64,000 nt of DNA, taken from Amoebophrya sp. A120. Its lineage: Eukaryota; Protista; Dinoflagellata. Below, one piece after another: positions 1 to 64,000 of this stretch (its first letter is position 1; every line of letters starts with the position of its first letter). The stretch covers positions 455,610 through 519,609 of the forward strand of contig CAJINV010000023.1 in the NCBI GenBank assembly GCA_905178155.1, in the 5' to 3' direction. A program made the position numbers and the translations under genes. The notes under the pieces were generated by a model, which saw only the letters and a list, made by a program, of their open reading frames with translations, had not been told where the DNA came from and did not search any database.

Positions 1-3000
1 TCCTCATGACCTACGCGACCTGCTATTTGCAGCAGGTGCTTGCGGACCAATTTGAAGATTACTATTCCTCGCGGAAAATAACGACTCTGATGGGGCGGCA
101 GGAGCAAAATAGCACTTATCAAATGTAAAAATGTCTGGGTCTGGAACAAAGCAACTTGTCATGCTAAATCTCAATCACGTACAAGTCTGTGTTGCATGAT
201 TACCAAAAGCTGTCCACTTTTGACCTCATCGAGAGGCAGTTTCTCATGCAGGATAGGCATGATAGAACTCTCACGGAGTCTGTCATGCTATGCCCTACAT
301 ACCAGACCGCTTGGGTCATGGAAAACCTGCAGGACAAGTCTGGCAGTTTTCCAGACCCAGACATTTTTACATTTGATAGCACTGGTGCAGCTGCCAGTTC
401 CTCTTCAAGAATCACCATAAAAATATCGCAAGAAAAAACTGCTTCACTGTGAGCTTGTGATGCAGAAAATGGATCGCAGAAGCGTGTGTCATGCTACACA
501 TGCAAGACAATGGATTTATTCTAGCTGTGTTTTCCCTTAGGAACTCCGCATGACAGATTTTCAGTCGTGTCATGCGTAACAAACTTGTGATGCAGATTTT
601 GCAAAATCACCACAGTGAAACTGTTTGTTCGTGGGATAAAAAATGGCCGCCGACCTCGCAGGCCTGTTTCTTTCCCTTCTACTGTATTGTGAGGAAAAAT
701 TATCCCCCCTCCCCATATCAGAGCGAAATTTCTGATGCTGGATTTGCGTACACAAATCAGCCTTGTCATCTTGCAGTAGAGGACTGCAGGCCCATGGCAA
801 AAGTCTATCGCGGAGAGGTTTTATTTAGCCTAGGCGGTCAGCATGACAAAAGTCTATGCCGTAGGCCCAACAGCATCACAAACCGCTGGCATAATGCGGG
901 AAGTCTTCTGGGTTTGCCTCCTTGCAGCAAAACAGAGACGAAGATTTGTGACCACAAATAAGCATCACAAATTTCCAAAAATGTACCTTTTCAATATGGG
1001 GCAGGGGGATTTATTTTCCTCGCAATACACTGCACGTTGCCTTCTTTGAGGGGGTATCAAATGTAAAAATGTCTGGGTCTGGAAGAATGCAACTTGTGGT
1101 GCTGAATTTGGATTCCAAAAAAATCTGTGTTGCATGAGCAGCAAAGGGAGTGCAATTTTTGCTACGCGGAGAGGGCATTTGTCATGCGGAATAGGCATCG
1201 CGAAGCCCTCAAAAAGTCTGTGATGCTAGGGCATGCATCACAGACATCGTGGCCCATGCAAAACGTGCATGACAAGTTTCAGAATCTTCCAGACCCAGAC
1301 ATTTTTACATTTGATAGGGGGGAGTGTGTGATCTGGCGTTGTTTTGGAGCCGGGAATATCCTGTGCAAAAGTATAATCTGATACTCGTAGTAATTGTAGG
1401 GATGCATGACAAATCTTTTTCTTTAGGTAAATCCGCATTACAAATTTCATTTGTCATGCGGAGGAAATTTGTCATGCATTTATACGAGTTGTATCGGACA
1501 CTTTTGCAATGCATAGGGAACTCTCTTGGAGGTTTCAGGCAGACAAGTATTCCGCCTGGCAGGGCATTTTTTGCGCGATCTTTCTGGAATCAGTGACCAA
1601 CCTGATTCTGCAGTGGGGAGATATGGGGAGAAAAAAGTTTGTCACAGTCACTAACTTGGAAACAACTTGGAACTTTTGCATTACAAATTTTTAGCATCAC
1701 AGGTTTTCCTTGTATTGCAAAAACACGGAGTGAAATCCCGTGTGCAGTTTGGCTGTGATGCATGTTTACGCATGACAGGCATTTTTTTGTATTGCAAAAA
1801 TGCCCATGAGTGATCGTGACGAACTTTTTTCTTTTGATAGGAGATCCCGAGGTGGTCGGAACTGCCACCGAGGATGAGCTGCTGGTATCATATCCTGTGC
1901 AAAAGTATCGTATTCGTATAAATGCATTACAAATTTCCTCAGCATGAGAAATGAAATTTGTAATGCAGATTTGCCTTGGGAACAAGATTTGTCTTGCAAG
2001 ACTTGCATTTATACGAGTACGATACTTTTGCACAGGATATATCAGGTCCTCGTGCCATAGGGAGTAGCAGTGAAATAATTATTATGACAGTGCACAACTC
2101 CTCCTGCTCCCCCTCATTTGTCATGTAAAATCCCAAATCCAGTCGCTTCCCTGTAGCACCGTTTGCATGACAAATTTCGAAAGCCCAAACAGTACTAGTA
2201 CAGTTGTAGGTGCATAAATTTGTAATGCGCAAGCTCCAGGGTCTAACTATCTCTATGGCGTTTGTATTGCTGTTCATGCAATACAAATGAGGGGGAGGGG
2301 GGGGGGGTTGTGCACTGTCATAATTATCGGCAACACTGATCATCATGCTCCAACTTCTGCCACAGAAGTTCATCTTGACGATAAAAATTATCCCGGAACT
2401 ACTGCATCAAAGGCTGCGGAGCTTCCGCAAGAAGATCTCGAGATGAGTATCCTATGTAAAAACGTCCATACCCCATAGTCAAGATGGGGAATCGGCTAGA
2501 CAAATCCACACGCTTTGGCTGTTTTGCATGACAAATTTGGACTCTTAGCGTAATGCTGTTTGAGCTAGCTCAGCAGCATCACAGAGCTAATAGATCATGC
2601 AGATTGGAGCATGACAAATTGCAGAACACGACTAGAAAATGCTTCTCATGGGGCTCCGCATGAGAAACATTCTGAGCATGCAGATTTGCATTACAACTCT
2701 GCTGGGGTGGGGACGTTTTCAAATACGATATTGAGTGCAGCTACGAACAACTGGGCGACTACATATCAACTGCAAAAATGTCTGGGTCTGGAAGATTCTG
2801 AGGCTTGTGATGCACGTCTTGCATGAGCCATGATGTCTGTGATGCACGCCCTAGCATCACATATTTTTTGAGGGCATCTTGATGCCTATTCCGCATGACA
2901 AATGCCCTATGCTTGTAGCAAGAATAATACTCGTTTTGCTACTCATGCAATACAGATTTTTTTGGAATCCAAATGCAGCATCACAAGTTGCATTCTTCCA

Positions 3001-5574
3001 GGAGACCCAGACACTTTTGCAATCCATACTACATCATTGGTGACCACCCCGCCGGGCACGAGCGCTACCGCTAGCGCGTCGCACGAGAAGCGGCGTATCA
3101 AAAGCAAAAATGTCTGGGTCTGGAAGAGTTATGCTGTTTTTGCATGACACAGGAGGTCTGGCATGGGGGCTCTAGCATCACAGGTTTCGAGAAGCTTCCG
3201 CAATGCCGAATCCGCATGACAAATCCCCCATTTTGCTAACAGAAAGTGGGCAGCCTTTGCTGCCTATGCATGAGAGAATTTTCTGTGTTCTGAAATGCGC
3301 ATCACAAGTTTGCACTCTTCCAGATATCCAGGGACGTTTGCAATTCATACGCCGAGAGGGCGAGCGACCTGGTGCCGGCCTAAAAATCCGAGGTAGAGCT
3401 ATGAAATGCATCAAATTATATGTCTGGGTCTGGGAGATTCCAAGATTTGTCATGCCAGTCTGGCATGACTCTGAACTCTGTATTGCGTAGGGCCGTCGGA
3501 AGTAGAGCTCCTCCTCTCGCCTGTCGTGCAAAAACGCTGTTTCTCATGCGGAGTACGCAACGCAGAACCACGGAAAAACTTGTCATGCTAAAAATGCTTG
3601 GCAGCGCATTACAATGCAGTCACTATTCCCTTCCTTGCATCACAAGCTTCCAGGCCCAGTGACATATTTGCAATGCATAAGAGCGGCTGCTTGTCAACGG
3701 CTACGCGTGGCCGCCTTCCGCTGTAGCCTGGCGGCTATCAAATGCAAATATGTCTGGGTCTGGAAACTTGTGATGCTGGTTGGCGAATGATTAGGGTGCC
3801 GCAATTGCCGTTCCAGCATGACAAGTTTCTGACATAGTCGGTGTAGTCTAATATCCTGCATGACAAACTGCGATTCCGTATGACAGAAAAGCGGCGCTCT
3901 TGGGTAACGTGCATGACAGACTTGAGAGTCATGCTAGCCGAGCATGACAAGTCTTGCATTCTTCCAGACCCAGACACTTTTGCATTTGATAGCGGCGGTC
4001 GGGGTGCAACTGATTCTGATCTGGTATTTTCTTTACGGGTACAATGCGAATAAGTTTGAGTACAACAAGAGACATCCCTACATTTTGATTCTGGCACTGC
4101 TGGGCTACTTGCTAGTGCGAAATTGCAGTCGCCCCTTCTGCGACCGCTTCTCCGCGTTTTTGGATTTTCTCGGCAGGAACACACTGGAGACCTACGTGCT
4201 GCAGTTTCACGTGTTGATGTGCCAGAATGTGCAGCATGTGTACCACAGAAAATAAATGCCCCCACGACCCCGAAAGTTGCAATAATTTGAGATGCGAAGT
4301 TTTCAAATGAAATAAACCTTATGTCATGCATTGCAAAACTATAAATCTTTCTGATACAGAGCCTAGTCGTATACAGCATCGCTTGCATGACAAGTGCCGC
4401 TCTTGCTGGGATCTTTTGCAACACAAAGCTTTGCTCCTCACGATAGAAAACCTTTGATGCTGATACATGCAAGAGGGCGAGTGTTTCCCTTGGAAAGGTT
4501 TGCAATACAAACGCTCCCAAGCTCTGGGATCGTGGGGGCATTTTCCCTCCCAATAATGTGCTCGTCGTGTTTCCCCAGGCTGATGTCACTTCCGAGAATT
4601 ATGATCCGCTCGCGCAGCTTATCAAATGTAAAAATGTCTGGGTCTGGAAACTTGTGATGCTAAAATGTGCACGATGAAAACACTTCCGAACGCAGTCCGG
4701 CATGACAAATTCCCAAAACGCTTTCTCATAGGCAAGCCGCATGAGAAACTGCGTTTTTGCATGACAAAAGAGGCTGCGACTTTTGTTGGTAATGCAATAC
4801 AGATCTTCTAGGTATGGAACGCTAGCATTACAAGTTCCAACCTTCCAGACCCAGACATTTTTACAATCCATACAGCTTGGGAACACGGTTTTGGTCGCGA
4901 CCGTGTTTGTTTTTCTTGCCTCGGATATCAAATGCAAAAATGCCTGGTTCTGGAAGAGCCAAACTTGTGATGCTGCATTCGAATGCTAAAAAAACCTGTA
5001 TTGCATGACCAGCAAGAGAATTCAAATTTGGCTACGCGGAGAGGGCATTTGATGTCATGCTGGATGCGCATAGAGAAGCGTTCAAAAAATCTGTGATGCT
5101 ATGGCATACATCACAGACATCATGGATCATGGAAAACGCGCATGACAAAGTTGTGCTCTTCCAGACCCAGACATATTTGCAGTCGATATCGGAGGCCAGA
5201 AAGGCCACGGTGGTGACGCAGGAATCGTTTGGAAAGCTGATAGATCACCTACTCGGCGTATCCTGAGTAAAAACGTCCCCACCCCATAGCCAAGTTGGCA
5301 AATCTGCAACACAAATCTCCAAGGTTTCGGAGTTGTGCATGACAACTTTCCATTTGCAGTGTAGTGCTGGTTAGCAAGGGAAGCTGCATGAGAGAGCCGC
5401 TTTCTCATCCTGTTTACAGCATTACAGATCCCAAAACACGACCGGAAATGCCTCTCGTAACGCTGCGCATTACAAATGTTCCTGTAATCGCAAATCTGCA
5501 TGACAACTCTGGGGTGGGGACGTTTTTACGCAGGGTACGGCGATCAAGCTGGCGGAAGAAAGGCCGCGGGATAA
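1..5574 (+). CDS. CASD1/Cas1p/RWA-family multi-pass O-acetyltransferase (Cas1_AcylT domain), 3' portion, split by 17 introners
   Basis: Removing introners plus one 5-bp repeat gives one open frame from base 3 to TAA 5572-5574. It contains LSWRFQADKYSAWQGIFCA (cf. RWA W.FR..LDRY...G...A) and EYNKRHPY...YLLVRN...FLGRNTLETYVLQFHVL (cf. YN..HPY...Y..LRN...LGKITLETYI.QFHIW). Start lies upstream of the window. Confidence 0.85.
117..378. mobile_element. Introner family A (representative; ~41 copies, ~225-280 bp)
   Basis: TIR TATCAAATGTAAAAATGTCTGGGTCTGGAA / TTCCAGACCCAGACATTTTTACATTTGATA, direct repeat gcact on both sides. Other starts ~1055, 2764, 3097, 3400, 3736, 4620, 4927, 8080, 8955, 9551, 9855, 10285, 10771, 11791, 12746, 13058, 13333, 16078, 18373, 18997, 19658, 20158, 24471, 26183, 27597, 27984, 28320, 28624, 28971, 31855, 33564, 34220, 35246, 42355, 45082, 50956, 52441, 53782, 54988, 55256. 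Confidence 0.95.
424..638. mobile_element. Introner family F (representative; ~10 copies, ~210-245 bp)
   Basis: TIR TAT(C/G).CAAGAAAAAAACTG / CAGTTTTTTTCTTG.ATA; others ~5577, 20742, 21209, 32183, 44794, 47318, 49718, 50003, 54733. Confidence 0.88.
685..1027. mobile_element. Introner family B (representative; ~20 copies plus variant 4241-4555, mostly ~310-345 bp)
   Basis: TIR TATnnnnnGnAAAAATCCCCCCTCCCCATAT / ATATGGGGAGGGGGATTTTTC...ATA; repeat tactg/cactg. Other starts ~6738, 7163, 11426, 15651, 16577, 21465, 24087, 25930, 34548, 42719, 43077, 45380, 48447, 51234, 51614, 52075, 52782, 53226, 54342. Confidence 0.93.
1622..1839. mobile_element. Introner family I (3 copies; others ~9278-9488, ~38239-38449)
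   Basis: Ends TATG..GAG.AAAAAG.TTGTCAC / GTGACGAACTTTTTTCT.TTGATA; repeat ggaga. Confidence 0.85.
1891..2039. mobile_element. Introner family C (representative; ~15 copies, ~150-170 bp)
   Basis: TIR TATCCTGTGCAAAAGTATCGTA(C/T)TCGTA / TACGAGTACGATACTTTTGCACAGGATA; repeat tatca. Other starts ~1357, 7823, 8474, 13634, 17274, 20481, 21824, 26493, 31670, 33369, 34000, 35018, 46414, 53591. Confidence 0.95.
2083..2322. mobile_element. Introner family G (2 copies; other 48165-48383)
   Basis: TIR TATGACAGTGCACAAC / GTTGTGCACTGTCATA; repeat attat. Confidence 0.88.
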
Positions 5575-6473
5575 GGTATGCAAGAAAAAAACTGTGTAAG
5601 TGTAACTCTGTAATGCAGAACATGCAAAAGATTTACACCTGTCATGCCAGACAGCCACGAAATCCTCTTTCCAGGTGTGTTTTCCCTTATAAGCCACGCA
5701 TGACAGGTTTTCTCTCTCATGTAGAGCAAATCTGTGATGCTGTCAGCCAAAGAAAGTTACACTAACACAGTTTTTTTCTTGGATACAAGGACGGCTTTTT
5801 CTGCTTATCCATCGTGATATTAAGTCTCTCTGTGGTCTTTTTAAAAATATTAGTTGCACCAAGAAAATAAACTACTCGACGCCGTTATTAATTTTGAAGT
5901 AGATCGGTGTTTATATGATATTTCATTTTCGATTCCTGGCATCTAGATCTAGTCTACTGATAGCTCCTTCTGAAAATAGGTGGATAGAGTGAGAAGAAGA
6001 AAGGAGATTCGAAACGCGCCGGCAAGAATCAGGACTCCATGTTGTATACTGTACTTTCTTCTGCTATCGCGATGTTGCCATGTACTATACCCGGAAGAGG
6101 AGCTATAGACCACTTCTGTGAGCAACTAGAAGTATGGATTCCAAAACCGAACGCGCAAGGACGAGATTGCAAAACCTACAAGGAATAGCTTACGACTGTT
6201 GGCTTTTGGGGAACTACGAAATGGATGAAACCTTCGGATGCTATGTGTGATCATCGGTCTTTCTTTATGGGGAAAGGTCTTTCGGATGCAAAACTTGCTG
6301 TGCGATCAGATAAAAATACTATTTCCGGAGGTGTTGACGTGGTAAATTATGGGAAAATTCTCTTCAATACTTTTTGTTCAGCGGAGGTCTTAGTGCTGGT
6401 CGGTAAGATATATTGAAAGAAAAGTGGCCAAAAAGATGTAAATTTATGCTCGTTTAAAATAAACAAAACCAAG

Positions 6474-9400
6474 ATGGTCGCTCGTGCTTGCGTCACCGGA
6501 ATTTATCTTGCCGTGAACTTCTGGTCTGCGATTTTGATAATATGGTCCGTGAAATGGGTACTGCTTGGCGGGTTTCACTGGACGGTGGCTCTCACTCTTT
6601 TACATGCGGGCACTACGGCCTTGGGCTTGCATCTGCTCTGGCGGGTGAGTTCTTCTCGAAAAAAGAACCTATCATCTCCTCTTGCGATTATTGAAGCCGG
6701 GCCTGGGCTGCACCAGAGTGCTGTACTAGTGAACAATATATCAAAATAAAAAATCCCCCCTCCCTATACTCAACAAACAAACGGAGATTTATTGTGTAGC
6801 GTGATTTGTGATCACACATCACCTCCGACTGTCACATGCTAGAAGGGAAGTAGAGATGCGGATTGTAGTGCTGGCTGGCGTAGGAAAGCCTTGCGTCTTC
6901 AACATGACAGGAAGCAACTAAAAGTAGATGAAACGGGAAACAGCATGACAAATTGCCCGCAAATGAGGTAGCGCCTGCGTCTCTTGGCCTTCTAGCAATA
7001 CATGTCGCAAATTTGTGTAGCCAAATGCAGCAGCACAAATTTCGTTTTGAATATTGGGAGGGGGGATTTTTCCTCACAGTACAATAATTACAAAAACAAG
7101 AATTCGAGCACATCAACTTCAAGATCAACCTTAGCTCCGGTGGTCGTGCCCAGAACATCATCTATCAAAAGGAAAAATCCCCCCACCCCATATCAAATGG
7201 GAAATCCGTGATGCAGGATTTGTGTACACAAATGCGCGCTGTCTTGCAATACGGCATCGCAGCCAGATCCGCAGCCTAGGGCGGCACGTTTTGGTCTAGT
7301 TGCTTAGCATTACAAACGGCTGGTCTCTGGGCCCAACAGTATGCCAAACCGCTCCCATAATGGCCGGGAAGCCTCTGCATTTGTCTTCTTGCAAGACAGA
7401 CGTGACTTGTGGTCTCAAATCAGCAAGACAAATTCTCGGAAGCATGCCTTCTCGACATGGGGAGGGGGGATTTTTCCTCTCAATATCATGTTCGAGCTCT
7501 TCGTCGCTGAGCACGCCACGGCGAGGAGCTGACGAGGAGCCACGATATGGCGTTCTCAAATGTTACATTCTCAACTGTTACATGATTTGTAATGCAAAAT
7601 CACAATCAGAATCGACACGATCGAGCTGCTTCGCATGGCAAATTCTCGAAGGGCCACACAGGCTGAGAATCTTTGTCAGATCTGTCATGCAAGACGCGCA
7701 AGGTGACCCCTTTCACTTTTGCCATTCTTGCATCACAAATCAATGTAACAGTTGAGAATGTAACACTTGAGGACGCCATACATGAGTTGTAGCGGATGTT
7801 GTCGTTGTTGAACTCGGTCTCGTATGCATTGCAAAAGCATCGTACTCGTATCAATGCATTACAAATTTCCTCAGCATGAGAAATAAAATTTGTAATGCAG
7901 ATTTACGTATGAAAAAAAGATTTGTAATGCATGGGATTACTACGAGTGCGATACTTTTGCGGTTCATATCTCGGTAAAAATGAGGCGGAGTTCATCAACA
8001 CACAGCCCTCTTGGGCGGGGCTGGAAAAAGAGGAAAAGGACCACCTTCGTGAACATCAAATTGGAGATCCACTTCATCTATCGAGTGCAAAAATCTCTGG
8101 GTCTGGAAGAGTGAGAGGTTTGTCATGCCTTATTTGCATGACCCCTGATGCCCGTAACGCATGGTCCAGCATCACAGATTTTTAGAGGACTTCCTGATGC
8201 CTGTTACGCATGAGAAATGCCTTCCCCACGTGGTACAATAAAGTGGACTCCTCTTCTTGGTTGCTGGTCATGCAGTACAAATTTTTTTAGAATCGAAAGA
8301 CAGCATCACAAGTTTGCATCCTCCCCGACCCGGACACTTTTGCATTTGATATCATCATGACGGCCAGAAAGCTGCAGCAGTTCGAGTGGTAGAAGATGAC
8401 GAGCAGGCCGCCGCCGGGGCAGAAGCAGATCCTCAGACGGCCGCGGTGGAGGAGCTGGACGAGGACCTCCGCTATGAACCGCAAATAAGCATCGTACTAG
8501 TATAAATTGCATTACAAATTTCCTCAGCATGAGAAATGAAATTTGCAATGCGGATTTAACTTGAAAAAAACATTTGTAATGTATGACTGCAATACGAGTG
8601 CGATTATACTTTTGCACAGGACCTCCGCCGAAGTTGTGCAACTACATGCGAAGATGGTTACGATCAACATCTCGACCGCCTGCGACTGATCGATAAGGAG
8701 ACCACGACGAGGCGCGACCACGACAAGGAACAACAGGAATTCTTGCATAAGTTCCACGGAGGTATTAAAGGCGTAAAAAGCCTCTCCAAGAACGAGGACG
8801 CCGACGGCGCGGGAGCAGCGTCCTCACGGGAGCTGCTGACTCCCCGGTGGGTCACCGACTTAACCTTTGCCGAGGCAAAGAAGCTATTCGCTTTGTCTCT
8901 CACCTACAGTTTTGGCATTCTGGTGAACAACAACTCTTTGCGGTACAATGCGGTTATGGATTGCAAATATCCCCGGATGTCTGGAAGGCTGCAACTTGTA
9001 ATGCTGTCTCTGGATTCTAAAAAAATTTGTACTGCGTGACCAGCAAGAGGACTCCAGTTTGTGCTACGCGGAAAGGGCATTTCTCATGCGGTAGAGGCAT
9101 CACAAAGTCGTCTAAAAATCTGTGATGCTAGGGGACACATGCATCACAGACAGCAAGGGTCATGGAATAAACTATGCGTGACAATAAATCTAGAAATATC
9201 TTCCCGACCCAGACATTTTTGCATTGGATAGTGGTCAGCATGTTCCAACTCTTAAAGGTGCTGATCACCCCGGTGATATGAAGAGGAAAAAGCTTGTCAC
9301 AGTCACGAAGTTGCAGGTTTGGCATTACAATTTTTTTCAGCATCACAACTTCTCCTTCTATTGCAGAAACACGAGGGATGAAATCCCTTATGAAGTGTGG

Positions 9401-12101
9401 CAGTGATGCATTTTTACGCATGACAGACAATTTTGTATTGCAAAAATGCCCATGAGTGATTATCGTGACGAACTTTTTTCTCTTGATAGGTCACGCTGCT
9501 GTTGCAATACGTGCTGTACGGAAAAACGGTCGGCAGACAGGAGGTGTGTTATGAACTGCAAATATCCCTGGACGTCTGGAAAGGTCGAACCTGTGTTGCG
9601 TGTTTCGCATATCTAAAAAACCTGTATTGCATAAGCAGCAAATAAAGCGCCGCAGACTTTCGTTATGCAAAAGCGCAGTTTGTAATGCGTTCTGCGCATG
9701 AGAACCAAGCGTTTGAAAAATGTGCCATGCTGCACTGCACTTAAAGGCACAGTCAACCATGACCATTCAGCATTACAAGTTTCCAGACATCCAGGGTGGA
9801 TATTTGCATTTCATGTGCGTGCGTTGGCGCTGATGTGTATCGGCACCACCATTGTATCAAATGCAAAAATGTCTGGGTCTGGAAGAATGCAAGATTTGTC
9901 ATGCATATTTCTCATGACCCATGATGCCTGTAATGCATGACCTAGCATCGCAGACCTTTAGAGGGCTTCCTGATGCACCTTCCGCATGAGAAATGCCCTG
10001 TCCGTGTCGCGCAAATTGTGCCCCTCTTGCTAGTCATGCAATGCAAATTTTTTTAGAGTCCAAAAACAGCATCACAAGTTGCAACCTTCCAGACCCAGAC
10101 ATTTTTGCAATGCATACATTGCCACCGTGTACCATTTGGAGGCCAACGCGTTTGGGTTCTTCTTCGGGATGCTCGGCGTGCTTTTGTCGAGCTTGCAGCA
10201 GATCTGGAACAGCGAATACCAGAAACAGCTGAAGCTGACGCCTCCGCAGCTGACGTACACCAGCAGTTGCTTCGCCTGTCTCACTATCAAATGCAAATCT
10301 GTCTGGGTCTGGAAGAACGTAGCTTTTTGTCATGCTGTTTTTGTAGGACACTGAAGGTCTGGCATGGACGCTCTAGCATCCCAGGTTTCGAGATGAATGT
10401 TCCGCAATGTTGCCTAATCCGCATGACAAACGCCCCATTTTGGTGACAGGGATTGGGCGTCTTTTGCTGCCTATGCATGAGAGATTTGCGTGCGTTATGA
10501 AATGCGCATCACAAGTTGCATTTTTCTTCCAGACCTCCCAGAGACATTTGCAATGCATACTCATCTTGGTGCCGCTGGTGTTTCTGCTGGAAAAGGATTT
10601 GTTCCCCCGTGGTCCTCCGGGGGCTGGAGAAGTTCTACTTGAAGAGGAAGCGTCATCTTCTTCTTCTGTTCCGCCAACAACTAAAGTACTTTTCTCCCCA
10701 CCTTCCTGGGCAAGTCCAGGCTTGGTGTTTTGGCTCTGCGTATCCTGCGTGGTTGCGTGCGTTGTTAGCATATCAAATGTAAAAATGTCTGGGTCTGGAA
10801 GAATGCATGTTTGTCATGCTTGTCTGGCATAACTCTGAAATCTGTCAGGCACGTTACCCAAGAGCTCCACTTTTCTGTGATGCAGAAACGTAGTTTGTTA
10901 TGCAGAATAGGCAACACCTAGAAGCTCAGAAACTTGTCATGCTGAGCCAGCATTTGTGGCCTCATCATGAGACGCCACCCAGCATCACAAGTTTCCAGAC
11001 CCAGACATTTTTACATTTGATATAGCACCAGTGCCGCGGGCGTGTTGGGCCACACGAGCCCGCTGACGTACCAAGTAATGGCCAGGATGTATCCTGAGTA
11101 AAAACGTCCCCACACCAGAGTTGTCATGCAGATTTGCCATGACAGGAACAGTTGTGATGCGCAACCCCATGACAGGCATTTTCAATCGTGTTTGGGAACT
11201 TGTGATGCTGTAAACAGGATCAGAGGGTCGATTTGTGATGCGGCTTTCCTTGCTAACTTGCACTACCTTACGGACTGAAACTTGTCACGCGTGACTCCTA
11301 AAACTCCGAGGTTTGTGTTGCAAAATCCCCAGCTTGACTCTGGTGTGGGGACGTTTTTAATCAGGATAGGACGAAGGCGGTGTTTATCGTCATGTCGGGC
11401 TATTTGGTTTTCAATGAAGAGCCGATATCAAAATGAAAAATCCCCCCTCCCCATATTGAAAAGCTATGTTTATTCCGAAAATTTGTGTTGCTGATTTGAG
11501 GTCACAAATCACACGCGTCTTGCATAGAGGACAAGTGCAGATGCTTCCGCCGCATTATAGAAAAGCGGTTTGTCATGCTGTCGAGCTTAAAGGAGAGCCG
11601 TTTGCCATGCTGAACAACTAGACCCATACGCCCCTTCTGCCTAGCCTGGGGATCTGGCCGCAATGCCTTCCTGCAATACAAAGCTGATTCGTGTACACAA
11701 ATCCAGCGTCAGAAATTTCGTTTTGATATGGGGAGGGGGGATTTTTCCTTGCAATAGCCGACCTTTCGTAGCTCCATCGGCATCTGCGTGTATCAAATGT
11801 AAAAATGTCTGGGTCTGGAAGAGTCCAAACTTGTGATGCGCATTTCAGAACACAGAAAGTTCTCTCATGCATAGGCAGCAAAAGCTGCCGACTTTCTGCC
11901 ACCAAAGTGGGTGATTTCTCATGCGGGTTCGGCATTGCGGAAGCTTCTCGAAACCTGTGATGCTAGAGCTTCCATGCCAGACCTTCCGTGTTATGCAAAA
12001 ACAGCATGACTCTTCCAGACCCAGACATTTTTACAGTTGATAGCGTGACAGCGATTGCCATTGTGTGGTACACGAAGCTGAAGCTTGCCGCCTATAACTG
12101 A
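6474..12101 (+). CDS. Nucleotide-sugar transporter, TPT/SLC35E3 clade (plant UXT/URGT-like), 15 introners
   Basis: Reconstructed frame: MVARAC..VNFWSAILIIWSVKWVLLGGFHWTVALTLLH, NNNSLRYNAVSMFQLLKVLITP, SSLQQIWNSEYQKQL, VLGHTSPLTYQVMARMKAVFIV..GYLVF, AIVWYT, TGA 12099-12101. Motifs follow the order of SLC35E3/URGT proteins. Substrate cannot be assigned from motifs alone. Confidence 0.85.
7546..7780. mobile_element. Introner family E (representative; 4 copies)
   Basis: TIR TATGGCGTTCTCAAATGTTACATTCTCAACTGTTACA / TGTAACAGTTGAGAATGTAACA.TTGAG.ACGCCATA; others ~19461, 29292, 45797. Confidence 0.9.
11090..11368. mobile_element. Introner family D (representative; ~11 copies, ~280 bp)
   Basis: TIR TATCCTGAGTAAAAACGTCCCCAC / GTGGGGACGTTTTTA.TCAGGATA; repeat ggatg/ggacg. 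Other starts ~2448, 5259, 17988, 18685, 25581, 32691, 46593, 46967, 47692, 50276. Confidence 0.93.
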
Positions 12102-12740
12102 GTTGATATAATAAACCATTGCTGATGTTGTTGGTACAGGACGAGGCAGCTGATGGCACTATTTTTACACAGAGCCCCGTGCAGCTGCTGCCCTCGCGAG
12201 ACGAGTTGTATGATAAAACATCTACACTTCCAAAAAAAATGTAAATTTTGTTTTTCTATTATTTCCGTGGACACATGCGTTTTACAATTTGTTCTCGCGT
12301 ATTGTTCTACAATCGCTATGGTGAAGGTTGTCTGATCGTTATAAAAAATTTGTTTTGCTACTATAATAAATGTTGAAGATGATGAACTTTGACAACTCTA
12401 GCGGTCGTTCTTGCTGATGTCGATATAAGTCTAAGATGTTGGATCAGGAGTCGAAAGAGGAACCCTATCGAGTTAGCTAAGATGGACGTTGTAAACAAGA
12501 CAAGAAATGGATCGGTGGACGAGGAAATCGAAAGAGATCTTCGTATGCAAGAAGTGCGAAGCTGCACGAGGAACAGCACGACCCGGTTGTTTCCGCTCGT
12601 GGTCCACCTTTGATAGCTCTAGCTCTTGCACCAGTTGTTGGGAAGAACAACAGCTAGAGGAACAACCTTCGTCTAGTACCCTTTCTCGTCGTGGCGCTTC
12701 CAAATAAAACGGCGGAGACGACTTGACGTTCCTGGGGACG

Positions 12741-15700
12741 ATGAGTATCCAGTGTAAAAATGTCTGGGTCTGGAAGAGTCATGCTGTTTCTGCATGCCAC
12801 AGAAGGTCTGGCATGGAAGCTCTAGCATCACAGGTTTCGAGAAGCCTCCGCAATGCCGAATCCGCATGACAAATCCCTGACTTTGGTGACAGAAAGTGGG
12901 AACTTTTGCTGCCTATGCATGAGAGAACTTTCTGTGTTCTGAAATGCGCATCACAAGTTTGGACTCTTCCAGACCCAGACATTTTTACATTTGATAATGA
13001 GCAGTCAGGAACATCAATCCTCGCGAGGGGGCCTTCGTCGGGCGCTAGCGTGCGTGTTATCAAGTGTAAAAATGTCTGGGTCTGGAAGAATGCAACTTGT
13101 CATGCTAAATCTGCAGCATGCAAAAATCTGTGCTGCATGATTACCAAAAGTCGTCCAGTTTTGACCAAGTCGGGAGGGAGTTTCTCATGCAGGATAGGCA
13201 TAAGAAAGGTCCCGCAGAATCTGTCATGCTAGGTCCTGCATTCCAGACCTCATGTGTCACGGAAAAGCAGCATGACAAATCGCGCATTCTTCCAGACCCA
13301 GACATTTTTACATTTGATACGTGTGTGTTGTCTATCAAATGCACCAAATATGTCTGGGTCTGGAAGATTGCGACATTTCTCGTGCTGGTCCGGCATGTTG
13401 ACTCTTAGCTCTGTATTTTTGCGTAGGGCCATCGAAACAGCCTCTCTGTCTTGTCTGTCATGCAAAAACGCAGTTCCTCGTACGGATTACGTAGCACAGA
13501 AGCACAAAAAAACTTGTCATGCTTGGCGGCGCATTTTTACAGTGCATTTGCTATTGACTGACCTGCATCACAAGTTTCCAGACCCAGAACGATATTTGCA
13601 ATGCATATTACCTGGCTCTTGTTGAGTTCGATCTATCCTGTGCAAAAAATATCGTACTCGTATCTATTCTTGCAATCATGCATTACAAATCTTTTTGTTG
13701 AGGTAAATCAGCATTACGAATTTTATTTCTCATGCTGAGAAAATTTGTATTAATGCATTTATAAAATAGAACTATAGAATTTTTACTCGGATTTCCCGCC
13801 CTTATAGATTATAGGGGCGCCCTTAGAAAATGAATTCTAGAAAAGAAGGCGTCTAGAGCATTCCCCTAGGGCTATTCCTTAGGGGATAGCCCTAGGAGAT
13901 AGCCCCAGGGGATGGCCTTAGGACGGTTGACTAGACGGCACACATAGAAACGCCGCAAGCGCAGCCGGTCGGTAAGCAGTTTACTTGCAGCGTGAGCTGT
14001 TTCACTCTGCAACGCAGGCCAAAAGGATTTGCGAGGGCAGGCGGCACCCTGCAGCGCAGGTCGCATCTTGCAACGGTAGCCGCCCAGGTGTTGCTGACAG
14101 CCCTTGCGGCCTGCGCTGCAAGTGGCTGCCCGCGCGGGCGGCGGTGCTTGCGAGTTCCGACAGCTTGGCTGCCTGGCAAAGACAGGCGAAGGAACGCGTG
14201 TCGCAAAATGAAGAAGACCCCGCAGAGCTTCCTACGGGCCCCGAGGCTCAAGGAAATCGAAAAAAAGCGGAAAAAACACCGGGCCGGTTTTTAGCAGGCC
14301 TATTCTGGCTAACCCCAAACCCCGGCCCCGTTTTGGGGGAGGTAGGGGGGGGCGATAGAACGTAGCAAAACGAAACGGGGGTGGGGGCGTCCCCCGGGCC
14401 TCAGGCAGATTAACACCATCCAAAAATATCTGGGCGGGGATATATCTGGGGATATATCTGGGGAGATATCTGGGGAGATATCTGGGGATATGTCGGGGGA
14501 TATGTCGGGGGATATATCGGGGGGTATATCTGGGGGGCTATCTGGGAAGATATCGGGAGATACATCTGGGGATACATCTGGGGGTATATCTGGGGATAAA
14601 AGAAAAGGGCAGCGCCTGCATTCTGAAGAAAGCGAGCGGCGCTGGGGGGGCCAGAAATCCTGCATGTGGTTGGCCTTCTCGCGGGCGGAAAATAGCACCC
14701 CAGTACAGCTTCCCTGCTCCGATTTCCCGACCTTATAGATTCGGAGGCTGGGTTTCCCATAGAAGTTATAGTAAGAGTGGAGGGAGTGGCGCTAAGAATT
14801 TCTTTGCCTTCTAGAGGCCTCGCTTAAAGGGCTTCGCTAGATCACGGCCTCGGTCGCTGGCTTAGAAAGCGCTGCGGGTGGTTCTTTGTAGAAGTCAAAT
14901 AGCTCAAGAAAGGGGAAGCAGGCCAAGGCCAGCGGCCGGGCTGGGACGGGGCACGCAGAAGCCCAGGGAACGAAGGCGGGCGCGTCCGTTTCTAATGCGG
15001 GCCGCTACTAGTGAAGGGCGTCGCTAGCAAGCGCGGGCCCGTTTTGTCATGCTAAAACCGCCTAGAGGGCTCCTCCTAGTGGCCGCGTCTCCGCTAGCAG
15101 ATTCACAATCGGGCGACTCTGTCGCCGAATTTGCTCCGCTAGCGTTTCAAGATAGTTTTTTGATTTTAGATTTACTAGACGACCTATCGCCGGCGTCCTG
15201 GACGCCGGCGTAGTAGTCTAGTACGAGTACGATATTTTTGTAGTTCATACGAGCAAGGGACCTGCAACTTCTACGTCTTCGTCAGGGCCCAGCGGTGGCT
15301 TCCTACGGTACGACCGTCATTGCGGTCTGCGACAAAGGAAATCGCCAGACAGAAGAGATGAAGAGGAGACGACCAGGAGGCATGATGCTGAAAATGAAAA
15401 TAATCATCTTCCTGCAGCAGCAGCGACTTCAAGAACATCAACTACAGGAGCTGTCACTACGACTAGGTCGACCTCCAAGAGTAGCTCCTCCTCGTCCTCG
15501 ACGCGGGTCGTGGTGCTGGTCACCGGCGCTGCTGGGTACATCGCGAGTCACTTTGTGCTCCTCTGCCTCACCAAGGGGCTTCACGTCGTGGGCGTTGACA
15601 ACTTGTCCCGGGGAAGTAGCGCAGCTATCGAGAAGCTGCACGCGGTCGCGTATCAAAGTGAAAAAAGCTCCCACCCCATATTCAAAAGACAATTTGTGTT

Positions 15701-18700
15701 GCTGGATTTGTGTACACAAATGAACTTTGTCTTGCAGCAAGAGCTTGTCGGCATATTCTAAGCCCATTTGGGTACGCGTCCGGCTAGCAGCTGAGCATGA
15801 GAGACAAGGCTGACATAGGCGAAAACGCGTGACAGTCTCGCTGTACAATGCGCCACATGGGTGTCGTTTGCCTTGTATGCAAGACAAAGCTGATTTGTGG
15901 TCACAAATCGGCATCACAAATCTTCGTTTCGATATGGGGAGGGGGGATACGATTTTCCTTACGATATCGTGGCTACCTTGAACCTGCCAAAGGACGCCTT
16001 CGTCTTCAAAGAAGTGGACCTGGGCCTTCCGTCCGCAGTGGCGGCACTCTTCCAAGAGCCGCAACAGGCTCCCTTTGTATGCATTGCAAATATGTCTGGG
16101 TCTGGAAACTTGTGATGCAAGGAAGGGAATAGTGAACCCACTGTAATGCGCTGCCATGCATGACAAACTTTTTTCATGGTTCTGAGTTCTTGCGTATTCC
16201 ACATGAGAAACTGCGTCTTTGCATGACAGGGAGGAGGAGCTCTTCGCGGCCACGCAATACAAAGTTCAGAGTAATGCCGGACTAGCATATTAACAAATCT
16301 CGCAATTTCCCAGACCCAGACATTTTTGCATTTGATACTTTGCGGCGGTGTTCCACTTCGCGGCCATCGCGTTTGTGGGGGAGTCGATTGCTTTCCCCGA
16401 CCTGTATCGCCGCAACGTGACTGCGAACACGGAAATCCTCGGTCGAGCCGCAAAAACAGCGGGCGTGCCACGGTTCGTGTATTCCAGCTCGTGCTCTGTG
16501 TACGGGCAGCCGGCAAACCCGGGGGAAGGTCTGGACGAGTCCGCGGCGATTCAGCCCCTGAGCCCCTACGCCTCAATATCAAAAGGTAAAATCGGGCCCC
16601 TCCCCAGATGATCAAAAGGAAATTTCTGATGCTGGATGTGCGTGCACATGCACAATAAATACAAAAAATATAAATCAGATTGTCTTGCAGAAAGTGCTTG
16701 GCGGCATTTTCTAGGCCTGTTTATTGGGTAATGATATGCAAAAGGCTAGCAATTAAGCATGTTGGCAAACAGGTTTGCACTTTGCAGTAGTCGAAATAAG
16801 CGCATGAGAATGACAGACTGGCTGTGGAATCATGCGCCAAATAGCTCCCACTACAACCCTACAGGCAAGCCAGAGGTGATTTGTGGCCACACTTCAGCAT
16901 AACAGATTTCCATTTTCATATGGTTTCGGGGGTGCTGGATTTTTCATTTCGATACCCGTCCAAGGTGGAGGCGGAAAAAGTGCTGCAAGCTCTCGCAGCG
17001 CCCTCCTTTCGCGTGAACATTTTGCGTTACTTCAACGTGATCGGCGCGGACCCCTTGCAGCGTCTGGGAGAAAACCCGCGGCCCGAGCTCCGGTCGTACG
17101 GCCGACTCTGGACGGCCTGCGTGGACGCCGCGCGCGGCGCCCGCCCCGCCGTCAAGCTACGCGTGGACCCGAAGACGGGAGACTACGCCAAACGTGACTT
17201 CGTGCACGTTTCCGACCTGGCTTCGGCCCACCTTTTGGCTTTCGACAAGGGTCGCCAATCGCGCGGCGATGAATATCCTGTGCAAAAGTATCGTACTCGT
17301 AGTAATTGCATTTATGCATTATAGCGTTAGTCGTGATGCATGCCCGCGCGTTAGCGCCTGGCACAGAATGAAAGTCGGTGCTGTTGTGAGAAAACCTTTT
17401 GTAGAAGAAGCTGCTATAGTCTATGGTGCCAGTTAGAAAGACCGTCGGTACGCAGCACGCGCGTAGAAGTAGACGGGTTTAGGGTATACCTACAAGCAGC
17501 GTTACAAGTTCAAAAGCAGAAAAGATTTCGTACAAGAAGCTAGTACTTATTTAATATGAGGATGATACAATAGACAGGGTTTAGGAAAAAGTCTGTGTTC
17601 AGACTTGGCGCGCTAGTTCGACTTTTGTTTCATTACAAGACCACTATGCGTGGCCCGCCCTGCGTATAGCATCGGGAAGCAATAGTCTTATTAGTGTAGT
17701 GCTATGGTGGAGGGTTTAACTGCTTTGCGGTGCCCGAGTCTGTCGAGCACAAGTAGTCGTACTTGGCGCAAGTTTTAGGCGCTACGCTACTCGCCACACC
17801 GCACCCGTACCCGTACCCGTACCCGTACAAATCTACACCCCAAGGTAAAACAGCATGACAAATTCCATTTGTCATGCTGAGGAAATTTGTAATGCCATTA
17901 CTACTAGTGCGATGCTTTTGCAATTCATGATGAATCAGCTGCAGCAACAAGAACTACCTCCGAACAAGAAGAAACTGTGTTGACCGTTATCCTGCGAAAA
18001 AACGTCCCCACCCCATAGTCAAGTTGGGAACTTAGCAACACAAATCCAGAAGTTTTGGGAGCCACGCATGACAAGTTGCAGTCCGTAGGGTAGTGCATGT
18101 TAGCAAGGACAATTGCATCACAAATCCGTCTGCTGATCCTGTTTACAGCATCACAAATTCCAAAACGCGATTGGTAAGCATAGGCATGGACATGCGCATT
18201 ACAAATCTTCCTGTCATCGGAAATCCGCATGACAACTCTGGGGGGAGCGCGTTTTTACACAGGATAACCGTCCACAACGTAGGTCTCGGGAAGCCAAATT
18301 CGATCGCCGAGTTCGTGGAAAGTTTCCGCGCTGTGTCCGGTGTGGACGTGAAGATAGAAACGGAGCCCCTCGTATGAAATGTAAAAGTGTCTGGGTCTGG
18401 AAGAATGCAACTTGTGATGCTGAATTTGGATTCCAAAAAAATCTGTATTGCATGAGCAGCAAAAGGAACGCAATTTTTGCTACGCGGAGAAGCATTTGTC
18501 ATGCGGAATAGGCATCGCGAAGCCCTCAAAAAATATGTGATGCTAGGGCATGCATCACAGACATCATGGCCAATGCAAAACATGCATGACAAGTCTCAGA
18601 ATCTTCCAGACCCAGACATTTTTACATTTGATACCTCGGGAAAGAGGAGCCGTTGCAGTTGTTCGCGAAGAGCGCGAAGATACTATCCTGAGTAAAAACG

Positions 18701-21700
18701 TACCCACACCAGAGTTGTAATGCAGATTTGCAAAGACATGGAGACTCGTAATGCGCATCCCCATGAGGGCCATTTCCAATCGTGTTTTGGAATTTGTGAT
18801 GCTGTGAACAGGATGAGAGGCTTGCTTTCTCATGCGGCTGCCCTTGCTAAACAGCACGACGCTACAGATGAAAACTTGTCATGCAAACCTCCCAAAACTT
18901 GGAGATTTGTGTTGCAGATTTACCAACTTGACTATGGGGTGGGGACGTTTTTACACAGGATAGATACAGCGGGACCTAGAGTGGAAGCCGAGGTTTACGG
19001 ATTTCAAATATGTCTGGGTCTGGAAGGTTGGAACTTGTAATGCTGTCTGCGGATTCTAAAAATATCTGTGTTGCATGATGAGCAGCAAGAGGACCCACTT
19101 CTTGGCGCGCGGAGACGGCATTTCTCATGCGTGATTAGCATCAAGAAGCTCTCAAAAAATCTGTGATGCTAGCACCAGCATCACAGACCTCACGGGTCAT
19201 GCAAAATGTGCATGACAAGCCCCGACTCTCTCAGACCCAGACATTTTTGTAGTTGATGAGGTTTACGGATTTGCGCGAGATGCTGCGCACCGGTTGGGCC
19301 TACGAGGTCAAAGCTCGAGGACAAGTTGTACAAGCTCTTGCAGAGAACAACAAGGGGAAAAGCGACGGCGCAACTGCTAGTACAAAAATCGCGCCAACGT
19401 CGGCAACTACACTTTCACCTTCATCTCCTGCTGATACCACCGATTCCCCGTTTCCGTTTATATGGCGTGCTCAACTGTTACGACATTCTCAACTGTTACA
19501 TAAATTTGTGATGCAAGAATGGCAAAACTGAAAGGAAGAAGATTTTTTTTGCGCCTTCTGCATTACATGGAAATAAAACAGGGTATGACAAACCATGGAA
19601 ATAAGACAGTTGAGTTTGTAACGTTTGCGTCGAGTCTGATAGTTTAACCGCACGGAGTATCAAGTGCAAATATGTCTGGGTCTGGAAGGTTGCAACTTGT
19701 CATGCAGATTTTACATGACCCGTGACGTCTGTGATGTACTCCCTAGTATCACAGATTTTCTGACTATGTCTTGATGCCTATTCCGCATGACAAATGGCCT
19801 CCCCGCGTAGCACAGACTGAACTCCTCTTGCTGGTCATCCAATACAGTTTTTTTTAGAGTCCAAAGCTAGCATCACAAGTTGCAACTTTCCAGACGCAGA
19901 CATATTTGCATTTCATACGGAGTTTGACACCCTGTTGGCAGCCGGGCAGGCGCGGCAACAGAAATTTGGGTACGTTGTCGTGCTGTTCTTCAACCAGGGG
20001 TTCGTGAAGATGATGAAGAGTTGGATCTGTAACGTGAAGAAAGTCGTGGGCCCGAATTGGCTTGCGGACCACGCGCTCTTTATTGCCACGGAGCGGCAGG
20101 CTGGACAGCAGCTGCAACTGTTTGACACCGGGTTGAGCATTGTGTACGTGACCTACATATCAAATGCAAAAATGTCTGGGTCTGGAAGAGTTCCAGACTT
20201 GTCATGCAGGTTTTCCATGTCCCGTTAGGTCTGGCATGTAGGACATAGCACGACAGATTCTGTGCGAGTTCCATCATGCCTATCCTGCATGAGAAACTGC
20301 CTCGCGATTAGGTCAAAAGTGGACAGCTTTTGGTAAGCTTGCAACACAGATTTTTGCACGCTTCAGATTTAGCATGACAAGTTGCATTCTTCCAGACCCA
20401 GACATTTTTCCAGTTGATACTACAAGATGCCGGCCGTAATTCGGTACGGGCAGGCTGTGTACGGGAGTTTCCTCCTGTGGTATGCATTGCAAAAGCTAAA
20501 GCATCGTACTAGTATAAGTAAATTGAATCACAAATTTTGGCAAGAGGAAATAAAGTTGAATTTGTAATGTTGTTTTACCTTAGGATGAAGATTTGTCATG
20601 CATATTTGCAATTAGTACGAGGAGAGCGATAGTACTTTTGCACAGGATATGTGGCGTGGCAAGTTGATTCGCGAGCTTCTGCAAGCCAAGCTGACGGTGT
20701 GGCAGGTGGAGGCAGACGCGTACTGGTCTCGAGACCCTTCCTATCCAAGAAAAAACGTTGTTATTGTAAATTTGTGAAGATGCGCAACATGCAAATTGAT
20801 TGCGCCTGTCGTGCTGTGCCTGCATTGTAGGGTCCATTCAAAGGCGTTTTCGCGTACTATCTGCGCATGACAGGTTATTTTTCCTGTCATGCGAGAGCCG
20901 AAAGATTTTTGATTTTGTCATGCTAATCCTCCAAGAAAGTTGTGTTACACCTACGTACGATCTTTTTTTCTTGGATACTTCCGAGGAGGTGCTCCAGCAA
21001 GAGGCAGACATTGTGACCATGTCGGACATGCCGCCGCCGGGAAAGTACCTGAACGGGGGCTTTCTCCTCGCGAAGCCTTCGGAGGCAAACTTGAAGGTGT
21101 GGAGCGAGGTGATCCGGAGGATGGAAAACGTGGTCCGAGGAAAAACGAAGGACGTGGGGGAGGCGGGGAACGACCAGCTTTACTTTCCGCCGGCCCTGAA
21201 ACGACACGTATCGTACGAAAAAAGTGTTTCACTGTAAGGATTTTGCATGTTTTGCATCGCAAGCTTGTTCTACATGACAGAGAAAATTTGCCATGCAAGC
21301 TTCCCAAGGGAAACAAAACACAGCTAAAACCCCACTTTCTTGCATGTGTAGCAAGACAAATACTTGTGTGTTCCATTTTATCATCATGCATCACAAGTTT
21401 ACAGTAACACAGTTTTTCTTGTGGATAACACGGTGCGAAGGTGCACTGGCTGCCGCCGAACCGGTATTGTGGGGAAAAATCCCCCCTCCCCATATTGTAA
21501 CGGTATGTTTCCGAAAATTTGCGTTGCTGATTTGTGGGCACAAATCACATTTGTCTTGCAAGAAGGCAACTCCACGGGCTCCGCCGCATTATGCAGGCGG
21601 TTTGTCATGCTGTTGGGCCTACAGCGCGGACGTTTTTAATGCGAAGCGCCTAGGCCAACACCTCGCTACTCCCGCTTGGATTGGGCCTGCAGTCCTCTCC

Positions 21701-23704
21701 TGCAAGACAGCTTGAATCTGTGTACGCAAATCCAGCATCAGAAGTTTCGTTTTGATATGGGGAGGGGGATTTTTTCCTTTTGATAACCGGTTCGCCTGTG
21801 GCGTCTGGTACCGGAACCCGAAATATCCTGTGCAAAAGTATCAGATACTCGTATTGCAATCATGCATTACAAATCTTGTTCTTACGCTAAATCCGCATTA
21901 CAAACAAGGTCCGAGCACGGGGACAGAGTCCCCGTGCGGCGACCTTCCGGCAATTGTCTGGGACGAGTTCGGGGGTTGTGGTGGCTGGCACTGGGCAGGC
22001 AGGCCCCTGCAGCCCGGTGTCTCTGTGTGGCCTGCGCCCCCTGATCCGCGGCAGATCTGCGGACGGAGCCCCTCTGCTTGCCCACACTAGGCCCGTTGGC
22101 CTACCGCGAACAAAGAGAACAGAAAGGAAGAAGCTGGCGCCGGATGTGTAGCTGGCCCCTAGGTCATGACGCGGGGACCGAGTCCCCGCGCTGACCTAGG
22201 GCTTTTGCCCCTGGGCCGTGCGGTTAGTTTCCGGGAAGCGCCCAAAGCTGGCCCCTAGGTCATGACGCGGGGACCGAGTCCCCGCGCTGACCTAGGGCTT
22301 TTGCCCCTGGGCCGTGCGGTTAGTTTCCGGGAAGCGCCCAAAGCTGGCCCCTAGGTCATGACGCGGGGACCGAGTCCCCGCGCTGACCTAGGGCTTTTGC
22401 CCCTGGGCCGTGCGGTTAGTTTCCGGGAAGCGCCCAAAGCTGGCCCCTAGGTCATGACGCGGGGACCGAGTCCCCGCGCTGACCTAGGGCTTTTGCCCCT
22501 GGGCCGTGCGGTTAGTTTCCGGGAAGCGCCCAAAGCTGGCCCCTAGGTCATGACGCGGGGACCGAGTCCCCGCGCTGACCTAGGGCTTTTGCCCCTGGGC
22601 CGTGCGGTTAGTTTCCGGGAAGCGCCCAAAGCTGGCCCCTAGGTCATGACGCGGGGACCGAGTCCCCGCGCTGACCTAGGGCTTTTGCCCCTGGGCCGTG
22701 CGGTTAGTTTCCGGGAAGCGCCCAAAGCTGGCCCCTAGGTCATGACGCGGGGACCGAGTCCCCGCGCTGACCTAGGGCTTTTGCTCCTCGGCCGTGCGGC
22801 TAGTTTCCGGGAAGCGCCCAAAGCCGGCCCCTAGGTCATGACGCGGGGACCGAGTCCCCGCGCTGGCCTAGGGCTTTTGCCACTGGGCCGCGCGGTTAGT
22901 TTCCGGGAAGCGCCCAAAGCTGGCCCCTAGGTCATGACGCGGGGACCGCGTCCCCGCGCTGACCTGGAGCTTTTGCCCCTGGGCCGTACGGTGTCCGGGA
23001 AGCGCCCAAAGGAAGCTGGCCCCCAGGTCATGACGCGGGGATTGGGTCCCCGCGCTGACCGAGGGCGCCTTTCGCCCCTGGGCCTTGCCCACGGGGCCCG
23101 GTAAGCTCGACAGGCTGGCGGCTCGCGTGACAAACTGGAGGCCGGCATTGCGCATCTCGCGTGGCGAGGTCCCAAAGTGTGTCCGGCGTGTGTCCGAAAG
23201 TCTGCCCGGGGTGTGTCGGAAAGTCTGCCCGGGGTGTGTCCGGGGTGTGTCTGGGGTATGTTCGGACTTTTTGCCTGGGGTGTGTTCGGGGGTCTGTCTG
23301 GGGTATGTCTGGGGTGTGTCTGGGGTGTGTCTGGGGTATGTTTATACCCCACCTGTTGCTTTTTCGCCAAAAATTTGTATTCAGGTCGTGATTGACTGCC
23401 ATTTGCATACCCCTGACACACCCCCGAACATACCCCCGAACATACCCCTCGCATGCATTTTTGACCAGCTGCTGCAGTTTAGATAGTAATTTCATTTCTC
23501 ATGCTGAGGAAATAATTTGTGATGCATTTATACGAGTACGATACTTATTTTGCAATGCATACGAAAATTTTTCAAAAAAACTCCACCACCTTGCCCACCG
23601 TCATTTTGAACAATTGGGTGGTGGGGAACGCCAAGAAAGTGGAACGCGCCATTAAGTGGAAGCACTGGTTTCTGAACGACGAAGAAACGGAGTGCTTGCC
23701 GTAG
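12741..23704 (+). CDS. Fusion protein: N-terminal TM anchor + MUR4/UXE-like UDP-xylose/arabinose 4-epimerase (extended SDR) + GT77 (Nucleotid_trans) glycosyltransferase, 20 introners
   Basis: ATG 12741 (in-frame TAA upstream); hydrophobic ALACVCVVWLLL. Epimerase motifs: VLVTGAAGYIASH, DNLSRG, HFAAIAFVGES, YSSSCSVYG, PYAS(S/T)K, LRYFNVIGADP..RLGE.PRPELR..GR...AC.DAARG, RDFVHVSDL, HNVGLG. No stop in the linker (19264-19657). GT77-like motifs: FNQGFVKMMKSWICN, QVEADAYWSRDP, YLNGGF, GNDQ, ILNNWVVG..KKVERA..WKHWFL. TAG 23702-23704. Confidence 0.85.
13762..15221 (+). mobile_element. Non-autonomous Helitron-like element (family 1) nested in a family C introner
   Basis: Inserted at A|T (gcattta|tacgag). 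3' end is hairpin CGCCGGCGTCC-T-GGACGCCGGCG followed by TAGTAGTCTAG. Internal 12-bp tandem repeat 14428-14597. 5' end shared with 26521-27424. Confidence 0.75.
17322..17827 (+). mobile_element. Insertion with (CCCGTA)4 tail in family C introner 17274-17929; possible decayed non-LTR retroelement 3' end
   Basis: Interrupts gcatta|caaat; simple-repeat tail at 17804-17827; weak remnant NCFAVPESVEH resembling a LINE C-terminal zinc-knuckle segment. Confidence 0.45.
21905..23489 (-). mobile_element. Helitron-like element (family 2) nested in family C introner 21824-23561
   Basis: Interrupts gcattacaaa|tttcatttc at A|T. Minus-strand 5' end TTACTATCTA is shared with 43544. Terminal hairpin aaggtc..gcacggggac/gtccccgtgc..gacctt at the other end. 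Confidence 0.6.
22150..23085. repeat. 96-bp tandem repeat, ~9.5-10 copies, each a long hairpin
   Basis: Unit agctggcccctaggtcatgacgcggggaccgagtccccgcgctgacctagggcttttgcccctgggccgtgcggttagtttccgggaagcgcccaa begins at 22150, 22246, 22342, etc.; the last copies diverge. Confidence 0.97.
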
Positions 23705-24604
23705 GTTTGATTTCTGTGGTCACCTGCTGTGCAGCTCCTTCGACTAGAATAATTCATTTTGCAATCGGCGACTCGCACCACTTCCAAAATTGTCGTTTTT
23801 GTCGCCCTGACTTGGTCCACCTCGTCTCCGGGTCATTATGCTAGTATTAATGGCAATGACTTCTGGTCGTGTGATTGGAAAGAGATTCGATTTTTCTTCT
23901 ACGTCATTGCTTTATATTTTCACTTTCACACTTTCTTATTTTTATACATCACTTTTCTTTTCTTTTTACGTATATAAATGAGACCAACAAGGTCCTCATA
24001 TCAATCAAAAACCGTTTTAATATAGTAGGCGTCCCAATACTAATTGTTTTATGTTTGTTTGTTTACGGTCGGACTGCACGGCCACGTATCAAAATGAAAA
24101 ATCCCCCCTCCCCATATTGAAAAGCTATGTTTCCGAAAATTTGTGTTGCTGATTTGAGGTCACAAATCACATGCGTCTTGCAAGAAGACAAGGGCAGAAG
24201 CTTCCGCCCCATTATGGTAGCGGTTTGCCATGCTGTTGGGCTTAAAGAGGAGCCGTTTGCCATGCTGAACAAGTAGACCCATACGCCCGCGCCTAGCCTG
24301 GGGATCTGGCCGCGATGCCTCTCTGCAATACGCAGCTGATTTGTGTACACAAATCCAGCATCAGAAATTCCGTGGTGATATGGGGAGGGGGGATTTTTCC
24401 TCTCAATACCACGACTTTTTTACTTCCTCGTAACGGGCATGGCCCGCTATAGGAATCTCTTGCTGCATGATATGCCTTGCAAATATCCTTGGATCATGTC
24501 TGGAAGATTCTGAGACTTGTCATGCGCGTTTTGCGTGAGCCATCATGCGCTAGCATCACAGAATTTGGAGGGCCTTCTGATGCGTTATAATTTCGCACGA
24601 CAAG

Positions 24605-24942
24605 CAAGGTCCACGCGAGAGAATAGGGTCCCCACGCTGGGGCCTTGCGCCCATCCCTAGTAGCGCTAGTGGGGCAAGGAGGTGCGGCATCGGGGCGGGC
24701 AGCGTCCTTCCCTCGCTTCACACCAGGGCGCGCGCACAGTGGCTCAATAGTGCGCGAAGCACTAGTGGGGCAAGGATGTTCGGCATCGGGGCGGGCGGCG
24801 TCCGCCCCTCGCCTCACACCAGGCGCGCGCAGAGCACTAGTGGGGGGGAGGGTGTCCACCCGTCATGGCCACCTGTCGCGGTCACCTGTCGCCCGGGGTA
24901 CGCGTTACCAGGGCCCGGAAGCCAAGCAATGTAAGTCAATAA
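24605..24942 (-). mobile_element. Short Helitron-like insert in a decayed family A introner
   Basis: Left end caaggtcc equals the left end of 21905-23489; contains ~2.3 copies of a GC-rich unit (gc.ctagtggggcaagga.gt.cggcatcggggcggg). Confidence 0.45.
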
Positions 24943-25505
24943 TGATGCCCCCCTCGTCGCCGCGTAGCAAAAATTGCATTCGCTTTGCTGCTCATGCAAT
25001 ACAGATTTTGACTTTTGGAATCCAAAGGCAGCGTCACAAGTTGCACTCTTCCAGACATCCAGGGATCATTATTATAAATATTTGCATTTTATACAACAAG
25101 AATCTCACATGTTATTCAAGCCGGAGATTTATTGTGAAGCAAAAAGACCGTACCGGATCTGGTTCTGGCCTGGTGCTCTCGTCACACAGGAGGATCGGTA
25201 AAATCGAACCCATCAAGAGCAGCTCCACAAAACGATGGCAGAAGAATCTATTTCTCTGGCGGGTTGTACTAGATTGGTTTAGAGCCAGCGGAGCTGCAGG
25301 AGCCCTACTGTGTTGGAGTTCCGGATTATAGAAAAATTCGAGACCGAGTTCGAAAATTTTATGTCTATACTTTTCAAAGGTATAGAAGAAGAAGTCCAGT
25401 ACTAGATCTATGTGAAAATGCGCCAAAGCGATCGCAAACCCAAAATAGATTGAAATTTTTATTGTGGCATCCTAGATGAAATAGAAATCCGTCGTGGCTG
25501 CATCA

Positions 25506-28500
25506 ATGGGTGTGCCCGGTTCCGGAGGTTCCGGCCCGGGAAGGTCTGGCTCGGATGAGGCGGGACGACCCGGCTTTGGGTACCCTGTGTAAAAACGTCA
25601 CCACCCCAGAGTTATCATGCAGATTTGCAATGACAAGAACTGAACATTTGTGATGCGCACCCCCATGTCAACATGACTACAGGCATTTTCAATCGTGTTT
25701 GGGAATTTGTATATGCTCTAAACGGATAAGCAGATGGATTTGTAATGCGGCTGTCCTTGCTACCTTGCACTACCTTACGGACTGCAACCTGTCATGCGTG
25801 ATTCCCATAACTCCTAGGTTTGTGTTGCAAAGTCCCCATCTTGACTCTGGGGTGGGGACGTTTTTACTCAGGATATTGGGGCGCGTGTCGCCAAGGCTGT
25901 GCTGCTTTGCGTGTACATCTTCCTTGGCGTATCAACTAGAAAAATTCCCCCACCCCATATCGAAAACGAAATTTGTGATGGTCTATTTGAGTACACAAAT
26001 CGACTTGTAATGCTAGAAGGCCAAGAGCCGCAGTTATGGCCTCGTTTGCAGGCAATTTGTCATGCTGTTTCCCACTTCCAGTTGCTTCCTGTCATGCTGA
26101 AGATGCAAGGATATGGGGAGGGGGGATTTTTCTTCTTGATATGGCGCGTCTATGATGTTGTCCGTGGAGATCACGAAGAGCGTATGCGTTGCAAATATGC
26201 CTGGGTCTGGAAGAGGGTCACTTGTCATGCTACATCTGGATCGTGGAAAAATTTGTGTTGCATCATTGCCAAAAGAGGTCCACTTTTGAACAAGTTTACA
26301 GGCAGTTTCTCATGCAGAAAAGGCATGAAAAAGATCTCACAGAACCTATCATGCCAGGCCGTGCATGCCAGTCCGCGTGGGTCATGGAAAACCTGCATGA
26401 CAAACCTGGCAATCTTCCAGACCCAAACATTTTTGCATTTGATAGAGCGCGAAAACCAACAAAATTGAATACAGCACGCAACAGGCCGTCCTTATGAACT
26501 GCAAAAGTATCGTACTCGTACTAGACCACTACGCCGGCGTCCAGGACGCCGGCGATAGGTGGCCTAGTAAATCTAAACGCAACTACCAAGCAAACTAACA
26601 ACAAAGAGGAGAAAACTTGGAGAGCGTTGGGCTGAAGACTAGTCGGAAGAAGCCTGCTCTTGGGAATCTGCTAGCGGAAACGCGGCCACTATTCGAAGCC
26701 CTTCGGGCCGCGGTTTTAGCATGACAAAACGGGCCCGCACTTGCTACTGAAGCCTTTCACTAGTAGAGGCCCACATTAGTAGACGCGCGCGCCTTCGCTT
26801 GCGGGGCTTCTTCCTAACAAGCTCGCCCCCGCCCGACCCGGCCGTCGGCCTTGGCCTTGGCCTAATCCCCCGCTTTTGGGCTGCCCGCCTGATCTCTAGA
26901 GGAGGCCTCTCCCCAGATCTCTCCCCAGATCTCTCCCCAGATATCTCCCCAGATATCTCCCCAGATATCTCCCCAGATATATCCCCAGATATATCCCCAG
27001 ATATATCCCCAGATATATCCCCAGATATATCCCCAGATATATCCCCAGATATATCCCCAGATATATCCCCAGAGCGTTGTGAGTGCCCTTGCCCTTTTGG
27101 CGGGAAAGGCCGCCCTTTTCGTTTTGCATGCGTGCCGAGTTTCATCGCCCCCCCCTACCCCCCCAAATGGGGCCGGTGTTTGGGTGTAGCCGGAATAGGC
27201 CTGCCAAAAACCGGCCGGACCGCCCGCAGGGAGGACACACCTGCAGGATTTTTGTTCCCCGCGATGCCATTTTTTTCTTACGCGTGTTCACTTAGAAGCT
27301 TCCCTTAGGGGCTCCCTTAAGGAAAGTTTCTAGATGCCCTTTTTTCTAGAATTCTTTTTCTAAGGGCGCCCCTATAATCTATAAGGGCTAAAAATCCGAG
27401 TAAAAATTCTATAGTTCTATTTTATAAATGCATTACAAATTTCCTCAGCATGAGAAATAAAATTGGTAATGCTGATTTGCCTTCAGAAAAAAATTTGTGA
27501 TGCAAGACTTGCATTTATACGAGTGCGATGCTTTTGCATTGGATAGTCCTGGCGATCGAGGCACTGAAACTCGCAATTTGCTACCTACTCATTCACTATC
27601 AAATGCAAAGCTGTCTGGGTCTGGAAGGTTGAACCTGTATTGCATGTTTCGCAATTCTAAAAAACCTGTATTGCATAAGCAGCAAATAAAGCGCCACATT
27701 TTCGTGATGTTACAAAAGCGCAGTTTGTCATGCGTTCTGCGCATGAGAATAAAGCGTTTGAAACATTTGTCATGCTGCGCTGCACTTACGGGCGCAGTCA
27801 ATCATGACCATTCAGCATTACAAGTGTCCAGACATCCAGGGATATTTGCAATCCATATTCACTTCGGGCCCGCAATCCTCCACAGTTTCGACGCCGACGG
27901 AGGGTCGTCTACTTACGAGTTCGACAAGGATCAAACTTCGTGGCGAAACTGGTTTCGATACGGCGGCCCTGCCTTGTGTTACGTATCAAATGCAAAAATG
28001 TCTGGGTCTGGAAGATTCCGAGATTTGTCATGCAGTTTTTCCAAGCTCCCCCACGTCTGGAATGCAGGGCCTAGCATCACAGGTTCTGCAGCTCCTTGGT
28101 GATGCGTATTCTGCATGAGAAATGCCCTCTCAGCATGGCCAGAAGTAGGGACCTTTTGCACGTTATGCATCACAGATCTCTGTGGGATCCGAAACACGCA
28201 TCACAAGTTCGGATCCTTCCAGACCCAGACATTTTTACATTTGATATTACGCACTGCAGAACAACGTGAACATCTACGCCATTTCCCTGCTCGGCGCGCA
28301 CGTTTTTTCTCTTTTGTGCTATGGATCGCAAAAATGTCCGCGTCTGGAAGATTGCAGCTTGTAATGCTGTCTTTGGATTCCAAAAAAATCTGTATTGCAT
28401 GAGCAGCAACTGGACTCCAGTTTGTGTTACGCGGAGAGGGCATTTCCCATGCGGAATAGGCATTAGGGAGCCCTCTAAAAATCTGCGTTGCTAGATCATG

Positions 28501-31500
28501 CATTAGAGGCATCAATGATCATACAAAATATGCATGACAAGTCTGCATTCTTCCAGACCCAGACACTTTTGCATTTGATCTGTGCAACGGCAAGCTGATG
28601 TTTTCCGCCGTGTTTGCAAGGGTTATCAAATGTAAAAATGTCTGGGTCTGGAAGGATGCAAGGTTTGTCATGCAGGTTTTCCGTGACCCATGAGGTCTGG
28701 AATGCGAGACCCAGCATGACAGATTCTCTGAGGTCTCTCGCATGCCTTTCCTGCAGGAGAAACTCCCTCTCAACTTGGTCAAAAGCGGACAGCTTTTGGT
28801 ATTGACGCAACAAAGATTTTTGCATCATTCAGATCTAGCATGACAAGTTTTAATCTTCCAGACCCAGACATTTTTACAATCCATAAGGGTGTTGCTCAAG
28901 CAGAAGTTCTCCGAGGTCCAGTGGTTGGCCATTTTTCTGCTGCTCCTTTCCATCGTCATCTCGCAGATGATATCAAATGCAAATGCGTCTGGGTCTGGGA
29001 CGAGATTGCGAGATTTGTCATGCTAGTCTGGCATGACTCTGAACTCTGTATTGCGTGCCCGCGAAGGGGTCCTCTTGTCTGTAGTCATGCAAACACGCAA
29101 TTTCTCATGCGGAGTGCGCAACTCTAAACCACGGAAAAACTTGTCGTGCTGAGGAGCGCATCACAGTGTTCTGACTATTCCCTCCCCTGCATCACAAGTT
29201 TCCAGACCCAGACATATTTGCAGTGCATAGATGAAATTTTTGCTCCAGATCGGCACCGAAACTTGCCCGCTGCAGCGGCTTCTGCGTGATATGGCGTTCT
29301 CAAATGTTACATTCTCAACTGTTACATGAGTTTGTAATGCAAGGACGGCAAAAAGTGAATGGGGGAAGCTTGCGCCTTTTGCATTACAGATTTGGCACTG
29401 ATTTACATGCTGTTTAGCCCCTTCGGAGATTTGTCATGCGAAGCAGCTTAATGGTGGCGATCTTGGACTTGGTGGCAAATTTGCATGACAAATCATGTAA
29501 GAATGTAGCATTTGAGAATCCCATACGTGAGGTGGATAATTTGGATCTTTTCTATAGTTCTGCTGCAGGAACTGGAACTGGAACTACACCATCATCAACG
29601 GACCACGACCACGACCACATCGACAGTTCCTCTTATTTCCCGTTTTATTTTTCCCGCAATTTTTTCCATCCCCTTCACTCTTCCCTCGGGGAAGTTGTAC
29701 ATGAACTAGCTCCATCATCAACGACAAGAAATCTCGACGTTCTTCAGAGTTCTTCTGTGGAGGTTGTCGTGCCCACAAGAACATCAATAAACCCCGCCGC
29801 TGCACCAGCGCTCGCCTCTTCATCTTCTCTGATGTTGTCACCAGCAGTGGCACGACTAGCGGAAGGAGGTAGTTCTCTAATAACTGCAGCTACTACCGCC
29901 GGGATCACAATGCTGGCAAACAGGAGTGCAGCACCCCGCCGTCTCCTGCCGACTACACGACAGCACGGCGAGCAGCCGGAAGGTACAAGTAAAACTACAA
30001 GTTTATTTTCTGAGGAAATACAACCACTCAGCGGAGGTGGAACGACAGAAGAGGAGTTAGCTTGGTGGCCTTTCTTGGAGCTTGGTGGCCTTTCTTGGAG
30101 GGGTAGTCTGGTGGAGGCGTGCGCCCTGAACAAGAGGGCGGAGTGCCTCCGAAAAGTAGCGAGCTGGAATAAGCTTAAATGGCGAGCACGCCGCGAGACT
30201 CGCACGTGCATGCGAAGTAGACAACTGGCACAGAAAGACTTTCGCTGCTTTGGCTGCAAGCACGTCCACGGCGCTACAAAGGTGCCGCACCTGTTGCCCG
30301 CGCGCGGGCGCTGTGTGAAGTTGCGGCCACCCTAGGTGGCCGCCTACGTTAAGGCGTGGCGCCGCGCCCCCCCCGGGGGACGCAGAGCGGCGCATTCACT
30401 TTGAACAGCCGCCCTGGTCTGCAGAGAGTCAAAAGACTTGCAGACCATAAGCTTTAGGCCCCAGCTGGCTTCGCTCCTACTTTAAGACACAGGCACTGCG
30501 CGCAGGCGGGCGAACTGCATTGGGGGGGCGGTTCCGGTAGAGGTTCAGGGAGAGGGTCCGGGAGAGGGTCGGGGAGAGGGTCAGAGAGGTTCCGGGAGAG
30601 GGTCCGGGAAAGGTTCGGAGAGGGTCGCGAAGAGGGTCCGGGAGAGGGTCGGAGAGGTCCCGAGAGGGTCCGCCGAGAGGTAGAGTAGAGGTTCCCGGAG
30701 AGGGTCGCGGTAGAGGGTCGCATAGAGGGTCGCCCTATATTGTGGAACCTCTCCGACCCTCTATGCGACCCTCTACCGCGACCCTCTACTCTCATGATTG
30801 CCAAACTCGTCATGATTGCTCTTTCCAAAAATGTCCGCCACTGTCGTTCCTCGCTGATGACCATGCCTTCCAATCCCCCTTTTTTTTATCCAACAAAAAG
30901 CTTTGTTTTGGGCTAGTCAGCTTGGACGCCAGGGCACAAGGAGACAGGTATAGTGACACAGCCGCCAAGACATAGCAGAGGCGAACGGAGTCGAAGACAG
31001 CGCCAGCCTCTTGGGTGCCCGCTTTCTTTGCGTAGCAAGATCGTGCGCACCCTGGCTGTGTCTTCCCAAGCGTGACGGGGTGGAGCGATTACGTACCTAC
31101 GAGGATGAGGAGCCTCGGCTTGCTAATACATCATTGCGGACGGCCCCGCATTGATGTCGGACAAGTCCCGAAGACGCATGTTGATCACGTTGAACCGCGG
31201 CGGAGGAGGAGATGAGCAGAGACCTAACTTAATCCTCCTTGAACACTAGGATCTGCACTACTTCTCTTTGCTTATGGTTTATAGTTGATCTCATACTAAA
31301 AAAAAGGTGGAACGACAGAAGAGGAGTTAGCTCGTGCCAAAGGTGGAGGACGTAGAAGAACTTCTTCTCCAGCCGGTGCAAAGAAACAAGGAGAAGAGGA
31401 GAAATTTGATGAGCAGGTTTCTCCACGTTTTTATCAACTACCCTCGTCCTCCGCGACGAAGTGGAGCGAGACGAGCTCCAATAGTAAAAGTAAAACCAGG

Positions 31501-34500
31501 ACGAGAGATGGTACGGCTAGCAGAACAACAGGAGAACAGCCGGGCAGCACAAAAAGCATCGGAGGTAGTAGAAGTACAGCGACGCTAATATCAAATAGCG
31601 TCGTCGACGAGGTGCAAGAACAGCCTGCAAATTATAACTCCTCGCCAGCTTTTGTCGGAGAAGATGTTGTATCAAGTGCAAAAGTATCGTACTCGTAGTA
31701 ATTGCATTTATGCATTACAAATCTCTTTCTCAAGGTCAATCAGCATTGCAAATTCAATTTGTAATGCTGGGGGAATTTGTAATGCAATTTATACTAGTAC
31801 GATGCTTTGCATTGCATATGTTGTTTCTGGGCGCCGCCGCGTAGCCGCGGAGGTATCAAATGCAAAAATGTCTGGGTCTGGAAGAATGCAACTTGTGATG
31901 CTGAATTTGGATTCCAAAAAAATCTGTATTGCATGAGCAGCAAAGGGAATGTAATTTCTGCTACGCGGAGAGGGCATTTGTCATGCGGAATAGGCATTGC
32001 GAAGCCCTCAAAAAATCTGTGGTGCTAGGGCATGCATCACAGACATCATTGCCCATGCAAAACATGCATGACATTGTCATGACAAGTCTCAGAATCTTCC
32101 AGACCCAGACACTTTTGCATTTGATAGGAGGACGCTGATGGCAAAGGTGAAAGTAAGGAGCATATTAAGCAGGATAAGAATCCCATGCAGGGAAAAAAGT
32201 GTTAATACAGTTACACGTTTGCAATGCAGTTGAATGCAGCATCACAATAAGTTTGCCTCGCATGACGGAGAAAACTTGTAAAAATGCAGAGATCATAAGG
32301 CAAAGCTATACACACACGAAACGAGACTCGCAAGCATTTTGCGCATAACAGAGGTCGTCTGTCTATGTCTTGCGTGTTTTGCATACACTTCTACGTGTGT
32401 AGTAAGTGTAACATTTTTTTCTTTGCATAAATACTCAGCAGCAGGACCACGAGGTCGTCCACCACGGAGGTGCTGATGCACCGGACAACAGGCAAAAGCA
32501 AGAACATATCATAACGCAGCTGCAGGAGCCATTAACAAAGAACTACGAGCAGGGACCCGGCGCCGGCCGCGACGGGAAAATAAAAAGTCCCGCCGGTTCC
32601 ACCTCCCCGCGGGACGAAGATCGCGAGGAAGTTGCAAACTTGCTCTTGGGGCTTCCTCTCCTACTCGTTTCCACCGTTCTCTCCGGGTTCTATGCTGAGC
32701 AAAAACGCGGCCCACGCCCCAGAGTCGAGTAGATCCGGGTTTTGCAACACAAATCCAGGAGTTTTGGGAGTGATGCATGACAAGTTTGTCTTTGTAGTGT
32801 AGTGCAGGCTAGCAAGCGCAAACGCATCACAAAGCCGTCTCCTTATCCTGTTTCGAGCATCAGAAATTCCAAAACACGATTGCAAGAAATGCTTCTCATG
32901 CAGATGCGCCTTACAAATGTGCCGCTCATTGGAATTCTGCATTACAACTCTGGGCGGGCGGTGGTGGCGTTTTTACAAATGATAGGCTCGCGGGCATCCT
33001 CAACGAGTGGCTATTGAAAGCGGTCGACGAGTATGACATGCTCATTTGTGTTGCATGACGAGCATGACAGACTCGGACAACATTCCACTTTCTGCAATAC
33101 AAATTTCGCCAGATACAACTTGTAGTGCGGTTTGGGACCACTCCGGAACTTGTCATGCGCAATCCTATCAGAGTTGGCTACATAATGCACCTCTTGCATC
33201 ACAGATTTCGATATTCTATGGTAACCGATTTGAGATTGTAACAGCACTTGAGCAGGTTATAACGAGGACGTGACTTTTTTGCGCAAAAATGTGTATACCT
33301 ACCAGTGGGGCTGCCTCTTCAACTCCGGCGCGGCGGTCCTGCCCCTGCTTTACCAGGCTTGGGGTGCGTATGAACTGCAAAAGTATCGCACTCGTATTTT
33401 TGCAATCATGCATGACAAATCGTTTTGTTACAGGTACATCCGCATTACAAATTTTGTTTCTCATGCGGAGAAAATTTGTAATGCATTTCTAGGAGTATCA
33501 GATACTTTTGCAGTTCATAGTGCGGCCACATCAACAACTCCAGCATCTCCTGCAGCAATTCTATATCAAATGCAAAAATCCCTGGATGTCTGGAAGAGTG
33601 CTCGACTTGTCATGCAGCTTTTCCATCACCCATGACGTCTGGAATGCAGGACCTAGCATGACAGATTCTGTGCGATCTCTCTCATGCCTATCCTGTCGAT
33701 GAGAAACTCCCTCCCGACTTGGTCAACAAAACTGGACGACTTTTGGTAATCATGCAACACAGATTTTTGCATGCTTCAGATTTAGCATGACAAGTTGCAT
33801 TCTTCCAGACATCCAGGGACTTTTACATTTGATATTCTAGTACCCGGTCGTAGTTCCCAGACTGGAGGACCTCCCGCGGCGGGTCGTGACCAAGAACCCG
33901 AGCAGGAGCTTCAGCCCTACTTAGTGAATTTACCCGGTACCGCGTGGCCCTACATTTTGACCAATGTCGCCCTGGGCCTCAGCGTGAGTGGCATCCTGAT
34001 ATGAATTGCAAAAGTATCGTACTCGTATAAATGCATATACAAATTTCCTCAGCATGAGAAATAAAATTTGTAATGCAGATCTGCCTTGGGAACAAGATCT
34101 GTAATGCAAGACTTGCATTTATACGAGTGCGATACTTTCGCACAGGATACCTGAAGTATTACGACAACATCGTGAAAAATTTCGCGAACGTCGGGGTGAT
34201 GTTGCTGGTGAGCTTCGTCTATCAACTGCAAATAGGTCTGGGTTAACTGGAAGGATGCGAACTTGTCATGCACGTTTTGCATGAGCCATGATCGATCTGT
34301 GACGTAGTACGCCCTAGCATCAGAGAGTTTTTTAGGGCGTCCTCTTGATGCCTATCCCGCACTACAAATGCCCACCTCTTCGCGTATCAAGAGTTGGACT
34401 CCTTCTGCGGCTCATGCAATACAGATTTTTTTAGAATCCAAACCCAGCATCACAAGTTGCACTCTTCTAGACATCCAGGGATGCTTGCATTTGATATCGT

Positions 34501-35229
34501 CTCCTGGCTCGTGTTCGCGAAGAAAATTGACGCGGGCTTCGTGTTATATGAAAATGAAAAATCCCCCCTCCCCATACCGAAAGGGAGATTTGTGTAGCAT
34601 GATTTGTGACCACAAATCATGTTGTCATGCTAGAAGGGAAGAGATGCGGATTGTAGTGCTGGCTGGCGTAGGAAAGCCTTGCGCCTTTAGCATGACACAA
34701 AGCAACTGGAAACGGAAAACAGCATGACAAATTGCCTGCAAACGAGGGAGCAGCTGCGTCTCTTGGCCTTCTAGCAACACAATTCGATTTGTGTACTCAA
34801 ATACAGCAACACAAATTTCATTTTGGATATGGGGAGGGGGGATTTGTCCTCACAATATGTTAGGATTTTTAGTCTACACCGTGGCCAGCTACGAGTACGT
34901 CCGATTCCCCGAGGATCCGGAAGCAGCGATGAAAAAAAATAGGAAAACCGACCACGAACCTGTCCCAACCGCCGAGGAGGCAGTCGACGAGGAGGAGGAC
35001 GACAGCCAAGTAATAATATGAATTGCAAAACAAGTATCGTACTCGTCCTCGTCGTATAAATGCATTACAAATTATTTCCTCAGCACGAGAAATGGAATTC
35101 GTCATGCTGATTTGCCTTGGCAACAAGATTTGTAATGCAAGTAGACTTGCATTTTTTATACGAGTGCGATACTTTTCTTGCACGGGATAAATAGAAGTGG
35201 ACGTCGAGGACTCGGTATCCGACAAGTAG
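25506..35229 (+). CDS. SLC35A-family nucleotide-sugar transporter with ~400-aa hydrophilic loop; 21 introners plus one 1.27-kb insertion
   Basis: Reconstructed motifs: YSTQQAVLAIEALK, PALCYALQNN, KLMFSAVFARVLLKQKFSEVQWLAI, LSGFAGILNEWLLK, GLSVSGILKYYDNIVKNFA; TAG 35227-35229. Continuity requires removal of 30037-31306; otherwise it stops at 30335. Confidence 0.8.
26521..27424 (-). mobile_element. Non-autonomous Helitron-like element (family 1) nested in a family C introner
   Basis: Reverse-complement ends match 13762-15221 (TAAAATAGAACTATAGAATTTT...; same hairpin + CTAG); (ATCTCCCCAGAT/ATATCCCCAGAT)n array ~26907-27073. Confidence 0.75.
30063..31304 (+). mobile_element. 1.24-kb insertion with short A-tail and 28-bp target-site duplication inside a coding exon
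   Basis: aggtggaacgacagaagaggagttagct at 30035-30062 and 31305-31332; A-run 31298-31305; internal gagagggtc-type repeats ~30530-30790. Confidence 0.8.
33032..33261. mobile_element. Introner family H (3 copies; others ~38458 and 43499-44721)
   Basis: Ends TAT(G/A)AC(A/C)TGCTC / GAGCAGGTTATA with subterminal GTTACAATCTCAAATCGGTTACCAT; repeat acgag. Confidence 0.85.
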
Positions 35230-35780
35230 GAAAAGCTCGCTGTGTATCAAATGCAAAAATGTCTGGGTCTGCAAGGTTGGAATTTGTGATGCTAACTTTG
35301 GATGCTAAAAAAATCTGTATTGCATGACCAGCAAGAGGATCCCAGTTTATGCTACGCGGGGAGGGCATTTGTCATGCGGGGTAGGCATCAGGAAGGCCTC
35401 TAAAAATATGTGATGCTAGATCATGCATTACAGACATCTGAGTCATGCAAAATATGCATGACAAACCTGGAAAGCTTCCAGACCCAGACACTTTTGCAAT
35501 GCATACTGTGGCTCCTGTGGCTTATATGACTAGCAGTTTTAACAACTGCAGCTGCACCCTTGAAAATGTATATAATATCTTCCTACTTCTACACAGAATA
35601 GTTGTGTATCAGGTAATATTCAATGTTGTAGCGGGAGGCTATACGGTAATCCGTATGCGGAATGGTTGATATTTAAAAAAATACAAAAAAAAGGCGCGCA
35701 AAATAAATTATTTACAGCTTTCGGCAAATACAACTTTGTTGATGACCTGATATTCTTTCGCGACGTGTCAGGTTCCTGTT

Positions 35781-36810
35781 TTAAACGAGGAGGCAAAGTC
35801 CTCCCGGGTAGTTTTTCTCAGTCCTCCCGGGTAGTGTGCCCAACTCTGTGCCCGCCGTCCCACGTCACCGTCGCCCTGTGTTCAGGCGTTATTCGCGGTC
35901 CTTTGCGTACGTCTGCCCTGCTCCGGGCCGCGCACTTGTGGTTGACCCCGCGCCGAGGCCTATGCGGCACTACTAGTTCACTTCGGCCGCGTATTTGCGG
36001 TTGACCCTGCGCAGAGGCCTAGACGGCGCCACTGGTTCACTTCAGCCGCACGGGCTCCATGAATGTGTTGCGGCTTGGGACGAAAGGACACCACGGCGAG
36101 CTCCCTGCCTGCGGCAGCGGGGCCGACTGCGCGGCGGGCCCCCGCTGCGTTTCCCCTGTTGCGGGCGCGGAGCGATGTACGCGACAAGAGCCCTTGCATG
36201 CGAGTGGGAAAGGAAGGCGGGGGACCCCGAACAACACGGGGGCCCCCCGCGACCAGGTGAAAAAGGCGGGGGGCCCCCTTGGGTACCAAAGGCGGAGGCC
36301 GGGGGCCCCCCGCGCGCGGGAGAGAAAGGCGTGGGGCCCCCTTGGGTGCCCCCGGCCTCCAAAGGTGGAGGCCGAGGGCCCCCTGCGGGCGGGAGAAATT
36401 TACCGCGGAGAAGGACGGGGCCCCCCCCGGCCTCCGGCGGGCGGCCCGGCTGGGAGAAGGGCGGGGGCCCCCTGCGGAGGCGGAAGCGCGGGGGCCCCCT
36501 GCGGACGCGGGATGCCCAGCGGGCGGTAAGGCGGGACGGAGGCGGGGGCCCCCTGTTTCACCAGGCAGGCGGCCCGGGAGAAGGGCGGGGGCCCCCTGTG
36601 GAGGCGGAAGGGCGGGGCCCCCTGCGGACGCGGGATACGCAGCGGGTGAGAGGGCGGGAGGCGGGGGCCCCCTGCTTTCCCCGATGGTATGCGCGACACA
36701 AAAATAGTAACACTCATCGTAGCATCGTGAATACAAATCTAGGCCTCAGCACGTACCGGCCTCTCTTTATTAAACGAGGAGGCAAAGTCCTCCCGGGTAG
36801 TTTTTCTCAG
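35781..36810. mobile_element. GC-rich ~950-bp insert flanked by 41-bp direct repeats
   Basis: ttaaacgaggaggcaaagtcctcccgggtagtttttctcag at 35781-35821 and 36770-36810; interior has recurrent GGGGCCCC palindromes. Confidence 0.7.
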
Positions 36811-37160
36811 GTCTAAGCTGCAAACTGAATCTGTAGTGCCTCTGATTGATTTAGCCGCAGAGTAAGTATGTTTAATATTCTTGAAGTAGCGCTAGCGTCG
36901 TGGTGAGAAGAAAGCACAGCTTTCATTTTTCACCGGAAGAACGCCAACGACTTCCATTCAGAACAAACAAACAAAGGTCAGCAGTGATTGTTTCTTTACT
37001 GTTTAGTGAATTCATTTGAACATTTCATTTTCGGCAATTTTTTTGAGTGTAGTTGCGCAGTTGGATATTTATATTGTCATACATCTTGTTGTAGATGTTG
37101 AACTTCTTCTTCTACTCTCCGCGACTTTGGTGTAGTGAAATGCAAATGCTGGCAATAAAG

Positions 37161-40100
37161 GTAGAGAATTATATTGAAGAGATGTTGAAGGTCATCGTGC
37201 CCGACATCACTGCGATGAAAGAGCGCCATCACTTCGCATCCGGTGTCTTTGCAAAGATCGGCCAGATTTGTGCATTCACAATCAGGAATTCAAGCACTTC
37301 GACTCATTTTCCCCTGCTGTATTCTGGGACTTTGTGAAACAGACCGCAGGTGGGTCGAAAACCCACTGTATACGAGTGGGGTGTGCGCATTATCTATACG
37401 GACTCGAGCCTGTCGATGCAGTTTTGCGCCATTGTAGATGGTCCGCGGAGGATTTACTCTGCTACTACAACCGTATGGCGCTGTAGCTCTTGGCCGAAAT
37501 TATATGCACTCTTCACTGCGGAGGTTTCCGCTATGAAGGCCTGTCAGGCTTTCTGTTCGCACTGTCTGTTCCACAAGCACAAATGGGTGTCTTTATGTGG
37601 TTTTTCTTCCTCTTCTTCTTGTGCTTCACCTATTCTTTTTGTTCGCACCAACGGGCCTTGCTTCCTCCGTCACCGGGGTTGTCAATTTTGGTCTGACGAC
37701 CCACGTTCGTTTGCTCGGCCCGTTGTTGCTTCAGACAGATTTTGTTTTATAAAAGTTATGGTTTGTGTGATGAAGAAAGCGCAACGAGCCTAGCGAAGCG
37801 GCTCCTGGTGGTTTTGCGCGAACACAAAGCGCGTTTTTATAAAATTAAAGCCTCCTACCCGTTGTCGTTGTTGGTCCCGGGAAGACCCAAAACTCGAGGC
37901 CGTCGGTCGATTCGATGTCATTGATGATTTTTTTTGTCCCGCCCGTCCCTTCCCTGTCTTACTTTCTTTCGTCCTTTCTGCCTGAAGCAAAACCTCCTCC
38001 CGCGGGAGGAGGGGGGTTGTCAATTTTGGTCTGACGACCCACGTTCGTTTGCTCGGCCCGTTGTTGCTTCAGACAGATTTTGTTTTATAAAATAGAGAAT
38101 TATATTGAAGAGATGTTGAAGGTCATCGTGCCCGACATGTTTATTTTCGCCCGTCTGGCTGGTGAAAATGGAGACTTTGATTCGAGATTTTGTTTTTGTC
38201 CAGAGTTCGCCGTGCGCGTCAACAGTTATGACCCATCTTATCAAAGAAAAAAAGTTGGTTCGTCACGATCACTCATGCGCATTCTTGCAATACAAAATTG
38301 TTTGTCATGCGTAAAAATGCATCACAGCCAAACTTTATTAGGAATTTCCCTAGTGTTTCTGCAATACGAGGAAAGTTTGTGATGCTGAGAAAATTTGTAA
38401 TGCAAAGCCTGCAAGTTAGTGACTGTGACAAACTTTTTTCTCTCCATAGACAACGTATATGACCTGCTCAAACGTTACATTCTCAAATCGGTTACCATAG
38501 AATCTGGAATTTGTGTTGGATGATGAGCATGACAGACGCGCAGACCCTTCCACTTTCTGCAATACAAATTTTGCCAGATTCTAGTGCAGATTTGGACTCC
38601 AGAACTTGTCATGCGCAATCCTGTGGGAGTAGGGTAGATCATGCACTTCTTGCAGCACAGATTTCCATATTCTATTGTAGCGTTTGATGAGATTGTAGAG
38701 GTAGAGAATTATATTGAAGAGATGTTGAAGGTCATCGTGCCCGACATGTTTATTTTCGCCCGTCTGGCTGGTGAAAATGGAGACTTTGATTCGAGATTTT
38801 GTTTTTGTCCAGAGTTCGCCGTGCGCGTCAACAGGATGGAGACCTGATGGCGGGGCTTTGCAAGCCTTGTAGCGGCGCTCGGAAGGGGCGTGGCGGGCAT
38901 GGTGCCGAAGGTGCGGAGGCCACTATTATGAAAGAGGGCGCCATAGCATCGCGATTCGTGATTTTCCATTGTTCTTGAGCATACCGTCGCGCTTGGCCGA
39001 TTTCGGCTCCTGAAGGGGGTCAATCCGGGACCTCCTTTTTGGCCTCCCCCGAGAGCCGGAACCACGACGGTATGCTGGATCTCGATAGAGGTCCTTTTTG
39101 AAGGGTTTCGGCGATTCAAAAGGACCTCATTTGAGTCGCCGAATTGCAAAGCCGTGGAATTTGTATTTTCCGCCTTACATTCTATTCAAAAAGTGCCGCG
39201 ATCAGCTCTTTTTGTGCAGGTTTTTGGCGGATACGCGGCGGCACGCGGCTGATGCACGACGCCAAAGCTGAAGAAATACAGGCGGAGCCCCGTGCTGTTG
39301 CTCAATAAACTTTGGCGGCCAGAAGAAAAGGGCCACGAACAAAAAGGCAGCCAGCCAGAGACGAGGGTCTTCCACTGGTGGGGGGACCGGCAAACGCTGC
39401 CCCACCGATCACAGGCACCTACAGGAAAGGCGCAGAAGCTGCCGTCGGGTGGGCTCAAGTGGAGATATAGCACATTGTAAGCCCGGCCAAGGCGGCATGC
39501 TCAGCAGCGCACTTGGAAAGTTGCCAAAAGTCCGCACCGCTAGCACCGGGCCCCTGGGTAGCATAGCGGCGCAAGCGTCATGTGCTTTTATTCGGTGGCG
39601 CTGCGCCATGTTTGGCAATGCGGCCGCAGCGCGTCGTGTTTTTCCCTCTCCCGGTGGCAACGCCCGTAGCCCAAACTGAAATCGGCCACGCCGCCTTCCA
39701 TCCTCCACAAGAGGTCTGGCGGACTTTTCGTGGCCCGCAACCAAACGATATGACGAGAGTAGCCCGCAACCAAACGAAAAAGCAAAACGGATGACGAGAG
39801 TGGCGCGGCATTGTTTCGGGGTTGGGGCCCCCACTACACAACGGCGGGCGCGTTTTTCGTCGCTAGGCTTTCGGCCCCTTATTCTTTGTATCTATGCGAG
39901 AAAAACCGCGCAGGAGACAACGCCACCTAGGCGGCGGCAGAATAATGGGCCGCGCGTTGGCGCCACTCTGACTAGCTCCGGTTGGGGACGGCCCTGCTTT
40001 TTTAGGTGCATAGCCCGTCGCCTCTCTGCCGCCGCTCACGTGAAGCCGCTATTTCCGACAGCGGTTGCGCCTACGTTTTGGGGCCAAGTAGTGGAGGGTG

Positions 40101-41300
40101 TGGGCCTGAGAGGCATCTGTTGGATCGCCTACTCTGTTGGCCCTTGCTTCTTCAAATGCTTCGGGTTTATGAATGCAGGCGCTCGCCTTACACTTAGTTT
40201 TATTGCGTTCACATATTCCAAGTCAACTAGTTCAAGTTGAGATCGGCCTAGCGATTTCATTGGGTGCTCTTTTTTGGCGACGTTCCGGCGACCGTGAAAA
40301 ATATCAAAAATCATGACAAAAAGTGGCGGCTTTTATTTGGAAATCAAATGGTCAATGAAAGAAGATAAAAAATTTTTGAATCCGCTAACTTTGAATCGCT
40401 CAGTCCATCTCATATTCGAGATTTTGTTTTTGTCCAAAGTTCGCCGTGCGGGTCAACAGTTATGATCCATCTATGGGGTTACGAAGATGCTTTTGGTTAA
40501 CTCAAAGTTAAGGGATTTATTTCTTACCTTTCCGGATTGATATGCGAAAACCGAATTTCTCGGGTGATTGTAGTGGAGCGAAAAATAAGAAGAAACGGCT
40601 CCAAAAATGCACGGGCTGCTCAGCAAGGTTGTATGGAGCCGCCCCATATCTTCAGCGCGGAAACATGGCTACGCGACGCGGGTTTGTTGGTTTACAACGC
40701 CAGCCCAAGGGCCCAAAGTGGTGACCCATGTTGCCGTGGCGCCGATCGGGGCCGCGGTAGAAGCGCGTGCCCGCATCGCACCCGGCCACGAATGCAAACG
40801 GGCGAGCCGCCAGTTTACATCCCCGGGCGGAACGCGTCCGCGTGCGGCGCATCTGTGCGCGCACATAAAAACAAGCGCCCCCATATGAGCCACCACGGCA
40901 GGCTGCGCAATTCGGTGGCAGCCCCGGCAAAGTAAGTGGCCCCGCGCTCGGTCGTCGGTGTGCACTCAGTTGCGCGCGCGCCGGGCATTAGACAAGCAAA
41001 AAGGCCCATACCTACCTGCGCGCCGGCGCAAAGGGCGGGGCGACCGATCCGGCGCTCCAGAGCAAACAAAAGAGCAGGGGGGCCAGCGCTCTGGCAGATC
41101 CCTCTGCCGCCCGCCTGGCAACGGGCGGCGCCCCCACGCCTCCGTCGCCTGCGGGGCACGGCCGATGGGGCTCAACAATATCAATACTGGGCCCAAGCCC
41201 GGGCGCCGGGCCCCTTCCAGAGCCCAAGCCCAAGCGCCGGGCGTCGAGATTTTGTTTTTGTCCAAAGTTCGCTGTGCGCGTCAACAGTTATGATCCATCT
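37161..41300. repeat. Intergenic mosaic of chained 45-135-bp direct repeats separated by unique inserts
   Basis: tagagaattatattgaagagatgttgaaggtcatcgtgcccgacat at ~37162, 38093, 38702; 80-bp repeat 37675-37754/38013-38092; tcgagattttgtttttgtcca.agttcgc.gtgcg.gtcaacag at ~38182, 38791, 40416, 41244. Confidence 0.85.
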
Positions 41301-41904
41301 TCACTTGACGGAAGTTTAATATTTGTTCTCCTGGAGGCCAGAGACTAGATTGCGCAGTGCAAGAAAGATATAAAGCGATTCGGTTCAATACGTAGACGTG
41401 AGGTCACACACGAACGTTTTAATCTAGCGGCTTTTTTGCCATGCATCGTGAAAAACGACTGGCAGTAGTTTTCAAGCGGCCGGAAGTTGTGTTTTTACAC
41501 ATCATAAAAAAATAATTTGCGCTTATCAAGTGGCCGGGGCTGCGCCGGGGCAGGCAAAAGAGGCGCCCTTCTGAGGCGCCCACCGCTGTGGTTTCTGGCG
41601 GTTTGGGGCGCCCAAAATAATGCCAAGACGATAGAAACCGCCCACATTTGGGCTCCGCAAAAGTCGCCAAAAAAATCGAGCATCTTACAGGCGGGCTGAA
41701 GGCAGAAGGTTATGCCTTTTTGACAAAAAAAAAAAAACCAAAAACCCGCGCCCCGCCATAAGGTAAAAAGAGCGACTCCGTAGCCATTTTGGCTCAAGCA
41801 CCACTTCCGATAGCAGATTGGCCTTTCATGGCCATGGTCATGGGCATTGATTTAGAAACCGTTTCAAAAGCCACCCTGTTGCTAGGCCAATTTCACTCCG
41901 AAGG

Positions 41905-44900
41905 ATGGCCCTCGACGACGGCGCTGGTACAACCAGCAGACCACTGCGAGGACCACGCCCGCACCAGTCTACTTGGCTGGGCTTTTCGGTGCTAGGCATA
42001 TTAATGTATGTCTGTCGGCCGCCCTCGTGCGGGCTTGTGCGTCGGTCCGGCACCTTCGGTGCTGGGTCCATTGTATACCGCCGCCGCAGACTTGTTGCGC
42101 ACCTCCAACAAGGGGCCCCAACATCTTCGACACTAAGAAGCGACTACCGGTCACTGATCTTTAACAAACAGGTCGCGCCGGCCGAGCAGGAGGTGCAGCA
42201 GAAGTTGATGCCGCGGACTTCCTCCGAGGCGGATCGTCAACAACCTCCCGAGCTGCCTTCCACTGACGGAACAACTAGCACGACCTGGGTAATGCTAATC
42301 GGGGACAGCAACATTCGGGGAACCACGCTCCGGCTTTTGGAGCTGATCAGCCCTATCAAACGCAAAAATGTTTGGGTCTGGAAGGTGGTAACTTGTCATG
42401 CTAAATCCGAATGATGCAAAAATCTGTGTTGCATGAGTGGCAAAGGCTGCCCACTTTCGACCAAGTTGGGAGGGAGTTTCTCACGCAGGACAGGCATGGC
42501 AGAGACCACCTCGCAGACTCTGTCATGCTAGGCCCCGCATTCCAGACCTCATGGGTCGTGGAAAAACTGCACGACAAGTTTACACTCTTCCAGACCCAGA
42601 CATATTTTGCATTTGATCAGCCCCGACTATGTGACAAAGTGCCCTGTTTTCGATACTGACTGGTGCATCAAGGCTACCCCAGCCCAGCTCCGCGTTTGCG
42701 AGAACCTTGGCTGGGCGATATCAAAATGCAAATAACTCCTCCGTCCTTCTATTGAAAAGGAAATCTCTGTTGCTGGACTTGTGTATACAAAGCAGCTCTG
42801 TCTTGCGGTGAGGTACTGCAGGCACAGGGTGTGCAGGAGTGGTTTGGTGTAGGCGCTTAGCATAGCAGAGGCCTGCCATGTAGCCGCAACAGCATTACAA
42901 ACCGCCTGCATAGAGCGGCGCACTCTTTGGAATTGCCCTCTGCAAGAGAAACACGATTTGTGGTCACAAAGCAGCATCACAAATTTTTAGAACCATTATA
43001 CCTTTTCAGTATGGGGAGGAGGGATTTTTCCTCACAATAGGCGAATTCCTGTACCGCGTGGCGAAGAACTTGCTTGTATCAAAATGAAAAATCCCCCCTC
43101 CCCATCCTAAAAAGGGATACTCCTGAAAATTTGTGATGCTGATTTGTGACCACAAATCGTCTCTGCATTGCACGAAGGCAACTCCAGAGACTCCGCTGCG
43201 TTGTGCAGGCAATTTGTAATGCTGTATCGCCTACAGAGGACGCGCCTGCCTTGCTAGGTGCCTACACCAAAACGCCCCTCCTCAGGCTGTGCACCTGCCT
43301 GCCGTCCTCTACTGCAACACAAAGCCGATTTGTGTACACAAATCCCGCATCACAGATTTCCATTTTGATATGGGGTGGGAGGATTTTTCATTTCGATAGC
43401 TTGCGTAACACCACCGCAACTACTTCCACGGGCGAAGGAAATAACCAGGGCCAGCAGGTCGTGGAGTTGCAGAACATCTGCGGGCAGAAAGTTTGGTCTA
43501 TAACCTGCTCAGGTGTTACAATCTCAAATCGGTTACCATAGAATTACTATCTATTATATTCATGCGAAAAAAGAGGTCTACAGAGGGTCGAAGGGAGGTG
43601 GCCGAGAGGTAAAAAAGAGGTCAACAGAGGTCAAAAAGAGGTCGACAGAGGTGGAGAGGTGGCGCGGGAGGTCATTCGAGAGGGTGGCCGAGAGGGTGCG
43701 CGAGTATAGCCCGCCGAAGGACTCGCCCTAAAGCCGCGCCTATGGGGCCCGGAGGTGGCCGAGAGGGTCCCGAGAGGGTAAGCGAGAGGGGGACAGAGGT
43801 GCCGAGAGGTTGCGCGAATAAGGGCGAACCTCTCGCGCACCCTCTGGGCCACCTCTCGGCCACCTCTGAAGACCTCTACCGGCGAGTATAGCCGGATTAT
43901 TAGCAACACCTCTCGGGAGAGGTGAAAAAGAGGGCCTGCGAGAGGGTTAAAAGAAGCCGAATCCGCCCGGCGCAGGGTCGATTCTTTTGGGGCTTTTTCA
44001 TGCGTCGGCCCGCACCCTCTCGCGCCACCCTCTCGCGCCACCCTCTCGCGCACCCTCTCGCGCACCCTCTCGCGCACCCTCTCGCGTCACCCTCTCGCGC
44101 CACCCTCTCGCGCCACCCTCTCGCGCCACCCTCTCGCGCCATCGATCCTCTCGCACCACCCCCGCGCCCACAGATTCCGCCTGGGAATCAGATGGGCGGG
44201 CGCGGGAGAGTGATCAACAAAGGGCTGCGCGGTCCCCGTTTTGCTTCGGCACCTACGTCGCGGCGGCTTCCCTTCGCCCCCAAGCTTCCCTGCAGTTGCT
44301 CCCTGCGCATAGCGCCTAAAGGCGCGGGAAGCGCGCAGGGGCCCATGCGGGTTGACATGGCGCAAGCCGTCATGCGGCAGTACTTCCCTCGGCCTGTCAC
44401 GCTGCCCCCAAAGCTCTTACGTCGCGGTCCGATCAGCAAATAGTCACACCCCAGCACAACAGCCGTGCGCTCCGGCGTTAGCCGGAGCATGGCTGGTATC
44501 TGTGATGCAAGAAGTGCATTATCTAGCCAACTTGTCCCCTAAGATTGCGCATCACAAGTTCCGGGGTCGACGTCCCAAATAAACGCACTACAATTATCTG
44601 GCGAAATTTGTATTGCAGAAAGTGGAATGCTGGCCGAATCTGTCATGCTCATCATGCAATAAGTACAAAGTCCGGACTTTATGGTAACCGATTTGAGATT
44701 GTAACGTCTGAGCGGGTCATATGGTCCGACGAAAATTTCTACTTCACCGGAAAACTGGCAGCAGACGCAGTTCAGCTTGGCACCCCGACGACATATCGCA
44801 AGAAAAAACTGTTTCGCTGTGAACCTGTGATGCAGAAAATGGAACACAGAACGCTTTGTCTTGCTCCATCTGCATAGAACGTTGGACTTTCACCCGTGTT

Positions 44901-47900
44901 TTCCGTTTCCCCTATGGGAAGTGCACGCATGACAAATTTTCGGTGTCATGTGTAACAAACTTGTGATGCAGATCTTGCAAAATCATCGCAGTGAAACAGT
45001 TTTGTTTTCGTGGGATACGACAAGCAGTACCAGCACGAGTAGTAGCCGGTCGACGTCGTCCATCTCCTCGGCCTCGCTCACTATCAAATGCAAAAATGTC
45101 TGGGTCTGGAAGGATGTAACTTGTGATGCGCATTTCAGAACACACAAAAATCTGTGATGCATAGGCAGCAAGGGCTGCTGTGCTCGCTTTCTGTCACCAA
45201 AATGGGGGACTTGTCATGCGGATCCGGCATTGCGGAAGCTTCGCGAAACCTGTGATGCTAGAGCTTCCATGCCAGACCTTCTGTGTCATGCAGAAACAGC
45301 ATGACTCTTCCAGACCCAGACATTTTTGCATTTGATACTCACTGTCAGTTTCCGATTCACCAAAAGTCCAGAGGCCTTATATCAGAATGAAAAATCCCCT
45401 CTACCCGTACGCAAAGGGAGCAGATTTGTGTACGCATGATTTGTGATCACAAATCATGGTGTCATACTAGAAAGGAAGAGATGCGGTCTGCAGTGCAGGC
45501 TGGCGTGGGAAAGCGTTGCGGCTTCAGCATGAAAGGAAGCAACTGGAAACGGGAAACAGCATGACAAATTGCCTGCAAAGGAGAGAGCAACTGCGTTTCT
45601 TGGCCTTCTAGCAATACAGGTCGATTTGCGTACTCAAATACAGCAGCACAAAATTCGTTTTCGATATGGGGAGGGGGGATTTTTCCTCACAATACTTTAC
45701 GCAAAAAGATGCAGCACTTTGACGAAATCGACTATCACCCGGCCTCTGCACCGACAGCATCTACGGATGCCAAGATGCCTCCGCGCCCCTACGCGATATG
45801 GCGTTCTCAACTGTTACATTCACAACTGTTACATGAATTTGTCATGCAAAAGCACCATCATCATCCTCACGATCAAGCTGCTCCGCATGACAAACTTGCG
45901 AAGGGCTAAACCGCACCTAAATCTGTGCCGAATTTGTAATGCTGCAGGTGCAACCTTCCCCCTTTCACTTCCCCCAATTTTGCATCACAAGTTCATGTAA
46001 CAGTTGAGAATGTAACATTTGAGAACCCCATACGCGACACGAACGCCGTATGGAGGCGTCAGGATTGAAATCGTCAAAGTTGAAAAAGTTTGTGATGCAT
46101 AAAATGCAATCCGCAAAGTGCCTGTCTTGCAGAGTAGGCAAGGGAGGCAGATTGTAAGCCTGCAATAATTTGAGGGGTAGAACAAATAGCGCTGATAAAG
46201 TAGCATGACAAAAGGCGTCTTCGTTACGCAAACAGCATTACAAACTGGATTTAGGAACCACCAATAAAATTTGTCATGCGCCACTTGAAACCTGGGCTCC
46301 AACTGGCATCCATTTTATGTCGATGACAAATCATTTCTTTCAACTTTGTCGATTTCAATCCTGACACTTCCATACGCCGGACCTGGTCTGGGTCACCCAC
46401 GGGCTCTGGATGTTATGCATTGCAAAAGTATCGTACTAGTAGAAATCGCATTACAAATTCGGTCAGCATGACAAATGAAATTTGTCATGCTGTTTTACCT
46501 TGGTATAGAGATTTGTAATGCATGACTGCGATTACTACGAGTACGATACTTTTGCACAGGATAGATGTCGGACAAGTACAACGAGACCACCGTATCCTGA
46601 GTAAAAACTACGTCCTCTCCTGACAGTTGTCATGCAAATGTGCAAGAGTGACAGGAATCGATTTGTAATGCGCAGCTCCTTGAGAGGCATTTCATCCAAT
46701 CGCGTTTTGATGGCATTTGTAATGCTCAAAACGGGGTAAGAAAATGGCCTTCTGATGCGGGCTCCCTTGGTGCCAACAAGCACCGCACTGGAGAGAGAAA
46801 CTTGTCATGCCCAGCTCCCAAAACTTGGATTGTTGCTAGATTCCCAACCTGGCTATGGGGTGGGACCTGATTCTTGCTCGCGATACACCGACTGCGCATC
46901 TTGGTTTCGCCCGATCGTGGAGGCGTTTCGGGAGCTGGAGGCGACTCCTGACTTCCGCCGTCGCGGTATCACGTGTAAAAATGTCCCCAACTACGCAGAG
47001 TTGTAATGCAAATGTGCATGCTGAAAATGTTCCTCATGCGGAGACCCATGAGAAGCAGTTTTTTTTGATGTTTTGCGATTTGTGATGCTCAAATCCGCAT
47101 GGTATGTTTGTCTGTGATGATGCTCCTGCATTAGGTAAAGACCCCTACATGGAGAGCCCAAATTTGTCATGCGCAACAGCCAAAGCCGGGCGATTTGTCT
47201 AGCACATTTCCCTTCTTGACTCTGGGGTGGGGACGTTTTCGCTCACCATACACGGCGGGCGTGTGGTGTGGCAAACCAATCCCTTCGGCATTGAGCACAA
47301 GGGAATCCAGGCAAGAATATCCAGGTAAAAAACTGTGTAAGTGTAACTTTGTTGTAGGAAGAGCAGCATCACAAATTGGCTTTGCATTACAGGGAAAGCC
47401 TGTCATGCGGAGCTAGTACGTGAAAACACGTATGAAAGTGGCCCATGACGCACATCCAGCATGACAATCGTATATAGTTTTGCATTTTCTGCATCACAGA
47501 TTTACACTCACATAGTTTTTTTCTTGGATGAAGAAACGTCGATATGGAATACCAGTGTCAGCTCGAAACCATTGCAAAGCACAACTTATTACAACAAGAA
47601 GGAAGTGGTAAGCTGCCCGTCCAGACGATCTTCGGTTCAACCATGTCGCTGTGGACCTCCTGGCTCCTGGGTCGTCGTAGTTCGCAGCAGGTATCCTGAG
47701 TAAAAACGTACCCACAGCAGAGTCAGGATGGGGATTTTGCAACACAAACCTAGGAGTTTTGTGAGTCACGCATGACAAGTTGCACTCTGCAGTGTAGTGT
47801 AGGTTAGCAAGTGCATCCGCATCACAGATTCATCTGCTCATCCTGTTCACAGCATCACAAATTCCAAAACACGACTGGAAATGGCTCTCATGGGGATGCG

Positions 47901-48952
47901 CATTACAAGTCTTCCTGTCTTGTTTGCAAATCTGCATTACAACTCTGGTGTGGGTACGTTTTTACTCAGGATAGCAGGCCGGCCCCGATCAGCAGTCTAC
48001 CGCCGCAGCGGCCGGAGGTGGGCCACTAAAGTCGTTTGCGCTCTTCGACTCGTGGAGGATGATTAAAGACGGGTGTCTTTCCCTTTGGCGCCACAACTAC
48101 CACTATGACAAGACGACAGAACTCCTGATCGCGATCACCGTGCTTCGCCACCTCCTCGTCCCCCTATGAAAGTGCACAACTCCCCCTTCCCCTCATTTGT
48201 ATCGCATGAACAGCAATACAAGCGTCAGCAAGAATACAGGTTTTGCATAACAAATGTGGACAGAAGTGTAGTGCTATTTGGGCTGCCAGAACTCTTCATG
48301 CAGACACTGCCATGGGGCAAGGCGTCATAAATAAGGTATGTTGCATGACAAATGAGGGGGAGGGGGAGTTGTGCACTCTCATATCCCCAGTCGGCCAGGC
48401 AGGACGAGCTGCTCCAGGGAAGGAATTCCGCGGCTCTACCCCGCCCTATCAAATAAAGGAAAAATCCCCCCTCCCCATATCGCAACGAAGTTTCTGATGC
48501 TGGATTTCCGTACGCAAATCAGATTTGTCTTGCAGTAGAGGACTGCAGGCATAAGTCAAGCCTCGGTCGAGAGGTTTCGACGTAGGCACCTAGCATGACA
48601 AAAGTGGATGCTCTAAGCCCAACAGCATCACAAAACGCGGTTGGTTCTCTGGACTTGCCTTCTTGCAAGACAGACAAGATTTGAGGTCACAAATGTGCAT
48701 CACAAATTTTCAGACGGATGCGTTTTCAATATGGGGAGGGGAGATTTTTCTTTACGATACGCCCGCGCCTCTGTCTTCCACCGAGGATCAGGCTTTTGCC
48801 GGACGAACAAAAGTATGGCGTGGTCGATCGCTTTTTGCAGCAAGCCAGGTTTGCAGACATTTTGTTTCACCCCGATCCGCTGCAGTGGGTTCACAATAAC
48901 TGATAGTTCCGATTCATTTGGAACCACGCGGGGGCACGACACAAAAGATTGA
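41905..48952 (+). CDS. Type II membrane SGNH/PC-esterase-like protein (TBL/Cas1p-esterase-like), putative glycan O-acyl transferase or esterase, 16 introners
   Basis: TM WLGFSVLGILMYVC; WVMLIGDSNIRG (GDS nucleophile motif); PDLVWVTHGLW; RVVWQT; FALFDSWRM...HNYHY (possible variant of the DxxH motif). The frame stays open after introner removal. The last exon frame is ambiguous (stop 48903 or 48952). Confidence 0.65.
43544..44496 (+). mobile_element. Helitron-like element (family 2) nested in family H introner
   Basis: Begins A|TTACTATCTA; ends with hairpin agccgt..gctccggc/gccggagc.atggct then CTGG|T; internal (caccctctcgcg)n array ~44013-44140. Confidence 0.6.
46049..46374. mobile_element. 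Introner family K (single copy)
   Basis: ~37-bp TIR TATGGAGGCGTCAGGATTGAAATCGTCAAAGTTGAAA / TTTCAACTTTGTCGATTTCAATCCTGACACTTCCATA; repeat cgccg; removal restores RTPDLVW. Confidence 0.88.
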
Positions 48953-49698
48953 AAACGCGAAAAATCCTTTTGCGAGACAAAGATTATACTTGCTTCTTCA
49001 GATGATCACTCTTAGTAAACCCGACGTGGAAAAAAAACCGTAGAAAGAACCTATTTCAACATCTTTCAAACAACAGAGGAGTTTTTCATGCCTCCGAGTT
49101 GATGATAAATATCGGGTCGCTTTGTTGTGTTCATCCCCCTAAAGATTTAACACAAGATATGCCGTCGATCTTCTCAAAAAGCGGATCCTGCTCAGGAGAC
49201 AATAAAGAATGCCGGAGATGTTTTGGAATCCTACCGGGCCGAGGAGATGAAATATTAGTTGCAATGACTTTATTTCTACCCTACCTCATCCGGCGAACAA
49301 GCACAACAAGGTTGGCCTTCTTCTAAGTCGAGGAGGAGCTTCGTTGATTCTATTTTCATTTTATTTCACCTAGTTCCAACCAGTACATTTGACGAGTACA
49401 GTCTGTAGTTTTTTTAGAAAAATCAAAATATTATATAGCTCTAGCTAATATGAATAATGAAATATAGTAGTAGTACAATTAGACGCTCTTCGGCGTCTGG
49501 ACGTGAAATAGTAATATCGCCGGCGTCCTAGACATCACGCCGGCGCAGTTATAGTGTGGTTGTGCTGTCAATATGTTGTAAAAAACCGGTAAGAATAAGA
49601 AAGTACGATGTTTATCTAGAAATTCTTTCTCCGCGAGCAACGCGACGTCGTGGGTCGTGGAAATATCGAAATAAAGCAAAAGCGCAGGCCGCGGCGCC

Positions 49699-52600
49699 AT
49701 GCGGACGATTCACGTGGTATCGTGAGAAAAAAGTGGTACAGTTACACACTTGTTGTCAATTCAGCAACACAAATTTTTTCTGCATGCGAGGGAAAACTTG
49801 CAATGCACAGACCATATAGGCAAAACACATATGAAGAAATGAAGCTCGAAATTTATTTTTGGCATGACAGAGGTTGTCTGTCATGCTTGGCCTGCATTTT
49901 TAGACTACGTGTGTAACTGGAACACTTTTATCTCAGGATACGTAGCACTCTGCGGCTACTACATCCTGGAGCACGCGGTGTCGCTTATTTTACTGCGGCT
50001 GAGTATGCAAGAAAATAAAAACTGTGTAAGTCTGTGATGCAGAAAATGCAACACAGTTACACTTGTCATGCTCGACATGCATGATCGGCTCGCTTCCTAT
50101 GTTGTTTCCCTTCCTATCTGCGCATCACAAGTTTTTGTTCCTGTCATGGCAGACAAACTTCTTGTGATGCTGTTTTCCCAAAAGACTAACACTAACACGA
50201 CAGTTGTTTTCTTGCATACTGGGCGTGAAGGAGAAAAAAGTCGCGGTGCAGAGTGTGGTCTTGTACCAGGAGATCTATCCTGAGTAAAAACGTCCCCACA
50301 CCAGAGTCAAGATCGGGATTTTGCAACACAAACCTTGAAGTTTTGGGAGCCACGCATGACAAATTGCAGGCTGTATTGTAGTGCAGTTTAGCAAGGGAAG
50401 TCGCATTACAAATCCATCTGCTTATCCTGTTTACAGCATTACAAGTTCCAAAACACGATCGGGAATGCCTATCATGGGGATGCGCATTACAAATGCACTT
50501 GCGCTTGCGGATCTGCATGACAACTCTGGGGTGGGGACGTTTTTCAATACGATAAGATCTTCAAGGTAATCATCTGTGCCGCCGTCCTTGTCGGGCGCGC
50601 AGTTTTTTCCACCAGTCAGGACGCGCGACGCGCTCCAAGTATCATCTTCTCCCGTGCGGTGGACTTTTTGCCCCCGTTTTTGTATGCGGTGCAGAACAAC
50701 ATGGGCGTTTTCCTGCTCCTTTTCATTGACCCCGCCACCTTCCTAATCGGGATGCAGCAAAAAACCATCTGGGCGGCCATTTTCTCGTACTGCATTCTCA
50801 GTCGCGCGCAAACCAGGCGGCAGTGGGTCGCGCTCCTGCTCATGTACGTTGGCGTAATTGTCGTTCAGCTTCCCCAGATTCAGTCACTCAATGGAGGCAG
50901 CAGCAATAGCAATAACACCAACAAGGCACAACTACCACCAGCATCATCCTCTTCTTAACAAGTGCAAATATGTCTGGGTCTGGAAACTACTTGTGGTCCA
51001 TGTCAGTGAACAGAACGCGCACTGCAATGCACCGCCAAGCATGACAGATTTTCTCGTGGCTCTGTGTTGCGTATTCCGCATGAGAAACATCGTTTTTGCA
51101 TAATAGAGAAGAGGAGGTCTTCGTGGCCACGCAACACAGAGCTCAGAGCCATGCCAAACTAGCATGAGAAATCTCGCAATTTTCCAGACATCCAGGAATA
51201 TTTGCAATGCATACTTCTTCCTCGTCTGCAACGTATCGTGAGGAAAAATCGCCCCTCCCCATATCGAGACGAAGTTTCTGATGCTGGATTTCCGTACACA
51301 AATGCGCACTGTCTTGCAGTAAGGCATCGCAGCCAGATCCGCAGCGTAGGTACTGGGGGCGCTTGGGTGTAGGTGTTTAGCATTACAAATGGCTGCTCCC
51401 TAGGCCCAACAGCATGCCAAATCGCTTCCATAATGGTGCGGAAGCCTCTGCGCTTGTCTTCTTGCAAGACAGACGTGATTTGTGGCCTCAAATCAGCAAC
51501 AGAAAGGCACCGCTTCGATATGGGGAGGGGGGATTTTTCCTCTCAATACAACGCCAACAACAACTACAAGTGCGGGAGAAATCACCGTCGCTGCAGAGGT
51601 GCTGTGCTTCGCGTATCAAAAGGAAAAATCCCCCCTCCCCATATCGAAACGAGGTTTCTGATGCTGGATTTCCGTACACAAATCAGATTTGTCTTGCAGT
51701 AGAGGACTGCAGGCATATGTCAAGCCCCAGTCGAGAGGTTTTGACGTAGGCGCGCCTAGCATGACAACCGTGTATGCTCTAAGCCCAACAGCATCACAAA
51801 CCACCTGCAAAACGCGGAGCGCTTTCTGGACTTGCCTTCTTGCAAGACAGACAGGATTTGAGGTCACAAATGCGCATCACAAATTTTCAGACGGATACGT
51901 TTTCGATATGGGGAGCGGGGATTCTTCCCCGGGATATCGCGGGCTTGTTCCTCACGTCCCTCGCGAACGGTCTCGCGGGCGTGTGCACTGAGAAGCTGCT
52001 CGTCGACCGCACGGTGTCCTACTGGGACAGGAACCTGAATTTTGCGGTAAGTAGCGTGATTCTGTGCGAAGTTGTATCAAAAGGAAAAATCCCCCCTCCC
52101 CATATCAAAACGAGGTTTCTGATGCCGGATTTGCATACACAAATCAGATTTGTGTTGCTGGAGAGGTCTGCAGGCCCCTATCGAGCCTGAGGAGAGAGGT
52201 TTTTGCCTAGACGCTTAGCATGAAAAACGTCCGCTCTGTAGGCCCAACAGCATGACAAACCGCCCGGATGAAGCGGCGGCGCCTGTGGCGTTGCCTTCTT
52301 GCAAGACAGATGCGATTTGTGGTCACAAATCAGCAACACAAATTCCCGAAAACGCACCTCGTCAATATGGGGAGGAGCGGTTTTTCCTTACGATAAGTTG
52401 GCGTGGTGCTCAAGCTCGTGCTTGGGAGCTACGCAAAATCTACCAAGTGCAAAAATGTCTGGGTCTGGAAGAATGCAACTTGTGATGCTGCATTTGGATT
52501 CCAAGAAAATCTGTATTGCATGAGTACCAAAGGGAATGCAGTTTTTGCTACGCTGAGAAGGCATTTGTCATGCGGAATAGGCATCAAGAAGCCTTCAAAA

Positions 52601-55600
52601 AATCTGTATTGCTAGGGTATGCATCACAGACATCATGGCTCATGCAAAACGTGCATGACAAGTGTCAGAATCTTCCAGACCCAGACATTTTTACAGTTGA
52701 TAAAATCCGCGCCGGCGCCTTCGCTTTCGGAAATCGGCAAGCAAGTGCTCCTGCCTAGCACGGAAGGGTTCCCCTGGTACCTACTACGATGAAAAATGCC
52801 CCGTCCCCATATCAAAACGGAAATCTGTGATGCAGATTTGTGGTCACAAATCAGCTTTGTAATGCTAGAAGGCAAAAGATGCGGACTGCAGTGCTGCCAC
52901 CTAGCGTGGGAAATCCTTGCTGCTCCAGCATGACAGGAGGCAACTGGAAGTGGGAAACAGCATGACAGATTGCCTGCAATTCAGGCCGCAGCTGCGTCGC
53001 TTGGCCTTCTAGCAATACAAGTCGATTTGTGTACTCAAGTACAGCATCACAAATTTCCTTTCCGATATGGGGTGGGGGCTTTTTTCACATTGATAGTGCC
53101 TCTGGCTTTCCATCCTGCTGCAGGCAAGCGGAGGGATTTGTTGCGGCCTCATCATTCGCGAGTTCAACATCGTGCAAAAGGACTTCATGAACGCCATCTC
53201 GCTCATCCTCACGGTTCTCATCACCTATCAAAAGGAAAAATCCCCCCTCCCCATATCAAAACGAAATTTGTGATGCTGGATTTGAGTACACAAATCAGGT
53301 TTGTCTTGTAGTAGAGCACTGCAGGCACATACGAAGCCCGAGCAAGGAGGTTTTGACATAGGCGCCCAGCATGGCAAACGTCTACGCTGTAGGACCAACA
53401 GCATCACAAACCGCCTGCATTATGCGGCGGAGCCTGTGGAGTTGCCTTCTTGCAAGACAGAGCCGATTTGTGGTCACAAATCAGCATTGCAAATTTTCTG
53501 AGGCGTGTCTTTTCGATATGGGGAGGGAACATTTTCCCTCACGATATCACCGGCATCGTGTTCCGCGACGAGATCCACTGGCTGGTGCCGTATGAACTGC
53601 AAAAGTATCGTACTTTTGTATACATTGCATTACAAATTGACTTAGCATTACAAATTAAATTTGTGATGCGGATTTGCCTATAACAAAAAGATTTGTAATG
53701 CACAAACGCGATTAGTACGTGACTGCGATACTTTTGCAGTTCATATGCCGGTGGGCGCGGTGATTGTCACCCTCGCCACGTTATGGATTGCACATATCCC
53801 TGGATGTCGGGAAGATTGCAGCTTGTGATCTGCATTTGGAAGATTCTAAAAAAAAGTGTATTGCATGAGCAGCAAGAGGAATCAGATTTTTGCTAGTACG
53901 CGGACAGGGCATTTGTCATGCGGGATAGGCAACATCAAGAAGCCCTCAGTAGAATATTTATATTTGTGATGCTAGCACAGACAATAAACTTGCATTCTTC
54001 CAGACCCAGATCGATATTTGCAGTTGATGCACATGTCTGTACAAGAGCACAAGGCCTATTCATCTCGGATCCCTCTGCAGCTGCAGCCGGGGCGGCCTCG
54101 GGGAGAACAAAGAACGACAAGGTTTCTACTACTTGCTGCCGACCTTCCAGCTCGGCCTTTGCGTAGCTTTTCTGAGCGCCGTGGCGGCGATAAAATTTGC
54201 TGGCATTTTTGAAACCAGCAGCGTCGCCGTGTTAGGATCTACTTCTTCATCTTCATCGCAACATCTGTCGTATAATAATGGGGGCAAAAGTAGTGTTGCT
54301 GATCCTCTGGCAGCAAGGCTGGTGGTATATCACCCCAGAATTATCAAAGTGCAAAAAGCCCCCACGACCCCATAGTACTCAAAAGACAATTTGTGTATGC
54401 TGGATTTGTTTAAACACAAACGAACTCTGTATTGCAGCAAGAGCCTGTCTGCATATTCTAAGCCCATTTGGGTACTACTACGCCTCCGGCTAGCAGCTGA
54501 GCATGAGAAACAAGTCTTTGACATAGGCGAAACGCATGACAGACTCGCTGCACAATGCGCCACATGGGTGCTGTTTGCCTGGTACGCAAGACAGAGCTGA
54601 TTTGCGGCCACAAATCAGCATCGCAAATTTCCTTTTCGATATGGGCAGTAGGGGGGATTTTTCCTGACGATAAGAATCAAGAACTCGCAAGTGGTCAACA
54701 GAAGGACAGCTGCATTGATGACAGAGACAGCAGTATGCAAGGAAAAAACTGCGTAAGCGTAACTTTGTCTTGCAGATGTTGCAATACAGTCACGCTTGTC
54801 ATGCTGAACATGCATCAGAGGCTATTTTCCTACGTGTTTTCGCGTACTAGCTACGCATGGCAGGTTTTCTCTGTCGTGCAAAACAAATCTGTGATGCTGT
54901 TCCTGCAAAAAAGTTACACTTACACATTTTTTTTCTTGGATAAGCAGGCAGCTCGGGCGGGGGCATCAACATCAACAACGAAGAGGCTATCAACTGCAAA
55001 AGCGTCTGGGTCTGGAAGGCTGCAACTTGTAATGCTAGCTCTCCATACCTAGGAAATCTGTATTGCATAACCAACAAAAGTCGCAGCCTCTTTTGCACAG
55101 GCAGAAACGCAGTTTCTCATGCGGATTTCCTACGAGAAAGCGTTCTCAAAAGTTGTCATGCTGTGATGCATTTGGAACTGGTTTCCAGACCCAGACATTT
55201 TTGCAATTCATAGAGGCAGCACGCGGACAACTAGTCGCACGACTAGTAGACTCTTTATCAAATGTAAAAATGTCTGGGTCTGGAAGGATGTAACTTGTGA
55301 TGCTGCGTTTGGATTCCAAAAACATCTGTATTGCATGAGTACCAAAGGGAATGCAGTTTTTGCTACGCTGAGAAGGCATTTGTCATGCGGAATAGGCATC
55401 AAGAAGCCCTCAAAAAATCTGTATTGCTAGGGTATGCATCACAGACATCATGGCTCATGCAAAATGTGCATGACAAGTTTCAGAATCTTCCAGATTCAGA
55501 CATTTTTACAGTTGATACTCTTCCCCACATCATGACCACCTTCATCAAGGGGGCCATAGTATCTTCGAAGTGAAAGACCAGTACGACACGGCAGGACGGT

Positions 55601-55671
55601 CCAGCGTTGTTGACCAGACAGCCCACACTACAGCGCTGATGACGCAGCTTCTGCTCCTAGCAAATAACTAA
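49699..55671 (+). CDS. Second SLC35A-family nucleotide-sugar transporter, 16 introners
   Basis: MRTIHVAL.., SVVLYQEIFK, PPFLYAVQNN, IDPATF..QQKTIWAAIFS..L.R..TRRQWVALLL, NGLAGVCTEKLL, SYWDRN, ILLQASGGICCGLIIREFNIVQKDF; extended C-tail; TAA 55669-55671. Confidence 0.82.
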
Positions 55672-56035
55672 GAAGTTCTTGTCTAGGTGGTTTCTACGAT
55701 TTACTTTACACTGACAGGAAAATTCATTTTTTCTGTGTTCGACCTTCAACGATTTAGGATTTACAAACATATGCATATGCATCCCAGGGCCAGGAGATCG
55801 TGATGATCGATGGAGATCTGCATATAATACTCAGTACAGGATATAATTACAGCTGATTCTGATCAGCACCTATAGATGGTTTATATCGTTCAAAAAAAAC
55901 TCCAAAGCTTTAGTTTCTTTCTCGTAAAAATATCCGTGGTTGATTTGCTTGCTCAGCAACATCCTTGGTATAGTACTACTTTTTGCCAAAAGTAGTAGTA
56001 AAGAGCTGCCTGCTTCAAAACGCATCTGGTCGTGC

Positions 56036-59000
56036 CTCCAGAACGAGATATTTATTTCAGTGTGATGTCGTGAGGTGAGTATAAGACAAAGGCCATCGCC
56101 CTGACTCCCTGTCAAGGGTAGACACCAATCAAAAGAAAATCACCGGCCGTGCCGCAGCGGACCCGCAGACATCCCGGCTAAATAGTAAGGGGCATTGCCT
56201 AGGCGTGCCGCGAGCCCCCGGCCCAGCACGGCGCGCCTGCTTCCGCGGCGCCGGCGCCATTTTTTTGCGCTGCCCCGGAAGCTAATCTCGGCACACTTTT
56301 GTCCGCTTTTTTTTCTTTTGAAAAGTGCGGCCCGCGCTGCCACTTTTGCTGCCACAATTAGCTGCCACAAATTTCAAAAACGCCCACTTTTGCTCCGGAA
56401 AAAAATGCCCAGAAATTGCGCCACAATTTGCTGCCACAATTCGACCACGCAAAAACGCTCCTGATTTCCTGTACAAAAATTGTGGCAGGTTGGGCGCAGC
56501 GATTTGTGGCAATATTTGTGGGCATTTTTTTTGCGCCGGGGGACGATGAAAAAGATGGTCGCGTGGGCGGTTTCTGGAAGCCCGAAAATGCTCATTTGTG
56601 GAACTACTGAAAAGCGTGCGAAACGGGTTGCGTGCCTCCCTTCCCACTCCCGTCTCCACAGCTACGGTCTGCGTGGAGGACTGGCCGATACTCACGGCGG
56701 GCGAGGCAGACAGGGCATTTTGATTTTTCTTCGAAGTACACATGCAGTCCAAAGCCTGCCAACCCGGTGCCAGGAGACAGCGCAGCGGCTGTCATGGCAC
56801 AGGGAACACACGACAGGCCGCCAAAAGTCAACAAAACCAGGCGGGCAAGCTCGTCTTCATATCTGCCAGTAGCGCTAGCAGTGGGCTTCACCCTTTTGGG
56901 CCGGCCTTCTTCTTCTTTTTTCTACAGGTGCTCTCCCGTTTATGCACAACTTTTGTTATTCTTTCGCGCCGCCCCACCTCGCTTCCATCGCCATGGCTGC
57001 TAATGCTCTCAGACACATCGATGGAGAAAGCAACAGCAGCGCATGGGCAGGGAGTACGTCTCTCCTACTTCTCGCTTCCTCGGACTCGGAATCGCGAAAC
57101 GGTATCTCAGGGAAAGCCAAAAATACGGGCTGCCAAAATGTGTGGCGCGTATTCTACACCCCTTGATCGAAGTTCTAAAATGTGGGCATTTTTTTGGACA
57201 AAAATCTGTGAGCGATATGGCCCGGGACCATCCATATGACTCCAGAACGACATATTTATTTCAGTGTGATGTCGTGAAGTGAGTATAAGATTTTACGGTA
57301 CTTCAAAGGCATACAAGCGGGCAAGCGCAAAAGAGATCTGCATAGGCGTAGAGATACAGCTTAGTACTTAGCTAGCTACCCGAAAGCCAGGAGAAAAGTG
57401 TCCTCAGGAGCAGCCGCGGTCATGGATTCAGTCCTTGGCACTGTGGCCTCATGGTACAGGACACGCAAGGCCTTGGCCGCGACTTTGGTGTATGGGCAGG
57501 GCCTTCGGGATAAGTCAGCGACATTCTGACGGGTTCGCCTAGAAGCGGCAGTCTGAAACGCGCGCCGCCTCGGGACATGTCCCGCCCTGGCTTTGGAAGT
57601 GCCCCAAGCGGCAAATACAGAGTACGCGGACACCTTCAGCGCCCTTGAATTTATTCCCCGCCCGGCTCTGCAAGTCTCCGTCTTGGCCGAGTTCACACTT
57701 CTGTTTCGTGTTATTATTGCCGGCACCTTGGGGCCATGTTTCTTTTTGAATTCCATCGCCCCCGCCAATTTCTTTTTGAATTCCGTTCCGGCCGCCAATT
57801 TCTTTTTGAAATTGCTTAGGCCAGCCAATTTCCTTTTGAAATTGGGCACTCTGCGAGATCGCTCTGGTATTGGTGTGGTCTGTGGCGTGGCGTATTTGAT
57901 GTTAGGCACCAGGAAGGCCCGATCAATCGAGAGGCGAGGTTGCATCTGGGCCACCTTTCGGCCGCCTCGGGAATGGAATTGTGTTGGCCCCATGCGTGGT
58001 GGCTTTGGGCGGATGTGGTGTCTGTCAGCTGGATTTTCGAAGGGCCCTGGCGGTTCAATCTTGAGCCGCCATGCCATGGCCCAGAGCTTGTGGCCGTGCT
58101 AATTCCAAGCCAAACACCCTCCCAAACTAATGAGACGCATTTAAGTGGTGGCGTTGCGTTTTTCAAGCGAAATGCTCCGTGTAAGTACATGGCATAGGGC
58201 TTGCGAATGGTCCACAACCGGGGCGCGTCGATATTTATTTCAGTGTGATGTCGTGAGGTGAGTATAAGAAGAGTCATGTCAATATCTGGTGTTCCACCTG
58301 TGCGGCCCTCCAGTAATTTTGTAATTCGCGAAACAACCATCCACGCAACATGCGCCAAAATCCAGCCCCTAGGCGCCAGCGCCCTGGACTCTCCTAGTGT
58401 GGCTCAGGGCGATGGGGCGCAGGCGGGTGGTGTGGCTAGAAGCGTTGGAACACACGCAGGCGGCTGGCTTGGCCATGGGAGCTCGCAGAGCGAACAGCCC
58501 CACAGCTCGCGCCCAGATCCAGCCGCCTGCATTTCAGCGCCCACCTTTGGCCCTTCTGGCGAGGCTCAGAGCACTAGAACATAGGCGGAAGGTTTGGCCA
58601 CGGGGGCTCGCAGAGTGAGCGAACATCTGCGCCCCTTGCGCTCAAATTAGTTCGGCCGCCTAAACTCCGGCGCCCGCTCTGGACTCTCCAGGCAAGACTT
58701 GGCTTGCCAGAGCGACCTCGCTCGCAAAGAGAGCATCTGCGCCACTTGCGCCCCGATCGATGTCGCCGACTACACTCCAACGCCGCTGATTCTTCTCGCG
58801 CCGCCCGGGGCGTTGGAATGTAGGCGGCTGGGCTGGCCACGAAAACGCCCGCGCTCTGCGAGCGTCTGCGCGCCTTGCGCCGAAATCCAGCCGACTGCGC
58901 CCCAGCGCTCTGTCGGCCCCTATGGTGGAAGCCGTCTCGAAGGCCAAGGAAGGCGCCGAGCCCGGGGGAAGGCAGAGGCGCGAAGAAGTAAGCGCGCCGC

Positions 59001-62000
59001 GTAGCGCGACGGAAAGAACCTGAGCAGCCCCGCCCGCCTTCAAACTAAAGCGGCTCCGCCCGCCTTCGGAAAAAATAAAAAGCGAAACAAAAGCGGCGCC
59101 GCCCGCACCAAAAACCGAAACAAACCATAACGGCTCGGCCCGCATCGGAACACGAAGGAGCGAAACCACAGCGGCGCCGCCCGCATTTGAAACCCACCGT
59201 AACGGCCCCGCCCACAAAAAGCAAAAGCCTTGGCTTGTTTGGCCGAGGGCGCAACCCACCGAAGGACGCAACGCCGTCGCTGTTTCGGGTTCTATCGTTG
59301 TTTCGCCTCCACGCAAGTGAGAGAGGCGCACTGCCATCATAAAGGAAGACCAGTACTGCCATCGTAAAGGAAGCTGCCTCAGCGCCGCACGCTCGACGGC
59401 GTCCGCTCGAGGCCCCCCAAAGGCCCCCCGAAGGCCCCCCGGAGGCCTCTGAACGCCCCCCGGCCGAAGGCCCCCCAAAGGCCTCGAAAGGCCCCCCGAA
59501 GGCCCCCCAAAGGCCCCCCGAATGGGTGTCCGAGAGAAAGCTGAAATTTAGTACAACTTTTCGGGGGCATCGGAACCCCGAAGGGGGTTCAATGACCACC
59601 CGAAGGGGGTCGCGCAAGGGGGGCCATCGGGGGGCCTTTGGGGGGCCTTCGGGGGGCCTCGGTTTTCGAAGGGGTAGTTCAGGGCAGCCAAGGGGGGTCA
59701 ATGAACCTCCTTCGGGGGGCCTTCGACCCCTCAACGCCCTAAATGATCATTAATAATACTTAATCTGGTGTTCCACCTGTGCGGCCCTCCAGTAATTTTG
59801 TTCTCATCTGGTGCCTTGTGGCTGGCGTAAGCCTGCTTTTCATTTTGATTCGCATGCTTTTTTCAATGTTGCTTCGCCGTCGCAGATGAAGATCCGGGGA
59901 ATCTGATAAGATGTGATGTCGGGAGTGAGGAACTAGCTTAGGCTCCTATGTGAACTAGTAGTTAAGGCGATGCTTCAATGAGGCTCCTGAAGGCTCCGCG
60001 GAAGAGAGCCAGGCCTGCCCACTGCTGCCGCCGTTAAACTGCCCACATTTGGTGCCTTATGGCTGACGTAATGCTGCCGGGGCCCCGGGCGGGGCCCTGA
60101 CATCTTGGTAGCGTGTTGAAGGGGCTCTGAAGTAAAATTGCCTTTTTTTGTCATGGAAAGTCCATCGTAGCATGCGGGCGCTTGGAGCTCTATTGAGAAA
60201 CTCAGATCAACGATTCAAGAGGTGGCCGAAACCTCTCCAGGAAGACGCCAAAAAAGCCCCCCTCTTTTCTACAGCATAGCATCGGCGAAAGCAAATCAGG
60301 GGGCCCTCTCTGGAGACCCCACCTTCCTACCTCACTCCTTATTTAGCTGGTTCAAATTGGAGTCTAGTTTAGACCACCGAAACACATTCCAAAAAGAGGC
60401 AGCCTGTATCGCTGTGTCGCAGTGCTGGAATGGGCGTCGTTTCTGCGTCACCTTTTTGAGGGCAGCATTACGCCAGCCAGAAGGGGTCGCCAAATGCCGC
60501 TTCCAGCCATGGCTCTGCGATGGAAAAGCGCCACCATACTAGCGGTCTACCGCCGCCTTCCTACCTTCCTCCTTATCTAGCTAGTTCACATTGGAGCCTA
60601 TTTTAGATCACCAAAACACATTCCAAAAAGAGGCAACCTGTGCCGCCGCGTCGCAATGCTGGAATGGGCGTCGTTTTTGCGTCACCTTTTTGAGGCTATA
60701 CCGGCTTCTTTCAAAATACAAAAGCTGATTTTTGAATCGAAATTGAATTAATCAAGTAATTTGTCTCATAGTGTTCCACCTGTGCGGCCCTCCAGTAATT
60801 TTGTTCTTGCGTGTTTCGGTTCAATAGAGAATTTTTGGTCCATTTTTTCGCCCTTATAGATTATAGGGGCTTCCTTAAAAAATGATTAGTAGGGAGATCA
60901 CTTTCTAGAAGCTTCCTCTAAGTGAGCACTTAGAGGAAGCGTCTAGGGGAAACTTCTAAGGGAGCACGTAAAACAAAAAGACTGGCACGGTGGGGACCAA
61001 ACATCCCGCGGGTGTGTCTTCCTCGCGGGCGGCCCGGCCGGTGTTTAGCAGCCCTATTCTGGCTACCCCCATACCCCGGCCCCGTTTGGGGGGGCTGGGG
61101 GGGCCGATGAAACAAACCCGGCAAACCGAAACGGGCGGCCGTTCCCACTATTGCCGAGCGAGAACCACCAAAAAGGCAAGGGCGCAACGCCCTATTCGTC
61201 TGGGGATATATCAATCTGGAAAGGTGCTCCGAAAATGCTCCGAAGATGCGCCGAAGAGAGCGACTGGCTCGCTCGCATTGTGGGGGCCAGAAATGCTGCA
61301 AGCGCGCCCGCCTCGTGGGCAGGAAATAGCACAGCAATAGCGGTCTTTTTGGCTCCGATTTGTTTCTTTCCCTAGATTCGAGGGCGGTCCATAGGTGTTG
61401 GGTAGTAAGGGGGGCCGGTCTAGAAGTTTTTTTTTGGTACGGAGCGGCCCCACCAGGCGAGTTTCTTTTTAGAATGAAGGGGCCGGCGAATCGGCAGGGG
61501 AGGCGCTGCGGGAGGTCCTACCTAGAAATGAGACAGCCCACAAGAGGGCAATCAGGCCAAGGCCCGCGGCCGGGTCGGTGGGGGCGAGCTAGAAGCTTAG
61601 CTCAGGGAAGGAAAGAAGGCGCGCCATCTAATGTGGGCCGCTACTAGGGAAGGGCGTTGCGGTTACTAGCAAGCGCGGTCCGGTTTTCCATGCTAAAACC
61701 GCCCGCGGGGTTTCTAATAGTGGCCGCGCTTGCGCTAGGTAGCAGATTCCCAATGGTAAGAGTCTTCCGCCTAGCCGGCACCCCCACGCTTGCCAAGTTT
61801 TGTCCTGGGTGTTTACGTCTAGATTTACTAGACGACCTATCGCCGGCGTCCTGGACGCCGGCGTAGTAGTCTAGTGTCAATATCTGGTGTTCCACTTATG
61901 CGGCCCTCCAGTAATTTTGTTGCGTGTTTCGGTTTAAAAATATTTTTGTCGTACAGTGTCTCTCCCTGTCTGGGAAGATGATGATCGGGTCGAAATTTAC

Positions 62001-63400
62001 AGGAGGGCCGCTGTGGAAGTATGCCGTTTGTCCACGGCAAACGCGTCGGCCTCCTATGTGTGTGTCCGGGGGGTAATTGGTTTGGGGGTTGGCGCACTGC
62101 CATCGATGAGCTTCTCTGATGCGTCTAGCGGCCATGAATTCTTCAGGCCACACAGAGCGACGCCCCCTGTACCTGTTGCAGCGATAATTGGCGCCCATGT
62201 CTGTGACGCAACACGACGGGCAAAGGAGGGGCATGGCGCAGGCCTCGCTTCCTGTGCAGCAGCGCTCCTATTCCTCTGCAGCTCGGCGCCCTTGCCGGGA
62301 TTGCTTATGGTTCCGCGCACTACGATTGGGAGCGTCGTTCTGCGCGCCCCCTCTCAGGAGGCAGTCGCAGTGATATCGACGGTGCCTGGCGCCATTGCTC
62401 GCCGGCGGGGCGGGTTTAGGACATTGCCCCTTGTGCATGTTGTGGGTGATCGAGAGCCGCTTCTCTTTGGTATTCGTCATGTACTTGAAACTCCGGGAGC
62501 AAGCTTCAAGTAAAGAGCTTTCTTTCTCGATTTCAAAAGAAGTTCAAAAATCGTTCAAAATCCTTTCAAAATGCGTTCACCGATGAGGCTATTGGTTTGA
62601 ACGCATTTTGAACGGATTGTGAACCGAGTTTTGAATTCCGTTTTGAAATTCAGAAAAGATTTGAATGGCGTTTTGAAATTGCCGGGAAAGTTGAAATACG
62701 TTTTGAAATTGGCGAGAAAGTTGAAATACGTTTTGAAATTGTGTTGGACTTTAAATCATGTTTTGAAATGCGCCTCTGTGCTGAGCTTTCTTGCGAATGT
62801 TGTCGCCAAGCTCGGCAGTTTTGGCGCTATAAGGCTCGCGCCATGACCCCAATCCCTATCTGGTAGCGGCATGGAGAGCGCTTGCGTGTTTGGGTCTCTA
62901 GAAAGGCAGGGCCGTGTGGGACCCACGTATGCCAGCCATGCTTGCGCTTCCAGCCGGCAAGAAGGTCGCCGGCAACGCGAGGCGAACCCGCGCTCTTACT
63001 TTGCGGCGGCTGTGTAGACGTAGCCGCGCACCACTTTGGTGCGGGTCGTTTTTCCCGGTGTTTCAACGTGAGCAGGGCCTCTGGCTGCACTCCCTGGGGC
63101 TTCAGGAATTGGGCTTCAAAGGCGTGCGCGCCGACGCACCTACAGACATCTCGCTGTTGCCCTCGCTCTGAGCCCCAAGAGCATTGGACGACCGCCCACA
63201 GGTGTTTGCTTCTGTGGCGTTGAATGGGCTGGAAATGTTTTTTGTCAGGGATGTGGTGTTGTGTATCTGGGTGTGTACACACTACGAAACCCTGACATTT
63301 TGAATTCGTTTTGCATTTGTTTTGCAATGAAATCAGCGTCCGTATACTTTGGATTTAAGTCTCTCCCTGTCTGGGAAGATGATCGCGTCGAAATTTACAG
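56036..63400. repeat. Intergenic chain of ~1-1.5-kb GC-rich inserts bounded by three sets of 40-60-bp direct repeats
   Basis: DR1 (atatttatttcagtgtgatgtcgtga.gtgagtataaga) ~56036, 57240, 58230; DR2 (gtgttccac.t.tgcggccctccagtaattttgt) ~58276, 59763, 60772, 61875; DR3 (gtctctccctgtctgggaagatgat..gtcgaaatttacag) ~61958, 63359. Confidence 0.88.
60822..61874 (+). mobile_element. Helitron-like family 1, intergenic copy
   Basis: cgcccttatagattatagggg near the 5' end; 3' end atttactagacgacctatcgccggcgtcctggacgccggcgtagtagtctag identical to that of 13762-15221. Confidence 0.75.
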
Positions 63401-63540
63401 ACCAAGCCTGCAGTTGTAGTTGAAAGAACGGCGCAGTGTATAGTTTGATTGTACTACGTCGGTGCTTGTTCCTCGTGGAAGTAGTTTATTCTACGTACTA
63501 TCGTTGGAGACTTTGACTTCTTCAATATTCGCTTTTCAAC

Positions 63541-64000
63541 ATGCCATCAACTCCGAGCAGCGGCTCGCGTCGCTGGATCGAGTGGTGCCGCATGTCGTGT
63601 GCGGACGTGGAGGACATTGTGCGGGAAGTGGCAGCGCAGCAGCCGCAGGAGGATGCTGGTCCTGCGCACGACGTCGCTAGCAGCTGCATCTCGGTCCTGC
63701 TGCCGGTGGAGGAGGGGCAGGCAAAGACTTCGTCGCCGAACTACTACGCTGCTGGCATGTCGACCGGGTATGTTGCCCTGCAACTGCGGCCGGAGCAGGT
63801 AAAATGCGTGCCCGCGAGTCGCGTTGGTTTTCCCGGGCAAATAGTATCGATTTCAGACGCTGGTGCAACTGCCACCTCGGAGGCGTTGAAAATTATATCC
63901 GTTGGCTGCGTGGATGCGACCCGGGTGGTCCAGCTTCATATCAAACTCGAAGTAGAACAAGAAGTCGTCCTGGCGGGTCTGCGGCCAGGGAGCTTTCTCG
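63541..64000 (+). CDS. Hypothetical protein, 5' portion (runs off window)
   Basis: ATG 63541, open for about 153 codons to the window end (MPSTPSSGSRRWIEWCRM...), same strand as the other genes. No family recognised. Confidence 0.5.
   Translation, partial: MPSTPSSGSRRWIEWCRMSCADVEDIVREVAAQQPQEDAGPAHDVASSCISVLLPVEEGQAKTSSPNYYAAGMSTGYVALQLRPEQVKCVPASRVGFPGQIVSISDAGATATSEALKIISVGCVDATRVVQLHIKLEVEQEVVLAGLRPGSFL

Follow-up and report, generated by a model that had tools for sequence, protein, structure and literature searches.

A likely gene cluster for an O-acetylated glycan in Amoebophrya sp. A120, a dinoflagellate-lineage parasite

Six neighboring genes of Amoebophrya sp. A120 likely make up a single biosynthetic cluster whose product would be an O-acetylated glycan, either secreted or at the surface of this parasite. 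They lie in a window of 64,000 nucleotides (contig CAJINV010000023.1), analyzed here over positions 1-55671, and it is virtually certain that all six are real genes of the families given below. Their products fall into five families, unrelated to one another or only remotely so, with complementary functions within 55.7 kb, where two annotated gene models are unaccounted for. Amoebophrya controls dinoflagellate blooms, and linked genes for sugar import, epimerization, transfer and acetylation are concrete candidates for a coat that can be assayed. Our literature search found nothing on this cluster or on Amoebophrya surface glycans.

Six genes interrupted by introners

We mapped 109 introners over 1-55.5 kb, each running from TAT to ATA between two copies of a 5-nt direct repeat; the repeats are perfect in 83. 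Most are 146-378 nt long, with six reaching 0.6-1.7 kb through nested insertions, and 105 lie within six coding spans. Removing these 105, each together with one copy of the direct repeat, yielded six open + strand frames of 16 to 23 exons and of 396 (5'-partial), 558, 793, 819, 558 and 543 aa for genes 1 to 6. Gene 4 measured 819 aa in this first build and has 801 aa when an RNA-supported joint is used. The features are as follows.

3..5574, + strand: gene 1, 3' part, Cas1_AcylT multi-pass membrane protein, RWA-type, 611 aa; 18 exons within the window, with the N-terminal 215 aa encoded upstream (Pfam, joints)
6474..12101, + strand: gene 2, SLC35/nucleotide-sugar-transporter clan, multi-pass with long low-complexity loops, 558 aa; 16 exons (own transcript contigs)
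12741..23704, + strand: gene 3, membrane anchor, sugar 4-epimerase and GT77, 793 aa; 21 exons (Pfam, deposited protein, joints)
23705..25100 (end approximate), + strand: 3' UTR of gene 3, from which two introners are spliced (transcript contig, joints)
25506..35229, + strand: gene 4, SLC35A-type transporter with long central loop, 801 aa; 23 exons (homology to gene 6, joints)
29983..31306, + strand: GT..AG intron of 1324 nt in the gene 4 span (insertion with 28-nt target duplication)
41905..48903, + strand: gene 5, predicted type II membrane protein with SGNH fold, 558 aa; 17 exons (fold, deposited protein, joints)
49699..55671, + strand: gene 6, SLC35A-type nucleotide-sugar transporter with long C-terminal tail, 543 aa; 17 exons (PF04142)
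117..55517, no strand assigned: 109 introner elements (TAT...ATA ends, 5-nt direct repeat)

The removed lengths are spread over the three frame classes (35/39/35), yet all six frames are open. Removals of +0, +1, +3, +4, +6 or +7 nt broke every one of the six frames, and removal of +2 nt, which belongs to the same frame class as +5, left five of them open. Thus the frames alone settle only the frame class, and the exact length is settled by RNA-like contigs. In the survey that included genes 1 and 3, 14 of the 15 joints listed correspond to one element plus 5 nt, and the fifteenth spans three elements with two small exons between them. The survey that included genes 4 and 5 gave 10 such joints among the 15 listed; of the remaining five, four seem to connect copies of a repeat and one matches only in part, in the 3' region of gene 3. 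With the frames open and the predicted joints present in these contigs, the six + strand genes that an earlier note had described after introner removal are borne out.

Gene 2 has its own transcript contigs in sets X3, X5 and X6. Contig depths for genes 1, 2 and 3 were 55.9, 28.7 and 69.5 in X3, 41.3, 23.8 and 50.7 in X5, 30.9, 19.1 and 42.9 in X6, and about 10, 8 and 8-22 in X4; because sets X3-X6 stem from one sample, consist of contigs only and are taken as RNA by guess, we do not count these depths as evidence of co-expression. Since the genes are represented by separate transcript contigs (genes 1-5 among the RNA-like contigs examined), the arrangement is one of linkage and not an operon. 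At the 3' end of gene 3, a contig of 1939 nt (depth 22.2) spans gene 3 exons and 23562-24081, with joints of equal depth that skip two introners. We discarded a possible seventh gene at 23.9-25.2 kb, a 123-aa frame lacking Met, since it falls on the transcript contig of gene 3 and has no Pfam match. Raw RNA runs X9-X11 matched element pieces only, and the gene ids of the cluster were not found in the published supplements searched.

The introner elements of A120 are defined by a TAT start, an A-run and direct repeats of 3-5 nt at their borders (PMC7789003). According to a position matrix and the joints, those in the window have an inverted repeat beginning at TAT with an A-run and a direct repeat, and are spliced from RNA. 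They share with the published elements the TAT start, about seven variable bases, the A-run, border direct repeats and, mostly, the lack of GT-AG ends (PMC7789003); a GT-AG reading is possible for 8 of the 109. All but one of the 106 coding introns are introners, the sole exception being the GT..AG intron at 29983..31306. Introns are packed far more tightly here than in the genome at large: the coding DNA has 9.7 per kb, seven times the genome-wide density of 1.42, and introners make up 61% of bases 1-55671 against 17% of the A120 assembly (PMC7789003).

The cluster had been called invisible to standard ORF calling. The raw frames, at most 135-305 aa before introner removal, agree with this, yet the models deposited for A120 already include, as "unnamed", three or more of the six proteins. 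Gene 3 is identical to protein P0001 at 792 of 793 residues, gene 5 equals P0121, and the 396 aa of gene 1 in the window are the C-terminal 396 of the 611 residues of P0136. These genes are therefore unnamed rather than hidden.

Families of the six products

The gene 3 product is a type II protein and, as the earlier note had proposed, a fusion of an epimerase and a GT77 domain. An N-terminal membrane anchor is followed by an NAD-dependent sugar 4-epimerase (residues 117-473; PF01370, 134 bits) and a GT77-type Nucleotid_trans domain (residues 608-775; PF03407, 52.7 bits against a cut-off of 22). The epimerase is an extended SDR with TGAAGYIAS and YAS(S/T)K, the glycine-rich NAD motif and YxxxK. 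It falls in a clade of 13 of the 31 rows of our tree (SH-aLRT 97), and 7 of these 13 rows carry a second Pfam glycan domain. Three clade members bear the automatic label "UDP-arabinose 4-epimerase", in a tree that holds no characterized enzyme. Because the domain scores 224.6 with galE, whose cut-off is 262.3, a hexose remains an alternative substrate. We regard a pentose donor as a tentative assignment, with the balance slightly against it.

Among the transporters, gene 6 matched PF04142 on one exon with 64.6 bits (cut-off 27) and a solved CMP-sialic acid transporter with E 5e-8. One exon of gene 4 reached E 0.005 and 16.5 bits with PF04142, below the cut-off. The cores of genes 4 and 6 align with a z of 23.5, a value attained by 0 of 200 shuffles, at 21-23% identity. 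Judged by sequence, then, genes 4 and 6 are SLC35A-type transporters, gene 6 by Pfam and gene 4 by its homology to gene 6, in agreement with the original proposal. Gene 2 had been described as SLC35E3/UXT-like. It aligned weakly to a UAA domain (z 2.9), and the atlas neighbors of one exon lie in UAA, Nuc_sug_transp, SLC35F and TPT clusters; its single exons had no match in Pfam (TPT PF03151 included), NCBIfam or PDB. The SLC35 clan is retained, with SLC35E3/UXT as one candidate subfamily, and gene 2 is best called a putative SLC35-clan transporter, at the level of the clan only. Table 5 of PMC6176090 has adjacent SLC35E3 and SLC35A rows; in that table they carry no gene ids and are not linkable to the genes described here.

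Gene 1 had been named a CASD1/RWA acetyltransferase, and its product matched Cas1_AcylT (PF07779) with 154.2 bits against a cut-off of 27.3. The first hydrophobic segment is at residues 45-63 and the Pfam match starts at residue 71, so the 611-aa protein has no room for an N-terminal globular SGNH/PC-esterase domain and is RWA-type rather than a full Cas1p/CASD1. Plant RWA likewise has the Cas1 membrane domain without SGNH; in plants the Cas1 membrane part and the SGNH part are split between RWA and TBL, and the tested TBL members are transferases (PMC11360243).

The gene 5 product could supply the missing half. Its model (mean pLDDT 51; 37 for a single-sequence model) has an SGNH fold with Z 11.7 over residues 125-503, the top rows being SGNH/GDSL proteins. 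The best rows were PatB (Z 11.7, rmsd 4.6, 185 residues aligned) and XOAT1 (Z 11.4, rmsd 5.3, 204 aligned). Other searches returned little: no Pfam family at E <= 1, PC-Esterase (PF13839) included, no Foldseek match at E <= 0.001, and nothing relevant from a PDB sequence profile; in the atlas cluster of look-alikes, PF13839 is found on 19% of members. Of the SGNH/PC-esterase-like type II protein described earlier, the SGNH fold was thus recovered, but a PC-Esterase Pfam match was not. The motifs are G133-D-S135, H321-G-L-W and N471-Y-H473. In an alignment of gene 5 with five relatives, GDSN and His473 are invariant (6/6), as is H321-G-L-W324, which agrees with the Trp or His after strand 3 that replaces the SGNH Asn in the PC-esterase/TBL group (PMC2824669). 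Gene 5 therefore resembles these proteins in its membrane-anchored SGNH domain, its GDS and its His/Trp after strand 3, and differs from them in lacking both DxxH and the Pfam match (PMC2824669). It has H-N-Y-H instead, with Asn471 at the position of the catalytic Asp; at this site three of the five relatives have D-x-H and two have G-x-H.

With gene 1 lacking an SGNH domain and gene 5 having an SGNH fold, the analogy to plant RWA and TBL is stronger than when first drawn. Whether gene 5 adds or removes acetyl is less clear, since esterases tie in Z with PatB and XOAT1, and the fold does not tell a transferase from an esterase. Gene 5 might thus be a glycan acetylesterase or an inactive scaffold that trims acetyl, with gene 1 working with another partner, a reading compatible with any account of the cluster. 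Most of its top fold matches are esterases, it has Asn where the catalytic Asp should be, and PC-esterases were originally proposed as esterases (PMC2824669). On the other hand, His and Trp after strand 3 with a type II anchor are the PC-esterase/TBL pattern, whose tested plant members are transferases (PMC11360243), and DxxH variants are reported in the family (PMC2824669). We consider this reading rather unlikely, and we put it at about an even chance that genes 1 and 5 acetylate the product of the cluster.

Gene order and chance adjacency

The earlier note had recognized no unrelated gene between the six. This is not confirmed: in the public numbering gene 3 is …20603 and gene 5 is …20607, which leaves room for three models, and of these gene 4 alone is placed and two are unaccounted for. 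Eight candidate single-exon ORFs, seven at 35.3-41.9 kb and one at 24.9 kb, had no counterpart in the protein collection. Among 17 intergenic or flank ORFs compared with Pfam, 16 had no match and one a sub-threshold match. Contigs of X4 cover 35506-35780 and 36770-37413 and are absent at 38768-41431, although a contig gap proves nothing. The argument from a shared strand is void. In A120, 98.5% of genes are co-oriented (PMC7789003), so that the common strand of the six genes carries no meaning.

The six genes might then be neighbors by chance, in a glycosylation-rich genome, with genes 4 and 6 as ancient paralogues from an old local duplication within a co-oriented block. Consistent with this, genes 4 and 6 are homologous, two further models may intervene between genes 3 and 5, and the window was chosen from a scan, so that selection applies. 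A120 also has at least 35 SLC35 rows among its annotated genes upregulated by stage, with many glycosyltransferase rows besides (PMC6176090 Table 5). By rough arithmetic, a genome with 35-150 SLC35 genes should show three of them within a run of seven models 0.001-0.07 times. For five glycan families in such a run, the expectation is 0.001-0.11 if 2-5% of genes are glycan genes, and 1.1 at 8%. Against chance, even with genes 4 and 6 counted once the expectation stays below 0.12 per genome unless glycan genes exceed 5%, and the epimerase clade is fused or clustered with glycan enzymes elsewhere. Chance adjacency is unlikely unless glycan genes make up more than about 5% of the genome; duplication and chance together strike us as very improbable, and the adjacency is in all probability not fortuitous. 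The claim that non-homologous genes of one pathway are clustered is thus supported in part, by five families all of Golgi glycan synthesis, transport or acylation types, and loses its same-strand part. The cluster runs counter to the A120 genome paper, which reports no correlation of gene organization with function and expression profile (PMC7789003), a result that in turn weighs against a functional cluster.

Proposed pathway, relatives and known clusters

We think it probable that the six genes serve one pathway. The three transporters would import nucleotide sugars into the Golgi, where the membrane-anchored gene 3 product would act in the lumen as a C4 epimerase on one UDP-sugar, with UDP-xylose and UDP-arabinose as the likeliest pair, and hand the sugar on to the GT77 domain of the same protein. 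Acetyl groups would be supplied across the membrane by the RWA-type gene 1 product, and the gene 5 product, by way of an acyl-enzyme at Ser135, would transfer them to the glycan, replacing the SGNH domain that is fused in fungal and animal Cas1 proteins. An RWA-type protein would then be paired naturally with a stand-alone SGNH protein outside plants. To our knowledge, the plant RWA and TBL/AXY9 genes are not clustered.

Alternatively, the genes may form an island that serves several glycans, having been collected or taken up jointly, as with the small outlier chromosome of Ostreococcus. Three transporters are many for a single glycosyltransferase domain, which weighs against a single cluster and suits an island. 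So does a separate, intron-free Golgi-glycan cluster, L001, which holds the nearest contig-borne relative of the epimerase, the best of 80 metagenome loci. In L001, of protist or giant virus origin, glycosylation genes account for eight of nine ORFs in a row, among them GT77s and a transporter of the SLC35B type; the epimerase is the only gene that it and the A120 cluster have in common within 20 kb, a similar grouping with other partners. That a relative of the epimerase sits in such a run also speaks for a glycan cluster in A120. (Neighbors were scanned in L001, ORFs were listed for L002, and the other 78 loci were compared by tblastn with the window proteins.) On Ostreococcus chromosome 19, epimerase, glycosyltransferase and transporter genes come in modular groups that differ between species (PMC5082852). 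By contrast, a Cas1 protein without SGNH and a free-standing SGNH protein complement each other, and with the epimerase-transferase fusion they suit a single assembly line; we judge the island unlikely and prefer one pathway.

Further relatives were few. Amoebophrya A25 has two Cas1 proteins, which the Cas1 tree places with gene 1 in an open fork. No A25 orthologue of the gene 3 exon was named among the best 120 of 709 matches, and none was named for gene 5 exon 1. Weak negatives came from viral contigs searched by sequence patterns (no relative of genes 1, 3 or 5), from 26 of 64 parts of a viral search for the epimerase (distant epimerases only), and from prokaryote genomes (no relative of gene 5). 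It is a speculative and decidedly improbable idea that marine protists exchange intron-free Golgi-glycosylation cassettes around one epimerase clade, and that the A120 lineage took one whole, which introners then filled. Like bacterial O-antigen loci, the cassette would now set a strain-specific coat, here an acetylated one, with a role in recognizing hosts or resisting viruses.

Such clusters had been called rare in eukaryotes. Few cases are described, but precedents exist, and the A120 cluster and L001 suggest that Golgi-glycan clusters are commoner in marine protists than these few cases. One is on chromosome 19 of Ostreococcus tauri, another marine protist, where sugar clusters such as ostta19g00110-140 place epimerase, glycosyltransferase and TPT-family transporter genes side by side and one surface glycan is proposed (PMC5082852). 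O. tauri, however, is a green alga in which a whole variable chromosome is tied to virus resistance, and the part of this source drawn on here names no Cas1 and SGNH pair (PMC5082852). The A120 cluster differs in having six genes, an epimerase-GT77 fusion and three transporters, in a dinoflagellate-lineage parasite and with no known phenotype.

In the Aspergillus galactosaminogalactan (GAG) cluster, the epimerase role belongs to Uge3. That cluster has five co-regulated genes and a proven product that is deacetylated outside the cell; like the A120 cluster, it joins non-homologous eukaryotic genes with an acetyl-modifying enzyme, and it is made for one polysaccharide (PMC4817252). The A120 cluster, described here from genes and contigs, differs in its Golgi-type transporters and its predicted acetyl-adding pair. 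The mycosporine (MAA) cluster of Symbiodiniaceae is also a dinoflagellate pathway cluster, but its product is a small-molecule sunscreen and its chemistry is not Golgi glycosylation (PMC11453091).

Introner removal and the six genes

Repeats are densely packed across the window. By searching for inverted-repeat ends bordered by direct repeats, with hand curation of the automatic calls (8 removed, 37 added), we mapped 109 introner elements within 1-55.5 kb. A TAT...ATA reading was found in 93 of these and a perfect 5-nt direct repeat in 83; a GT/GC-AG reading was possible in only 8. The element ends follow a matrix (TAT, ~7 variable bases, AAA) that has also been reported for Amoebophrya A120 introners (PMC7789003). 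Once every element was cut out with a single copy of its repeat, along with a longer insertion in gene 4, six plus-strand frames opened, of 396 (partial), 558, 793, 819, 558 and 543 aa (genes 1-6). Raw unspliced frames across the same spans reach at most 135-305 aa, and random +3/+4/+5 removals (300 draws) gave median frames of 27-161 aa, with full length attained for gene 5 only, at the maximum of the draws.

Deposited proteins, retrieved with exon queries, agree with these structures: P0001 (793 aa, labelled Amoebophrya sp. A120) differs from gene 3 by 1 residue, at a repeat-ambiguous joint, P0121 is identical to gene 5, and P0136 contains gene 1. The contigs of X3-X6, sets from one sample assigned to RNA by guess, leave out the elements, with one element plus 5 nt missing in 14/15 and 10/15 of the joints shown, a comparison that covers genes 1-4 and a minor part of gene 5. 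In RNA-like contigs, the long insertion in gene 4 is spliced as a GT..AG intron (29983-31306), giving 801 aa. Separate contigs represent gene 1 (~2.5-2.7 kb), gene 2 (~1.9 kb) and gene 3 (~3.4-3.7 kb), indicating separate transcripts. Thus, the six same-strand genes proposed in the earlier note are borne out. Its statement that they escape standard ORF calling holds for the raw frames, but introners were already known and at least three of the gene models are already deposited, unnamed.

Six introners are swollen to 0.6-1.7 kb, and a second insertion type has target duplications of 28-60 nt.

Enlarged introners and second-type insertions (window positions)
13634-15249, introner with nested insertions, exact splicing retained in RNA-like joints
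17274-17929, introner with nested insertions, exact splicing retained in RNA-like joints
21824-23561, introner with nested insertions, ~ten 96-nt tandem units inside
24471-25093, introner with nested insertions
26493-27545, introner with nested insertions
43499-44721, introner with nested insertions
30035-31332, second type
35781-36810, second type
37161-41301, second type
61958-63400, second type

In gene 4 the second type is excised as a GT..AG intron, and several serial copies break up a short unexplained frame at ~37.1-41.3 kb. An element nested in two introners (13780-15230, 26520-27400) is also free-standing in the right flank (60830-61830), which suggests a separate mobile family.

Families and predicted roles

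Gene 1 matches Cas1_AcylT at 154 bits (Pfam) and consists of the Cas1 membrane domain alone; the proposed CASD1/RWA acetyltransferase is therefore of the RWA type and lacks the SGNH part of CASD1. Another Amoebophrya strain, A25, has two Cas1 proteins with 45-49% identity to gene 1 across two segments. Gene 1 is ~110 aa longer than A25 and diatom Cas1 proteins.

Gene 3 has a membrane anchor (16-34) and, as expected for an epimerase-GT77 fusion, matches both Epimerase (134 bits) and Nucleotid_trans (52.7 bits) in Pfam. In a quick midpoint-rooted tree of 31 rows picked by hand among matches, its epimerase domain falls in a clade of 13 (SH-aLRT 97). Its named members derive from Paulinella and from a cluster of MAST-4 stramenopiles. 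Of the 13, 7 have an additional glycan domain in Pfam (GT77, STELLO, GT64 with GT31, or UDP-galactopyranose mutase), and the epimerase-GT77 fusion is not unique, as P0008 shows. P0003, an unnamed ENA record, fuses this epimerase to a STELLO glycosyltransferase; GDS and DGVH motifs seen by eye in its N-terminal region would place an SGNH domain, transferase and epimerase in a single chain. Plant GT77 members transfer arabinose or xylose, and the fusion of a predicted lumenal epimerase to GT77 favours a pentose as the putative substrate of gene 3.

SLC35 proteins import nucleotide sugars. Of the three transporters claimed, genes 4 and 6 are SLC35A-type (mutual identity 21-23%). Gene 2 is multi-pass and its atlas neighbours all belong to the nucleotide-sugar-transporter clan, but its single exons had no family match in Pfam, NCBIfam or PDB, and the SLC35E3/UXT assignment is tentative. 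Its alignments to a UAA domain and to gene 6 are weak (equalled by 2/200 and 8/200 shuffles, respectively), and it did not align with gene 4.

Gene 5, described earlier as an SGNH/PC-esterase-like type II protein, had no Pfam or NCBIfam match, but the fold is seen in a model. A search of 1.84 billion representatives gave five distant relatives, which share its GDSN, HGLW, WQT and final His, and a model built on their alignment (pLDDT 51) matches SGNH proteins (PatB, Z 11.7; XOAT1, Z 11.4; among tied esterases). Its atlas look-alikes are PC-Esterase-like clusters. Long Ser/Thr/Ala-rich insertions occur in genes 1, 2, 4, 5 and 6; relatives lack them.

O-acetylation of polysaccharides requires RWA proteins, which probably transport the acetyl donor, and TBL proteins transfer acetyl via a Ser-His-Asp centre (PMC11360243); fungal Cas1p has both domains in one protein (PMC2824669). 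By analogy, genes 2, 4 and 6 would import nucleotide sugars, gene 3 would perform lumenal C4 epimerisation and then transfer, gene 1 would supply acetyl and gene 5 would transfer it. Gene 5 has Asn471 where the catalytic Asp is expected, which makes its activity putative. We somewhat favour a Golgi cluster for an O-acetylated surface glycan.

Adjacency, chance and intron content

ORF and Pfam searches of the intervals revealed no further recognisable gene between members. (A 123-aa frame after gene 3 was rejected as a separate gene; it lies in the gene 3 3' untranslated region.) However, genes 3 and 5 carry deposited ids that are four apart, so two models besides gene 4 are annotated there, qualifying the claim of uninterrupted adjacency. 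The two could represent gene 4 annotated in pieces, or models placed on the 6.7 kb of duplicated and inserted DNA at 35.3-41.9 kb. The left cluster end is outside the window. To the right, 55.7-63.5 kb had no introner called and no Pfam match in the frames tested. A further frame begins after this stretch and probably belongs to the gene that borders the cluster:
63541-64000, plus strand, start of a frame of >150 aa, no Pfam match

Shared strand, once offered as cluster evidence, is uninformative because co-oriented blocks contain 98.5% of A120 genes (PMC7789003). Stage-upregulated annotated A120 genes include 35 SLC35 rows, mostly in the late-infection group (PMC6176090, Table 5), and KEGG assignments exist for only 23% of A120 genes (PMC7789003). 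By arithmetic rather than permutation, for 26,441 genes in random order and a window chosen from a scan, the expected number of occurrences per genome of three SLC35 genes within seven models is 0.0009-0.07 (35-150 SLC35 genes), and that of five glycan families within seven models is 0.001, 0.009, 0.11 or 1.1, for assumed glycan-gene shares of 2, 3, 5 or 8%, respectively.

The 10,965 coding bases carry 106 coding-span introns (9.7 per kb, versus 1.42 genome-wide; PMC7789003), 105 of them introners. Genome-average rates would predict 5-7 canonical introns other than introners; the 1 seen is itself an insertion (p ~0.01-0.04, Poisson model, overdispersion ignored). Such a pattern is compatible with arrival of the genes in intron-free form, but genes with non-canonical introns only are a common A120 class (PMC7789003).

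A second cluster and known systems

L001 is the best-matching locus (52% over 95 aa) in a scan of 1/64 parts of a metagenome collection. It is gene-dense, intron-free and ~35% G+C, with a run of 9 consecutive ORFs of which 8 encode Golgi-type glycosylation functions:
GT47-GT90-GT77
three more GT77 proteins
phosphatase-UAA transporter
epimerase-mutase
mutase
prolyl hydroxylase-arabinosyltransferase

Unusual fusions in L001:1-17712, besides GT47-GT90-GT77, join inositol-phosphatase to UAA transporter, epimerase to UDP-galactopyranose mutase, and prolyl hydroxylase to hydroxyproline arabinosyltransferase. L001 resembles an entire hydroxyproline-glycosylation pathway, from either a compact protist or a giant virus. 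The window and L001 have the epimerase alone in common. Pattern searches of viral contigs, a weak negative, found no viral relatives of genes 1, 3 and 5.

No paper on this locus was found in the literature searched, which is thin in subscription journals. New here are the functional grouping of the six genes, an SGNH-less Cas1 adjoining a stand-alone SGNH protein, and a further cluster centred on the epimerase clade of gene 3. Closest among known systems are Ostreococcus chromosome 19, with its sugar-gene groups (PMC5082852), and the Aspergillus GAG cluster (PMC4817252); a mycosporine gene cluster occurs in dinoflagellates as well (PMC11453091).

Follow-up and report, generated by a model that had tools for sequence, protein, structure and literature searches.

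Amoebophrya sp. A120 encodes a single 793-residue protein that joins a predicted nucleotide-sugar 4-epimerase to a GT77-type glycosyltransferase (GT). The fusion is real, with one spliced transcript and one open reading frame. Both modules belong to known kinds of enzyme; no characterised protein that joins them came up in the searches made. Our preferred reading, to which we give a probability of roughly 0.4, is that UDP-Xyl would be converted to UDP-Arap in the lumen, with retaining transfer by the tethered GT. The gene lies in a window of 64,000 nucleotides, the whole stretch of DNA that was analysed, and is laid out as follows.

12400..24086, forward strand: transcribed unit of the fusion gene, covered by one spliced contig each in X1 (3396 nt), X3 (3700 nt) and X4 (3358 nt)
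12741..23704, forward strand: coding span, 793 aa, 21 coding exons, 20 introns
12741-12744, 13001-13056, 13324-13331, 13612-13632, 15254-15649, 15971-16076, 16342-16575, 16959-17272, 17934-17986, 18271-18371, 18638-18682, forward strand: coding exons 1-11
18967-18994, 19263-19459, 19646-19656, 19922-20156, 20424-20479, 20654-20740, 20982-21207, 21432-21463, 21790-21822, 23566-23704, forward strand: coding exons 12-21
12745..23565, unstranded: 20 introner-type introns of 174-1743 nt, mostly with TAT...ATA terminal inverted repeats and a 5-nt direct repeat
13046..13633, forward strand: hydrophobic stretch aa 16-30, preceded by Arg-Arg, over three small exons (Kyte-Doolittle 15-mer 2.56, 19-mer 1.81)
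15255..15506, forward strand: Ser/Thr-rich stem aa 31-114 (S/T/P 34 of 83 residues in aa 31-113)
15507..19312, forward strand: extended-SDR 4-epimerase domain aa 115-472, predicted from PF01370, TIGR01179, a residue table and trees
19313..19919, forward strand: linker aa 473-524, 52 aa with 20 S/T/P and one N-glycosylation sequon, including the micro-exon 19646-19656
19920..23701, forward strand: Nucleotid_trans (GT77-type) domain aa 525-793, predicted GT-A fold, from PF03407, AlphaFold2 and fold matches
20709..20717, forward strand: E641-A642-D643, the ExD form of the DxD motif, from an alignment of 159 rows

Joined by these coordinates, the exons give a protein identical to P0001, 'unnamed protein product [Amoebophrya sp. 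A120]', with start (ATG, 12741) and stop (23702-23704) both correct, and the translation contains all the motifs named in the original prediction. The whole gene lies on a single contig in X1, X3 and X4, that of X1 spanning 12410 to past 24086 with its exons joined; X2 yields two contigs, and the 1939-nt one connects epimerase exons with GT exons. Spliced contigs bridge the linker in 4/4 RNA-like runs (X1-X4), which come from one sample of a single study, are RNA by our guess and may be the same data as lie behind the annotation; contigs from these runs lose rare isoforms. In X1 and X2 the linker splice joins 19460 to 19917, with five letters in between. No splicing is seen in the longest listed pieces of X5 and X6, two DNA-like runs; these pieces run across exon-intron borders. 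The 5′ UTR starts at about 12400, and the 3′ UTR continues beyond 24086 across a further intron. The original prediction had placed both domains in one frame, which holds after removal of the 20 introns but not in the unspliced DNA; spliced contigs in all four runs, and the reading frame itself, pass through the region 19264-19930 between the domains.

A GT-AG reading is possible for only 1 of the 20 introns. Their TAT-starting terminal inverted repeats, short direct repeats at the borders and non-GT-AG ends match the introner type as defined for Amoebophrya A120 (PMC7789003, in excerpt). Exon borders were set by a -1/+4 rule, and most can slide inside the 5-nt repeat. The 11-nt micro-exon, flanked by introns, sits between exon 19263-19459 and the first GT exon (19922).

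Judged by hydropathy alone, the N-terminus has a short basic stretch, one hydrophobic segment and a stem, which bears out a hydrophobic N-terminal segment where an anchor was proposed originally. We predict that aa 16-30 serve as a signal anchor of type II, though they may instead be part of a signal peptide that is cleaved off.

By its sequence, the first domain is an extended SDR nucleotide-sugar epimerase, given its Pfam score (PF01370, aa 117-375, 134 bits against a cut-off of 20.9), a Gly-rich NAD motif (G121/G124/A127) and the Ser plus YxxxK signature. D145 and R324 are present, and the catalytic S247, Y273, K277, N301 and R354 are all retained. By sequence the closest PDB entries are GalE (7k3p, E 4e-44), which has the same S/Y/K catalytic set; in the Amoebophrya domain two active-site positions read A for K and R for N, and an anchor is present. 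The GalE equivalog TIGR01179 scores 224.6 bits (E 1e-66), under its curated cut-off of 262.3. A207-F208 agrees with green UXE (A in 10/10, Y/F in 10/10), where eukaryotic GalE has K in 16/16. R324 is R in 22/22 rows of the marine clade described below, 10/10 green UXE and 12/12 sister-group rows, and N in 15/16 eukaryotic GalE. Together with C248 these form a UXE-type residue set (A-Y/F at 207-208, C248, R324), which was derived in the present analysis rather than taken from a paper. The likeness to plant UXE/MUR4 extends to the extended SDR with an N-terminal anchor, to residue 329, and to an RLGExPRPELR-type segment. Plant UXE is described as a Golgi-luminal membrane enzyme (excerpts of PMC8636097 and PMC6861824).

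The trees place the domain within a 57-row branch that includes land-plant UXE (SH-aLRT 99), whereas in a 36-row tree the branch uniting all UXE-like groups is weaker (74). In the latter, grouping with eukaryotic GalE was rejected (AU p=0.001), as was grouping with the green-plant MUR4/UXE clade (AU p=0.0006), for which homologues from the database (of Fraxinus, Oryza, Closterium and Chlamydomonas, and others unnamed) stood in rather than MUR4 itself. The domain sits instead in a 23-row marine-protist clade (Amoebophrya, Paulinella, Thalassiosira and uncultured lineages) that has lost the RxGD motif near the domain C-terminus and includes no characterised enzyme. RxGD is absent from P0001 and from 21/21 scorable clade rows, and retained in the other four groups (9/10 in green UXE, 10/10, 13/13 and 13/13; 45/46 overall). 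We take this motif to have a role in UDP binding, so nucleotide-sugar binding may differ in the clade. Separate clade, lost RxGD, Trp326, C-terminal GT and an identity of about 38% set the protein apart from plant UXE/MUR4.

By its shared residues and its tree position alongside UXE, the domain can be assigned to a broad UXE-like group, although it lacks RxGD. The MUR4/UXE-like label proposed originally is therefore right in so far as the domain appears UXE-like rather than GalE-like, and wrong if taken to mean a plant MUR4/UXE orthologue. Since the domain lies outside the green UXE clade and lacks RxGD, 'UDP-xylose/arabinose' epimerase is a label that we infer.

Several of these features could suggest that one of the two domains is a passenger, either in decay or with a regulatory role: end branches are long (0.85-0.93), RxGD is missing, and the third Rossmann Gly is replaced by Ala (A127), a change shared by 0/22 marine-clade rows. 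We consider this highly improbable. The same Gly-to-Ala change occurs in 6/12 sister-group rows, the loss of RxGD is clade-wide, the epimerase keeps every catalytic residue, and the GT keeps its six invariant columns and is modelled confidently; rapid protein evolution is moreover general in Amoebophrya (PMC7789003, in excerpt).

The second domain scores above the cut-off for Pfam Nucleotid_trans (PF03407, aa 608-775, 52.7 bits, E 7e-14, cut-off 22), and PF03407-only clusters make up 29 of its 30 Atlas feature matches (best 0.97). PF03407 presumably corresponds to CAZy GT77, and the original prediction is borne out in so far as the domain is of GT77 type. The AlphaFold2 model (pLDDT 96.9, pTM 0.93) finds its best fold matches among GT8, GT24 and GT6 enzymes, with Z up to 14.6 (3tzt, Z 14.6, rmsd 3.3, 210 aligned; 6mw8, Z 14.4, rmsd 3.7, 215 aligned). 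These enzymes, xylosyl- and alpha-galactosyltransferases among them, are of the retaining GT-A kind and show 10-15% identity; the domain is predicted to adopt a GT-A fold closest to retaining enzymes.

The EAD that the original prediction saw in place of DxD is present but is no oddity, as ExD is the norm of the subgroup (150/159 aligned relatives); among 74 sequences the D is invariant and the E nearly so. The domain has 602 matches at E up to 0.001. Of 150 matches 20 were looked up; the nearest of these with a name come from diatoms, a chrysophyte and hemichordates, and none of the 20 bears a plant name. The plant GT77 enzymes (the beta-arabinosyltransferases RRA1-3, XEG113 and RAY1, and the RGXT xylosyltransferases) share the Nucleotid_trans match above cut-off and the GT-A fold, and their Golgi type II layout may also be that of the Amoebophrya protein; ExD instead of DxD, non-plant nearest named relatives and the fused epimerase distinguish the latter. 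Characterised GT77s transfer pentoses (PMC3797821, PMC4908140), and the arabinosylating ones include a beta-arabinofuranosyltransferase (PMC4908140); the literature excerpts consulted contain no characterised GT77 using UDP-Arap.

The clade's fusion partners widen the choice of donor. A GLF (UDP-galactopyranose mutase) domain is fused in 10 of the 23 marine-clade rows, so UDP-Glc/Gal and furanose donors have to be considered. A hexose system, in which luminal UDP-Glc/UDP-Gal interconversion would serve a retaining alpha-galactosyltransferase, seems to us unlikely. It draws on these GLF fusions, the known GLF substrate being UDP-Galp, with arabinose handled only inefficiently (excerpt of PMC6861824), and on L439, which by alignment matches the GalE gatekeeper and is Leu as in UDP-Glc/Gal-only enzymes (excerpt of PMC10482301); one plant UGE subclade also works on both sugars (excerpt of PMC3220709). 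The top Foldseek match of the GT model is a UDP-Gal alpha-galactosyltransferase (6mw5), yet fold matches at 10-15% identity do not point to a donor. Dictyostelium AgtA, which we take to be a GT77 member, is described in excerpt as adding alpha3-Gal. The UXE-type residues at 207, 208, 248 and 324, the exclusion from the eukaryotic GalE clade and the sub-threshold TIGR01179 score speak against a hexose system.

Quite improbable, in our view, is a furanose route, in which the epimerase would make a pyranose donor, a separate luminal GLF-type mutase would convert it to UDP-Araf or UDP-Galf, and the resulting furanose would be the sugar that the GT transfers, on the pattern of the plant Araf enzymes RRA, XEG113 and RAY1. 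An N-terminal hydrophobic segment is found in 10/10 epimerase-GLF fusions of the clade (15-mer score 1.7-3.2), and a beta-arabinofuranosyltransferase is known among GT77s, as cited above; Pfam finds no mutase domain in the Amoebophrya fusion protein, however, and fusing steps 1 and 3 with step 2 apart would be less economical.

No published description of an epimerase-GT77 fusion was found in the literature, in line with the original remark that the architecture was not known from characterised proteins. Among 149 other top GT matches there is one further epimerase carrier, P0036/P0250 (metagenomic, one 90% cluster), an uncharacterised chain of GT-A-like, FkbM methyltransferase, Nucleotid_trans and epimerase domains. 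It shares the epimerase clade (42% identity) and the ExD GT subgroup (33%), but has the reverse order, almost no linker and extra domains. Its epimerase is compatible with a common origin with that of Amoebophrya (AU p=0.137), whereas its GT does not group as sister of the Amoebophrya GT (AU p=0.038), which suggests a separate fusion. Plant RHM, the two-domain UDP-rhamnose synthase (excerpt of PMC3220709), and yeast GAL10 (1z45) are likewise fused nucleotide-sugar enzymes; they couple interconverting enzymes, whereas Amoebophrya couples a probable donor-maker to a transferase.

A further explanation, which we find fairly unlikely, is that the domains are co-targeted rather than acting in series, the GT using another donor (e.g. 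UDP-Xyl, like RGXT), the epimerase feeding a common luminal pool, and the fusion being one of many marine-protist module shuffles. Another Pfam domain (e.g. FkbM methyltransferase, GT2, GT47 or GT61) occurs in 24 of 47 long GT matches, which indicates that the GT module fuses freely; a 2277-aa protein at locus L014 combines GT61, GT2, methyltransferase and Nucleotid_trans domains. The clade epimerase pairs with GLF, STELLO or GT77, or stands alone with an anchor. Excerpted sources describe the epimerase reaction as reversible (PMC8636097) and UDP-Xyl as the donor of RGXT1/2 (PMC2793385). Co-targeting would sit less easily with the recurrence of the same pair in reverse order in P0036, or with the clade's other named partners, donor-processing and transfer enzymes that fit pathway-linked fusions. 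The channelling in the original prediction fares less well than its single chain, which is confirmed: no observation here supports it, the linker has 52 aa with 20 S/T/P, and the fusion of both modules with many partners weakens the case.

Genes around the fusion include transporter-like ones, one of which may supply the precursor.

1..5870, forward strand: Cas1/RWA-type O-acyltransferase two genes upstream, its 5′ end lying beyond the window
6474..12100, forward strand: upstream neighbour, multi-spanning membrane protein (predicted translation) with its own transcript on separate contigs of 1908 and 1939 nt
25506..35230, forward strand: downstream neighbour, probably a nucleotide-sugar transporter of SLC35A type (exons and translation predicted)

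Exon 3992-4252 of the O-acyltransferase gene matches PF07779 (E 7e-13, 48.6 bits). In its motifs the upstream neighbour may be similar to nucleotide-sugar transporters of the TPT type (UXT/URGT group); 0/5 short exons tested match the TPT family (PF03151), and one exon found no transporter match in the PDB. The downstream neighbour reaches PF04142 in 1 of 6 exons tested, below cut-off (E 0.005, 16.5 bits). The adjacent UXT-like transporter of the original prediction is thus upheld as transporter-like genes on both flanks, but not in its UXT label.

In the luminal UDP-arabinopyranose reading that we prefer, the 793-residue protein would be anchored in the Golgi with type II topology and both domains luminal. 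Imported UDP-xylose, perhaps supplied by a neighbouring transporter, would be converted by the epimerase to UDP-L-arabinopyranose, and the tethered GT would add the arabinopyranose to a surface glycan, a retaining enzyme yielding beta-L-Arap. Coupling would come from tethering, and hence local concentration, via a flexible linker and no tunnel. Plants need a cytosolic mutase step for Araf donors. A wider proposal, which we hold to be rather doubtful, is that RxGD-less secretory 4-epimerases of marine protists make donors in the lumen through fusion with whichever enzyme acts next, in many cases a flavin mutase and in Amoebophrya a GT77. On that view the Amoebophrya protein would be a beta-L-arabinopyranosyltransferase that feeds itself, and those relatives that carry a mutase would produce furanose donors in the lumen.

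Because a probable donor-maker is attached, the protein should allow the donor used by the uncharacterised ExD subgroup of GT77 to be sought directly; this subgroup numbers hundreds of proteins, from diatoms, haptophytes and hemichordates to marine metagenomes. The finding also suggests that marine protists may make arabinose or galactofuranose donors in the lumen. If the clade does build donors in the lumen, furanose donors would be made there without the cytosolic detour of plants, and beta-L-arabinopyranosyl transfer would be a GT77 activity for which the literature excerpts consulted hold no description. For Amoebophrya, a parasite of bloom-forming dinoflagellates, the locus may form a small glycan-gene cluster, and the surface glycans that it may serve could matter for host recognition.

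The fusion gene (12741–23704, forward strand, 21 coding exons) is transcribed as one unit. In the RNA-like run X1 a single contig of 3396 nt extends from 12410 to beyond 24086 with its joints at the introns, and crosses the linker by a joint from 19460 to 19917, the five letters in between coming from a micro-exon at 19646–19656. Run X2 carries the identical linker joint on a 1939-nt contig that includes epimerase exons, and in X3 as in X4 one contig spans the gene from end to end with the spacing seen in X1. Retention of the intron at 19460–19645 would bring in a stop at 19531 and leave a protein with the epimerase only. Both domains are thus bridged in all four runs and the entire gene lies on a single contig in three of them, where X1–X4 are one sample and RNA-like, though not on record as RNA. 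Among the pieces and joints listed for the DNA-like runs X5 and X6, the longest pieces are unspliced and no intron-less DNA copy of the joined form was found. Runs X7 and X8, from another study, yielded no more than 75 and 5 reads; all of them were partial, most fell on intron repeats, and they are uninformative on expression.

Joining the exons by their coordinates reproduces the recorded positions of the contig and yields an open reading frame of 793 aa with an in-frame stop upstream. This frame is 100% identical to the database protein P0001, ‘unnamed protein product [Amoebophrya sp. A120]’, the single protein retrieved with one of the exons. The spliced contigs and the open frame confirm one transcript and one frame across both domains, as had been predicted, and rule out misassembly, read-through and two separate genes. 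The 3' UTR is also spliced across an introner, at 24087–24413, with a loose end in X3 and X4. Word- and length-limited searches named no orthologue in other Amoebophrya strains among 1, 3 and 100 matches, which does not imply absence.

The region is crowded with short elements bearing terminal inverted repeats that match the A120 introner introns; in these, as described, TAT opens the repeats, short direct repeats accompany them, and splice sites are variable relative to the hairpin (PMC7789003). A GT-AG reading is possible for 1 of the 20 introns, and all 20 (12745–23565) are compatible with one rule, a cut placed 1 base ahead of the left TAT repeat and 4 bases beyond the right ATA repeat (18 in the main comparison, one added, and the last by reading the sequence). 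This rule takes out exactly one 5-nt duplication and is constrained by four introns with imperfect duplications. The intron at 16576–16958, which interrupts the YxxxK motif, alone pins the cut to a single base. Three further features of the introns stand out:

18990–19257: intron with a 15-nt flanking duplication, the sole one of the 20 also readable as GT-AG
13634–15249 and 26493–27545: two long introns, each with a related nested element that contains short tandem repeats, in opposite orientations (by reading)
about 22150–23050: array of ~80-nt tandem units inside the intron at 21824–23561 (by reading)

The encoded protein is laid out as follows:

aa 16–30: hydrophobic segment, preceded by two arginines
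between this segment and the epimerase: Ser/Thr-rich stem
aa 117–375: epimerase (Pfam, 134 bits)
linker: 52 aa, 20 of them Ser, Thr or Pro
aa 608–775: Nucleotid_trans domain (52.7 bits)

From the pattern of hydrophobic segment and stem alone, we infer a type II Golgi topology. The C-terminal domain, expected to be of GT77 type, scores over the Nucleotid_trans cut-off of 22 bits.

The closest solved relatives of the epimerase domain are GalE enzymes, and its score falls under the GalE cut-off. A search of proteins of 436–1388 aa, a length window that favours fusions, gave 100 matches, and 93 domain-length rows were kept out of 101 with a match. In the resulting tree P0001 falls within a 57-row branch containing land-plant UXE (SH-aLRT 99) and, nested in it, a 23-row marine-protist clade (support 99). 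On 36 of the 93 rows, AU tests rejected membership in eukaryotic GalE (p = 0.001) and in green UXE (p = 0.0006); in that smaller tree support for the marine clade reaches 100, and the branch that joins the UXE-like groups at large is weak. The catalytic residues S247, Y273, K277, N301 and R354 are retained, and positions 207–208, 248 and 324 carry the green UXE residues, unlike eukaryotic GalE. The RxGD motif is absent from P0001 and from 21 of 21 scorable marine-clade rows, but 45 of the 46 rows outside the clade have it. Because catalytic and UXE residues are kept while green UXE grouping is rejected and RxGD is missing, we describe the domain as a probable UXE-type 4-epimerase outside the MUR4 clade, with a putative substrate; the proposed MUR4/UXE likeness holds for the residues and does not extend to membership of that clade.

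Within the marine clade, whose named rows are Paulinella chromatophora and Thalassiosira sp., the epimerase has various fusion partners: GLF, the UDP-galactopyranose mutase domain, in 10 of 23 rows, STELLO in one, and GT77 in the metagenomic protein P0036/P0250. The ten GLF fusions (P0153, P0156, P0158, P0159, P0161, P0169, P0171, P0179, P0191 and P0199), all from marine protists, have a hydrophobic N-terminus in 10 of 10 cases and additionally DUF707 in two. Their architecture suggests that furanose donors may be made in the lumen. Plant Araf donors require a cytosolic mutase and then re-import (PMC8636097, PMC6861824). A furanose donor supplied to P0001 by a separate luminal mutase is improbable. 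GLF-type mutases act on UDP-Gal and handle arabinose only inefficiently (PMC6861824); this preference weighs against a purely pentose reading. A UDP-Glc/Gal system, to be set against the UXE residues of P0001, is rather unlikely.

A second UXE-like group of ~1100–1230 aa (P0184, P0185, P0187, P0189, P0190, P0198, P0202 and P0203; Prymnesium is named) joins the epimerase to a flavin-binding amine-oxidase-like domain. The best whole-protein match in the Atlas, of 922 aa with 85 members, mostly diatoms (score 0.95), carries the Pfam label Epimerase only.

The full search with the transferase domain identified 602 relatives with E values no higher than 0.001, of which the best 150 were listed. Across 159 aligned rows the DxD position reads ExD in 150, DxD in one and other letters in two, with six gaps. 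The EAD at this position is present as noted earlier; it is no oddity, since ExD in 150 of 159 rows makes it the normal form of this subgroup. That one of the two domains is dead is, with the catalytic residues of the epimerase in place, very improbable. An AlphaFold2 model from 74 sequences (pLDDT 96.9, pTM 0.93) has a predicted fold matching retaining GT-A enzymes of GT8, GT24 and GT6 (Z up to 14.6). No GT77 entry is among the fold matches listed, and by sequence no solved GT77 structure was found, the one match (E 0.74) being due to chance. The named relatives among 20 looked up are diatom, chrysophyte and hemichordate proteins, and the neighbours in the Atlas belong for the most part to haptophyte, chlorophyte, nematode and giant-virus clusters. 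Other Pfam domains occur on 24 of 47 long matches in one set and on 3 of 16 in another.

Among the 149 others of the best 150 of 602 relatives, only P0036 carries an epimerase. Like P0001 it holds both domains in one chain, but in reversed order. Grouping of the two transferases is rejected (p = 0.038); grouping of the epimerases is not (p = 0.137), so that these may share an origin. Because the order is reversed and the transferases do not group, P0036 is probably a second, separate epimerase–GT77 fusion. As to a viral origin, scans of viral contigs with P0036 and P0002 found no relative, and a scan with P0155 found 3 distant loci (28–34%). Two gene-dense marine contigs, both metagenomic loci, hold multi-GT proteins:

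L014, 7028–21433, and L002, 716–8376: clustered, intron-free giant GT/methyltransferase polyproteins of up to 2277 aa

Those of L014 adjoin an SLC35A-type transporter, and those of L002 an anchored stand-alone epimerase of the marine clade.

The neighbours of the fusion gene all lie on the forward strand:

upstream, +: Cas1/RWA-type acyltransferase (PF07779, E 7e-13)
upstream, +: membrane protein with its own transcript
downstream, +: likely SLC35A-type transporter (PF04142, E 0.005, 1 of 6 exons)

The upstream membrane protein was proposed as a UXT-like transporter, and looks like a UXT/URGT member by its motifs, though TPT matched 0 of its 5 exons in an exon-level Pfam search that was mostly blank for both transporters. 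Together with the fusion gene, the acyltransferase and both probable nucleotide-sugar transporters line up in a row at 1–35230, possibly as a small glycan gene cluster. Both transporter-like genes have long low-complexity central-loop insertions (7083–8780 and 29530–31668), and the downstream one a further large insertion at ~30030–31320.

In plants, UXE forms UDP-Arap by a reversible reaction in the lumen of the Golgi (PMC8636097, PMC6861824), and the plant GT77s characterised so far are arabinosyl- and xylosyltransferases (PMC3797821, PMC4908140). The simplest reading, to which we give a probability of about 0.4, is that the two domains would act in series: a luminal epimerase would convert UDP-Xyl to UDP-Arap, and the tethered transferase would then perform a retaining transfer. 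True channelling of the donor, as originally envisaged, finds no support, because the linker is of low complexity and the Atlas whole-protein model has a pTM of 0.53. Co-targeting of two uncoupled domains is a less likely alternative to action in series.

No description of an epimerase–GT77 fusion or of this gene was found in the literature covered, at title and abstract level and with few subscription papers, and passages of PMC13326640, PMC7773692 and PMC3355507 hold nothing decisive. The protein combines known modules in a new way and is already in the public record without a name. The wider possibility, that epimerases of the marine clade work in the lumen and are joined there to whichever enzyme follows in the pathway, may be of greater value than the lone gene.
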